The notes under the pieces were generated by a model. The model ran no database searches, was not told the origin of the DNA, and saw nothing but the letters and a program-made list of their open reading frames with translations. From Lingula anatina (taxonomy: Eukaryota > Animalia > Brachiopoda): a DNA stretch of 64,000 nucleotides. Below, one piece after another: positions 1 through 64,000 of the stretch. Numbering within the stretch: position 1 is the stretch's first letter; the number at the start of each line of letters is the position of its first letter. The translations under genes were made by a program, and so were the position numbers. The stretch covers positions 535,721 through 599,720 of the forward strand of contig CM120648.1 in the NCBI GenBank assembly GCA_051362555.1, given 5' to 3'.

Positions 1-281
1 AATCAATTTAACGTACAACAATTACAATTTTTACAAATCAAACTCATAGTTATCATTACTTTAACATTCAGCAGCACCTATGTGTCTTCCTTAAAACTGA
101 ATGGAGAAGTTTCAATATGCATAACTAAGTTGTGATAAAGGGAAAAGAAAACTAAATCTAGTAAAAATCCTCCACTTTTTTGGCTTTTATTCATTAACAC
201 AATATTTAATTCTAACCCCCCAGAGGGCCATGTGTAAGATAAGTGTATGCACTTAACATGTTTCACCCTCTTTAAATAAAG

Positions 282-282
<1 letters not shown>

Positions 283-336
<54 letters not shown>
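283..336. repeat. (ATT)n microsatellite
   Basis: Direct reading; lies in a GT8 gene intron. Confidence 0.95.
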
Positions 337-337
<1 letters not shown>

Positions 338-358
338 CTAAAAACCTGGTGCAGGTAC

Positions 359-3300
359 CTGAATGTGACTGAATCTTTTGGACACTGAGTTACAGTCCTC
401 GGAGACGGCCACAGCATGACCTCTGCGGATTCGTGTCTTGTTCAGCTCTCCTATGTCACCTTGAAAGAATTTCAGCAAGATGCTATGACAGTCTTTAAGT
501 CTAGATTACATTTGAAATGCGATGCCCTTATGGTGCCTGTATAGCACCCCTAATACCCTTTTCACCCATTGAAATGATCGAGTTATTACCCTAATTTCCT
601 GATCAGCCTAGAATCTCTGTAGTAACATGTAACACCAGATCACAACACAAACAAGATTCTCTAGACCTCTCTTGTCTCTATCACCCTGAGCTTCAGAGAT
701 AACTTGACACTAACCTCTTCACTATAGCCTATCTTCATCGTGTCAAGTTACCTCTGACCACATTCGATTGCCCCCGCCGCCCGCCAATCAAATTTAAAGC
801 CCGCACTCAATGACTCATTGAACGATCTAGCCAATGAACGCGAACGAGTCAAAGCGCGCTTTGTTCAAATCCGGACCAATCACAGATAAACCTGAATATC
901 AGGGACTTGCCGTAACCTGTGGGCAGCACGCAAAATACATAATCCCTCAGTAGATAATGATGCAGGGCCTCAAACTGCTCTGGTTTCAATTCCGATATAC
1001 TCATACTTTGCAAAGAATCAAGAGAAAACTTAACACATTATTTTACATAGTCACTCGTAGGAGACGCCATGCTTTCTTCGTGTACGGTTATGCACTCGGA
1101 ACTACTCGGATGTCTCCGCACTTGACAATAACTTTGTTGTTTGTATGGAGCTTGCGGAATCAGCCGAGGATTGCCGATTGACGGTCAACCAATCAGCGTT
1201 TTCACCAATTTTTGGTGAAAAATTTTGAAACTTGGATTCGATTGGCTTATATAAACTAGGTCAAACTATTTTCGTCAGAGGTAACTTGACACGATGAAGA
1301 TAGGCTATAGTGAAGAGGTTAGTGTCAAGTTATCTCTGAAGCTCAGGGTGGTCTCTATAAATTTCACACATAATTTTTTTCCAAGTCTTTAATTTATCCA
1401 CATTTGGTTTAAAAATGATCATTTCATAAAAATGGTTGATTGACAGACAATAATAATTATCCAAATTTCAAAGGTTAGAGTGACCTTCAGTCACCACTTA
1501 CCCTGTACTATCACATCACTGTCCACGTAAACAACACGACCCTGGAGATCAGGCAACAAAGTGGGAACAAAAAATCTAGCATACACAATCTGAAATATCA
1601 AAATAATAAATTGTTATGTGCTCATAAAGATGGTAAAACTCAAATCAGGCACCAAAGTTGGGAACAAAGAACTGAGCACACACTGTTCACATTTCTCACT
1701 TGTGGCTTGGAAAACAATGAGGTGAAGACAGTGAGGACATTCAGAAGTTGAACTGCAGACTAACAGTTCTGTGGAACAAGTATGGCCAGACCACAGAAAA
1801 GCAGAGCAGACTTATACGCTGATGGTTTCCCTGCCTCTGCACTTGCCATTAGACAGATTAAATCACAGTTCCAATGTTTAATTGGTAGACTCCAATGTTT
1901 AATTGCTAGACCCCTGCAGGAATGGCAGGTGTGGAGGCGAGGGGACCATCAGCAGATTAGTCAGCTCTGCTTCAGTGTGGGTCTGCCATATTTGATCCGC
2001 AAATCTGTTATTCCGCAGATCAACCAGTTCTGACTGCACTCAGAGGGAAAGTGACAGAGAGACAGAGAGAGTTGGAGAACTTACAGGTCTACTCAGCTCC
2101 TCTCTTCCTCCTCGTAACTTTATCATGCCTTTGACTAAGCGTTTATTGAAGACCAACAGCTCATAGTCTATCTTGCTCAAGGAAGTGGCTTGAATCCATG
2201 TCCTGTAATTTAAAAAAGGACCAAAAAGTCTTTTTAACCAATAATCATCAACATCTTATGCAACATCTTATGCAATAAAAAAACATCTTATGTCATAATT
2301 ATATGAGTTTTAATTCAATTCCTACAATTATGTCATCAACATGACACATCAGTGAACAAGACTATATGGAGTAATGGTTGAAAGCTCTTTCATAAAGCTT
2401 TTAAGGCTGAAGCTCTAGTTTTGATTCTGTGCAAGATGCGTAACAAAAATTATTGAGAGTCCAGTTTGAAGAAAAATTTCCATTCTTTATTTCAGTCCTA
2501 CCTCAAATGTTTGGCACAGTCTGTAGTTGTGACCAGATGAAACTTTACAGGACACTTGGCATTAAGGTGAATACTGTTCACGGCTGCTATCATCCCTCCC
2601 AACATGGCACTATCAGCTGTGAACAGCACATGGGTGGGCTGTCCTGTGCAGTTGCCTAGCAACAGCTTACTGCCCCCTGGTGAATGTTTTGTAGACATTT
2701 CATCTATGATTTGAGGGAAAGCTGAAATATAAAAGTTTCCCCTATAAGGTAATGACACAATCTTTTTAATGGATAAAAATTATCCATCTTTCAGATACAT
2801 TTCTTCTGATTCATAAAAATTATGTACCAAATAGCATTACTGGTGATTTTATAGCATAAAATAGAATTATATGGAAGCCTGCTTTAAAATTCTGTTGCTT
2901 CCACTCAATAAGAATATTCTAATTTTCAAAAATATGACTTAAAGATACAGTATCAGCAAAACACAGTTTTCTACCATTGAAGATTTTGAGACACTACCAT
3001 ATGGGTGTGTGGTATAGGCCTGGGTGTGTGGTGTAGGTCTGGGTGTATGGGTGTGTGGTAAAAGTCTGGGCGTGTGGTGTAGGTCTGGGCATGTGGTATA
3101 AGTTGGGTGTGGTGTAGATCTGGGCATGTGGTGTAGGTCTGGGCATGTGGTATAAGTTGGGTGTGGTGTAGGTCTGGGTGTGTGGTGTAGGTCTGGGTAT
3201 GTGGTATAGGTCTGGGTATGTGGTGTAGGTCTGGGTATGTGGTATAGGTCTGGGTATGTGGTGTAGGTTTAAGTTTGTGTGGATGTTAAAGAACTGTTAC

Positions 3301-3774
3301 AACTAGTGGGTATGCGGTGTGAAATGGCTCACATCTCTTAAGAGATCTCGTCTTCTTGGCCCCAGGATTCCACACATAGAGAATGACAATGGCAGTGGCA
3401 ACCACCAAACACAGGGCCACTGAAAGACAATGTGTAAAATGCACACACTCGAACATTAAGATACAACATATATGAAATAAAACACAGGTATTTTAATATA
3501 CTGTAATAATATGACGGAATCATGAATATCTATAAATGTATCAATGTTACTATAATCGATCCAATTAGCCGCAATTAGCGGACCACCTTCGAAAAACACT
3601 TCTGGAGTGTTCTCTTTAAAGGTCTGAACCAGTCTTAACTGGTCTACTTTACTCGGTGATTCATCTAATGATTGATCTGGCAGTATCGCTTTTATAAATA
3701 AAATTACTGTTTTAGTATGTAAACGAACCTTTTCTTGGAGTTATTCTAGGAAATAACATCTTGCAAGCCACCAT
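359..3774 (-). CDS. GLT8D1: Glycosyltransferase family 8 protein, GLT8D1/GLT8D2-like (5' six exons; 3' end lies beyond the left edge of the window)
   Basis: Exons 3774-3729 (MVACKMLFPRITPRK), 3419-3333 (TM anchor VALCLVVATAIVILYVW), 2721-2502 (HVLFTADSAMLGGMIAAVNSIHLNAKCPVKFHLVT), 2202-2085 (TWIQATSLSKIDYELLVFN), 1589-1502 (IVYARFFVPTLLPDLQGRVVYVDSDVIVQG, containing the DxD motif) and 459-359 (DIGELNKTRIRRGHAVAVSEDC). All are GT-AG bounded and frame-consistent. Motifs match GLT8D1 as I recall it (FARFYLP...YMDDDVIVQGD...GHAAAFSEDC). Confidence 0.9.
682..1350. mobile_element. Non-autonomous DNA transposon (MITE), 669 bp, with perfect 77-bp TIRs and an 8-bp TSD
   Basis: 682-758 is the exact reverse complement of 1274-1350 (CACCCTGAGCTTCAGAG...). 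GTCTCTAT flanks both ends (674-681, 1351-1358). An 8-bp TSD with CA termini fits the hAT or P superfamily. Confidence 0.92.
3003..3268. repeat. Minisatellite, ~20-bp unit (GGTGTAGGTCTGGGTATGT-like)
   Basis: About 13 imperfect tandem copies in a GT8 gene intron. Confidence 0.9.
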
Positions 3775-4032
3775 TTGTTTTCTGATAAACAGACGCCGGG
3801 GCTTTAACGGCGAATATCACGAACACTCGATCGTCATGAAGGCAAATATTCGTGGCACCTGACCAAATTGTAAGTCGCCATCTTTAGCAATACCCGTATG
3901 TGTCTCATTGAAAACGAGGCAGAGGGGAATTCCTTACTAAAAATAGAACAACGCTCGAAATCTTGGTGAAAGGGATTTGACGGGCTTGGGCGAAATAGAG
4001 GTAACCCTCACCTATCCAGCTTCTGGGAATAA

Positions 4033-4067
<35 letters not shown>

Positions 4068-4699
4068 GGTTAATTTAACAGTTGTGATAGAATATTATGG
4101 CTGGATTTGCAATTGTTGAGATAAACTAATTTGTCTAGATTTGTAGGGCTAATCTAAAATTTTCGTTTCTGTTATCATGTAGATCTAGAATTTTAGTTGG
4201 ATTTTATAACGGAAAACATTCAAATTTTCGAAAGACAACTTACAGATTAATTATCATGAAAGTTCCACTTTCGATATATGTAATCTTTAATATATACAAA
4301 TGCGTTTAAATGAAATTCAAACCTCACAGCCGCAGCAGACGCGCTGTACGTACTCAGACGTACTCAGTTGTCCCCCAAGGAGTGAGTAAGAAGGAAAAAA
4401 AATCATTTTTCAGAATGAATTTTGGAACTATTCAAAAAGCAGCAGCAACGGATATACCTTATCTTATATTTATTATGACCATCCAACATTAAATAAGCTT
4501 TGCTGGTCTGTCTAGTTCAATAAACGTCAATCAAAATGAATCAGGAAATACGACATAAATCCCACACGAGGCACGTGCAAATCCATAACGGAAAAAAAGT
4601 GTAACATTGTTCAGACAGCGTTCAGTGCAACTTATCAGAGTATTAAGGCAGCTAACAAAATTTTAACAACACTGCTAACGTCCATGTGAATATCTGCAT

Positions 4700-5908
4700 C
4701 TAAACATGTTTGCGCAGGAAATACATGACCTTCTCCACCGCGTCATGGGTGTTATTTGCAAGATAAACGGTATCTAGCAACGATGGTGATTGCCAGGTTC
4801 GGAAAAAGAATTCCTGTTTGTTCGTTTTGCTGTTCATTAACACTGACGGTTTGTTCAACAGGATACTCAGTATGTGCCCATGTAGGCGGTCCGTAAACAC
4901 GACTCTTCCACGTGACAGCAAGGCCAGCCCCATTACTGCTTGGTCCAATGAATCCTCAAGAAAATATTGTATAGAATAGGTCGAGGTATGATTGACAGCG
5001 CTGGTAACACGCTCTGGCCAATCAACGACCAGAACTGATGTGTTGCTAGGGAACACGGGAACATTTTTCAATTTACTAGGAATTTCCCAATCTCTTCTTT
5101 TCAAACAGACAATGTCGTACGATGGAATGTAGCTGCCGAAATCCTGGAATCCGACAGCGAACGCGGCGTCTGGTACAAGTTCAATGGCAGTGTTCCGAAA
5201 ATATTGTTTCGTCACGGAAAAAGACGGACTATCCCGAAGTGTGATCACGGAGTCCGCGTGTCCGTCAAAGAGTCTTGCCCACTCCCCAATACTGCCACAC
5301 CTACTGTGGTCAACTACACATGAACTCACAGGAAACATGAGAATCCGATTACTGGGAAAGGCTCGGAATGCTTCTTTCAGATATTTCAAATCTATCCCAG
5401 AACCAAGGTATCCTCCCCCAGCTATCAGAATGACCAGATCTTTGCCTCGTTTTACCTTGCTGAAGGCGCAGCGCGGCATAGAAGGGTTAATACACATGTA
5501 GTCAATGGTAGTTATGTTAAACCAGGATAAGATCGTCCTCTCTCCCCAGAGGATAAAACGGTCTCCGGTGTTACTTGTGTCGAACACATTCACCAAAATT
5601 GCGCGCTTGAATCCGGTGAGGTATTTCTTGAAGACTTGGTACTGGCGTCTCTGCATGTCACTTATGAAGATTTTATTAGGCCGTGCGCGGTCCGCGGTGG
5701 ATATATCCTCCTGGGTAATGCTCACTTTCATGTCGCGTCTTGATTCATATTCCAGCAGTGTATCGTGATCAAGTGACGAGGAAAACAAAGAATAAGGATA
5801 CTCTTCTCCAAATGTTCTAACCGCTCCACGCCGAAGGCTTAGAGCCAGGAAAACCATAATGGCCACGGTGCTTACTGCTATTGCCAGTTTTCGTGACCGC
5901 AAACGCAT
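4700..5908 (-). CDS. Polysaccharide pyruvyltransferase (PS_pyruv_trans; EpsO/Pvg1-like), type II membrane protein with no coding introns
   Basis: The 421-aa ORF probably starts at Met20 (5908, giving 402 aa: MRLRSRKLAIAVSTVAIMVFLALSL signal-anchor). Family motifs appear in order: NTGD...W.GE, GGGYLG, TLRDSPSF, LVPDAAF, KRRDWE, GLALLSRGRVVFTDRLHGHILSILLNKP, K..FFRTW. Confidence 0.88.
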   Translation of the reverse strand: MRLRSRKLAIAVSTVAIMVFLALSLRRGAVRTFGEEYPYSLFSSSLDHDTLLEYESRRDMKVSITQEDISTADRARPNKIFISDMQRRQYQVFKKYLTGFKRAILVNVFDTSNTGDRFILWGERTILSWFNITTIDYMCINPSMPRCAFSKVKRGKDLVILIAGGGYLGSGIDLKYLKEAFRAFPSNRILMFPVSSCVVDHSRCGSIGEWARLFDGHADSVITLRDSPSFSVTKQYFRNTAIELVPDAAFAVGFQDFGSYIPSYDIVCLKRRDWEIPSKLKNVPVFPSNTSVLVVDWPERVTSAVNHTSTYSIQYFLEDSLDQAVMGLALLSRGRVVFTDRLHGHILSILLNKPSVLMNSKTNKQEFFFRTWQSPSLLDTVYLANNTHDAVEKVMYFLRKHV

Positions 5909-7060
5909 GGCGTGGTGATCCGTCGAAGAGGGATTATGACAATGAAAAAAAAAAAAGATCCTCATGTGCCTTTTTCAATCCTTAGATTTTATCACCATAA
6001 ATCTGCCTGTGAAATTAGTGCTGTAAACTTTAACACTCAGACACAACAAAAATTCACTAACAGGTTTGGAGGACATTGCATAGACAAATAACCGTGCAAA
6101 CACAATAGATTGTATACCCGGAGGGCGTCTTTTCAACATAGGTTTTGAGCATGTTCAAATACAGTACAAATCCATCCGCTGTTCATGTCTTCATTTAAAT
6201 ACGATGGAAACGGGGGGATTTTATACGCTAAATCTGTGCGTATAATCGATGTCAAATACGATATTAATACGTACCTCTTTATGCTAGGTGTGACAGAGCC
6301 TTTATTCGCGTCCCTTAAAGAGAGTGGGCGTGCGTCATATCAATAGTACAAACTTCACAGCCTAAAACAACGAAGTAACCTTCAGAGGCAACCTAGACGA
6401 AGTATCAAAACACCCGAAACCACGTAAAACTAAATACTGGCCGCTGTATACTATATGTGGAAGCCATATGAATTGGAGAAAGTGTGGAAGAATCTGCATT
6501 GCAAGAGAGAGGCGGCTTTGAGTTGAATGAGTGTGCGTGTGCGCACGTGCGTGTGTGTGTGTGGAGGAGGAATTTAATCACCCATTGGGTGGTACAGTGA
6601 ATACTTTCGAGCACTACAGGAGGTAGGAGCCTGAATCAAAAAGAAGCTTATAAGAAAAAAAGCCTTCCCATGGGTTAGAAGGTATAATATTGTTACGCAA
6701 AGACGAAGAGTTGTTTTTTCTACTAGCGAATTACTATAGAACGGCAAATTTAGTGTCTTCAATATTTATTATTTAAAACTTTTAAAAACCAAATTCTATT
6801 AACAGAAAATACGCTCGCAATTATGGAAATCGTTTGAAACTATACCAAGGGACACCTATTAGACTAATATACCCTGTACATAAAAGGCCTGACAAAGAAA
6901 CTTCAATATTTCAACTCTCTTCTGAGTTGTAAACTGTGCTGTGGCTAAGTACATAGGTTTGTACAGAGAGGAGCATTAATGCAGTAGATTAGCAGCATGA
7001 TAGAAGCATGATTCAAATATGCTAATTAGCTCCCAAATCGAAGCAGATTTGAAGCATGTT

Positions 7061-7119
7061 TGCAGTATGATTGCAGTAGTCTACTGCGGTTTGCAGTATG
7101 ATTGCAGTAGTCTACTGCG
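7061..7119. repeat. 31-bp-period tandem duplication containing a small hairpin (GCAGTAG-T-CTACTGC)
   Basis: TGCAGTATGATTGCAGTAGTCTACTGCG at 7061 and 7092. Confidence 0.8.
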
Positions 7120-8161
7120 CTGGAGTATCTACTGCGTTTTCGTGCGGTCTCTCTCTCGTTTCATTCGTCCTCAGTTACACAGAGATCGACTAAAACTGTT
7201 GAGAAAACGACCGGTTATAAAATGTATTAACTTAAACAGATGCAGGCACGTTATAGTCTTCACTAGGGACTGGACGTCACACTAATTTACATCTGGATAC
7301 TTGGCTTCGCTTACCAAAAAGGTCAGTTGATAAAAATTAATAAAATCTCCGCCATTAGACACAGCTATTGGCTGAAGTCAAGTCAATGCAAAGATGTGTT
7401 GTTGCCTTTGCAGGTGATATTGTTAGTTACAAGCCTAAGCTTTGTCGCCAAACGTGCTACCTTTCGCCGTCCAGTTAATTGTACACCTGGCTTCACCTCC
7501 AACAAACGCCAGGTGATAACAAACGATTAAAGACTCACGCCTAAATCACTGTCATTAGTGATCTAGCTGATATGACGGGGTATTGTTAAAGCCCGCAGTC
7601 TGCTTAATCAAAGACGTTTATTGAACACTTATACGTCCGTGGTTTAATTTCTAAAAGGCGATAAGCCCTGATTCTCGCCTGCTCTCGACCAGATAAGGCC
7701 AATGGAGCGTAATGTTAGATGAAAAGGTGTGAAATGAGTCATTGTGTAGGTTAAAGTAAACAGTCTAGACTTTGATTAACTACGGGGCGTCACGGGTTCT
7801 CTGGGGGTGGTGTGAACGTCGGGTTGGGGAGAGGAATGGGGGGGGGGACGACAGACTGATGAGTCCGGTGTCACATTTACTGGATTGAGTGATAACCAGA
7901 CGTGTGTATGGAACTACGTGGAGTTTTCACACCACTTGAATACTGCCTCCAGCCGCTATCGCCAGTGGCCCAGTCATAACCTGAGAGCTCAGGATTGTAG
8001 ATCTATTTACACGTCCTTAAAGGCGTTAATAAAACACAAGAGCATTGCCAACAATTTTTACAGTTTGTGTTGTCGTGCCTTCTGATATCAGGGGCTTCTT
8101 ATGTAGTATACATAAAGTATGAGCGATGAAATAATTTGGTAACAGACTACCACCGCATATT

Positions 8162-8945
8162 GGGGGTCCGCCATATAGATAAACGTCCCAATAAAATATT
8201 CGCCCCGATAGATACGTCTCTATACATACACGTCTCAATAGATTTACGTCTCGTTAAATTTACGTTCCGATAGATCCACCAACAGATTCCTATAAACCCA
8301 CGTATCTTTAGATCCAGGTACCGCTAGATCCATCTATGAAACATCGTAATCGGCTAAAAGGCCCATATCAACTTGCGTTGTGAAATTTAGAACACATTTT
8401 TATGTTCTTTTTTGTTTTGTTTTGTTTAGAACACATTTACATGTAAATTCAGAACACTTTTTACGTGTTCGAATGTTGCATTTTGAGAACGCTTTAAACA
8501 GCGTTCTGACGCTAGAACAGTAATTAAGCGTTGTGAAATATAGAACACACTTTTGTTCTTTTTATGTTCTTTCACTGAGTATTGTGTGAAAACGATCTAG
8601 TAGAATAATATATTGCTGACTGCGTACTGCCGTTTTAAAGAAGTGCATTTTATGTACTGAGTAGTATACCAACCATATTGAGCAATAGTGTACGTACCTG
8701 TAATGGATCTATCGGTATTTGGATCTAAAAATACGTGGATCTATAGGTATGCGGATTTAAAGGACGTGGGTTTATGAGGACGTCATATCTAAAGGAACGC
8801 AAATATATAGGACAGCAGAAAAAAATCGGATCTATCGGTATTTAAATCTAAAAAGACGTTTTTTCCGTTTTTCCTTTATGTATCTATCGGTAACGGGAGT
8901 ATAGGGACGTGTAATATTTTGGGACTAAATTTTATCCGTACGTAC
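8162..8945. mobile_element. Degenerate non-autonomous element with long imperfect inverted arms and a 9-bp TSD (Mutator/foldback-like)
   Basis: CCGCATATT at 8153-8161 and 8946-8954. ~8300-8333 is an imperfect reverse complement of ~8703-8736. The centre has GCGTTGTGAAAT.TAGAACAC direct repeats (8375, 8528). Confidence 0.6.
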
Positions 8946-9230
8946 CCGCATATTGTCGTTGTATTCTATTGTGGTGTTCAACATATGCTGACTTTTCACA
9001 TGCTGTGATGTTAAGAATAATGCCTCTCGGCCTGTACTGGACTTAGGTTTAATGTGCCGTGATTTAAAATTCATATTTTTTTTTATGAATGCACTTCCCC
9101 TTAAACTTCACCTGTTAAAAATGGGGGCGTTCTTCTTGTAGTTTGGTACACTCAGGCTTGAACGGCCTTATTCTCACAAAAAGATAGGTTTTATTATTTT
9201 ATGATAAAGTATCAATATCATGCCAAATAT

Positions 9231-9389
9231 CAGTGGCGGATTTGGGGGAGTGTCAGGGGGATCCTGACCCCCACTTCGATTTCTGATAAAAAACGCATCG
9301 AAAAATCTGAAGGGAGTGAGGGTCGGCATCGCAATTCGAGGCCTATCAATCCCTAAAAAACCGGACACCCCCTTCTGTATCCGCCCCTG
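9231..9389. mobile_element. Short MITE with CAG(T/G)GGCGGAT termini
   Basis: CAGTGGCGGAT ... ATCCGCCCCTG terminal inverted repeats and G/C-run subterminal inverted motifs; no clean TSD. Confidence 0.65.
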
Positions 9390-10596
9390 AATATTACAAC
9401 AGATGTCGTAGTATTGCCTTGGAAGCCGTACTCCAACCTGTCCTGAAAATGCCGCATACTGTTGTTTGTATACACGTGATTCACTGTTTGTTTGTTTGTT
9501 AGTAGTCGTCTATTATCTCGGCGATTGCAGGTTGCTGTCTGTTTACTGTTTACTGGTGTTAACACGTGGAATAGTGCGCCGAAAATCACGCCAGGGCATC
9601 GTAGGTTTCATCCTGACTCTGTTTTAAATATTTATTATCCTTCTGACACATATTGAGCGAGGGATAATTCCGTCTTCAGTTTTACCTTGGTTGATGGTCT
9701 TCTATTGTTTCCTGTATATGTGTAAAACGGCATTTCACGAGGAAGGTATTTGTAAAAACAGAGTAAAATGTTACATTCTTACAATAATTCTTAAATATCT
9801 TCAACTCAACTCTTTCAGTACAGAAAATTGGTTAGCCGAATTGGTTAATGAAATAAATAATAATCGCCCGTTTCAATAAAAATCAAATATAATCAAATAC
9901 TCCAGCACCCCTCCCCCCCTCCCCCTAAACCCATCATCATTGTTTCTGAGTCATACCGGGTAGTAATTAGCAAACAAAGCTTTTCCGCTTGTCTCAGTGT
10001 AAACTGAGACTGGCCTCAGAAGCCGACTATTGTTGTTGCTGGCTATAATCTTCAGGTCACCCGGGGACAGAGATAGCATCCTCTCTGCCACCTGTGACCG
10101 AGGAAAGAAACCAAACCTGTTTATTTAAATATGTCACACTCAGTTGCTGTTGGACAATGACGGCTTAATTGGTGTTTGCGTCATAACGTTCAGAGGATAG
10201 ACTACACAGCGGATGTTTTAATCCAAACAGAGCGTCTTCAGGGTCGGTTAAGGACACGCACACGCAGGACTTTCACCAACGAAACAACCAGTTAAAAGTC
10301 AACCTCGTGTCGTATAGTACAGACATCGACTAAGATATTCGAGTGCATGCGAACTTTTAAGTAATTGTTTATTGTCTGTACTGTGGGTCTGAAAGTCAAA
10401 GTTTACGCTTTCGCCTTCTATTTAACTGCAAGGATTCTGTAGTACCACTATACCGGAGTCTAAAGCCCCGAACGCGCACGAAAAGAGACTGCTTAAGTGA
10501 CAGTTGAGGACATCGGTGTGGATGAAGTATTTCAAACGCCTTGCCACGAAAAATTGAGAAGTATAAAAGTGTTCTGCAACCAGCTAATTTTCCAAT

Positions 10597-10868
10597 ATGG
10601 AGGGAGGTTCCCACAGTATTCAAGTAACAGAAAGAGAAAGACGAGAACCACGACAAAATCTTCGAGATCTAGAGACGGCCACCTTCAACTCCAAACTGGT
10701 GATAGCGTATGGATTAGTTACCCAGGTATTTTTTACCATGTTTTTTTATATTTAATGAAAGTTGATACGATGGATTTTAATGTTAAGAACCTGATGTATA
10801 GTTGCATAATCTTCGAGATTCTCTCTCTCCAATCAATCCCTGCGCTCCTGCTGTCTCTCTCTCTCTCT

Positions 10869-10921
<53 letters not shown>

Positions 10922-13900
10922 AAGCGATTATTCGGTAATAATTGCTGGTCTTTATACAACCTGAAGATTTAAGAACAAATTCAAAACAGTGATAAAAAAG
11001 CGTTTGTTAACGGTGTTTTAAATGCAAAGATGACAACGGGCAGCGAAGTAAAAGCGGCTCTATCGATTTTGATGGGATATTTGCAACATAAATCATACAA
11101 AGCATTAACTTAGCCATCCAATTAGGGCTATTACTACAGAACAAAATAGAATATTTATTGATAAAACACCTTGACATGTACGGTACAATCATCGGATTAT
11201 GGACATTACTTTTGTAAACGGAGAAAGTGTGAATTTGTTAATGTAGATTTACTCTCGCATAAAATGTCTTAAAGCTTCACGCGGCGTGATGCTGTGATTA
11301 ACATGTTAATGAAGGGTTTCTGCGGTGTATAGTCACAGTGAGACCGACACAGAAAACACTGGCGTCTACTACCTGGGGCCAGCTTTAGTCAACTGGATAA
11401 TTATCAGGTTTAGTTTACAAAAGTTTTAGCAGAATGTTAACGCCTGGCCGTAAGACCTGCTAAAGAACTTGCACCAAAGCAGCCCCCAGTTGGTAAAGCC
11501 TTGGATTTTACACAGAGTGATTAAAATTGATCATTATGCATAACGCGCATGTGCACAATATGTATTATTCTTACACTAAAAGGAAAAAGAGTCTCCACCT
11601 GAGCATATGAAGTGAAAAGCATGAAGTCGTTCAAGGATGTTGGCAAGAAAAACATATTGTTACATTATAGTTACCATTTTTACTTTTATTCAAATTCTTT
11701 CAGGATAACAGTGCGTTTTATAATTCAAAATATATCGTTTTTTTTTTCAATTCGAGATATTTTAAGTTTACATTATTTTAAAATATTCAATTTTAAATTT
11801 GTTTGATCACCAAAGTAAAATGTCTCTCCGCCATAAGAATATTAAAGGTGTGTAAATGTATGTAAATGACATAAAATTCACAGACAGCCAAAGTTTTATT
11901 TGGCATTATACAATAGAAAGAAACAAAATGGCTTAATTATACAGGTGAGGAATATCCAGCCGCGTGCTCCGCGACGCCACCGATCTCAAGATGTTATCTT
12001 CGGCGTCGCTCTGATAAAGCGAGTCCTTCTTCCGTCCACTTTAAGAGAATTCGTCAGGTGTTCGCCAGCGCAGTAAATATATGCAGGTGGTGTAGCCATG
12101 ATGTATTCACATCTGTAACGATGACTATCTAATCTACTGATTGCCGTAGATCACGGCAATGATGCCGACGTTGACTGAAAATAAGGCCTACTGATTAGGC
12201 CCTACTACAAAAAAGTTAGTTTTATGTTTAAAAAATCAGGTACATTTATACCCTTTTTTATCTCTTCTTCATATGTGGATTTTTTTTTATTTGTTGCAGA
12301 TAGCCGCTTGTATGACAGCCTTGATTATGCTAGTGAATGACGTTTCGGATAATGATGATGAGCTTTTCATGGACATTACCAGCGGCATCTTTCAGAGAAT
12401 TCCCGCGCTGACGTTCTGGATGCCGATTGGTCTATTACCCCCTACAGTGATTGTGGCCATCTGCATGCGAAAACCAATGGAGAAACGTGTATCAGTGTCT
12501 GCAATGGTAATGATAAATAAAAAATAATATATGATATTGATAGAAAAATTACGGAGACCCCCAATTAAAAAATTAAGCCTTGAGTTTTATTATGACAAGT
12601 TGTCGACAACCAAAGCATCGGTTGAACGAGCAGACTAAAAAGAAAATCACTATCATTTCTGCTCTGTGTGTTCATAAAATCATTGCCATCGATTTAAAGG
12701 CCTACTCTTTTGGTTATGTGATCAAACTATGCCGCAATCACCATTTTTCTCTCCTTCCTTAATGCTTGATCCTTTTTTTCAGATGTTTGTCATATTTTCC
12801 GGCTTTTTGGTAGTACTTGTCATCGTGTCGTGCATGAGTTCACATTTACTTAAGGATAAAGCCGGGGTAGGTATCGGCTAAGAAACACTATAGAAAAAAA
12901 TATAAGCATTTGTATGGGATGAGTGTGTTGTTTAATTCAAAGGACAGAAGGGAAAGAGAAAGTTTAAGAGAGATTTTTGTCTTGCGTACTGGAGGAAAGG
13001 GACATTCAATTTCTCGCACATGAGATTGACATATTCCGACATTTGTTTTAATCATTTGTTTTAATACTCCTTTTGTTTTGAAATTCACAGCGCTTTCTTT
13101 TTATCGATACGTGACCGTTATCTATTTCAAAGGGCTGTTTAAAATTGTTATTTCCTTATTTCAGACAAATGCTCTCATGCTGAAGGGTATGAAAACCTCT
13201 ATGTTCTATAGCATTGATTCGGAATACAAGGACGACATGAAAGTTTGGAACACGGTGCAGACCCAGGTGAGTATCTGTCGCTCCTAACACAATGGCTGCA
13301 ATTGTTTTTATTTTCTGAACTCAGCACATCACGGCCTGCGTGACAGGAATGGACGTCCGCTAGGAACCGTAGCCCATTCCCCATTACTTTGTAGAAGAAA
13401 CGACTCGCATTTCACCATCATTATACAAGGAGCAATATATAAAAACTCATTTCACCGTATTTTCAAATTAGCAAATTATTTTATATATATAAGTGATATT
13501 AGCACTTGTTTAACGCAACAAATCAACACATTCTTTCCAGTTTCTCTGCTGCGGAATTTACAATTCAAGTGACTGGAAGAGGTTAGGGGCGGACGTCCCA
13601 AAGTCATGTCTGGCGACCTCTTTTAGTCAGTGGGACACGATACAACAAGAGCCATACTATAAACAGGTTAGTGACCAATGAATGCGATTTTCGTGCTAAA
13701 ACAATAACTAGGCCAACTATCATTCGATAAAGAACGTAAGCAATAAATTGAAAACGTGGTAGACAATAGAGCTTGTAACGTTAGTTAAAGCATAGCGTTG
13801 TTGGTGGTAACAAAATGGACAATTTATACTGAAAACAAACAAACAAACAAACAAACAAACAAACTTTGTATCGATGCTTGACTAGAATTCTACGGGATGT

Positions 13901-14746
13901 TTTTAATTTAAACGTAAAACTTCTTTGGTCAAATATATGGATAACTTCCTCCGCATTAATATGACTTTTCCCGTTGTTGATGGTGCAAGTTTTTTCTTCT
14001 TCTTTCAGGGTTGTGCCACTGTGATCCGAGCTCAGTTGTTCAGTTACCTATCCACCACGTACTCATTCTGTACTGTGCTCATTTGTGTACAGGTAGGCAG
14101 TGTTAGATTTCACTCGTTTCATTTAAAATGAAGACAGTCGAAAACTTCGTTTTATCTTCACTGAAATGAATTATCACTTAATGCGATTAATGAAATCTTT
14201 TTTATGATCAAGATATGGCTGAAATGCGTGTGTAGTATACTGGTTTGTTAAAAATAACGGTCATCGTTGTCTTTTTTAATTGCCTATTAAACCTTTGAAA
14301 TTAATTTGTAATGGGCACAATAAGAATAATAAAGAAAGGCCTATACAAGCCTTTAAAAATATTTTATTATTTTAGAAATTTAAGTTAGATAAGCATTATT
14401 TTTGTTTTTTGTTTTCAAGCTTGGCATCTGTGCGCTAACGTGGGCCTTAATGTTCATGTCACGATATTGTCACGCGGACCGCGTGCGCACCTTTTGGGCA
14501 GACGACAAGTATTCCGATGGCGAAAACAGCGAAGATGAACTTCTCAACGGCGGCCCTCATTATACGACATACGGGACAACGTTGTTAGGCGACGCCACAA
14601 GTTCCGCAGAGAAAATTCCCATGCCAGACATTAGTGGACATTCTATCAATACACCAACGCCTCCCAGGCCAGGCTACCAATCAGTGACGATCTCATATTT
14701 AGTGCCGGACGGGAATTCATTCCGTGCATTTGCCACTGACTTTTAA
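10597..14746 (+). CDS. Divergent tetraspanin-family protein (7 coding exons)
   Basis: Phase-0 exons 10597-10725, 12300-12506, 12783-12866, 13165-13266 (..KVWNTVQTQ), 13541-13666 (FLCCGIYNSSDW...VPKSC), 14009-14092 (GCATVI..TM4) and 14420-14746. Four hydrophobic segments; CCG, PxSC and GC motifs of the large extracellular loop. Confidence 0.88.
10853..10919. repeat. Compound (CT)n/(CA)n microsatellite
   Basis: Direct reading; tetraspanin intron 1. Confidence 0.95.
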
Positions 14747-14998
14747 TAAAATTTATCTTGCACAATTAACTCAGGTACAGCTCTCTTCATCCCAGATGTA
14801 ATGTTTTTAGCGTTCATATCACACCTTGCCTGTGGACGTCTGCCCTGTATGTCTTTGCGAACATTCCGCAGCTTTTGTTATAGGTGTCTCGTTTTCCCGA
14901 GCTCATTCCGAAAATGTACATTTGTGGTTGTAAATATCTTGTTTTACGCAAAAGGTGCTATTTTTGTATATGGAATTAAGCTAGGATTAGATAGTCAT

Positions 14999-15216
14999 AG
15001 ACTGGGTTTCCACAGATTTAGATCGATCCATCTGGATCGACCTAACTCCCTGGGGGTTCACGCTAAATTGCTGTCAGCCGAGCGCGCACGAAAGTTAATT
15101 ACTGCCTTACAGCTTTAAGTAGGCGGGACAGACATTTAAGCCAGCTAGGCTGACAGCAGTCTAGTGAGACTCCCCAGGGGGATAGATCGATCTAAAAATC
15201 TGTGGGAATGCAGTCT
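14999..15216 (+). mobile_element. MITE, copy 1 of a family also present at 36.2 kb
   Basis: Imperfect TIRs (AGACTGGGTTTCCACAGATTTAGATCGATC / GATCGATCTAAAAATCTGTGGGAATGCAGTCT). The internal sequence matches the reverse complement of 36176-36393. Confidence 0.8.
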
Positions 15217-17750
15217 TAGCCGCGGATAAGTTGTAGCTAGGTCTGTGTGTATGATAGTTAATTTTTTTTATTCACATTATAATCTTTTACATTATAATCT
15301 TTTAGTTTTTCCCTTCAGTCCAATAGGAATAATGTTCCGAGTTTTAAGAGCAACACATGTTTATTGTCCTTATCACGTTAGGAACAGTTTATAATACACT
15401 TAAAGAGCGTTATTGCGTTTATGTTTCATATCATTTTCGCAAACCTTTGTTTTCTTCTTCAAATCAGAATCTTCCTATGTCATACATATATGTTCAGTCC
15501 TCTCCGAAACTCGCAAGTTTTAAGATTGCCAAATTCATCGCCCTCTGGTTTATTACACCCTGATTAATATTAGAATTGTGAGTGAAAGTGCGGTGGATTT
15601 TTTTTTTTTTTTTTTTTTTTTTTGAGTCCCTGTCTAGTATTAAGACACTTCGTTAACGGTATTGAATCTGGGAAAATATTTGAATTTTACAGACTCTGTA
15701 TTTCTTAAAATATATATATATTTAATTAGTACATTCGAATTAAGTGGTACCTTGTAGGGTACCTTATAGTTTTATTTTATACAGAAAAAGCATCACACAT
15801 GCTACATTGAAATATATATTTAAAAAAAATTTTTTTAATTATGTATCTGTAAAGTCCATAATTTTCCCCATTGAAGAGATCTAATCAAAACAGTATACGT
15901 CACAGTGTCACACAACGTTTAAGGGACTGATGTATTCACCAGTGTGGTTAAATTTATCTCCCAGTATATGTATCACTATGTTGTATGAATTGCCCAATAT
16001 ATATGCGAATAAACAGTTTGTTAAATCGAACACCGATTTTCATTTCACTACAGAACTTTCCTCGATCCATTTCACCGTCCTCGGGATATACGCCAGAATA
16101 ACGGGTAATAGAACGTGAGCCCCGTCTTTGATGTTACTATTTTTTAAGCGGGACATGTAATCTAAACTATAACAAAGTTATAATAATAGTTGAAATTACA
16201 GGTGTTACAGCAGTTTCCACCTGTAAAAAATTAACATAAAAAACAAAACAAAAAATGAACACAACAAAACATATTTGGTCCCTTGACGCGTTTTGATTAT
16301 CTCGTCGCAGAATGGGGTTCGTGAAGGAACCGTTGGATCTGTTCTGTTTGGCAACCAAGCTTTGGCTTCAAGAGATCTTGATAATAGGAAAACAGTGTAA
16401 GCAAATTGCAGACCACTTACCCTGTGTTCAAAGGGGAAATTTGAGCAAATTCTCGAAGCGTATATTCAAAAACTACAGGGGGTTTGATATGAGAAAAGAA
16501 CTACTCTTTGTAATTCAGGATGATAAACAAGAACACGTATCATTTAAATTTAATATACACTGTGTATATTTAGAATTAGTTACAGAAGGAAGAACTCAGC
16601 AGTCAAGAGAAAACTTGGCGCTACTCCGGTGATTTTACTCCAAATGTTCGAATTTTTCTAATTTTTCTTTTTACAATTATCATACGATATTTCGGAGTTT
16701 TAATTAAGAATAAGAAAATAATGAATCGAAAATATTTTTTTTTTTTGCAGTGTCTATTTCGACCAATCCACAATCTGCGTTTAATAACATTCAGCAAAAA
16801 GATACAAACGCAAAAACTAGCTCTTTAAGCGAAAATTAGGAAAATACACGTTTCCCCTTTTTAATCAATGATCTTCTTTTGATGGTGACATAACTTCGCC
16901 CGACATGCCCGTAGATTTTACAGAGACAGCCGTTAGAAACAGAATTATTGCCCCAAACTTCTCAAAAGGGTGTCTTCAATAAGCGCGCCCCATGTGCTAA
17001 TTCATCACGTTCACCTTTGCTGTTTATCACCATAATGTCTTTCAGACACTGCCATTGTTCAGGTAATTCTTCCACGCTGGCTTTTCCCCAGCAAAGAGGG
17101 GTAGATGCTTGGAACGCGCTAGTCGAGCCATTCCGTGGCGTTCTCTGCACGGAGGGTAGCGTTTCCGGGGAGCGAGTGAAGGTACAAGCAGTTCTTGCAC
17201 GCAGGGTTTAGGTAAATTATAAAACAAGCTGCATTGCTCTGATAAAGAATTTCTACACTATCTTAAATCTCACATTTTTTTCATTGCAAGTGCTACACTT
17301 AAACGATGCCAATTATTCTGCATAGTGATTAGGCTTTGCCTTTCGGGGATACCGATTGTGAAAGAAAGCGCTTTCTCTGCTTTCAAAAACAAAAACGCAT
17401 TTATATTTCGTATATTATTAGAATTTAGGTAAAAATATACAAGGGAACATTTTCCCGCAACTAATTAACTGTGCTTTTTCTCCGATCGTTTTGCAAAGCC
17501 ACTTTCTTAATTTACCTTTTAGAACTTGTATTTACGAGCAATTGTACCGTCAAATTATTTGCTTTTCTATATTTCACTTCTAAATTTCACATTTTCAGTA
17601 AGCTTATTTTTGCGAAACTCAGTTGAAAGTGAAATCATCCGAGCAGTTCTTAACCGTTCGTTTTACCAAGTTACTAGCTTAATCTATTATTCCGACACTC
17701 GTTCTTACGAGAAAATTGTCATGTTTTCTTTTTTCACCTCACCAGCCAAG

Positions 17751-17932
17751 ATGACCGCGCTGATGAAGACCATCCTGTTTTTCCTGGCCACGGTCACACT
17801 GGTACTCATGGTGCAGTCGCCGCTCCTGGTTCGCTCCTCCCCACAGCTCAGCTCCCAGTATTACGAGGTTCGCCGCTGGCTCCTGTGTGTTCACTGTCCT
17901 CCTAAGCAGTGTAGGAGCTATTACTGCTACGG
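17751..17932 (+). CDS. Secreted Cys-rich peptide family, member A: first coding exon (downstream exon uncertain)
   Basis: Acceptor CAG at 17743-17745, then ATG at 17751: MTALMKTILFFLATVTLVLMVQSPLLVRSSPQLSSQYYEVRRWLLCVHCPPKQCRSYYCYG. Signal peptide present; ends GG|GTGAGT (phase 2), as do members B-D. Confidence 0.8.
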
Positions 17933-20418
17933 GTGAGTAGAACAGTCTCTATTCAGGTTGCAGACGGGGGGAGGGGGGGGGGTTGACAGGAAGGCGGCTA
18001 TTTTCTTAACCGATCAAGATATATCAGCGTCATAAATATCAATAAGAAAGGTTATTTCAACAGCTATTCATTTTATTTCATATCATTATTATGTAATGGT
18101 TATAAGGAAATATAATATTATTATATAAAAAGATAGCCAAGTTCTTTTCACCAGCCCCTGTCTTCAGCCTTAAGTCCTTCCTGGGACCCGTTTTACAGAG
18201 GAAGAAGAAAAAAGGAACAAGGGAAAGAAAAAAAGTTGCGTTGATATTTATTTTAATATTCTTGATTTTATATACAATAAAGAGCAAATATCAAGTCTCT
18301 GACGCGCAAACTACCTACTCAACGTTTTTTCGGCTTGGAAGTTTAACCCCCCTGAACTCGTGAAATATTGGCTGTGTACTGTGCGTTTTTCGATCCTCCC
18401 GCAAGATGTCGCTATGTACTCAACACACCATACTGATTTTGACATTGCACGGTACGTTGGAGTTTCCTTTGATCACGTAGCCTCTGTCAAACCCTGAACT
18501 GTAAATGACTTTATAATTTGATAGAAAAGTTAGTCGTTTTTAAAGTGACTTAACGTGATGGTTTACGCAGGAGGCAATGCATTTCGACCCCTTAATAAAC
18601 CAGACCCTTTGATGAATGGTCTACGCGTCATGCCTTATAGGTAGAAAAGTATTAAAAATAACTGTATTAAAATTAGATTAAAAAACAGTTATTCTCTTTA
18701 GAAGCGATTAATCTTTTAAAGCCACCGTCTTGCAAGATACAAAAAAAAAAAAAAAAATAATAATAAAAAAAATAATAATTTCACAAGTTGAAATACAGTG
18801 ACCAGTTCAGCATTAAAGGTTTGAATGGAGACTTTGCCATTTAATTTACTTTACGTTTATTGTCTGTAAAAGACCCATCTAACATATACAGGTGCTAATT
18901 AAGGAACTGTAACAAAGATTCTGCTCTTATTAGATTCATAGAATAGGGTCAACGTGACAGAAGTGGGTCAATATCTCGGACGGGGTTTATCTGTACAAAT
19001 CAATGGAAGCCGGGTGCTGTATCTCAGCGGATTATCTCAATTAACTGCTGATTTTTTTTTGTTACAATCACAAGTTTCCAGTTATTGAGAGTTATATATT
19101 CGCACTGGCTAACCGTTCTTATTTTCATTATAATTTTCGTCAAGGGAATATTTTGGCTATTTTTTTGGTGCCAATAGCCTGGAGGTATTAGTTTGCCGAT
19201 GTTAGATTAATTGTATGATTACGACCTATTAGCCTTCTGTTGGCTCCAATATTCAAGCACAACGGAGATATGTGTAAACGCATGGTTCCACATTAACTGT
19301 TGCCCTAGTATCGAGTATGGGCGCCGTCAAAGTTCAAAGGTCAAAGACAAACATGGCGCTTCTCTCGTGCATTTTACTGTTGTGCAAACAAATAAATTAC
19401 AACAACTGTCATGTGTAATGGTTCAGAGGATAAAATACTCCCAGTGTCACGAAGATTAACGAAGCCGTCACTCTCGGTGGTCTTCCGGTCCTGTGATAAC
19501 TGTAAAGACTGGCTACAGACTTCACTGGGGCGATGTAAGTTTTTGCAGCTGCGCACACGGGTTCTGTTTTCCCAGCGCCAAAGAACTAATCTAATCCACT
19601 GGCATAACGTAAGTGGAACGAAATGGTAGAGTTGCGTCTGAGGCATGACGCCATTCATTCCATTAACTTTTTGTGTTCAGGCGCATCCAGCTCCGTTATA
19701 ACTAAAACCGTAGTTAGACTGTCTGCAGGAGACGGACGTTTTCGCTGGGCTCAGTCGCTATGTTATCACAGAGTTAACAAAGGGTGGGCATTTTATCATT
19801 GCGACAACTGCAACCAAATTATCCACTTTTTTTGCTTTAGTTTTAAAACGGCTATAGATAAAAAGGTGCTTTCCACAGCCTGGGTTTCGTTAGCGCTTTC
19901 ATTGGCGCGTTCTTGCGCGACTTTGCAACTGATATGCGTATCGGGGAAATTAAATCGTTAATTTCCTTACAGCAAGATGAGATTACATACGTCATTTATT
20001 GTGAACGACAACGTAAACTGTTTGAACTTTCAAAGGGAGGGAAAATAATCAAAATATCCGCACGAAGTTCGGTTGCAGTAAGGCTTAATAGCATAAAAAA
20101 TAGCTGTTTCAACTGATTAAAATTTAAGATGTGCATACTTCTTCAACTGTTGAATTAATATTGGCAAATGATGATGTACAGCAAAGGTAACTTGGACAAG
20201 GTGATATACCTGCCAAAATACTCGGAATGATTTTATCTTCATCATTGCTCACCCTTGTGGGTTTCTCAAATTGATGATTTGAAAATAAAACAAAGACATG
20301 GAGCTTTCTGGCAAGCGCGTTCTTTAAAAAAGCCATAGCATTTCAGGGGTTCTCTACGTGAGTGAAATGACCCGGCGGGGTCGAGCTACTTAATCGCTCG
20401 TTTTCTGCGTTTCTCATT

Positions 20419-20473
20419 TATAAAATTCATGCAAAGGAACAACTTCTGTTTGACGGCGAATTCTAAGGTACGT
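20419..20473 (+). promoter_or_regulatory. Candidate TATA box and short non-coding first exon of member B
   Basis: TATAAAA at 20419-20425 followed by AAG|GTACGT donor at 20467/8. Member B's ATG exon has an acceptor (21749), so a non-coding upstream exon is implied. Confidence 0.3.
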
Positions 20474-21764
20474 GTCCTTTTCCAATTTGTACGAAATCAC
20501 GTAAACTTTGACATTTATATTACATCACGTACAGTAAGTTATCGATCTGTGTGTGTTTATTTTTATAACTGTAAATGAACATTTTGCAATCGGTTGCTAC
20601 TCTCAATATCTAGAAATAATATAATCTCTACATGGTGTTCTTCAAAATCTATCGCTTGCGTACTTCATATAAAATGCCTTTCTACTGTGAATTATAGTAT
20701 GATAAATGCAATTTCATGACGTTGATTCGAGGTCACCTATTGTAATAACAATAATTCAGGTTTTGATTGAATTTATGCAAACCTTTTGAGTGCCTTCTTC
20801 TAAACATAAATTCAAGTATACGTAATATTTTTTCATCAATCCAGCGGTCACATGAGCCATTTCTGTAAACCTAAGAATACGAACCGTTTGTTAGGAAGGT
20901 CTGATTACATAGAAAATACTTGTAATGCTTTTTTTACGACCAGAATAGTGAAAACGAAAACCTTTAATGTGAAAATTTGTCTTACAAAACTTTGGTTACG
21001 CCGCTGCCAAATGTGGTATTTTCAAAGCAAAGGCGTCCGAATACCAAAAGATCTGTTCACAACGCTTTCACGCAGCCTTGGCTATAAATAACCCTTCGTT
21101 TAGTCTTAAAGTGTAAAAGAGGCAGATAATGGAATGAGTGACAGTAAAAATTCTCTTATGTGGTATTCCACAATTTGCCGATGTCTTCATACTTCCACAT
21201 TTTAAAATACAGTCCAAAACGATATTGTTTAATATCATTCCTTAAAGTAACTTTTGTCAATTTATTGGTATCTACACGTTTTCTATTTCACTTCCCAAAT
21301 TCAAGAAAAAAAAGAACTCCATAACACTGGAAGTAATTTTATCATTTCAAAACACCTTAAAAGTCCCCAGGAACATAGAAGGTACTATTTGGAAAATATG
21401 GATAAACCAGACTACGTTAATCAGACGATGTGGTCTTTAAATTTAATATGTAACTGGCATTCGTTCCCCATGTGGCAGTGATTGTAACGCCAGGTGAAAT
21501 ACTAGAATATGATCTAACTGAAATCTAATTAAATACACATGAAAGTTTACATCAAAGTGTTTAAAGTCAGACACGGTTACAAAGCGTTACATTCTAGATT
21601 AGGTTAAACATATCTCCACGCGGACCTTTTAACACAATACAGGCGGTTCAAAATATACAGAACACAGAAGCCGTAACTGAGACTTTATATGCCTGCCAAG
21701 ATAAAACTGAAACGATAATTGCCTGGTTCTTTCGATATTATCTGCATAGTGAGAAGACTCGGGT

Positions 21765-24411
21765 ATGGAGAGACGCTGTTACTGCCACGTAGCTGCATTT
21801 GTCCTAGTTTTCCTCGGAGTGATCCTGTCTTGGCACGTGGGGCCCGTGGAGACCCAGGGGCTGCACCCGTACTGGTATGATCAGCGCTACTGGATGAGAT
21901 GTCACTGTCCGCGCCATGTGTACAGATGTAATGAACTCTACGATTGTTTTGGGTAATTTTCTAGTAGTATATTCTGCTTCGTCCGTAGTTTGTTTTAAAG
22001 TATTGCTTTTGGAGCAAAATATTAAATATTACTATTATAAATTCTCTCAGGTTTAGCTCCCAATTATGAGCCTAACATCTAGAATCTAATCGTACTAAGT
22101 ATGCTCGACGATAGCAACCAAAATCAGCTTAAACATAAGCCCCAAAATCTCGAGTTACCCTCTCAAAAGTGGTGCTTCAAAATATTTTGTGTTTACAGTG
22201 AATACGCTGGTTTACTTTCTGTTTATTATACAAATTCAAGAACAATCTGAATTCATTTGAACAAATTCCAAATTTCTTTCTAATCTGGTCTTTAAGCGGT
22301 CCTCAAAGGCCATTTGGCGATGTCAATTAAAAATTTAATTACAGAAGTCATGCAAAGTCATGACTAAGACGGATACATGATTATATTTTTAGTGAAAAAA
22401 GTTATGCTTGCCCTCCTGCAAGGCTACAGTCAATAATCATTTAAATGGATTTTGGAGTAGTTTTCTTTTTTCAATTTCTTTTTGCACGTATGCGCTTTGC
22501 AGTGTGTGATCCAACACAGATTAGGTAGACTGAGGAAACAACGGGCACCATGGAATTTCTTGTTTTGAAAAAGATAATTGGCTTTGAAGGCTTTTTGTTT
22601 CTGTTTGATTTTAATTACTTTGGATGAATATAAATGAGGATAAATGAGGACAAGATAGTGATATGTGTTGGTTTTAGAGTGACAGAGGCACGGAGAGTTT
22701 TCTTGTGCAACTATGCTCATTCTATTTAACGTCATCAAGAGGGTTGGACTCCCAAGACGGAAGTACGTCGAGCTTATTGATGACCCTGACATTTTGTTTC
22801 TTTCACACTCAGTACACTTTAAGTGATATGTGAATAGAGAATACTTTTTTTTGCTTTATCTCAAATGCGCCCATGTAGCACAGGTGCTGAGGTTACTAAT
22901 GCCCCGATTTGGTGAACCTTTGGATGCACACTCAAATCGGTTGATTCGGGGCATAAGTAAGCTCGGCGGAAGAGACAAACTGTAAAGCTCACCATAAAAC
23001 TCAGCATGTTTTTTTTTTCTCTTGGGAGTCGTACCCCCTGGTGAGATTACACTACCCCAGGAAAATATGTACGTCTGTATAACATGGCCATTGCTTTGGC
23101 AGACTGTGTTATACAGATGTGACAGTGTTATACAGATGTGACTGTGTTATACAGACGTGACTGTGGTATATACAGATGTGACTGTGTTATATACAGACGT
23201 GACTGTGGTATACAATCACGTATGTGTAGTAAGACGAATCCCAGAATTGGTTAAGCAGAATAAAATAAGTAGAAAAGAATAACTTTATTGCAATATGTAG
23301 GGCACATTGATTGCAGTTGGGGGTGGGGGGGTGGGGGGTGGGGAGAGAAGTGTTTATCTCGGCAACTAAGGGATATACCTATCACCTCTGTGAACACTTC
23401 TGGATTCAGCCACGTTACCGTCTCACTTCCACGCTGAGCCAAAGATGGAGGCCTTTTACAGTATCCCTTTCAAGGTGTTGGAATGCCCAAAAGCCTTTAT
23501 GACCCGTAAAAACAACATCAGCAGCGTTCGTCTATGCTGCAGTTTTACTGTTAAATTTTTTAGCAACAGGAGGTAAGTTGTTCTATTAATATCATCGGAT
23601 CTGCCTTCGGGTTGAAATAATTATGGTACAGTTAGAGAATTACATGTGCATAAGATGTTATTAATTCTTCATTCCTTATTTAACTTTTTAAAACTATGCA
23701 AATGTCTTTTTCAGGTCTAGTTTAGTTTTAAAGAGGTTCTTATGTACCCTGTGTTTTGAAATATCATTGGCTGTTAAAGTACATCTATCAGAGCTACTAA
23801 ACTGATCTATTAAAAATACGTACAACGCCCGTAATCAACAACGACAGCGAAGTCACTTAACGTCTATTTATGTGCTAGGTCGAAGTGTTGTTTTTTTACG
23901 TACAAAATACGAGCACTGATGAAAACTTTCTCTAAAATTCGACTAAAATAGCTTAAAGATAATAGATCTCAGTCTACCAGTGGTTTTCCGAATGTCCACT
24001 AGGAGAGGTGACTCAGATTGCAATCACGGAAATATAAAATGTCATTCAGATTGATGTCGTATTTCCGAATTCTATGATGGCATACGGGACGCATGTGGCA
24101 TTTCCTATCCCTTATGTGAACACTTGGCCCGAGATTTGCTCTAAATGATTTTCCCGCCCATTCAATTTGTTTCTGAAGACTTTACTACTCGCCCCCCTCC
24201 CACACCCCTCACCCGCACAAAACCTATGTCAACTACCATTAAGACATGCTTTAAGCGGCAATATAATTAAGTGGGAACAGGATACGACATCTGTTTATTG
24301 AGCCAGAAACGCCTTCCCAAGTCGCGTGTGTCTCCTTTGCCGCTCACCGTGACTCAAGGCGCTTTGCTGGCGGCTGACATGTCAGGTTTTGGCACATATG
24401 TAGTATCTTAC

Positions 24412-24467
<56 letters not shown>

Positions 24468-26543
24468 CGATTATATGAGAAACTGCAACAGAAACAACTT
24501 AAACAACTTCAACTCTCGGTAAATCTACCATCGCTTTCACCCCAGTCATCATGCCAGCGGAAAAGCTGCAAGACACAGTTTTCAGTGAGAGCTATTCTAG
24601 GTTCTAAATAAAATAAAAATTTCTTTCAGCAACAGGCGTGAAGCCAGCCGTTTCAGAGGGTGGGGCTGGGGAGGGGTTCTGGAAAAGTGGAATTTTATTT
24701 ACCCCATTAGGTTACTCAAATGGCATAAAACAGATCACATTGTGATTCAGAACATAATTGCCCTACCAAAAGGGCGGTTCCTCTGACCCCCTGTCTACGG
24801 GAATGGGTAAAAAGACAAAATTTAAGTCTCTCGGCTGTTCTCTCCCACATCTCACATGTAATATCTTTATATCATCTGATATTGTCCAGTAAACATGCCT
24901 TTAAATGGTTTAAGAATTTTGAATTATTCATATTTCATCCAACGATAAATAAACTTGGTTTGGTGTAACCCATTTTTTTCTTTTATGAAACAAAATAAGC
25001 TTATAATTTTGAAATGGTTGGCTTTCCTAGTGGGCGGCAACGATGGGTTGTAATATCAACACCTCTTTCAAACTGTGGAGGTAATTTAGAGTTGACAGTT
25101 ATCGGTTCCTGGGGCGTCCTGAAGTACGATTGGCATGGACCTTTAAGGACAACACTTTCAGAACGGACTTCTTGGGTCAAAGCGTTAAGTCAAACGCAAT
25201 AAACGCGGAACACAGTCCAGTTAAGCTGCGATGGTATCTCAACTACTGTAGAACCGGGTTGATTTTGGGGCAAATCTGAAACATTGGTTACGCCAGCTTT
25301 AATCTGCTTTAAAAGAAGCTCAAGCGAAGTCCTGTTTACACCAAATGAAATTGTCGCATATCTTTGAAATTCAAAGTAAAATATTTCGTCTTATATACCT
25401 TCCCCAAATGTGCACTACTCAAGTTATTTGGTCATCTTTTTTCGTAGCTTGAAAACTGTTTAGTAGACATTGCTTATATCATTAATGGTTTTTTAGAAAC
25501 TGTCACTGCTGCATAGCAGAAATAAGCGTCTCTAGTTTACAAATTATTACGTACTTTTTAGTTAGATTAAAGCTGCGAGGCCGTTTATACTTTTGTCTTT
25601 TTTTTTGTTTTTGGTCATCTAATGTGGTAACTCAATTTTACAGTCTTTAAAACATTTTGTAAATAAGATACAGTAAGTTTCTCTTAAGAAACGTTTTAGT
25701 CCATTACATCTGTAATTGAAAGTCGCTTCCAGTATCAGTATAAATCATCATACTTCAATTTATGAAAACTACAACAGGACGAGTCAAAAGGTATACATTT
25801 TAATAGTAATTGGTGCCGTTAATCATTGTAGATTGCGCTGTGACTGTGACAGGTGTGGTTGCCTTCAGAACGCTTTCCCGGGTCCTCTTCACAACCTGCC
25901 GTGGTGGAACTCTTACTTCTATAACTACCACAATACTTTCCAGGGAAGGAAGAAAAGGTAAGTATTCCACACTGGGGACATGACAATCATTGTGACGTCA
26001 CTTCCTCCCTCCCTACGGATGACTTCCGACATTTGCTTTTTCGTTTTTGGTAAGGGTTTGTCCGAGGCAGTCAATTTAGTTTGGCAGCGGGAGGGGAGGG
26101 GAGTGGGGGGGGGGGGGGGGGGGGGGGGAAGAGGCCATGCCACCAAGGCAGTAACCTAATGAGGTGGTTAGTGGTTATGTAACGGCAGTACCAGGGCTAG
26201 ATTGAGGAAAGAGGGAGATTGTGAGCGGGAATATCATAAGATCATGCCTGCAAACTGTATGAGGCAGTGAGATGCTTTTGCCTAGCTGTTTTTATTTCTT
26301 ACAATCGGTAGGTCGAGGAATTAAATGTGAGAAAGGGTCTTTATTCCTTAAAAAAAAGAAGAAAAGAGAATGATCTGTGAATTGTTTTGTGACTTTAATG
26401 GTTATGCCAGAAGCAGTGGGATTTTAAAGAATCGAGAGTGTAGGAAGCCGTTTTGGCATCTAATTGACCCTGATGTCAATGCAGCACTTTTCTGTTTCAG
26501 GTCTGCAGCAGTTGACATGCCCTCAGATATAGAGACAAACTGA
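21765..26543 (+). CDS. Secreted Cys-rich peptide family, member B (3 coding exons)
   Basis: Exons 21765-21952, 25832-25957 and 26501-26543 give MERRCYCHVAAFVLVFLGVILSWHVGPVET-QGLHPYWYDQRYWMRCHCPRHVYRCNELYDCFG/LRCDCDRCGCLQNAFPGPLHNLPWWNSYFYNYHNTFQGRKKR/SAAVDMPSDIETN*. Phase-2 introns with canonical GT-AG. Confidence 0.82.
23101..23213. repeat. Minisatellite, 19-21-bp unit (TGTGACTGTGTTATACAGA)
   Basis: About 6 tandem copies in member B intron. Confidence 0.9.
24415..24465. repeat. Poly-A tract (~50 nt)
   Basis: Direct reading; no flanking TSD recognised. Confidence 0.9.
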
Positions 26544-28979
26544 GAGTCTGGCTTGTCTTGTCCGTGGGCCGCTTAACACATCACGCCATTGTAGTTATAT
26601 GCAGCTTTGTATTCTAAAGCCAGGGATGAAGAAACTGTAAATTTGGAGTTGAATTTCTGCTGTCGTGATATATATATATATAAGCACTATCAAGGAATGC
26701 TTTGGCTTGGTATTACATGAAAAACGGCTCCCGTTATAAGCATTTTTGTTTGTTTGTTTTACATATTTTGCGTGATGATTCGTGTATACATGCCTTAAGT
26801 ATGACGACTTCCTAGTCATATCGTGAGAGGATTCTTCTCTCGGAGTAAGAAATGTTTTAAATCAAACATAAAATGATAAAATGGAAAGTATAAGACATCA
26901 AGTAGTGTACCGATACATAGCTGTTAAATGATGTATTCTTTTACTTTGTTATTATTTGATATAAATGTATAGATGCCATAATGTGTTCTAAAATGTGTTG
27001 GCATTTACAGTTGTTAACCTTTGGCCATCACAGTGAAAATGACTAAAAGCGGAAATGGTTTATGTGACTGAGATTTTTGAAGGAACTTAAAACCTTTACA
27101 ACTGTGATACGCAGCGTCTGCCGGAAATGCCTCAGAACAATTTGTACTTGTGATTGTCTAGTGTAGAATTTGTTGTAACTTAAAGTCACTCTTTTTTTTA
27201 ATTTAAGCAAACGCTTCTCCACGTGCTACACCCTGAGTTTCCGAGTTTATGGATGAAAACACAAGTGCTTGTTGAATGTAGAGGAAAGTTTCGTGTGGTC
27301 TCTGAAACTCAGGGGGGATGATGAATAACGTTATCTTTCTTATTTCTGCAAACACTTTTATTTCTTTTTGTATAGTAATAATGGAAACGATACTTACTTT
27401 GTATAGAGCTATTGAATACTTTTTCTTGGTAATGGTTTAGTGCAGCTTTTCCACGGACTTTTCCTTACTTATACTCATTGACAGAATCCGCCATTTCGCT
27501 TAAAACCATTTACGTTCTTACAAACGTGATTTTAAAACACAATTTACCAAAAATATGTAAATTTGAATAAGCAAAGCAAAACTTCTCAACATAGAAGAAA
27601 ACCATGCCAGATACAATTTTTTCTTAAAGAACACCAGCACACATTTTAAATATATCTGCACGAAATGCTCTTGCTGAAACTGCTGTAAATTAAAATTTTC
27701 CTTTTTTCTTTTTCTCTCCATTTTGTAAGGTGATATGACTATGAGTGAAATCTCTTGTAAATTGTAGAGTACTCGTTAATATGTAGCACCATGTGCTGTA
27801 AATGCTGTCAGTTTCTTCACGCGGTAATAAAGGTGTCACCAATTATTGGATTTATTATTTATTTATCTATCTATTAATCTATCTATTAATTTATATTTTG
27901 GGGACTATTCTCAAACTTTCACATTAAAAAATAAAGAATAAATGCTTTTCTTTTAAATTTTTGTATATTGAACAAAGAAGTATTTTTAAAGTTGTATTTT
28001 TGGAGTTTCGAATGACCCCTTGCCTTGCTGGTGGCACAGTTTGATTGTGACAGATGTGACAGATGTGGTCGCAGTGCACTTGTCCAACCACCGTCTCAAC
28101 AACCGCAATGAGCCCATTCTTCTTCTCCGAAACAATGTTTTTACGGGCATTCAAAATAACTCGTGATATAGCTAACTTGTAGAGACCTCTGTCTCAAACC
28201 AAAGCATCAGCATGAGATCTCAGTATTATCCCAACTTAAGTTTACAACAACTGAATCAACCAAAACCTTCAAAACTGAAAGTACGTAGAAATATTAGCTT
28301 TTTAGTTTATTGTCCGTCTAATAAGCATTTTAAAGTTACATTCTTCCCCGGTCTTAGTGTGTAAAAACAATCCACCATGTTATTAAATGTAAATGGAACG
28401 TATTATAAATTCGTGACCTTGTCTTCATAAACACACGAAAACGCGGATTCAATCTTTGAATAAACAAAAAAGATGACGAAATAAAATGTAAAATTTTATT
28501 TCAAATATATTCCCAAACAGTCAGATTTTGAAAGCCTTAACACTGTTGCCCGTGAGGTTAAAATTGAGGTATACAGCGTAGTCATGGCAACCCTTGCAAC
28601 CTTCCTACAGGCTTGTGTTAAACTTTAAAATATTCTTATTAGAACAATCAGCTTATTCCTTCGGTTGACTGAGTTTGGCACTTTCTTAACGGGCGAAGAT
28701 TTTTTAAACGTGAATCCTTTTCTTCACTCATGAAGAAGCATCCTTTCCGTTTCAAGCTGTAAAAAAACCCTAAAATATATTATACTTCTTTTTTTCCTTA
28801 TGTAAATTACAAAAAAGAGATTTATCAATTTTTTAATAAAAATGTGTCAGTTTTTAAGCTAATCTTCTTATTCAAATAATTATACAATGGTAATGAAGCT
28901 TGAATACCATATTTATAGAGACTAATTTCAATAGTAAAAAAATGATAAGAAAAAAAGAATCAGCTACCTGTGGCTCCCT

Positions 28980-29441
28980 CTATCCAGAGCGGGATTGACT
29001 GTTCTGATAGTTCCACAGGTAGAGACGGTACAGGTAATTGGAATCTGAAGAACCCGATCCCTTTCCTTTGCTTCCACGTCTGAAGTAGTAGGGCGGGTAT
29101 GCGTAGTTAGCGTGTCGGTAGTAGCTGTACCAGTTGTATGGATACGTACCAGGAGCGGAGTAAGGGGCGGCGGCCTGAGCCGAGGCAGAGTCGAAGCAGC
29201 TGCAACGTGCCGGATCACAGGCGACACTGGAGAAGAAAAAAAGCAGATCATCCAACAATGCACATTTTGTGGTGTCTGTTTTTTTTTATTTGCTATTTGC
29301 GTTTTTTTTTACCTTAAACTGCGCCAGAATTCAGCGTTTCCAGGTTATCAGAATTAGCCATATTGTTTTAGACTACTTTCCCAAAAAACCAGCCCCCCAT
29401 GTAGCCCGCCCACACGCACACACACATGCACTCACGCACAA

Positions 29442-29531
<90 letters not shown>

Positions 29532-29690
29532 TCCCGTTCATACCTACCCGTAGCAGTCGTAGCCCCTGCCCCCGGGACAGACAGCGGAGTTATAGGGAGC
29601 AAAACAGCGCAGCCATCTTCTCTCCTCCACTGCTCCAATCAGCTGTGCCGCCGCCATCAACACCACCACAACGGAAGCGTAGACCTGCAT
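28980..29690 (-). CDS. Secreted Cys-rich peptide family, member C (6-Cys variant, 2 coding exons)
   Basis: Exons 29690-29548 and 29226-28980 give MQVYASVVVVLMAAAQLIGAVEERRWLRCFAPYNSAVCPGGRGYDCYG/VACDPARCSCFDSASAQAAAPYSAPGTYPYNWYSYYRHANYAYPPYYFRRGSKGKGSGSSDSNYLYRLYLWNYQNSQSRSG*. Donor GG|GTAGGT, acceptor TTCTCCAG. Confidence 0.85.
29445..29528. repeat. (CT)n microsatellite in member C intron
   Basis: Direct reading. Confidence 0.95.
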
Positions 29691-29703
29691 CCTGGCGGTC
29701 AAG

Positions 29704-29705
<2 letters not shown>

Positions 29706-29761
<56 letters not shown>
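29706..29761. repeat. (AAT)n microsatellite just upstream of member C's acceptor
   Basis: Direct reading. Confidence 0.95.
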
Positions 29762-29762
<1 letters not shown>

Positions 29763-32272
29763 TTATCTTGCTAATATATAAAATATATACACGTACGTTA
29801 GAAACTGATTTCTGTCACGAGCTCTTAAATAAGCACCTGATATTTTGAATAAGTACATGATATTTAAATAAGCACATGATATTTTCACATTGAAACATTA
29901 TGAGTCATGAATGAATGCAATAAATTGCTCATAGATTAATTAATAAATTAAAATTATAAACAAAGAGGAGGGGCTATTTAGGATGAAAATAGAAGGATTT
30001 CTGGAACATCTAACAAGAAGAAGTGATTTACTTTGATCCTTTCAACCTGGGTGCGTTACAGCCAAAAACGGGTTTGCTCCAAGTGAAAATAGAGTAACGA
30101 AATGGAGTAACCTTATTACCCTTAATTAAACCGTTTGAATTGTTTCAAACTTTAAAAGCTGCCGTTACGAATTTATATTTAAATTGTGAATATTTCAGCG
30201 GAAAAAAAACTGCCAATTTTGTTCACGCCCTTGCGGTTACGAAGAAACCAATAAATGTCTAACAAACGGAAAATTGTTCCTCGGGTCGCAGGAATTACAA
30301 GAAAGGTTGTGTCAGACTTTTTTGTACTCTTCGGGTGATTAATCCAAACACTAGATTTAAGTTGTCGGGGCAGCGCCCAATTAACCTGCTCAGACATAAG
30401 CTGAAAATATTTCTGCAAGGGCGTCTATTCTTTGCGTTCCTCGAGACTAAGAGTGTTTGACATAATCTAAAACGAGGCCAGTGTACGGAGAAGTACTCCT
30501 CCAAAGAACCAAACCCGTGAAAACGAATTCCTACGGCAACCAAATGCCGGAAACTGACTTTGACTTGACCTGTGCGGTAATTCTTTTCAAATTGCTAAGT
30601 TGATTTTCAAACGGTTTGCTATTCGATATACCTGTAGCATTTAGAAATATGCGACAAAATTACTTCAGGCATCTGAAAAAAAATGCCGAAACACGTGTGC
30701 TCAGGCCTTAAATGAACTGCATAAATAACACCTCGTTTAAGGTCACTGTGAACAAAAAAATCCGCAGAGAAGGCAACAAATCAATCATTAATTTTTTCAT
30801 TGCGTTTGCTAGCAATGTGAACATAACCTGTCATGTGTTCTCTGGTTCTCTGTCGTAGCCAACCTATAAACTTTACCTGATTTAAGGACAAAGAAAATTA
30901 GGTTTCACGACCTTTATGTCTGCACCGCTCTCGCGTAATTTGCCTCGTGGTTTGCTTACGTGAAAATGAAAACACTTTAACCAAAATATAAACACCAAAA
31001 GTGGCAATTAAAGATCTCCTTTGCAACTTACTAGTTTATTGCAAATCCCCCCTTTCCTCCTCTGATAGGAAAAGAGTGGTTTTGTTTTACTTAATAGTCG
31101 GCATCTTGCTTTCATGAAAAATATTTGGGAGTTTTTTCAGAAAATATGTTTAAAAAATCGATCACGTGACCATTAAACGTAGGTCACAAAAACTGAAATG
31201 CGTTAAAAACCCAAAACACTTGTTATAGGCCTACAATAATTTTTTTTTCACGGCACAACGACGTTATCCTTCACATTTTTGAGAACAAAATGAAATTTGC
31301 ACACATCAGATTTTCTTCTTTGCAGCACTATCACAGTCCGAAAACAACTATTGTGATGTTATTGGTAAAAAATTGTTATCCAAAGAAACTTGACGTGTTT
31401 TTACCTATGAGGCAGGACGTTTCAACCCTGCAAAAAGGTCATACTTACACAAGACCTTTCCTACACTTTTCTCTAGCTTCGTCTCACGAGCGACAAAGAA
31501 AAAAACAACTTATTTTACCGTGTTATGTTTAAATTTGTATCATACTCAACAATTTTAGATATTGGAATACGCTTATTTAATACAATGCTTTAAAGTGTAA
31601 AAATGCTTAGAGAGTCTTTGTGTAGTGATTTAATCAGTGTTACGAAGTCTCTTAAAATTATTTGTGCCACAGAAAATAAAAATAAATATCAAAGGGACGA
31701 TAACGACCTTCTGGGGCCTTCAAACATTTATTCACCAACTCACTTTTCTTACAAATTCGCAAGTATTTATACTTTATGTCTGCGTACTTATCACGCGTTT
31801 AATTGTTTTCTTCCCATGATTGTCAGAAATTTTCCAATTCTCATTTTGCATACACGTGATAGATAATTGCAATCCTATTGTGAAATAAACCAATCAAATA
31901 AAAGAATATCTGCTTTTGATCTTTTCCATCTTTTCCTAACAGCTAAACAGTTTCCGCACTTGTTGCCTCTTAATGAAATTTAATTTACACTCAATAACTT
32001 CCTATCCTTTAACTTATATGATTCCTCTTTAATTATTACCTGCTATTAATTAAAGCGTAAGTCATTAACTTTACAACATAACAATTTGGACAGCCCGTTT
32101 ATTTGCATTTAACCCTTACGAAAATTTTAATCAATGTTACACTGAAAATTTGGCACCTTGCTTCAGACAATCGAACTTACCACTTCTTTCATAATTTTTC
32201 CGCATTTTCAGACTAGTAATTAGTCGGTATAATGATTAATCTTGATATCCAAGAAGAAAAAAATCACAGTAC

Positions 32273-32402
32273 CTTATTGAAAAGAGGCTCCTCTTGGTCA
32301 ATAATTGCAGCTTGTCGCAAAAGTCCCCGTAAGCTCTAAGTTCCTCCAAACCGTCGACCACACTTCATCAGCAAGAAATGTTACGTGATATTTCCTTTTA
32401 TA
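32273..32402 (-). promoter_or_regulatory. Candidate TATA promoter and non-coding exon 1 of member C
   Basis: Minus-strand TATAAAAGG from 32402, then AAG|GTACTG donor at 32273/2, about 130 nt downstream. Member C's ATG is directly preceded by an acceptor (CCGCCAG|G ATG). Confidence 0.45.
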
Positions 32403-33025
32403 CGCTCCGGTGCCATCGATACATTGCATCTCAAAATATTCACACGTGACTTAAAACAACGGTCTCTCGACCCTACGCAAATGTAGCAGACTCGAATTAA
32501 ACCATTTTTCAACGGGGGATACGTGTCACTAGTTTGGTTATCAAATAAACGAGGTAACTAGACGGCGTTGGGTTTTTGTCGATTTGTTTAAGTATAAAAG
32601 TTTCTTTTTCTGAGTCAAAGCTCCTCCCAGGTTGATTAATGGAGTAAGGAATAGCCAAAGGGGTGGGGTGGTGCTCGAAAAGTGAATTTCACAAAGTATT
32701 TTTTATAATCACTGTATAAAGTGCATTTTCTCTACTTTATCTCTTACAGAAAAATACTGGGCGTGAAAGAGTGGTAAAGCGTACTCTTATTCAAGAAAAA
32801 TATGCTTTTACACGCTAAGGAGCCAATTGGAATCTTAATTTATAATATTTATATAAAAGAATGGATGCATCTTCATGACATGGAAATAAGAAACCAGCCG
32901 CAAGTGTTATATTGAACGGAAAGCGCGTAATAGAAAAAAATGAACAAAACGAAATTCCCATTATTATTCCTAAACAAAGTTTTAGAAATCTATTACTGGT
33001 CTCATAATTTGGTCTAGTGGACCAT

Positions 33026-33073
<48 letters not shown>

Positions 33074-35562
33074 ACTTCAGCTGGTCTTAAATTGTTCTCA
33101 TTCTTTATATTATATCTGTTTATTTTAATACCACTAGATGACATATCTACTGAATATTATTCATGGTTGTTATTCGTTAAGCGCTGCGCTCCCTCTGTCA
33201 TTGTCATTTATCTAAATCTTAACCTCTGTACCTTTATCAACAATTCACTTTTTAAAAATGTGTAAAAACGTGTATCAAAATAGCTTTCATACTATCATAT
33301 CTCGTAAACCCAGCGTCGGGTAAATTACCAGTGGCAAATGCCTTAACCTTTCTTAAAGCAGCCTCGTCAGCAGAAGGAAAAAAAACGCTCTGGTTACTAC
33401 GAGAAGTTAACCAGTAGCGTTGGGTAATTACACAGTGATTAAGTCATTCCGAAGAGAAAGCAGTTGTTTTCGACAGCTGCCCAAGTCAGCGTGCCAATCT
33501 GTGGCTACAGTTGGTATAGGTTTACTAATTCAGGGCAAATTACGAAACGGAATCGCTCATGATAGAGGTGAAGTATGCAATGATGTGTTTAATTAAGAAC
33601 TCAGTTGTACTTTGAACTCGTCTGATAGCTAAATAGTTCAAGAATTCTGTTTTTGGTACCAAACGTCTGACTTAAAACAAAGGTGGGTCTTAAAACTGTG
33701 ACGAGTCTACAGGGATTGCGAGAGAGAGAGAAAGAAAGAGCGAGAGAGCGAGGAAAGTGTGTGTCCGTCTGACTGAGAGAGAGAGAGAGAGAGAGAGAGA
33801 GCAGAGAAAGAACAGAGAGCCATGTAACCAACCAAACACTTATTCTCATTACCAACATTCCTGGCATCTCTACCACGTAATCACATTAGTTATTTCATTG
33901 CCGTCGTCCGGTGGGGTTCCCATTGGAGCTGACAGTAATGGCTTTTTTTGTGACGGACTCTTTTAAAAATAAAACCTTATCCACTTCTAACTACCCCGGG
34001 AAAAAACCTCTACCTACGAGTCATTGACAGGACGTAAGCAAACAAACGCTGTAATTCTACACAAAAAGTAACGTTCACCGTTCGCCTTACTGCTATCACA
34101 CTCATTATGGTCTTGTCTGATATAAATGAATTACCTGTCCAAACTTTGCTCTGTCACATTTAATTGTGTTGACCTCAGCCCACCCAAATTTAAGTATCAA
34201 TTCGGTTTATATGTTAGCTAGAAGCTGGGGTAGTTTTTTTTAAACTGACGTGAACAAATGGTATCTAATTGTTCGTTGCAACAGCAGTAACTGGTGCTTT
34301 CTGAAAGACAGCACGCTTTTGATCGAGGGCATGTGACATCATTTCCGTAGTAAAAGCACTGGGGTAGGATCTCCTCGATTTGACCCCGAAAATCCCAGAT
34401 AGGATTCTTTTTCGTAGCTGGCACGAGTTGGTTGTGTAGCTTGGTTAAATCTGGTTGTGATAGCCGTAGGCCCCGAAAGTTTGCACCGCTCGCCCAGGTT
34501 GAGGTGACAGCAGAGATTGCGGTGCGTTATCTTTCTCAACTGAAACACTACACCACTTCTCGGCAAACCGCAAAATCGGTCTTCCAACACAACCGACGCC
34601 CTTGGGTTGATTATGGTCTGACGTCATAGTATGACGTCATCACCACCCTAAAAATCGTATGCAATGTTTATCAAAGTAAGTATTCTGGATTATAATCAAG
34701 TGTTTGCATTTGATGGTGGGAAGTATTCTCAAATGTTTAAAGGTTTGAAACAGTACATGTGCGTGGTCCTCAACCTACGGCGGCTCTATTTTGAATAATT
34801 ATGCATTGACATGACTTAAGGTTTGAACGTTTTTTTTTTAGTTCAGATGAGGATGTTTAGTCCTGTTTATTTCAATGACTGAAACACATCTTATAAGCAA
34901 CTCTGCATCAGGATTACTTATAAAACAGGGATACGATATTATACAAAAAGTTTCAAGGCGAGAACTGACAATTTACATATTTCTGTCCTCTCAAAGTTAT
35001 ATAAGAATTTGAAAACAGATATCGAACAGTCAATAAATATAATGGTTATATTATATAACTCAGTTTAATTATTTTCGTACAAGTGCGCTTTCTTCTCTCT
35101 ACTGAAGTAAAAATAAAACAACTTAAATTCAGGCTGACATTGTACATGTATTTGAGACCTCTTTCGTTCCTTCACATGCCTTAAGCCATTCACAAAACTA
35201 TGTATAAATACATAATCAAATAGTCCTCATTCGTGCGTGAACGACCCAAGCTTCGGCGAAGTTAACAAGTGATTAAACAATTTTTCAAGGTCGGTAAAAT
35301 AAAGTACTTTTAAAATAGCAAACTGGCGAGATAAAAAAGTCTGCAATTTGACTTTTCACGTTTGCACTTTTAAGTATTCGCGAGCGCAATTTAGACGGTA
35401 TCCCGATTCTCTTCAGTTTAGGGTAGAGTGGATTTTTCTACGTAGACGTTAAGGTAATGGAGCTAGTTTGTGGTCGTCTTAACACGTGTTAACATTACGG
35501 TGTCTCGGCAGGTTGTGAAGTGGTGCCATACGTGCTACTATGTGGCTGGCACAGTTCCAGGC

Positions 35563-35602
<40 letters not shown>

Positions 35603-36175
35603 AGCTTGGACAGCGCTTCTACTTATCCAAGTATCGGTTGAGATGACGTCACCATGCAAGCAACCATGATGAGGCCGGTAGCCAGCGATTTCAAAGGAGG
35701 CCTTTTAAATGAAAAAAATGATCCTACCACTTCAATTTTCTCAACTTCAGACATCGCCTATAGGTCTTAGATTTTTTATTCAGGGCCTTTCCTACAAAAA
35801 AGGCGGTTTCTTCTTTTCGTTTTCATTTTTGAAAATTGGTTTAAGCCGAATGAACGGGCACAGCATGGCATGTACTTTTTTATTTAGATTTTAAAACAGG
35901 TGGTGAATTTTTATTAACTCAATAAAATATAAGACTGTCTTTTATAAAGAAATGTGAAGTCAGAAACGCAGCAAAAAACACAATTATTGCTCCTTCAAAG
36001 CTGCCGCCGTAGTTCTGGCGATGTGCCAGCTACAGGAGCGTGGCAAATAAACGCAACACCTTGAGGCACCTTAGCGCGTTCCAGTCATTTGATACTTTGA
36101 CAGCTCCGTAGCCTGTTTTACAAAGTAGTCCTAACCCGCGGCTGGGCGTTCACTTTTAGTTTTAGACAAGAGGCT

Positions 36176-36393
36176 TAGGCTCTGTTCTCACAACTTTTAG
36201 ATCGATCTATCACCGCGGGGAGTCTCACTAGATTACTGTCAGATAATCCCCCTTAAGTGTCCGTCCCCGCCTACTACAAGCTTTAAGGGGTAATTAACTT
36301 TCGTGTCCGCCCGGCTGACAGCTATTTAGCGTGAACCCCCAGGGAGTTAGGTCGATCCAATGTAGGTCGATCTAATCTATGAGAATGGGGTGT
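36176..36393 (-). mobile_element. MITE, copy 2 (inverted relative to 15.0-15.2 kb)
   Basis: Contains reverse complements of GATCGACCTAACTCCCTGGGGGTTCACGCTAAAT..CTGTCAGCCG and of CTAGTGAGACTCCCC from the 15-kb copy. Confidence 0.8.
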
Positions 36394-36503
36394 TAGTCTT
36401 ATTTCACCCTAGATTAATCAGAAGCCGGTTTAACGAAAGGGATAGTCCTGGTTTAATCTTTTAGAGCCAAATTTTAGTCTTTTTGTGACTCAATGTAAAT
36501 CAG

Positions 36504-36508
<5 letters not shown>

Positions 36509-36577
<69 letters not shown>
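36509..36577. repeat. (TA)n microsatellite
   Basis: Direct reading. Confidence 0.95.
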
Positions 36578-36579
<2 letters not shown>

Positions 36580-37005
36580 GTAAAATATATGGTCTAAATG
36601 TTAAGGCCAATCTTGTTCAAGTGGTCTACAACCAGTACCTGTCCAGTTATCAGTGTTGTGCACTTCCCTCTTATTTTGAAAAAAAAATTGTTTTGCATCT
36701 TTCTACCAGCTCTCCCTTTTTACCAATCAGTCTTTTTCCCCTCGGGCCAGCGTCCAGTTAATATCAAGGATGGTATTAATACCGTTTGCATCTATTGTAT
36801 GCCTTTAACATCAGCTGCCCCTCCCTCCCAAAAAAGTTTTCTCAGCCTTAGTCCCTGGTTTTACACATTCAGTTTTTATGTTAGTGTTGTTTTGCTGTCC
36901 AAAACAAAATGGCGGACTTATTTACCGTCCTTTGTATATAAGTGGAGATGATATGTTCTGTAGTTCCAAAAATAACCCAAATCCAAATTGCCCCTTTTTT
37001 GCAAA

Positions 37006-37040
<35 letters not shown>

Positions 37041-39565
37041 AGAAATAAATAACTGAAGGGGAAAGCTTAACCATTTGCTTTTACCTCTTCTCGTCACGCT
37101 GGCCCCGCCAGTATCTTTTATTTGGTGACCTACATGTACAACAACAACAACACGTTTCAAGCTAACTGTCATGTTTGCCAAAATACTGCCACTTTTACAA
37201 AATTCACTTCTAGTTGGTTAAGTTTGATAAACACAAAACATGTGACACAACATGAGCAATAAATGATAGGTCTATTGCCCGTTTAACATTGGGCAGTCGA
37301 TACAGTACTGAAATAAATGCCATTACACGAGCCAAGGAAGATAACTGTGTTAAGATTACGAAAGAGCGTTGTCTTTAACAAGAATATTGCAAAAAACAAC
37401 CGCAGGCGCTGTGTTGATTCATTCAAAGTGTTTGAGGGTTGCCGAAAACAACCCAGGTCACGAATGAGCTTCTAAAGGAAATGAGTAACACGTTTACTTC
37501 CGACCGATCAGCTGGTTTAATATTTGCTTGTTAGCCCTACACTAAGAAAATATCAGAGAGGACATTTTTCTTAAATTAATGACCTATTTACCTCTTATTT
37601 CATCGTGCATAGAGAATGGTCCAGTGGAACTTGATAAATATCATTTTCACTATCAATAACGAAGACTGTAACTTTTAGATAAAATAATTTATGAGGTACC
37701 TGAATACAAAAAGTAAATTAAAATACCGCTCGTCATAATTATATCCACAGACGCTACATAATATCTAGCGGTAAAGCTATTAATTGATTTAATTCCTTCA
37801 CAATCATAATTCGTTCCAGAAATTTTGACAGCAATGGTCGCATCAGGTTTGTTGTCAAAACCGTCATTCCAAAAAGCAATGTTGATAGGAAAAGGTATTA
37901 TGAGTCTAAGACGACAGAACAAATAGAGCAATATAGCATGCGTTTGGCTCTCAAATTGTCCACCGCACTGGATAATCACTTTGTATTATTATTATTATTA
38001 TTATTAATCATTTTTAATGGAAAAATGTCGATGAAGTGAGCCGTACTTAGTCAACCAAAGAATGGAAGGGTATGCTCGGCAGGTCGGCGTTCAGAGTTGT
38101 TTAAGAGGGAACATGCGACTTGCTTCTTGAGGCTGATCCAATTGTCTGCTGACATTTGAGAAAGTAAGCGTGTCTGGCGAAACTAAATGAAACCGCGTGA
38201 AAATATTTATAAAACGTTTCTTTTATTGATCATTCGCTACCGCTATACATTGAGGTCTACCTGAACTTAAGGAAGTTGCCGTCTACACATATAACAGAAT
38301 CCATCATATACATTCCAATAGTAATCTTTGGAACACGTCCTTTTATCGGTCTTAAAAATCTACACACACAGCAAACCTTGTACTTCCGGTTGTATGGCGT
38401 GTGGTCCAGTGGAGTCAATTAGCGTCTCTGTCTAGCTCTTATCCTCTGCTGTGAGTGCTTCCATCAAGTAACAGTTACTGCCTTTAGACCCATTGCCATA
38501 AACTCTGCTAAACTCACTTAGTATGGAACTGAACATCATAATACTGAAACACGTCATACTTAGCATATGCCAAAGAGAAGATTGGTATTAAACCATAGGT
38601 GATACTAATATATTTGACCCTCTATGGCATGCAGAGTTGTGACTTATAATATCAAAATCTGGAACGTCTTTCCAATAATTTTTTAACTCCAATCCAACAT
38701 CCTGTCACTGACCCATAAATGCAATTCTGGTAAACTTGACTTCTATGATTCAATAAGTTAGAAATAAAATTGCAATGCTTAATTTTTTTTTCATAATAAA
38801 ACACGCACCATGATTCACCGATTGAGGGTTGCATTGCCGCTCAAAGCATCGTGTAGCTCTACAAATTAACGCACGGTAGCATCACCCCAGGTAGGTTTCA
38901 TAAACAACCTCAGCCCAAACACCGGTCTAAACATTTCAGTATTTAGTCAATTACATTTCTAGATTACCATAGTTGTCTAAACATATTAAATACGTATTGG
39001 TCTAAAACGCAAGCAACCGCTTTTCTTGTTTTAGAACAGGTATGATATCTTATTAGATTAGACTACTACTGAATTATGTTGAGCCAAACTAGACGCAATG
39101 TAGTCTAAAATGTTTTTCGGGCGAAAGTGTTTGTGAGACAGGCCCCCGTATGGTATCTTTTAAACGGCGTTTTCACTGCAGCAGTGGATACATTCAGCAT
39201 TGTGAATTGTCGAATTGATTTGAGAGGGACAGTTAAATCTTCCATCCTGAATATCAGGTTTGTAATTACATGTTGCCTTTTGAGTCTTTTAAGTCATAAC
39301 TTTCAGATATGAGCATAAGATTCATATGAATAATTCGTACATTTTTCCTATTTTTCCCGGCTTCTTGGTAGATATTTTACAAAAAAATAACCAAACGTTT
39401 CATGAACTTGATAAAAATGATATTCTGTAAAAATATCGCAATAAAAGATTTGAGTAAAATTATCAAACACACGACAATACGAACAACAACCGGTTAACAC
39501 ATACATCTAAATAACCTATTATCTAACTCCTCAGCAGACGCCTGTGATATTACCGCCACCTTCAT

Positions 39566-40646
39566 TCACTGTTTTCCCGCCAAACGCTGCATGACGTCAT
39601 CAGCCGCTCTCCTCCTCCTCAGCTGTCTGGCCACCTTGGTATTGTAAGTACCGAAGTATCTATGGAGATACAGCAGGTACTTGTAGTAGGTGGGAGGATT
39701 AATGGCCCCTGGGGTCTGGTAGTTGGGGGCGGGGGCCATGTTGGGAGAGAAGGGAGGATAGCGACGTTCGTTGCTGTAAGCCATGGCGAAGACGTCGTTG
39801 TGGGGGGCCTTGTAGAACTGGTTCTGGCGGCTAGGCCATGGGGCCACGATGCGCTTGGAGAGGCCACATCCACAGGTTGTGCAGTCACACTGGATACTGC
39901 AAGGGAAATATATCATATGATAGAATGGGAATAAAAGGCCCTAGAATATATATTTATGTGACGACCTTTTATACTTTTGTATACATGTTGTCGAAGAAAT
40001 GTGCCTTTACGAATATTAAAAAGTAAAGCCAAAAATTCACTTAGTTGTTTGGGCGTGAATGGCACAAAAAGCTGTAAAATTGAGGATGTTTCAATATATA
40101 TTTCACAAGTGTTTCTTGGGTATCACGGTTGATAAAAAGAATAGTACATAAAGCAACAATCCTTATTGGCAAGTTATTCAAGCAGTTGTTTTAGGGACAA
40201 CGTTAGAATAATAATGTTTTCTAATAGAAAGTTAAAACCATTATTTTGGAGTGGTAATGACTATGATTTTAAACTGTGTTTTGAATGAAACCAGTCAAAC
40301 ATTTTAACAAATGTACATGTATGCCTTACCTTGTTACATGTTAACTATCCAAAAAAGTAATCAATTTACAAGATACATCCCTCATATACTTAGCGCCAGG
40401 AAAGGTAAGGGACTATTTTCGTTGCTTTTTCTATTACAAAAACTATTCATAAACACAATTTAAAAATACTTACCCTTTACAGTGGTACTCAGATGGGCAC
40501 ACGGAGAAGTAGGGGGCGTACTTTGGACAGAAGCATTTCAGCCAGCGTATCGTGACGCCCTCTTCTTTACTGCTTTGAGCATCAAGTCTTTCCACCGCCA
40601 GGAGGAGAACTACAAGACAGCCCCAACTCAGCATTCCCTTGGCCAT
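39566..40646 (-). CDS. Secreted Cys-rich peptide family, member D (2 coding exons)
   Basis: Exons 40646-40474 and 39896-39566 give MAKGMLSWGCLVVLLLAVERLDA-QSSKEEGVTIRWLKCFCPKYAPYFSVCPSEYHCKG/IQCDCTTCGCGLSKRIVAPWPSRQNQFYKAP...PPTYYKYLLYLHRYFGTYNTKVARQLRRRRAADDVMQRLAGKQ*. Donor GG|GTAAGT, acceptor CCCTTGCAG. Confidence 0.87.
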
Positions 40647-43057
40647 TTTGTTTTCACTGTTTAGAATAAAAAAATAATAATCTAAACGTTAAATTTCATT
40701 GGCACATTTTGTAAACACGCAATTTTTAAAAATCCTTTAAACTTCCATGATTTTAGGTTTTGACATCCATATTCCATATTCAGTTACAAAGTTTCTAATC
40801 TTTGAGGAAGTTTCATTGAATAATTCATCAGTAATTAGGATTCTCCTGGTCAAGGCTCGTTACAGTCGTCAAAATTTGTTAATGCTATAAAATGTCCAAA
40901 TGTTATATACTTGTACACATCGCGTGAGAATATGTTCCTTCACCACAAAGAAATCTGGGAATGGTTTGTATAACGTTAATAAGAAGGGAAAGCAGAGTGA
41001 TGTAAGACCCTCGGCCACTGGGGAGTAAGAAAACCGTATCACACTCAGTCCTGGAGATTCTTATTTTGAAAAATGCTGTAACATCCTTTGCTGAGATACT
41101 TAATTGTTGTTTCAATTTCCAAACTATATATCACTTTGTAGATTTGAGGCATTTTCAAGTTTGTTTTAAATAAAAGGGATATTTGAAAAAATCTACATTG
41201 CCCTGTTTCTATTTATCCAGGCGATCGAACAATATGGGCTATAGTCGGAGTCCCCTGTCGCGAGACATAATGGGTAGAAATTCCAAGCTATGTGAAGGTA
41301 CTACAAGAACATTCCTTTGGCATCGGGTCGTAAATTACTACCTCACTGCCGCTACTAGTTTCAGAACATAAAACTTTGCACTGCGCAGCTGTAAAACGTA
41401 ATTCTATCAAAGACCTCTGCGAATAATCACACCCTAGACTCGTGAATTATCTATAAGTCAAAGACGGTGATCACAGCCACGCGAACTGAGAGATTCTTCT
41501 GATTCTTAACGTTGCGATGATTTGGAAATCAAACATAGATATCCTGCATCTGTTACAAGTTAGAAGTAAAACAGTGTTATCATGAACTCTTATACCTGTT
41601 AGAACAGAAGAAGTTTTTAATCACACCTCAGTAAAGCACGTTAATATTAGTCGGCATGATGGTCACGTATTGTTTCCTGGCTGTGCTTTCTTTGTTACTG
41701 CCACGCCCCAAATAATCTCGAAGTTGATTTAAAACTTAATTTTTTTATGGGGTTGGTATTAACAAAATGTCTGTTACACCCAAACCTCAAGTATTTTGTT
41801 TTAGTCACTTTGCAACTTTGACCAACCATGATTTTGCTTTTCGTATTCTAAATAGGCCATCGGCTAAAGGCAAATGGAAAAATCGTCTAACCTGAACAAA
41901 TAACATGTCTCTACCGATTATACCATTATTGGTGCTTCTGACTGGATACTTAGGTAATATTTATGATATTGCTTTATCAGTTACAAACGTCTTCTTAGAA
42001 TCACTCCACAGATTTTCGGATATATATTGCATGCATGTTAACCATTGATAAAAATGTGTACTTTGTAAAATGTGATGCATGTACTTATCTAATTAGTGCT
42101 GATGTTTCCCACAGAAAAGTTAACGCACTAAGTGTTAAAAACTAAAAGGTAAATCAAAGATTTTATTTAAAAAGAGAAACTGACATTTTGGTATTAACAC
42201 CGTCGAAGGAAACATCTGAATGCCGTTTGCGGTATTTTTATAACCTGCCTACTACTGGTTTTAATAATTCTACCATACAAACAGTTAAAAAACTAGACGA
42301 AAAAAGAGACGTTTTCTGCAAGTAGTAATACGCATATGGCAGTAAAGTAAAGCAAAGCAGATTGATATACGTGATCTTAGTAGAACGATTCATGCAACAT
42401 CTATTCGCAGTGAGCGAAACTTGAGAAATATTTAGCTGTTTTAAAATGGCATTTACGCTTTGAGAATTCATATGAACAAGTTTGCTTGAAAATAATTCTT
42501 GGTAGTCTCAAATTCAATATAATCGTGATTTTCTCATATGAGGTAGGTATCAGAATGTTTTTCCAAATGCAAAGTTTGTTAAGTTATAATGGGGGATCAT
42601 CACTGGAGCAGAGTCCTCAAGAAAAACTGAATTTGATCACACCTGCGATACTGTTACATTGATGCTGGAAGTCAACTTTGACCTGGACATAACTCCAAAG
42701 TCCAAAATCATAATTAGTTATCGAATCTTGATTATCTTTTTATAAAATTATTCTTGCCTGACAATTGCTGTTATTATTCCCCGAACTTGGTCTCAAAGTG
42801 CTTAATTTTCAGTTATGAAATATAAAGGTTCTAAAAATAGCTTATTAAAATCGCGAAATGGCATCAATAATAAAATTGCTTTACTTTGATGCTGGGCCTC
42901 GTCCCTTGTCAACAGCAAATTATCCACTTTTCAATTCAAACTATAACTTTGACATTACAAAATATTGTTTTACTTTTTGTGCGATTTTGCAATAATTCGC
43001 CGGCCTCATGACGACACCTACCATTACAAACATTGATACAAAAACAAAGGAATTTAC

Positions 43058-43158
43058 CTACTAACCTTAACGCTCCAAGAGAATATTTGCGCGTCCTTTT
43101 TATCCCAACCGGCTTGGCTAAAGTTTGTGACGGGTAACACGATGAGCGATCTTATATA
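43058..43158 (-). promoter_or_regulatory. Candidate TATA promoter and non-coding exon 1 of member D
   Basis: Minus-strand TATATAAG from 43158, with donors AAG|GTTAGT (43066/5) or TAG|GTAAAT (43058/7). Member D's ATG exon starts after an acceptor (AAACAG|TGAAAACAAAATG). Confidence 0.4.
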
Positions 43159-45273
43159 CCCACGAGAGGACAAGAGGAATAATTCCAATATCATTCACAC
43201 CAAATTAACAGTAATCTTATTTTCGACCGATATCGCTTCCCGATTACGCGACAATCGCTTGAAAGAAGTCATCTTCACAAAACTCTTCGAAAAACTCATT
43301 TGGTCAGTAAGTGCCCCGCAGCTGGGTAATCAGTGCTCAATATTACGTATGCCCGGTCAGGTCCTCTTTGGTTACACCGTAGACCCCCGCTGAGTATGGG
43401 CGTTTCGGGCGGTTTATTGGGCAGCAATGGAATTACTTTATCGCTGCGTTCGCGCTCTCCCGTGCAGTTGGAGGTGTTTTTCTTCTAAACTCGACCCAGG
43501 CCCAAGCGGATGAGTAAGGAGGCGAATCCCCTTGGGAGGAGACAGACCCGCCTCACGTGGAACAGGTGCGCTCACTCTCGGAACCCTTCAGACCGAATCT
43601 GAGAAGATCTAAATAACAGTGTCGGGTAAAAAATTGATAATTTCAGTGAGCTGCCATTGACCTTGATTGACTTGTTGAAATCAGTTTCGAATACTTTTCT
43701 AGCCTGAAAATAGGAGTTCAAAGAGTTGGTTGTAATCAGCACCACTAAACACGGGCTCATTTCATTGAAGTAAACCTTAGGTGAACAAGCCTCAAAACGC
43801 AACTATGGAACAATTGAGAGCAATTTCATTCTAAATGTTATTTGAAGGGCGTGCTTTGCTTCCTGATGAATCAAACTAACTGAGCAGTTAAAACATGACA
43901 TTTGTAAATTTGTTTACAAAAAATTACTTTTGAGATTTGATTGTTACAATTGACCCGCCTTCTTTTGCTGTCAAGCAGTGACCGATTTCTACGCTAAGAT
44001 ATTGAATTTCAGCCCTTGCAAAAGAGAGAGGAGGTGATGAAAAGTGAGGGACATTGCGTATATTTATGTGTATGAGGACGAGAATAATAAATAGAGGCAC
44101 GTCAACCTTACAACCTCCTCTGCTTTCTCATAATTCCAGAAGAAACAGCAGTGGCAGGCACCATGTAGTCAACAGACACGCCCAACACTCGGTCCAAACA
44201 GTTCTGCACGTAAAAGATGACTAAACAATTGAAAATAACCACAACTAAATTGAAGTTTATTAGGACATAATGACATAACCTTCTTGTTGTTCTAATGTAT
44301 CATTACCAACGCCCAAAACTGATTCCATCTCATACCCTGTTTGCAGTTTTAACAGGCAACACGAGACTATAAACTTTCAATGTTACTGAGAATTTTTAAG
44401 GAGGTTTATCTAATTAGTGGTTTTAAATTTTGATTTTAATTCACATTTTTTATGGTTGCTTTTTTGTGGTCTATTAGGTTTATAGCTTTAACATAGTCCT
44501 TACTAATATGCGCTTATTTTAAGTATTCTTAATAAAAATTGATTTCTAGTTACATTCTTCTTCTTTTTCTCCTTTTTATCTTCGTCTTATCTTTGGCATA
44601 TCTTCAAAGCGCGAGACAAATGCTACTACATTTCAGTGTTTCATTCAGATATGATAGCATAGCATGTTTTCACACACAAGCACGCACACACACGCACACA
44701 CACGCGCGCTCACATACACTTACATCTACACTTTAATACATATAAATATCAACAGTTTCACTGGCATCTGCTCTTTGACCTCATTTTTTCTTAAATTCGT
44801 ATCTGTAAGTACGTCCAGAGAACGATCAACTTCTTAAAGCAGTTAAAATCATCTTACAGCAATAAAGTCTACTATCTTTCTGCTGCTCTTTTCAAAGTCA
44901 AGACACGTGTAAAGCAAGAACGCTGCGGTAGAGAAAAAACACACTTAATTGGTGATAAGTTGTGGGTCAGACGCCGTTAATGGGACGCTATCCGTGTGCT
45001 GATGTCTACAAGTTTATTTAAGCAGAGCATTAGTATCATCTCCTGACGCTGGGATTAAGAAAAAATGGTTGTAGATGTGCTTTTAAAGAAAAGCTACTTT
45101 CAACCTCGAGGATATTTTGCTGTTGAATCACTAGTTCAATTGTATTTCCTAGGTGGAGCTGCAAGATGAGCTACTGACCGAGCGCTGGCATAAGATTCCA
45201 TCTTTGCCCTACTTTTTGATGAACATTCCCCAAGTGGGGGGGTAGAATGGGGATCATTGTCAAATTTCAGACC

Positions 45274-45317
<44 letters not shown>

Positions 45318-46443
45318 AGAATTGTGTTCTAACCATTGTATTCTTATTTGCGCACACGCTGACCTAAGGGCTCACGCTTCCCGGGTGATGTGGATGAGCC
45401 GAAATCTCACTGTGTACACCGGACTAAGCTTTGGTACCAATAAAGCTATGCTATACGCAGTTAGGAATATTTCTAATATCATAACTTGTACACATACTTC
45501 TTCTGACCAACTTAATTTTCATCTCCTAGTTGTTATTGACCATTTATGTAACAGATGCCAAAACTGCCATTAATAACCGTGAGTGGGTGGGTTGGGGCGT
45601 GCCATTTTACCCACATTGCAAAATTCAATGTCGATTAAATGAACCACATTTTAAACTACTAGAATAATGGCACTAATCTTAAGTAGAAGAAAAGAATTGA
45701 ACGAGTCGTCCTGTATAAGATAATGGAAATAAAAAAATGACTAAAAGTGGCTACATTTTATTGCCTTAATGCAGAAATATCTGGCTTTCCAACGTTGAAA
45801 TACCGACTCTTTAATGGCACAAAACTATAGACAGACATTTGCTTTAAAGTCTTTCGAGCCAATAGCCCCTTTATTAGCTAAGAGTACTCTACGTGTGAAA
45901 GCAAACCTTTTTTGCCGAGGGGTATTTTGATTGTACTAAGTTCTCTCAATCTAAAAACTGTTAAAAATTTCCCCACCTATTGCTTACCATTAGAGATATA
46001 CAATAAAAACTTTGGACAAGCAAGGGTTGCCGTTTTTTCAGGATTTCTATCACACATCTGAAGCCATTTTGGTGAAGGAAATTTTCACCCTCGAGGTCAA
46101 CAGTAGATGAACGTGCAACCTGTGTGTACAGTGCAGCTGAAAGCATGTCGAGTTTTTGTTCATTTTTAAGAGGGAGGTTCTTGATTTTGATAGTTTTTAA
46201 TGCCTGTATCCTGAATGTGAAAACAGCTTTTCTATCCATGGCAACACACTCACAGACACATACCTGTAATATACAGACACGCTTTACTCAGTTGGAGAGC
46301 ATAAGTGCACACCTTTCATTCATTTTCCCATTTCTTATATTATTTGCTTTACAAGAAAGGAAAAAAAGAAGCAATTCGCATTTACGGAAGAGGTTTACTT
46401 TGCTGTTCATGTAGAATACAAATGTCAGAAAGAGTGCAACTCA

Positions 46444-46703
46444 GGGATCATTCCCGATGAAATTATCGGTCTACGTAGATCGATCCAACTCCGTGGGGAC
46501 TCTCGCTGAATGCAATCAGTTTAAGAGACTAACACGCCTCCTTTTGTTTCTAACATACACGCATAATCACCCTCTTTTCTGTATTCTACTCAACTTCGAG
46601 AAGAGTCTTGTAAACCCGCTAATCTGCTTGCATTCAACGAGAGTCGATCACCACGGAGTTGGATGGATCTACGTAGACCGATAGTGTCATTGAGAATGGT
46701 CCC
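46444..46703. mobile_element. MITE with ~75-bp imperfect TIRs (PIF/Harbinger-like)
   Basis: GGGATCATTC..ATCGGTCTACGTAGATCGATCCAACTCCGTGG pairs with CCACGGAGTTGGATGGATCTACGTAGACCGAT..GAATGGTCCC. Flanks TCA and TAA resemble a decayed 3-bp TWA TSD. Confidence 0.75.
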
Positions 46704-49112
46704 TAAGAACCAAAACAAAACACGTTGATTTTAATACAAACATGGTGAACCTTTTTCCTGCAGAAAAATTAATGAAACGGTCACTCAACTGGTCATCTAA
46801 GGTAGTGGCCAGGCAAAGCTTGGATATCATTAAGAGAAAAAATGATGACCGGAGACCATTTTTGGTGAACCCGTTGAAACATACGGGGAGCAGAGGGAAA
46901 GATCTTAAGTCGATGTGACAATTACAAGGTACCCTGGCAAGGTGGAAGGGGAGAAGACCCTCCGGGTGCGCGTGGTGTGTTGTTACAGCGTCCCCTTGAA
47001 ATAAGACATCCGTTTAACGCCAGTTATGTTATCAGATACAAAGTCCACCCTGCGTTTCCAATTTCATTGCAAACCAATATTTTGCACGTTTTTGCCAGCC
47101 TACCAAGGGGTATTCTGATAATGTATAGGCTGGGTTCCAGCAAACTGTGACATTGGGGGTGAGGAAGATACAGTAGACTTCTGAGAACTGGATAGATAGA
47201 TTGATATAGTTCATTGAGATTTTAATAGCTTGTCAATCTAGTGAACGTTTAGCACCGTTTAAAATTAAACTAACCTATCTTTTCATTTTAGGCCATATTC
47301 ATTATCATTATAGGAGCTTGACAACGGCGTTTTAGAATTTTGAGTTTTTTAGAGTTTCATTAGCTGTGTGTTTTGCACTCTTAAGTACAATAAACGATTC
47401 TTCAAACAACCGCTCATCTTGGAGTTATTATTTTAAATTAAAATTTACAGCCAGCAATGTAATTCAATGTCTCACAACACACCTTTATAAGGGAATGAGG
47501 CTAATTGAGTACCCATCTCTTCATTTTCCGGAGAGGGTGTCTCTTGATACATTGGTCATTTGGTGTGGTAATAAATAAAAAAAATTGATGATTGAAAAAT
47601 CTTTTTAACTTTGAACTTTATAAAATTTGTTTCAAATATGTGAATGGCAAAACGCAATGTCCCGCCCATGTTGTCTACGAGAAACAACTTTGTTACAAAA
47701 CTACAATGTCCCGCTGGCGTTTTTTAACAAAAAAAAATCACGTTTTTGTGCTTAAGGTAAACTACACTCTGTGATTCAACTGTTAAGAGGTTGGTCTAAA
47801 ATGATAAAGCAATTTGCCTTGCTCCGCGTCGAAAAGGTAAAGCAATAGAAGAAGACAGCTACACTACAATTTGCCGGACACAGGAGTGAAAACATTGCCG
47901 TGTACTGCCTCATTCCTCTCATTTAACAATTGTCTCAACTGCGACTAAAATCAGTGCAAAAGAAACTAATGTAAGTACCGTTAATGAGGCAGGCGACCCT
48001 CTATTAAAAACAAAACTTATCCGACTAAGATTCATAGCTGTTTTAAGCTTTGACCGACTTTCAATTTTTTTCTGTGAAACCGGTACTTGGGGTAATGGTT
48101 ACATGGGATCCTCATCCTCTTTATTACTTTCCCCGTCGTGAATTAACTTGTTACATAGTTCAACATTCCCTTCTATCCTCGGCCTCCGACAAAGAGAAAA
48201 CATGAGATTGTTTGAAATGCCCTGGTCCGTGTTTTTATCTCGGTGGGGTAACACTAATATGGGTGTCTCTCCAACTGCGTGGAAAAACATCCGAAAGAAT
48301 AGGTGTCGCCATCTATTTTGTCGATCATTAGAACTTACTCTAGCAGTCATTGTGTCGCCCCCTATCGTTCGGAAGGAAAAGAGAAAATATTTGCTGGCTT
48401 AAATAGAGGTTCGAAGCGATAAAAGAATTTAAGGTCATTAGTCTGATTTACGTTGTATTATAAGCAAATGGGTCTCGATCAGTTCAACTCGAACGCTGAA
48501 CACAAACAAAAAAAATCCCTTCTTATTGCCTTTAAAACAGTGGTCATCTTCGATAGATAACCACGCGTCTTCCACATACCGGTATGCGCGCATATGAAAA
48601 TTTACCTAAAATTATAATGTCGACCTTTCTTGGGGGGAATACACTTTATATTAACCTCAGATGTGCGAGGGTTATAATGCCTTAAAATCCGACGAATTGG
48701 CGAGGAATAGCAAATAATGTACCGAAATGTAAATTACAACTGACATGGCTCTGAAGCAAAATGGGAGGGTGCCGGGGTGGATGCAGGCTTATTTGAACGG
48801 GGGTGGGGGTGGGGGTGGGTCTTTTTTTTCTAGGAAATACAGCTCGCGGAAACCAAACTATTACTCCCTTGGCGTGGATTTACGGACCCGCTTTGGAGGG
48901 CAAACGGTGCCATTGGTTATGGATTAGTACTGTGATTCACCTTGGCACCCTTGTCACAAATACCTGTGACAACCAAGCAGTAAATGATACACCCCACTCA
49001 ACCAGTAACTAACACGGTGTAAGCACAAACACTTTCCACAGGCTACAGGGGTCGCCGTTGTATTCTCTTACAAAACTGAAGTAAAGTCTTTTCATCAGAC
49101 TAAATAGACTAA

Positions 49113-49371
49113 GGCTTCGTTCACATGCAATGTCTATTTTCTATTTTCTATTTTCTATTTTCGGTATGTCTTATGATCACGGTCTGTGCACTGAATATCC
49201 CGCGGCGTAATTACTGGCAGCGCGAGCCAGTTACTATAAGTTACTATAAGTAACTGGCTCGCGCTGCCAGTAATTACGCCGCGGGATATTCAGTGCACAG
49301 ACCGTGATCATAAGACATACCGAAAATAGAAAATAGAAAATAGAAAATAGACATTGCATGTGAACGAAGCC
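49113..49371. mobile_element. Palindromic MITE, 123-bp perfect arms and 13-nt spacer, TAA TSD (PIF/Harbinger-like)
   Basis: 49113-49235 is the exact reverse complement of 49249-49371. TAA on both sides (49110-49112, 49372-49374). Termini GGCTTCGTTCACA. Confidence 0.92.
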
Positions 49372-49902
49372 TAAATCGCCCTGTGTAGACAGAGAGTAAC
49401 AAAACACCAAGCACATTGTACCACTGACTTTATGTAACGTAAAATTAGGTCAAGAAAACTCTGCACATACTGTACGTTGAAACCTGAACTACAATAAGCT
49501 CCATCTCCAGGTAGGTTATGTCTGCATAATAAAACGTAAACGTTATTATTTTAGCGGTTAAAATAATATTTTATGATCGAGCGCTCAAAAAAATCTTTTA
49601 TGATTGACGTGATCGACCCTGGAGAAAAATCGTTCGACATGAATGGGATTGCAACAGGTGTGACATTGTATTGTTAACAAACCTCGCACAAACTGAACTT
49701 CTAGAAAGAGGAGTGCACATGTACGGAATTAGGACAACAGATTAAGAAGTTAACAAGCTGCTAGTCTTGGATGTTATGTAAAAGGTAAGTGTAAGTGCAG
49801 TGAAAATGGGCTCACATACACACACGTATTTCAATAATTGAGGGTCACTTTATTGTGCCAATCACCCGCAATGGCAGAGTCTGATATTGATTCAATTGTC
49901 CC

Positions 49903-49905
<3 letters not shown>

Positions 49906-49957
<52 letters not shown>
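49906..49957. repeat. Poly-A tract (~50 nt)
   Basis: Direct reading. Confidence 0.9.
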
Positions 49958-49958
<1 letters not shown>

Positions 49959-51934
49959 AGCTCTCCGAGCCAACGGTCAACGTATGATTCCCCATGCCAG
50001 CGTTTATAAAACACCAAGTAGACACATCTCCTCCCCTCCAACACACAAACGTTTTTGGAAGAAACTCCTTTATGGGGTGGGGTGTTCTTGATAATGAGTT
50101 AGCCTTTATATTCCACCACGACCATAAGATGTCCCTTACTTTTCCTATATAAGTGTAAGTGCCACAGAAACCACATTAAATATTTGCTTGTACTCCTGCC
50201 CTGTAAGACTTCATAAGCAACTCGCCTCACACAGCATCTATGTAGTTAAGTAACATCGGGCTGCATGTATGTCGTTTCAGGTTTGGTGGTCTTGTAATGA
50301 ATGGCAAAAAGAGGGCGTTTCACAGGTGGACATATCTGTGCATACATGTAATTGTAACTTCTACAGTCATTGAGGTATCGAAAGGTAAGAAGAAGGAACT
50401 ATGTAAATCTACACTTACTGCAGCAAACGTGCTTTGTTTTAGATATCAGGAAATACCTATCGTATAATCATTACAAATTGATTTTTACTCACACCACGCT
50501 TCCACATGCTTTTGTTTCAAGCACATTATATTATTCGCTCAATAGCCCTCGTCGCGGCAAAAAAGGTCAACTGTTTAAGAACAAGAACCCCTCTTGAAAT
50601 TTAAGTTAAATAGACTGCAATTCAAGGGCTAATGTACGCTAATAAAAAATACATGTCATTCTCATGCTCAGGGTTCCAAACCTGTGCAGCTTTGATTATA
50701 TTTGTGCTGGTTTCTCGTCAAGTTACTTTGTCTGCTCTCTTGTCCGTGCTATATGAGTTATATGATGATCCAATTAAAAAAATAAAATAAAATAAACAGG
50801 CACCTTTGTCACAAATATACATTTACAGTGTAGTACATAATTTCCATTCTAATTTACTATAAATTCTGATTGGCAGCAGTACATTATAGTAAACCGAGAA
50901 GAGGCAAGTGTCCGAACCTGTTAGGCGTGCAACGGGGCTTGCGAACATCCCGTTATATTGTCTTACGCAAAGACAAACATGGTTATATACTTTGCGTAAA
51001 ATACATTATACACAATTGTTCAATACATTATCTTATTTAAATGATATATAATTGTTATCAAGGTAATGTCCACAATATATTGTTTGATATAAACTAATAT
51101 CAAAGTTACAATTAATGAAAATTAGGTATGAAAGCCGAATCAAGATTTTACTTCCTTGTTTAAAAAATGAAAACAGCTGCCATCGGTGATCAAGTAACCT
51201 CACCTAGTGCAACCGGCCAAGGTCAAAGCGACTGATCTCGATCAAAAGAATCACTCCACTTAGGAATGTGTGAAAATAGTATTGACTTTTGCTTTTGTTG
51301 TCTCGCGATGTAGAAACCCCAGCACCTTTATGTTCTTTCATACTCATTATTTACTTCCTTCCAGTTGGTTCCCGCGCCGCTTTCTATCTATTTTTCTTTC
51401 TACCTCCAGCGACCTTCTCCCGTTTATACATCACATTCCTCTGTATAAGTATAATAAGAACATGTCAATCAAGTCAGTAACGCTAAAGTGCGCTGCCCGC
51501 TCCTTACTCACTCACGGCTCATCTGTTAAAAAAACTTTTTGACCACTGGTCCATAATCCAATGGCAAATATACGCCCCTAGAAAAAAAGTGTCACCACTA
51601 ATGCAATTATGTTCATTGCTATAAGGGTATCCATAGTTTTAATTTTACATTACAACCGATCATCATGTAAATTGGGCATGAGATTGGAAAACAAGTGGCT
51701 GAAGTTCGCCCCTTTACCAGAAACGCTCTAAACAATAGTTTCATTACTTCCTGGGCCAACATAGCCCCCAGAAGATTAGTGAACCGTTATCAGGCTATGC
51801 CAAGAAGGATGGTGGCCATATTGACACCACGTGGATATCTTAGAGAATATTAATATGCGTTATGCAAAATGGTGCAGTACTTTTTAAACCCTTCTGTGCA
51901 TGTATATTACGTGAGTTTTCCTTATGTTTACCAG

Positions 51935-54900
51935 GTGACGCCTGTCTTGACCCAGGACGTCCAGCAGATGGGGTTCAGATCGCCACCAGTTATCAGCAAG
52001 GCTCTCTGGTCTCCTTTACCTGTCTCCGTGGGGGGTATGAGCCCAGGCCCGAGTTCCCGCTCATGTGTATTATGGTGGGAGGCAAACCGCAGTGGAATGC
52101 ATCTGTTCCTATCTGTGAAGGTCAGTTGATGTCGTCGTAATTCTATATATATCTCTCAAAATTAGGAAAGAAAAATATCTCATCTTACATGCCGTCGAAA
52201 AATTTTCCTCAACTTGGGCTTCACTCTCGTGAACTTCCAACTAAAAATGACCAGGCAGATTCACGTCGTACACCATTCGACGTCATATGACGCACACTTC
52301 TGGCACAATCTTATCTCCTCCGGTACCTTTCATTGTAGGGCCAGGAAGAGGTTCAGATCAGCATGGCGAAAACTGATATACAATGTGCAACACAGGAGCT
52401 TGCATAACTTATCTTATTTTTGATATACATTTTAAGCTACCTGTATACATTATTGAGAAATAAGCATTTTCTTATCAGAAATAAAACAAGCATTATGGTT
52501 AATGTTGATCTGATTGTATCTATTTTTTTAAAGACGTGGAATCACCCCAGTTAGTGAACTGTCCTCCAGAGGTGTTATATGTGAACAAATACTACACAGC
52601 AGACATCAGTTCACCAGCAGCCACCGACAACTCCGGCATGGCCACCGTCACCGTCAGTCCTGCCACCTTCCTGCCAAATCTGACCCTGACCGAGCCCGTC
52701 ATTGTCACCTATACCGCCACGGACCCAACAGGAAACACAGTATCTTGTATGGTGGAGATAAGAATTAGAAGTAAGTATATACCAATTGCCAGTTTATAGT
52801 TAAAAGAATTATGTTACGTTGGTTTGAAAACGGTTGTTGGTTTTTTTACAGCAGCAGGCATATCCATGATCAAGTTGAGTTTTATAAAGCTGAATGTCTT
52901 ATTGGAGGTGTTCAAAACCTGACCGTTTGAACAAATATTGATCTAAGTTGTAAATCACAGCTCTTATCTTTTTTCATATGAAATTGAAAGGCTCTGTGGT
53001 GGCAGTGTCTGTTACTTATGCTACACACAGAATCAAACACAAAGGTTATCACTGCCTCTTTGACAAAGAGTCTTTAAAGGGATTCAGTTTTGGTGTGTGT
53101 TTTGATCGCTATTTTGAAGAATTTAAAAATGACAAATCTATCAAACTTCTACCGGTAACTGTATGGTATTACCATCAAACTTCTGATATGACAAATTGTC
53201 GTGCATGCATTTCAGCACATATGCTCCCGGATGATACACCCCCCAGAGTTACCTGCCCCGACCCTGTGATAGTGTACATAGAGAATAACACAGTGCCCAA
53301 GTCAGTCCAGTTCACGGGGGCGGTGGCCAGTGCTGGGACAACAGTGACATATGAACCCTCAGAAATGACCTATAATGCCTCGGACATAGACAACCTGCAG
53401 ACCCCTGTAGTGGTGACAGCCAGGAATATGATAAACAATACTGCTCAGTGTAGATTTCATGTGGCGGTCAAAGGTTGGTGGATATATATTATGAACTTTA
53501 ATCATACATGTAATTACATTCTATTTTTGTTCTATATACGGGTAGTCAATCACATGTTTTATCTTTCTTCAATTGTCTTTTTCTCTTTCTCTGTATTGTG
53601 TTTTGTGTGCTGTGTCATTTTAGAATGACTGATTTAGCATGATAGTCGATATAGCATACATTCCGATCTTAGCAATAAAACCATTGATCTTCTGTTCTTT
53701 GACCAATATATGCCGTCCATGATAATGAAAACAGTAATATTTCAGCTGCTAACTGCACACTATGGGCTCTGCCTGCCCCAGCCAATGGTCGGAAGAGATG
53801 CACTATGTCATCAGGAGGTGGTTTTACCTGTATATTAACATGTGACAATGGATATGCCTTTGAACATGCCTCTGGAAACCTCACTTATACCTGTGATGGC
53901 AACGAAGACTGGGTGCCTGGCAAATACGTGCCAGATTGTGTTGGTATGTATGAGACAGTCTGCCTTCAATTTGTCCTCCTTTTATTTTTTTTTCTCTCAG
54001 CGATTGTATCTCTTTGGAGATTCAACATGGACTTATGTACTGTACAGAAAATGGGATGAAAAGGAAAATATTTTATATGTTCGTCTTGAACAAATGCATT
54101 TTTAACTGATGAAAGTATATGGACTTGACTTGACTGCAGATGTTGACATTTTGATCCATTGTTATTGTTCACATGCAAAAAGGTGAAGTAAACACTTGTT
54201 CCTGTTATTAGTCACTAATTGACAGTAAGCTTACCTTTTAATTTTTTATGAACATTTTTACTGGTTTCCTGGCTTTATGTTGAAAGGTTTATCATATTGT
54301 GTATAAATGTCAGCGACGATAAACAAGTAGAATATAGACTTATAAATGAATAAAAATACAAAGAAAACAGGCAACAAAAACGTTTTCAGTGGTAATTTTA
54401 ATTCAATCAAGAAACACATTCCAAAAGTATATTTTACTGATATATTCCAGCCACAAGCAAGGCTCTCTTTACCTTTTCCTTACAACAGACATATGATGCA
54501 GCCGGGGGAGAGCTTAATGACGTTTGTATCCAAGACTACACATCGCATTTTAACAGTGAAATCGGGGCGGTTACTGATGCATTCGAGATTAGTTTCAATA
54601 GATTTTATGTACCAGGGGCTAATATGACAGCTATAGTGCGCGACACAGCCATGGGGATACTGAGCGCCAGTCAGGTACATTTACTTTATGCAATTGATGC
54701 CATTTTCACTTCTTTATAATACTGAAATGATGAAATGGTATTAGAATGTAATGATGCATTAAGATGAAAACTTAATCTGAATATTTCATTTTAACTGAAT
54801 ACAGATCACTCAATATTTGTATTACTGTCATAAAGATTTGTTCACATATTATACGTATTACGTTTTATATAGGTGGAGCTTAATATGACCTTCGTCTTTA

Positions 54901-57900
54901 CTCCGAGAAACATTTCAGACTCTGAATACCTCAACATGCACATATTTGTCTCAACAATATTTAATACTGGAGGAAACCAAGTAAAACCTGTGAAACAGCT
55001 GACGGGACGAAGCGGTTGTGCCACCGTGACAGCCAAGTTAGGCACTGTTCGAGACAGGTTCATTGACTACATATGTCCCAGCAATAGCAAAGTTAGATAC
55101 CAAACTGATAACAACATTTGCTGTAAGTTTCAATGATTGTGATATTTTCAGTCAACATATTATTTTGAAATGGACATTCAACAGTGGTCTCCTATTATGT
55201 AGCTTGTTCTACAAAAAGTGAACTTTTGAGTCACGTTTGTGACTCATATTTTGTTGACATTTTTATTTACATATATTTTTATATTTTTTATCACTGTTGA
55301 TTTTTTATGTATACGATGGTTCTACAAGCAGAGAAAATATAGGGCAAATCAGACTTCTGAAGAATGTTGAACCATATTTTTGCGTCACTTGGTAAACTCT
55401 AATATCCACTTTTTTGGAATTATCCCCTTCCATGATGTCTGCAAAAATTTGGTTAAGCGAATAACGAAAAAAGAAAGAAAAGCAGGGAATATGAAGTTTG
55501 GACTTTTATTTCTGAAATCTCTAATAAAAGTAATGAATCTAGAGATAACTGTTACATGTAATTAAACTAGGGGTACCACAGAAGTAATATCTTAGTGTTA
55601 TATAATTAATTATTATACATAATTAATTACTGGCTCTGAATGGAACATCATCGTGCAATTTTGTCTTATCTCTCAGGGCACTCATCTGTGGAATTAAGAG
55701 GCCAAATTAAGGGAAGATTAATACCTTTTTATTTACATTTCATTTTCTTTCAGTGGAATGTCCATCAGGTCAGTACAGGTCACGTGATAGGTGTCACCTG
55801 TGTCCACTGGGGACGTACCAGGACATTCAGGGTCAGACTGAGTGTACGCCGTGTCCAGCAAGTACCTGGACGTACAGTATGGGCAGCAATAATATAGATG
55901 ACTGCAGGGGTGAGTGGAGCACAGGGTTTGGGAATATTTTATAGGAGGACTTTTTAAGGCAAAGTACTAAAGTAGAGGTAGGTAGGGTACAGGGACGACT
56001 GATCCTGTACATAAATGTAAGAACGTAATATATACGAACAAAACTGTGAGCAAAAATCTAATATACTGGTACATGTATGTTTTTTATCCTGTTTAAGACT
56101 AGAAATATATTTTGCACTATAACACTTAATGGTGCATAAAAAATATTAATTCGCAGCAATAATAATCTGATTATGCTTCAGCATTCCATTTATACCTGTT
56201 CAAACAAAAGCTAAATTTTATATGTAAAGCTATGAAACTATTTTCACACTCATTTTTATAATGAAACTGTTTTGGCATAATAAAAACACTTGACTAATTT
56301 TGTATTTTTACATTTGGAAATTAATATGAACAACAGATATAAATTGTTTTACATTTTGTAAGTTCACATCACCTTGATAAGGAACCAGGCATTCTAGACA
56401 CACACACATATTTGTTTAAGCATTTTCGATGTTTGCAGCAACTTGTTTTGCCGGTTTCGTGTCTGCCACTGGTCTGCCGCCGTGTTTGGAGTGCCCTGTA
56501 AACTCTAACTCTGTCAACAGCACCTACTGTGAGCAGTGCCCTGAAGTGAATGCCACAAACGGCACTGGGAAGGACAGCATCACAGACTGTGAAGGTGAGA
56601 AAACAAAAACATTTAGAATTGCAGTTATTAAGAAATATTACCATTTGTTTTATTTTATAATAATATGTATAAGTGTATTACATTGGAGACTTACGTTTTA
56701 CTAGCAAGCTTATATATATCATTTAAAAACAGTATTACAATTGTATTTCAAAAAAACATAATTTCACCATTTAAAATGTAATTCAAAATTCAGCAGTGCC
56801 TTCGATTTATTTCCATTTAAATTCGCTTTAAAAGCTGTAGTTGTTATACTGTGATTCCCTCAATCTAGAATACAGAAAAATTGACTGTTATGCAAACGTA
56901 CAAGGAAAAGTACGTTGGTTTGAACACGGTTGTTGATTTGTTACTGCGACCGACCTATCCATGATCAAATTGAGTTAAATAAGCCCCATGTCTTACTGAA
57001 GGTGTTTAAAACTTGACTGATTAAACAAAAATCGATCTAGGTTGTAATGAAGCTTTTTTTCTTTCATATGAGACTGAATGGCTGAGCGATGGTAGTCGCA
57101 AGTGCTTGGCCTACACATAGAATCAAACACAAAAGTTACCACTGGCTCTTTGACAAAGATTCTTTTAAGGGTTTCGGTTTAGGTGTATGTGTTGATCACC
57201 ATGAAATACATGCTTGCGTTTGTTGAACATTTCTTTCTTTTTCTTTTGAATAATTTAAAAATGACAAATCTGTCAAACTAACTGTTTGGCATCATCGTCG
57301 ATTTTCTGATATTACGAATGGTCGTGCATGTATTGCAGCACACGTGCTCCCGGATGATACACCCCCCAGAGTCACCTGCCCCGACCCTGTGATAGTGTAC
57401 ATAGAGAATAACACAGTGCCCAAGTCAGTCCAGTTCACGGGGGCGGTGGCCAGTGCTGGGGCCACGGTGACCTATGAACCCGCAGAAATGACTTATAATG
57501 CCTCGGACATAGACAGCCTGCTGTCCCCTGTAGTGGTGACGGCCAGAGATATGATGAACAATATTGACCAGTGTAGATTTCATGTGGCCGTCAAAGGTTG
57601 GTGGATATGTATTATGAAACTTAATCATACATGTAATTGAATCCTTCTTTTGTCCAGCTGTTCAATCCCATATTGCTTCTATCTTCTTTCTCTTTATCTC
57701 TCTTTATCCCTCTGTACCAGTGTTTGTGTTTTGTGTGCTTGGTCTTTGTGGAAGGACTGATTGAGCCTTTCAATATTGGCATATGTACCGATTTCAAAAA
57801 AAAAAAAAAAAAGAAAAAACATCGTTCTTCTGACAGGTGTTTGACCAATATTTGCCATCCATGATAATAAAAACAGTACCATTTCAGCTGCTAACTGCAC

Positions 57901-60900
57901 ACTATGGGCTCTGCCTGCCCCAGCAAATGGTCAGAAGAGATGCACTATGTCACCAGGAGGTGGTTTTACCTGTTTAATGGTTTGTAACACTGGTTATGCC
58001 TTTGAACATACCTCTGGAAATCTCAGATATACCTGTGATGGCAACAAAGACTGGGTACCTGGCAAATATGTGCCAGATTGTGCTGGTATGTTTGAGGCAG
58101 CCTGCCTTCAATTTTTTCGAGTGTTAAGAATCCCTCTGTGGATTCAATTTGGACTTTCATACTGCACAGAAGATATGATAAACGTGGTAGTCTTTCATTT
58201 GTTCTCCTTGAACAAATTCATTGTTTTTTAACAAATGGAAGTAAAGTAAATAAACCTCTATTGGCTGGAAATGTTGACAATTTCATCCATTGTTATTGTT
58301 TACATGCAAAAGGTATATGCACTTGTTTCTATTATAAATGCATATACCTTTGTATACATGTATCTAACTGACAGTACGATTACCTTGAAATTTTGTGGAA
58401 TTTTTTTCATGGTGAAAGATTTATCATATTGTGTCTAAATGTCAACGACGATAAACCAGTGAAAATTAAAATTTATATGTGAATAAAATTCAGAGAAAAC
58501 AGGAAATCAAAAATATTATTATCATAGTCGTTTTTAGCGATACATTTAAATTCAATTCGGAAATATATCCCAAACTTATTTTTTGCTCTTCCAGCCACGA
58601 GCAAAGCACTTTTTACATTTTCCTTGCAACAAACATACGAGACAGACGGGGGAGGACCGGAGCTTAATGATGTTTGTATTCAAGATTACGGGAAACATTT
58701 TAACAGTGAAATCGGGGCAATTACTGATGCCTTGGAGGTTTCTTTGGGAAGAATTTATGTACGAGGGGCTAATATGACAGCCTTAGTCCGAGACACATCC
58801 TTGTGGATACTGAGTCCCACACAGGTTCATGTATTTAACACCTTATTGTTATTTTCACCTCTTTACAATACCAACATTATGCCATAGTTATCGTATTAGA
58901 ATATTATAAAGCATTCAGATGAAGCGAAATATGAAAAATGCAAAATTTAACTGAATACAGATCACTCAGTGTTGTATTTCTTTTAACAAGATTTATTCAC
59001 GTATCTTACATACTACGTTTTATTTAGGTGGACGTTTATATGACCTTCGCCTTTACCCCGAGAACCATTTCAGACTCCGACTACCACACAATGGTACAAT
59101 TTGTCTTAACACGCTTTAATGAAGGAGAAAACGCAGTACTTCCTGTGAAGCAGCTGACCGGAAGACCTGAATGTCCTACAGTGACGGCCCAGTTAGGCTC
59201 TGTTCAAGAGAGACCCATAGCCTACATATGTCCCAGCAACAGCAAAATTAGATACCAAACTGATAATAACATTTGCTGTGAGTTTCAATGATTGTGATAT
59301 TTTCAGTCAACATATTATTTTGAAATGGACATTCAACAGTGGGCTCCCTTTATGTAGCTAATTCTACTGGAGTCTAAGTGGACATTTGAGTCGCATTTAT
59401 GACTCATGTTTTGTTGATATTTACATATTTGTTTATATAACTTTTTATCACTGTTGATTTTTTATGTAAAGGAGGGATCTACAAGGAGAGAAAATATTGG
59501 GCAAATCAGACTTATGAAAAAATGTTTTGAACCAAATATTTGCGTCACTTACTTCACTTCCACTAATTGTTGAATTATCCCCTCCCATTTGCTTCCCGAA
59601 ACAAATAAAGGAAAGATGAATATCTTACATATTTCATTTTCTTTCAGTGGAGTGTCCATCAGGCCAGTACAGGTCAGGTGGAAGGTGTTACCGTTGTCCA
59701 CTAGGGACGTACCAGGACATGCATGGCCAGACCAGGTGTATGTCGTGTCCAGCAGGTACCTGGACATACAGCATAGGCAGCAATAAGATAGAGGACTGCA
59801 GGGGTAAGTGGAGCACAGGGTCTGGGGATCTGAGAGTAGGCACAAGATATATGTGTTGCCTTTTTAAAGCAAGGTACACTAATGTTGGGGTAAGTTGGAC
59901 ACAGACATCCTGTACAAAACAGATAGTTTGCTTTACATTTCGTAATTTCACATCACCTAGGTAAGAAACCGGTCGTCTATGCCAAAAGCATATATGTTTT
60001 GATTAATTGCTCAATTTCAATGTTTGCAGCAACTTGTTTTGCCGGTTTCGTATCTGCCACTGGTCTGCCGCCGTGTTTGGAGTGCCCTGTGAACTCCTAC
60101 TCTGTGAACATCACCTACTGTGAGCAGTGTTCTGATGGGAGTATCACCCTCGGCACGGGGAAGGGCAGCGTCACTGACTGTAAAAGTGAGGAAAAAGAGC
60201 TTTTAAACATTTGGAATGGCTGTTCTTTAGAAATTTGAGACTGACGTTTTGTAATATATATATATAAAAGCTTTCTTTGCTTTTATATATATTACCTCGG
60301 TCTAAAATACAGAGAAATTGACAGTGATGCAAAAGTACAAGAAAATCAATGTGAATAAATTGAATTCATTAATACAGAAACTTTACTATTTCTACAATTT
60401 GTCACTCTTTCTCTGTATTCAGATGAATGTCCTCTTGGCCAGTATTCGTTTGATGGGTTCTACCCCTGCCAGGCCTGTCCCCAAGGGTTCTACCAGGACA
60501 CCAAACAGAGCCTGTCCTGTCAGGAGTGTCCAGCTAATACCACCACTCTGATGACCGCGGCCACTCACTTGGACAACTGTACAGATATTGGTAAGCTGCC
60601 CTACAGCAGGAATACACCTGAGTTACTCGGTGTCATATTTAATGAATATATCTACCAGCCAATCATCTGGACAAATACACTGATATTGGTGAGGCGAATT
60701 GAGAGATTTCTGCTTTCTTTACGTTGCCAACAACGTCTGTTGATCTTCATTGAAAACATTAACTAGCAGTTGGTGGATTTATTCTTTCATTTAATATGTA
60801 TTTTATTTATATTTGTTCGGCATTCTGTTCAGTTGTAAAGTTAATTAAAGTCAAAGATACTATTGCCTTTGCTTTCATCAATATATTAGAAGAAACAATA

Positions 60901-62630
60901 CTTAATACTTACCGTTTTTGAAACCGAAGCAATATCGTAAAGTCAGTCCGATCCATTCTTGCAATACCTTTATTACAAATGTATTTGTTTTCGACTATTT
61001 CAGTATGTTCCCTCAGTTCATGTTCCAATATTGGAACCTGCTATCCTCACGGCCACACTTACTATTGCATGTGTCCGGCAGGTAAGACTTGGGCACTGGC
61101 CAATAACACATAAAAAGCTCTTCAAGACATTCCGTCTTGTCTGTTGTTAACCTTTATGACCGTTTCAAAACAGGTAGTTGGGATACACGCCTTATCATTG
61201 ACAAAAATCCATATTTACCTATAACAATGTTTGAAATATGTTTGAAAGTTTGATTGCTTTTTACGACAGAAGAACCTTTAAAGAAGCTTAGTGAACAGTA
61301 AATTGGTAAATCTTGGTAAATATTATTAGCTTGGCTGGCCTCTAAGGTTTGAAATACGGTTGTTGATATTTTCAATTCATAGAGAGCTTTGATGACTTGT
61401 CTTGTTGAACTGTGTAGTGCTGTTCTATTCAGGTTACACAGGCCGAAACTGTGAGATAATGACCAACCATTGTGACTCTATACCGTGTTACTATGGCGCC
61501 CTGTGCACACCTGTTGTGAATGGATTCACCTGTGACTGTACCACGGCCCACAAGGCAGGACAAACTAGTTAGTGGTTCCACTAGATCTTGATATATTGCC
61601 CAAATAGTATTGATTCTGTAGTTAACTTTTTATGCATAGTATCCAGACAAAGGCAGAAGACTATATGTGTAACATTTCCGAAACGTTCCCAGTGCTTCTA
61701 ATACTGTTAGACATCTAAAGGCTGATACTTCAACCCTTCTGCCGTATTTGCCTTACTCATATCACTTTACATAATAATTTAACAACAAAGACTTTTTAAA
61801 TGATGATTCTTTTAATACATTTGTTCACTTTAAAGTATTAGCTTATACACCCTCTTTCTCGGCATTCCCAGCATATAGTGGTCTGAGATGTGAGCATGAA
61901 GCAAATCAGTGCAGTAACAGCACTGGGTTTCCAATCCACGACTGCAAATATGGCGGCATGTGTCAGGACTTGGAGGCAGGCTACAACTGCCTGTGTTTAC
62001 CAAATGGAAATTTCACCGGAGACAGGTAAGTTTGTACAAATTTCTTGTTATCAAAAAACATGCACGCGCGCACACTCATACACGCACACATTCACATACA
62101 CACATGGAAACAAAAACACAGCGGAAGGTCCATAGTTTTGCAAAGGAAGCAAGATTTAACATTAACTTAATGGACACTTTTCGAGTACATTAAGCATTCA
62201 TTTGTAGTGAACCAGTATTAACGCCCTTTTCTCTTGTGCGCTCAAATTTATTGGGATAACACGTGTGAAACATATGGCAAATACTTTTCAAAATGGCAAT
62301 TAAATAAAGCACATGGATGTAATCTTTTAAGATGCGAGACAACCAGAAAAGTTTGCCGAGAAAATCCCTGTCGTAACGGAGCTGCTTGTATTCCTGTTGG
62401 AGCCAATGGCATTGAGCGGGACTGCATTTGTCAGGCGGAATATACTGGTCAAGACTGTGAAACAAGGATTACGGGTTAGCTTTGAATGAATACAACCTTC
62501 TAATTGTTGTTGTTCTAATTAGTGACACAAATTCAACCAGAATTGCACTAATAAAATGAACTCATAAAATAAACTTTTGTACTTTTCAATCATTGCCCAT
62601 GAATTTTGGTAAAAAGTGCATCAGCATAAA

Positions 62631-62666
<36 letters not shown>

Positions 62667-63324
62667 GTGCATGCTTGCATGCGCGCGTGTGTTGTAATGT
62701 GTATTCCAGTCGAGATGCAAAAACAGATAAATTTGCAAACTAAATAGGCAATCTGATAGTTTGGCTTACTTAGCAAGGTAGACAGATACTGATAAGTAAA
62801 TATTTTCATCTGTATTTTTTACATGTATTTATTTTAACTCCCTATAGGGTCTATTTTCATTGATCCATTGGATCCATTGTCAATTAACGTAAATTTTTGC
62901 AGTGTCCAACACGGATGTCCCTGTGGGTACAATAGCGGCTGTCACAGTTTCTGCACTTCTTCTAGTTATTTCTTCTGTGGTCATAGCTGTATTCGTCAGA
63001 CGAAAGAGATGTAGAAAAAATACAGGTATATTATTTACTTAACTTGGACTTTAATCATTGGAACTAAAAAAAGGCCAAACGTTATTGTAATTATTTTAGA
63101 TAACAATCGGAAATTTCAGTTTGTTCAACATTGTTTTGAGATTTTACTGTTTACGTCATAACTTGAACAGTAATGGAAACGACACAAAATATTTGACAAT
63201 TCACATTAAAAGAACATATGGAAAACTATATAAAACTAAGTAATCATCTCTTATGTGGCGTGATATTTCAGATAAAAGGCAAAAAGAAGATGGTGAAACT
63301 AAAATGACTGAAGAACTCATGCAG
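51935..63324 (+). CDS. Type I membrane protein with sushi/CCP, HYR, GCC2-GCC3 (ephrin-receptor-like Cys-rich) and EGF domains; uninflatable/SVEP1-like (start and last exon not identified)
   Basis: Frame-consistent exons: 51935-52120 sushi; 52534-52770 HYR; unit 1 [53216-53473 HYR, 53746-53943 sushi-like, 54451-54674, 54873-55122, 55754-55909 CPLGTYQD..GQT.C..CP, 56439-56594]; unit 2 [57339-57596, 57888-58085, 58595-58824, 59028-59277, 59648-59803, 60030-60185]; 60423-60590 GCC repeat; EGF exons 61004-61081, 61433-61567, 61872-62025, 62332-62474; TM exon 62903-63025 (IAAVTVSALLLVISSVVIAVFV-RRKR); cytoplasmic exon 63272-63324. Confidence 0.9.
52815..60346 (+). repeat. Intragenic tandem segmental duplication (unit 1 ~52815-56909, unit 2 ~56910-60346)
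   Basis: TACGTTGGTTTGAA.ACGGTTGTTG opens both units. TCTA.AATACAGA.AAATTGAC.GT.ATGCAAA.GTACAAG closes both. Six exons and much of the intron sequence align. Confidence 0.92.
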
Positions 63325-63425
63325 GTAGTTGAGATTGGTGTTTAAATCAATTACAGTAAAGAATCTCAAATAACAGACACAATTAGTTTAAGTTATTCAA
63401 TCAAGCTATTTTAAGTAAATATTAA

Positions 63426-63429
<4 letters not shown>

Positions 63430-63484
<55 letters not shown>
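63430..63484. repeat. (TA)n microsatellite
   Basis: Direct reading. Confidence 0.95.
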
Positions 63485-63487
<3 letters not shown>

Positions 63488-63800
63488 TTACTACTTAATA
63501 TGGAATATTTTTTTTGGCGAGTAAATTTTCTACAAAATATTTATTTTCTCTCTAACTACTTTACATCCAAATCTGAGGTGTCACTCCCTGAGTAGCCAGG
63601 TGTGTTACCTAATTACCACACAACTCTCGAAACAATTGATGCATGCAGTTGCATGTTCTGTGATCAGAAATGTGAGGGAGGGTCTTTTCGGCAATTTCTG
63701 CCCTTGTATAAAAACTCATGGGTTTGGCCAATCTTTGGAGTGTATTTAGATAAGCAACAAAGGGATCGCTCTGAAACTTGACAGGTACCTTAGAGAAGAT

Positions 63801-64000
63801 ATGGTTCAACAGCTAAGCAACGCAGCTTGCTATGGGAATGTTGCTCTCAGAGAAAAAGACCAGAAACTGACAACCATTGCCAGGCAATGCAACATTTATC
63901 AGGAACTGTTAGTAAAGTCCTCCAAAGAAATGCTACAACAGGAGCACCTACTCCAATACCTCGTCCAGGCTGTCAGCGTATCACACCAAGAAGACAGGAT
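63801..64000 (+). pseudogene. Decayed Tc1/mariner transposase N-terminus (HTH region), frameshifted, truncated by the window edge
   Basis: ATG at 63801 reads MVQQLSN...LTTIARQCNIYQ. After a frameshift it reads GTVSKVLQRNATTGAPTPIPRPGCQRITPRRQD, which resembles the Tc1 pattern IAR.....TVS.....TG.....R.GRPR.TT.R.D. TATAAAAA lies upstream at ~63707. Confidence 0.65.

Follow-up and report, generated by a model that had tools for sequence, protein, structure and literature searches.

A brachiopod gene of the Pvg1-like pyruvyltransferase family groups with mollusc and protist proteins, many of which carry a fused TPT domain

The closest described system is Pvg1p of S. pombe, for which one report (PMC4872226) describes a D106A mutant that is nearly inactive, contacts of R217 and R337 with PEP in a model, a gating effect of H168 on the acceptor, and a dependence on the Golgi PEP transporters Pet1p and Pet2p. 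Pyruvylated sugars are likewise described from animals, as glycolipids in the nerves of Aplysia kurodai, as 3,4-Pyr-Gal in a phosphonoglycosphingolipid of that species and as 4,6-Pyr-Gal in sponge glyconectin, and the passages on them in the two sources name no animal enzyme for these glycans (PMC6801904, PMC6994554). It should also be mentioned that a 2019 sequence survey kept proteins of 250-600 aa only (PMC6801904), a length filter by which fusions with a phosphate-translocator (TPT) domain are dropped.

The gene described here lies in a 64,000-nucleotide stretch of Lingula anatina DNA (the window, meaning the whole stretch analysed) and is a member of the Pvg1-like pyruvyltransferase family, with a predicted GT-B fold and the three residues proposed as catalytic in Pvg1p. 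Its features are the following.

4700..5908, minus strand: Pvg1-like pyruvyltransferase open reading frame, single exon, 402 aa (translation, Pfam and structure match)
5834..5890, minus strand: signal-anchor helix, residues ~7-25, with a basic N-terminus before it (KD 2.24; helix 2-28 in the AF2 model)
5687..5818, minus strand: stem, residues 31-74, pLDDT <50 in the AF2 model
4706..5680, minus strand: GT-B catalytic domain, residues ~77-401 (AF2 model, Foldseek)
5561..5563, minus strand: D116, equivalent of Pvg1p D106 (alignment with 5ax7)
5234..5236, minus strand: R225, equivalent of Pvg1p R217, a modelled PEP contact (alignment with 5ax7)
4886..4888, minus strand: R341 in TDRLHG, equivalent of Pvg1p R337, a modelled PEP contact (alignment with 5ax7)
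4469..4474, minus strand: AATAAA, ~230 nt past the stop, a possible poly(A) signal that may also occur by chance

The frame runs through 402 codons without a stop, and its product matches Pfam PF04230 (PS_pyruv_trans) with 67.1 bits (E 3e-18), the gathering cut-off being 25.3 bits. The motifs follow one another as NxGD (113-116), GGG (164-166), RD (225-226), PD (246-247), RxDxE (271-275), DW (296-297), TDRLHG (339-344), K364 and W372, so that the intact single-exon frame of about 402 aa with EpsO/Pvg1-family motifs in order, which the original prediction had read from the letters, is real. An alternative start at an upstream in-frame ATG (5965) would yield 421 aa and is judged unlikely, since a poly-T run would be read through and the context is weaker than the GCCATG at 5908. 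In sequence the product matches the Pvg1p structure 5ax7 with E 4.1e-15, and the AF2 model (pLDDT 82.6, from a 26-row alignment) finds Pvg1p as its best solved match in Foldseek (E 2e-18, TM 0.82 by target). The residue equivalences given above derive from the 5ax7 alignment (offset 53), and D116, R225 and R341 are invariant, save for one gap at D116, across the 284 of 308 rows that passed a motif filter and were aligned, a count to be read with the knowledge that this filter itself demanded NxGD and DRLH-type motifs.

The only hydrophobic segment of the product begins at residue 7 (KD 2.24) and is followed by the low-confidence region 31-74, which bears out the added signal-anchor and stem of the original prediction, and from this we infer a type II topology with the N-terminus inside and the C-terminus in the lumen. 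Four N-glycosylation sequons lie in the catalytic domain (131, 289, 306, 385), and the notion of a host-encoded, Golgi-type member of the family is supported as a prediction from sequence and model. The product shares with Pvg1p its family, the predicted GT-B fold, the equivalents of D106, R217 and R337 and a putative type II anchor, but structural identity is only 21%, and it differs by a Leu at the H168 specificity site, a Tyr for Asn in GGGN, a Val for Gln in PQS and extra Cys pairs; the positions of a strict Pvg1p-orthologue pocket (His168 gate, GGGN/PQS) are in other words occupied by L174, Y167 and V194. Bacterial proteins of the EpsO/EpsI, WbbZ and CsaB types have the PF04230 core motifs in common with it (Foldseek match to 6x1l, E 1e-9), but the rows of the bacterial side are mostly anchorless (133 of 138) and lack both C147 and a TPT fusion, and the CsaB equivalog TIGR03609 gives 15.4 bits against a cut-off of 213.1.

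A word-based search with the frame gave 60 matches of 25-33% identity whose names, where given, are bacterial and of EpsI/EpsO type, whereas an exhaustive search gave 2,679 matches led by one of 39% identity and 177 bits, compared to 95 bits for the best word-based match, and the best relatives are eukaryotic. Organism names, available for 10 of the 30 clusters looked up, are those of gastropods, Vitrella, Piridium, Physarum and Darwinula, the last represented by P0106, a protein on a 10-kb contig that groups with Physarum and whose label may reflect contamination. When a Lottia domain was used as query, the named rows among the best 120 of 296 matches were molluscs of at least 16 genera and one bacterial MAG label; vertebrates were absent among these named rows, the query being a mollusc protein, and sponges were absent among the named rows of relatives. 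The MAG label is that of P0298 (Candidatus Thiodiazotropha), which shares 48% identity with the Lottia domain and may likewise be mislabelled through contamination. A profile search started from A1 yielded 41 rows, few of which had not already come up in the other searches. The matches listed for the Lottia domain include an Aplysia californica 'pyruvyl transferase 1', a pipeline label also given in Haliotis and Plakobranchus, and Bulinus has a 'pyruvyl transferase Pvg1', so that the family has already been labelled automatically and the expectation of annotated homologues in other invertebrates proved correct. Copies in Pomacea have adjacent locus tags on one contig. No functional study of these annotated mollusc proteins was found in the literature, nor was any account of an animal pyruvyltransferase gene or TPT fusion, in a search whose coverage takes in few subscription journals; a term search of the main text of the Lingula genome paper (PMC4595640) gave no 'pyruv', and its supplements may list the family.

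Both a FastTree phylogeny of 211 rows and an IQ-TREE phylogeny of 77 rows divide the sequences into a eukaryote clade and a bacterial side, and in a more careful tree of 50 rows, for which 27 of the 77 were left out, this split is supported by 100/98. The query there forms a clade with 11 named molluscs and 10 rows without organism name (97/90), outside of which fall the chromerids and then the Physarum group; the gene hence groups with a mollusc-and-protist family and not with bacteria. These trees assume a root on the bacterial side, contain long branches and are missing Pvg1p and most animal phyla. In pairwise comparison Pvg1p reaches 165-175 bits against the Physarum group and 136-151 bits against three bacterial proteins, which is a hint only. 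Stand-alone anchored and stemmed forms are also present in the clade. The Lingula product, whose identity to four mollusc rows with names is 26-30%, belongs to a subfamily of its own and not to the expansion of named mollusc proteins. Two further membrane-anchored members, P0113 and P0180, fall among bacteria in the 77-row tree and possibly represent a separate eukaryotic acquisition.

Many relatives carry a TPT domain. By a model built from 15 fusions, it is present in 67 of 170 eukaryote-clade proteins, 101 of which came from the Lottia-domain search and were assigned by identity and not by tree, and in none of 138 on the bacterial side; likewise, in 19 of the 45 top matches, which were chosen partly for length, Pfam TPT stands ahead of the transferase. 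The fusions include Aplysia P0097, Physarum P0136, Piridium P0107 and P0144, automatic annotation places others in Lottia, Elysia, Pomacea, Patella, Ruditapes and further genera, and within the genus Aplysia stand-alone genes occur beside fused ones. In the ESM Atlas, a cluster of 60, reached through homologues of the Lingula product and of P0062, has PF04230 in 97% and PF03151 in 93% of its members, with Mollusca as the commonest group. Matches of the TPT halves to TIGR00817 stay under the cut-off of that model; the halves also match the solved translocator 5y78, and a Lys and a Lys-Arg pair aligned with that structure, which we take to be phosphate-binding, are kept in 57, 66 and 64 of the 67 fusions. 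The fused domain is the likely PEP importer. In S. pombe the Golgi PEP transporters, Pet1p and Pet2p, presumably TPT-family proteins themselves, are separate from the transferase, and the need they serve is mirrored by the fusions of the eukaryote clade; the fusion and the requirement of Pvg1p for such transporters are together the best indirect evidence of lumenal PEP use in animals. The TPT-domain tree is poorly resolved for the most part, with long branches, and independent fusion events are compatible with it, since it lacks an unfused outgroup; P0064 is placed differently in the transferase-domain and TPT-domain trees. Six sea-slug proteins, P0252, P0257, P0103 (Elysia marginata), P0264, P0265 and P0276 (Plakobranchus ocellatus), combine PF03151 with PF04230 and are named 'triose phosphate' or 'phosphoenolpyruvate/phosphate translocator, chloroplastic'. 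No literature treating them as TPT-pyruvyltransferase fusions was found, and caution is called for, as the sea-slug proteins so labelled are fusions of this family and not plastid genes.

The Lingula frame itself stands alone, although its nearest two rows, P0062 and P0063, are fusions. No TPT domain was found in the 64-kb window, either when 15 TPT halves served as tblastn queries (best E 0.75) or by HMM (best E 0.63), and since the frame furthermore has its own ATG and anchor, the idea of a fusion gene with this frame as its final exon was rejected. The query, P0062, P0063 and P0073 form one clade in the 50-row tree (100/100), and this small subfamily has the following peculiarities.

5408..5410, minus strand: Y167, Tyr in all four rows of the subfamily
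5327..5329, minus strand: V194, a residue other than Gln in three of the four rows
5297..5320, minus strand: C197/C204, a putative disulfide inside an insertion of the subfamily, the Cys pair being present in three of the four rows
4832..4834, minus strand: N359, Asn in all four rows of the subfamily

Elsewhere position 167 is Asn in 147 of 150 eukaryote and 123 of 130 bacterial-side rows, position 194 is Gln (148 of 150 and 125 of 130) and position 359 is Asp (143 of 150 and 106 of 130), while 279 of 280 rows outside the subfamily have a gap in place of C197; the position equivalent to the H168 gate is L174. The two motif deviations first pointed out, GGGYLG and NSKTNK, are thus both genuine and are joined by a third, PVS for PQS at 194, and the column counts make them conserved properties of the subfamily. 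That the odd residues are common to four proteins argues for an old shift in specificity rather than decay, and with the catalytic residues retained the sequences point to such a shift.

We consider it probable that the window holds an intact single-exon host gene for a predicted Golgi enzyme likely moving pyruvate from PEP to a terminal sugar as a ketal, the product of which would be a negatively charged terminal sugar and, as first suggested, might serve as an alternative to sialic acid. The N-terminus would lie on the cytosolic side and the C-terminal domain in the lumen, where D116 would activate the acceptor hydroxyl and R225 and R341 would hold PEP as modelled for Pvg1p. PEP would enter the lumen by way of a TPT-type antiporter, which is fused N-terminally in many relatives and which the copy in the window, probably derived from a fused form by loss of its transporter half, would draw on from another gene. 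Y167, L174, V194, N359 and the extra Cys pair likely make the acceptor, or the position of the ketal, differ from the 4,6-pyruvylated beta-galactose that Pvg1p produces, and expression would likely be confined to a tissue or stage.

Readings that deny the gene a place in the animal or in the family's own descent have to be weighed against this, and here the neighbouring gene comes into play.

1497..3852, minus strand: downstream neighbour, a spliced and expressed GT8 glycosyltransferase gene (RNA joints, Pfam GT8)

Its 5' end lies near 3852, ~850 bases beyond the stop of the pyruvyltransferase frame, it extends below 1497, and it shows four CT..AC joints in RNA and a Pfam GT8 match of 4.9e-6 on one exon, so the animal-type intron-bearing flank is there as predicted. 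That the frame is contaminating or mis-assembled microbial DNA could be argued from the fact that none of the contigs listed for run X1 reaches from it into the GT8 gene, but the depth of that run is flat (107-137 in bins of the frame, 108-113 in GT8 exon bins), its contigs cross both ends of the frame into the flanks, nine DNA runs from three studies contain 81-95% of the words of 4300-6400, and a divergent version including the 3' flank is present in a fourth study (run X10). The frame is host DNA, integrated among host genes, as follows from the matching depth and the nine runs, and contamination can practically be dismissed, in keeping with the original prediction. An independent horizontal transfer from bacteria into the lineage of this animal would agree with the missing intron, with the bacterial names of the word-based matches and with a patchy distribution among named rows, but it is largely refuted and must be regarded as very improbable: a constraint joining the query with bacteria is rejected by the AU test (p=0.0016), C147 is found in 137 of 154 eukaryote-clade rows against 0 of 130 bacterial-side rows, the GC content of 0.465 lies within the 0.445-0.477 of three host exons, and 80 named bacterial loci match at 23-32% identity only. 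A tree in which the animal-side rows adjoin bacteria is also rejected, though with less force (p=0.024), and these two tests together with the eukaryotic best relatives leave the suggestion of a 'microbial-type' gene acquired from bacteria by this lineage unsupported. Conversely, uniting the animal-side rows with the Physarum group, as the species tree would have it for Amoebozoa, is not rejected (p=0.146), so that a tree fitting vertical inheritance partly undoes the proposed horizontal origin, the separate bacterial transfer being the part that falls.

The remaining alternatives grant membership of the family and concern its function, and the more serious of them, though unlikely, is that the gene, having no transporter half, has fallen silent or come under relaxed selection and is turning into a pseudogene. 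RNA is near background, with three read pairs in six runs of which 6-26% each was examined: X12 and X13 each gave a single pair, in sense direction as judged from GT8, and X15 gave one of opposite orientation, whereas X16, X18 and X19 gave none (X16 and X19 being no test) and depth over the GT8 neighbour rises to 92 in X12; the RNA check lent the frame little. This alternative also gains from the long end branch of the query (1.3) and from the ~95 differences over ~1,140 covered bases between X10 and the window, and it counts against the favoured reading, too, that the query has lost residues near-invariant elsewhere. Among the 39 listed within the frame, 16 are synonymous, 23 nonsynonymous and none a stop, a synonymous share above the 22-27% expected, and pN/pS, computed from these 39 of the ~95 with two haplotypes or copies taken together, is 0.42-0.53 (binomial p 0.007-0.04 by transition weight), a value high for an enzyme. 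X10 contains two versions over 4650-5790 at depths near 2:1 (35.8/19.3; 42.5/15), which may be alleles or paralogues. Against relaxed selection it counts that the frame survives an 18-nt deletion in the stem (residues 34-40, read from a loose end with 24 of 30 letters matching) and a 6-nt deletion at residues ~171-173, next to the H168-equivalent site, while the 3' flank has six small indels within 26 nt, that the changes listed at T114, G166, L168 and G344 are synonymous only, and that three further proteins have the odd residues too, which makes these residues old. The synonymous excess, the lack of stops and the two in-frame indels show that the frame is under moderate constraint. Quite unlikely, too, is an active enzyme of changed chemistry, with the same fold and basic pocket and a donor or reaction other than ketal pyruvylation. 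Its appeal is that the otherwise near-invariant Asn167, Gln194 and Asp359 are replaced in the subfamily and that the fused sister P0063 has a degenerate TPT (S/K/N for K/K/R), but D116, R225, R341, H343 and K364 are all retained, and the other fused sister, P0062, has an intact TPT (K/K/R; TIGR00817 8e-9), which points to a PEP-like donor.

Returning to a pyruvyltransferase that is host-encoded and probably functional, the eukaryote clade as a whole may quite possibly stem from vertical descent with many losses, or with equal weight from an ancient transfer through a protist, and the assumed root, the long branches and the missing Pvg1p and animal phyla keep these two from being separated; a direct transfer from bacterium to animal seems improbable. 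The pyruvylated glycans of Aplysia and sponges are the class of product that the animal family would make, and it would likely supply the missing enzyme for the pyruvate-capped sugars of sea-hare nerves. A wider reading, which we hold to be evenly balanced, is that molluscs, brachiopods and probably other invertebrates possess an undescribed Golgi pyruvylation system built around a self-feeding fusion of PEP/phosphate antiporter and pyruvyltransferase, shared with slime moulds and chromerids and multiplied into tandem arrays in snails, that this system makes the nerve glycolipids of Aplysia, and that the gene in the window belongs to a subfamily, lacks the transporter and uses a new acceptor or sets the ketal at a new position. 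If so, one chain would combine donor import, transfer and phosphate export. The chemistry of pyruvate ketals on animal glycans has been known for decades, and the family offers named candidate enzymes, the proteins of Aplysia and of the snails Bulinus and Pomacea among others, so that it outweighs the window's own gene in importance. The enzyme type is already known; the animal family and its transporter fusion seem to be new, as does the divergent stand-alone subfamily.

Other fusions were encountered as well: P0224 and P0181 of the Vitrella cluster join a pyruvyltransferase to GT8 domains, and P0211 has two pyruvyltransferase domains. A functional link between the Lingula frame and its GT8 neighbour was considered because of the Vitrella fusion and is not claimed, since the match is confined to one exon (E 0.001) and expression of the two differs ~100-fold in X12. 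Upstream of the frame lie high-copy repeats at ~6950-7150 and 8150-8950, with summed contig depths of ~125,000 and 6,000-16,000 respectively against ~110. A fragment at 852-1037 (minus strand) has a weak DEAD-helicase match (E 0.016), and a hydrophobic multi-exon gene at 10229-19626 (plus strand), without Pfam match on the pieces scanned, has a plus-strand transcript at 10229-10500 in X12. Short Cys-rich, Pro/Tyr-rich exon-like pieces on the minus strand (28983-29285, 34221-34526, 39569-39940 and 40473-40688) gave no Pfam match and presumably resemble Shisa/VOPP1-type proteins. Finally, a multi-exon gene at 51844-62476 (plus strand) contains Sushi, HYR, Ephrin_rec_like and EGF modules, and its exon block 52978-56701 is apparently duplicated at 57254-60235.

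What the first reader, a model, noticed from the sequence alone, without database searches (positions are those of the whole stretch)
17751..40646. Cluster of four paralogous secreted Cys-rich/Tyr-rich peptide precursors of an unrecognised family
Seen: four units (A and B on plus, C and D on minus) that the ORF track shows only in pieces. Each has an acceptor just before the ATG, a signal peptide and an R-(R/Y)-W-[LM]-x-C or R-W-L-x-C start. Each also has a Y-x-C-x-G motif split by the same phase-2 intron in the Gly codon. Cores: A RRWLLCVHCPPKQCRSYYCYG/?; B RYWMRCHCPRHVYRCNELYDCFG/LRCDCDRCGC; C RRWLRCFAPYNSAVCPGGRGYDCYG/VACDPARCSC; D IRWLKCFCPKYAPYFSVCPSEYHCKG/IQCDCTTCGC. The framework is C-x1-2-C-x4-9-C-x4-7-C-x4-C-x-C-x2-C-x-C with hypervariable loops. 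Established: the layout of signal peptide, 8-Cys core and C-terminal extension recalls mussel myticin/mytilin precursors, but the Cys spacing differs. The CxC...CxCxxCxC spacing also resembles a metallothionein beta domain, yet metallothioneins have no signal peptide and almost no aromatic residues. Inference: a new family of host-defence or toxin-like peptides, secreted metal-binding peptides, or Tyr(DOPA)-crosslinked matrix proteins. Function cannot be decided from sequence alone.
Basis: partly seen in the sequence, partly recalled or inferred. Interest (0 to 1): 0.88.

Follow-up and report, generated by a model that had tools for sequence, protein, structure and literature searches.

The report
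Orphan cysteine-rich peptide cluster in Lingula
The lamp shell Lingula carries a cluster of three complete genes and one partial gene for small, predicted secreted, cysteine-rich peptides that match no catalogued family we could search, and they likely serve in defence against microbes, though no function has been tested.

Summary
The window is Lingula anatina: unit D matches RefSeq XP_013393747.1, "uncharacterized". C is an intact two-exon gene without reads (0 of 4 runs). A is only a first coding exon, with no partner exon found and no reads over it (0 of 7 runs). The 8-Cys array (spacing 1, 6-9, 5, 4, 1, 2, 1) fits only B and D. C lost Cys2 and Cys6 together, which hints at a C2-C6 bond. 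Apart from D itself, searches of Pfam, PDB, 1.84 billion representatives and the ESM Atlas found no relative. The array fails the mytilin/CS-alpha-beta, CCWamide/agatoxin-like and metallothionein tests. Best reading (0.42): a Lingula-restricted family of convertase-processed, disulfide-bonded host-defence peptides, organised like mussel myticin precursors but not shown to be related. Against it: low expression, weak charge, divergent leaders and 4 of 4 synonymous changes in or beside B's core. Signalling, matrix and protease-inhibitor roles stay open. The key Lingula immunity paper could not be read.

The parts
17751..17932 (+). Unit A: first coding exon only (leader, short spacer, 4 Cys with spacing 2,4,4, ending in a phase-2 donor in the Gly codon). 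Open and coding-like (GC3 0.77); no second exon identified.
   Evidence: depth 0 in bin 17542-17912 in 4 of 4 runs and 0-0.05 in bin 17647-18293 in 4 of 4 runs
21765..21952 (+). Unit B, coding exon 1: leader, spacer, Cys1-Cys4 of the core
   Evidence: joint to 25832 in 10, 7 and 3 reads of X1, X2, X3
25832..25957 (+). Unit B, coding exon 2: Cys5-Cys8, aromatic tail, Gly followed by the start of an RKKR site
26501..26543 (+). The 3' UTR runs on to about 27900 (AATAAA at 27826, 27930, 27937).
   Evidence: joint 25957 to 26501 in 7, 0 and 5 reads of X1, X2, X3
29548..29690 (-). Unit C, coding exon 1: leader, RR, three Cys (Cys2 replaced by Ala)
   Evidence: no depth in 4 of 4 runs
28980..29226 (-). 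Unit C, coding exon 2: three Cys (Cys6 replaced by Pro) and a Tyr-rich tail (14 Tyr in 71 residues); 321-nt GT-AG intron before it
   Evidence: splice predicted, not seen in RNA
40474..40646 (-). Unit D, coding exon 1: leader, acidic spacer, Cys1-Cys4
   Evidence: matches XP_013393747.1
39566..39896 (-). Unit D, coding exon 2: Cys5-Cys8, KR, Pro/Tyr-rich tail, RR, RRRR and a 13-residue end piece; 577-nt intron before it

Best explanation
These are paralogous genes of Lingula anatina for predicted secreted prepropeptides whose 6-8 cysteine core is likely disulfide-bonded, likely released by proprotein convertases, and likely acts as a host-defence peptide. SHOWN: the gene anatomy; paralogy of B, C and D; splicing of B; a RefSeq model for D; no relative in the collections searched. 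INFERRED, step by step: (1) the leader sends the chain into the secretory pathway. (2) The cysteines oxidise; the joint loss of Cys2 and Cys6 in C points to a C2-C6 bond, and the simplest full pattern is C1-C5, C2-C6, C3-C7, C4-C8, which would link each Cys of the first exon's half to the matching Cys of the second exon's half. (3) Cleavage at the conserved Arg (RR in A and C) before W-[LM]-x-C and at downstream basic sites (KR, RR, RRRR in D; RKKR in B, after a Gly that would allow amidation; RR in C) would free a 32-37 residue, weakly cationic (+2 to +3), aromatic core and one or more Tyr/Trp/Pro-rich tail peptides. (4) The core would bind microbial surfaces or act as an immune modulator, as is proposed for the weakly charged myticins. 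A is most likely a partial duplicate or a gene whose 3' exon is missing here; use as an alternative first exon is not excluded.
For: Anatomy, charge and basic sites. B splicing. D model. B and D both end in a 13-residue piece after a furin-type site. A C-x(3-9)-C-x-G gamma-core-type signature is present in B, C and D and by inspection in A; the motif is common in Cys-rich defence peptides but degenerate (PMC5116183, passages). Mussel defence-peptide genes share the non-coding first exon (myticins: PMC7356231), an intron just before the ATG, a signal/mature/dibasic/extension layout, amidation by a Gly and pseudogenes (myticalins: PMC5577615). The mytilin-type i,i+4 pairing (PMC7168163) is the pattern compatible with the C2/C6 co-loss. 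Myticins have charges from -2 to +4, and pseudomyticins lose a cysteine pair. The family is clustered, lineage-restricted and patchily expressed.
Against: No activity data. The cores are only weakly cationic, and the tails are neutral to cationic (+1, +5, +12), not anionic as in mytilins. Leaders are poorly conserved (15-33% identity) while cores are conserved (44-56%), the reverse of the conserved-signal, hypervariable-mature pattern reported for myticalins. Four of 4 changes in or beside B's core are synonymous (17% of possible single changes are), unlike myticins under positive selection. B is lowly expressed (about 3.5 reads per kb per million in X1, my estimate); tissues are unknown. The C2-C6 bond rests on one paralog. 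The AlphaFold model of the D core is only middling (pLDDT 67.7, pTM 0.34) and gave no connectivity or fold match.
Confidence: 0.42

Rival explanations
1. A lineage-restricted signalling peptide family (neuroendocrine or paracrine prohormones): the processed Cys core and/or the amidated tail peptide would bind a receptor.
For: Convertase and amidation sites, conserved core with divergent leader and tail, synonymous-only changes in the core, low expression. Spiralians have 8-Cys neuropeptides (CCWamide; PMC8557429 section 9).
Against: Four core motifs and the accession are absent from the supplement of a neuropeptide survey that included the L. anatina transcriptome. No relative was found in other animals. 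The CCWamide features are not met.
Confidence: 0.2
2. Extracellular matrix or adhesive proteins: the Tyr/Trp/Asn/Pro-rich tails would condense or cross-link (DOPA, quinone tanning) in periostracum, pedicle cuticle, chaetae or egg coat, with the Cys core as a linker.
For: Aromatic residues make up 8 of 45, 18 of 71 and 15 of 99 tail residues in B, C and D. The likeness to mussel foot proteins is recalled, not tested.
Against: D's accession is absent from the 2026 shell proteome tables, which list XP accessions (97 proteins). Core motifs are absent from the 2015 genome paper's supplement. The tails are short, not repetitive and barely alignable. B and C have no accession, so they could not be tested by id; non-shell matrices were not covered.
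Confidence: 0.15
3. Knottin-like serine-protease inhibitors: the loop after Cys2 (C-P-R in B, C-P-K in D, A-P-Y in C) would be the reactive site.
For: From Cys2, B reads 6,5,4,1,4 (skipping Cys7), close to the squash-type array C-x6-C-x5-C-x3-C-x1-C, in which an Arg/Lys at P1 marks trypsin inhibitors (PMC7565491, passages).
Against: Under knottin pairing, Cys2 and Cys6 are not partners, so C's co-loss would leave two free cysteines; C's last two Cys are one residue apart. No Pfam or PDB sequence hit to such inhibitors at E up to 1 or 10. D's first loop is 9 residues.
Confidence: 0.12
4. Secreted metal-thiolate peptides derived from a metallothionein beta-type domain.
For: The array starts with CxC and ends with [CxC]x2[CxC], as does the nine-Cys D1b domain of sea-spider metallothioneins (bioRxiv 10.1101/2025.01.04.631296, passages). 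The core is 18-25% Cys, and B and D carry His.
Against: Neither the D1a nor the D1b array matches. Cys counts are even, with a paired loss. The cores hold 5-6 aromatic residues, the whole protein is only 5-8% Cys, and there is a signal-like leader. No Pfam metallothionein hit.
Confidence: 0.06

Closest known systems
Mussel myticins and mytilins (CS-alpha-beta defence peptides)
   Same: Signal + 8-Cys core + C-terminal extension; non-coding first exon (inferred here from the acceptors); members that lose a cysteine pair; weak charge as in myticins; i,i+4 pairing compatible with the C2/C6 co-loss.
   Different: No CxxxC helix motif and a different array. The core is split by a phase-2 intron, whereas myticins encode the mature peptide on one exon. 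Tails are not anionic. No within-species hypervariability seen. No sequence hit.
Myticalins (linear Pro/Arg/Tyr-rich mussel peptides)
   Same: Intron just before the ATG, dibasic site, Gly-based amidation, C-terminal piece, pseudogenes. D's tail is Pro/Tyr-rich and cationic.
   Different: Myticalins are linear peptides with a conserved signal peptide and a pI above 11; here there is a Cys core and the leaders are divergent.
CCWamide / agatoxin-like neuropeptides
   Same: Signal, spacer, basic site, eight Cys; ending C-x4-C-x-C-xn-C-x-C in the CCWamide sequences seen.
   Different: No adjacent CC; the core is not on the last exon or at the C-terminus; no terminal amidated aromatic residue; the intron lies inside the core.
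Squash-type inhibitor cystine knots
   Same: B's spacing from Cys2 and a C-P-R/K loop resemble them.
   Different: Two extra Cys; the co-loss in C contradicts knottin pairing; no sequence or fold hit.
Metallothionein beta-type domains
   Same: CxC start and [CxC]x2[CxC] end.
   Different: Eight or six rather than nine Cys, aromatic-rich, leader and long tail; arrays do not match.

Membership tests
Mytilin / myticin (CS-alpha-beta) | Mytilin array C-3-C-3-C-4-C-11-C-1-C-1-C-2-C, or any CxxxC...CxC helix-strand motif | tested here: not met
   No match in A (half core), B, C or D. Array from PMC7168163; the CxxxC rule is recalled.
Mytilin / myticin (CS-alpha-beta) | Mature peptide encoded on one exon | tested here: not met
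   Phase-2 intron between Cys4 and Cys5 against the myticin exon 3.
Mytilin / myticin (CS-alpha-beta) | Signal + Cys core + C-terminal extension | tested here: met
   B, C and D; the leader was judged by hydrophobicity only.
Mytilin / myticin (CS-alpha-beta) | Anionic extension (mytilins) | tested here: not met
   Tail charges +1, +5, +12; only B's last 13 residues are acidic (-3).
Mytilin / myticin (CS-alpha-beta) | C1-C5, C2-C6, C3-C7, C4-C8 disulfides | tested here: inconclusive
Host-defence peptides (functional class) | Antimicrobial or immune activity; haemocyte expression or induction | not testable with these tools
   The runs are coded and carry no tissue label.
Host-defence peptides (functional class) | Gamma-core C-x(3-9)-C-x-G signature | tested here: met
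   B, C, D by script, A by inspection; degenerate motif, exact spacing recalled, motif described in PMC5116183.
CCWamide / agatoxin-like peptides | Adjacent CC; mature peptide on the last exon; C-terminal amidated aromatic residue | tested here: not met
   No CC; core split over two exons and followed by 45-99 residues; criteria from PMC8557429.
Squash-type knottin inhibitors | C-6-C-5-C-3-C-1-C-n-C with I-IV, II-V, III-VI and Arg/Lys at P1 | tested here: inconclusive
   B is one residue off and has C-P-R; D's first loop is 9; C contradicts the pairing; no hits.
Metallothioneins | Nine-Cys D1a/D1b-type arrays; protein up to 30% Cys | tested here: not met
   Arrays unmatched; whole proteins 5-8% Cys; definitions.
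Metallothioneins | Metal-thiolate binding | not testable with these tools
   Needs mass spectrometry of metal complexes.
Lingula shell matrix proteins | Detected in the shell proteome | tested here: not met
   For D only: accession absent from the PMC13425148 supplement. B and C have no accession; a B core motif was also not found, but the table seen lists ids, not sequences.
Any Pfam family | Profile hit at gathering score | tested here: not met
   0 of 7 exon translations pass; best E 0.041 (EGF_PEAR1L, 14.3 against cut-off 37.5); full D none at E 10.

The most novel reading that the evidence does not exclude
A new four-disulfide scaffold, neither CS-alpha-beta nor knottin, built from two four-Cys halves on separate exons and paired rung by rung. 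A serves as an alternative variable first exon spliced to B's second exon (same phase 2, 7.9 kb apart), so the animal assembles different defence peptides from exon halves.
Probability: 0.12. Interest if true: 0.8.

Novelty: new variant of a known kind. Interest (0 to 1): 0.5.

Why it matters
The paper searches here turned up no lineage-specific cysteine-rich defence peptide for lingulid brachiopods; big defensins are reported for another brachiopod subphylum (PMC7203481). A family with its own cysteine array gives concrete, synthesisable candidates of about 35 residues and possibly a new small disulfide scaffold. C is a natural six-Cys variant that helps assign the bonds. A, B and C were not found in the protein collections, although B is demonstrably spliced, so the locus is under-annotated. 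Orphan cysteine-rich peptide families are common in marine invertebrates (general knowledge), so the kind of finding is not surprising, and its value depends on function.

Tried and rejected
Homologue searches: D exon 2 (1 hit of 1 candidate), profile A1 (1 of 1600 candidates) and profile A3 (1 of 131) each returned only D's own RefSeq protein. The HMMER scan of 1.84 billion representatives gave D plus three hits at E 3e-5 to 2e-4; these are repeat proteins whose weak stretches add up, one SWIM-finger-like, and were rejected. The profiles came from exon fragments, were imperfectly aligned, and A1 covered mainly the first exon, so sensitivity to distant relatives is limited. Alignment A4 mis-paired the halves and was not used for searching. 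PDB sequence searches: nothing below E 0.77. AlphaFold on full D was unusable (pLDDT 41.3). The D core model matched nothing by Foldseek or VIA-align, which for 43 residues shows nothing either way. ESM Atlas: no usable feature hit, structure rows all TM under 0.5; B exon not searchable. No RNA holder was listed for the D stretch. A's second exon: candidates between 17934 and 21760 fit neither profile nor pattern. An exon-2-like stretch near 28037-28110 is out of frame with its AG and not significant (nhmmer E 1.9; third of 1694 windows). No fifth paralog in the window. No NF-kB-like site near the units (3 in the window, all below 12.6 kb). No DNA-level similarity among the loci beyond short repeats. 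No whole genome was held, so paralogs elsewhere were not searched. Gerdol et al. 2018 (PMID 29278680, Lingula immune system) is not held. The PMC9484238 supplement held only 2,055 characters and is uninformative. Three look-ups in earlier findings were empty.
Full report
1. Organism and status. A search with D's second exon returned one protein, XP_013393747.1 / LOC106161355, 'uncharacterized protein' of Lingula anatina, 167 aa, alone in its 90% cluster. It equals the spliced D predicted here except at residue 95 in the tail, so the window is likely another haplotype or assembly of this species. No whole genome was held.

2. Anatomy. All four first coding exons are as described. Each has a YAG acceptor 1-15 nt before the ATG, which implies an upstream non-coding exon that I did not locate. 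Each has a hydrophobic leader (no SignalP), an Arg one or two places before W-[LM]-x(1-2)-C, and Y-x-C-x-G cut in phase 2. B (118 aa), C (129 aa) and D (167 aa) are complete open frames. Core spacings are 1,6,5,4,1,2,1 (B), 1,9,5,4,1,2,1 (D) and 8,7,4,4,1 (C, six Cys). By alignment C has Ala for Cys2 and Pro for Cys6. A has four Cys (2,4,4) and stops at its donor. The shared motif occurs 4 times against 0.01 on average in 100 shuffles; the motif was derived from these units, so this is generous. B-C, B-D and C-D core scores exceed all 2000 shuffles. A's do not (54, 17, 294 of 2000), but a profile without A finds it at E 0.0035, ahead of every unrelated segment among 3412.

3. RNA. Nine runs were listed, 7 were laid, and 6-30% of each was read. 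B's first joint appears in X1, X2 and X3 (10, 7, 3 reads). A second joint, to a third coding exon at 26501, appears in X1 and X3 (7, 5; 0 in X2). X4, X5, X7 and X9 show no joint. Coverage runs on to about 27900, near AATAAA signals. My rough level for B in X1 is 3.5 reads per kb per million. A has no depth over its exon and no listed joint in 7 of 7 runs; all listed joints into 25832 come from B's donor. C has no depth in 4 of 4 runs. Tissues are unknown, so blanks for A and C do not show that they are silent. The reads differ from the window at five coding sites of B. Four, in or beside the core, are synonymous, and one changes the acidic end piece. Only 50 of 288 possible single changes in that stretch are synonymous (transition bias ignored). 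This points to purifying selection on the core.

4. Relatives. Two profile searches (1 hit of 1600 and 1 of 131 candidates) and a full HMMER scan of 1.84 billion representatives returned only D; three further rows were repeat artefacts. A, B and C therefore seem absent from these collections. Pfam, PDB sequences and the ESM Atlas gave nothing usable. The profiles were shallow and built from fragments, and brachiopod transcriptomes may be poorly represented, so distant relatives are not excluded. A single-sequence model of the D core (pLDDT 67.7, pTM 0.34) shows an N-terminal hairpin, a short hairpin around the conserved Gly and one helical turn. It matched nothing, which is uninformative at this size.

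5. Mechanism. Shown: the anatomy, paralogy and splicing above. Inferred: secretion, disulfide formation, and cleavage at basic sites. D has KR just after the core, then RR and RRRR. B has Gly before RKKR, an amidation signal by the rule described for myticalins. B and D both end in a 13-residue piece. The paired loss in C suggests C2-C6; the simplest completion is the i,i+4 ladder known from mussel peptides. The intron divides the core into two four-Cys halves that each begin with CxC, so the lost pair is the equivalent position in each half; this symmetry is my inference from three sequences. I commit to host defence (0.42) because the layout, the acceptor before the ATG, clustering with a partial copy, lineage restriction, aromatic and cationic cores and the C-x-G signature fit that class. 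The evidence against is substantial: charge only +2 to +3, non-anionic tails, leaders less conserved (15-33%) than cores (44-56%), synonymous-only changes in B's core and low expression. These keep signalling (0.20), matrix or adhesive (0.15), protease inhibitor (0.12) and metal binding (0.06) open.

6. Unit A. It is open, has GC3 0.77 in a window of about 38% GC and keeps both splice signals, so it does not look long decayed. No second exon was found before B. Options: a recent partial duplicate, an exon missing from this assembly, or an alternative first exon for B's second exon (same phase, 7899 nt). None is shown.

7. Comparison. It fails membership of mytilins/myticins (array, exon layout, tail charge), CCWamide/agatoxin-like peptides (no CC, core not terminal) and metallothioneins (arrays, composition); the squash-knottin test is inconclusive. 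It likely works like a mussel-type defence prepropeptide without being shown to be related to one.

8. Literature seen. Passages only: PMC7168163, PMC7356231, PMC5116183, PMC5577615, PMC7203481, PMC9835746, PMC7565491, bioRxiv 10.1101/2025.01.04.631296. Passages plus supplement searches: PMC4595640, PMC13425148. Passages, section 9 and supplement searches: PMC8557429. Supplement search only: PMC9484238 (62, tiny file). Other papers were seen as search listings only. D's three accessions occur in 0 papers of the library. Searches showed no description of this family in their listings. Gerdol et al. 2018 on Lingula immunity could not be read and may cover these peptides; figures and bioRxiv supplements were not visible. 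Recalled, not from calls: the CxxxC/CxC rule, the gamma-core spacing, the likeness to mussel foot proteins, and that orphan Cys-rich families are common in marine invertebrates.

9. Verdict. A real, partly expressed, apparently undescribed family with its own cysteine array; a new variant of a known kind; interest 0.5. The bold case, a two-half scaffold with exon swapping, has probability 0.12 and would merit 0.8.

Noticed in passing
window 4700-5974 (-): A long single open frame (424 codons stop to stop) with a polysaccharide pyruvyl transferase domain (PF04230, E 3.4e-18). An intronless gene of this mainly microbial-type family (recalled) in an animal; a horizontal or retroposed origin was not examined.
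   Followed up: no
window 51800-63000 (+): Exons of a SVEP1-like gene (Sushi, HYR and ephrin-receptor-like Cys domains) with an internal tandem duplication of about 4.1 kb including introns, 78-90% identity in most aligned blocks.
   Followed up: no
window 28037-28110 (+): A stretch resembling the start of B's second exon, out of frame with its AG and not significant (nhmmer E 1.9; third of 1694 windows). It may be a decayed exon or a short tandem repeat.
   Followed up: yes
window 36180-36400: A highly transcribed dispersed repeat: hundreds-fold depth with many loose ends in all 4 runs laid; inverted copies at 15033-15197.
   Followed up: no
window 49107-49377: A near-perfect inverted repeat (129-nt arms, 98%, 13-nt spacer), MITE-like.
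   Followed up: no
window 12195-14746 (+): Exon-like frames of a probable membrane-protein gene upstream of the cluster; no Pfam hit for the two frames scanned.
   Followed up: partly
window 25958-26500 (+): B has a phase-2 intron inside its RKKR site, whereas D encodes the equivalent site and end piece without an intron: an intron gain or loss within the family.
   Followed up: partly
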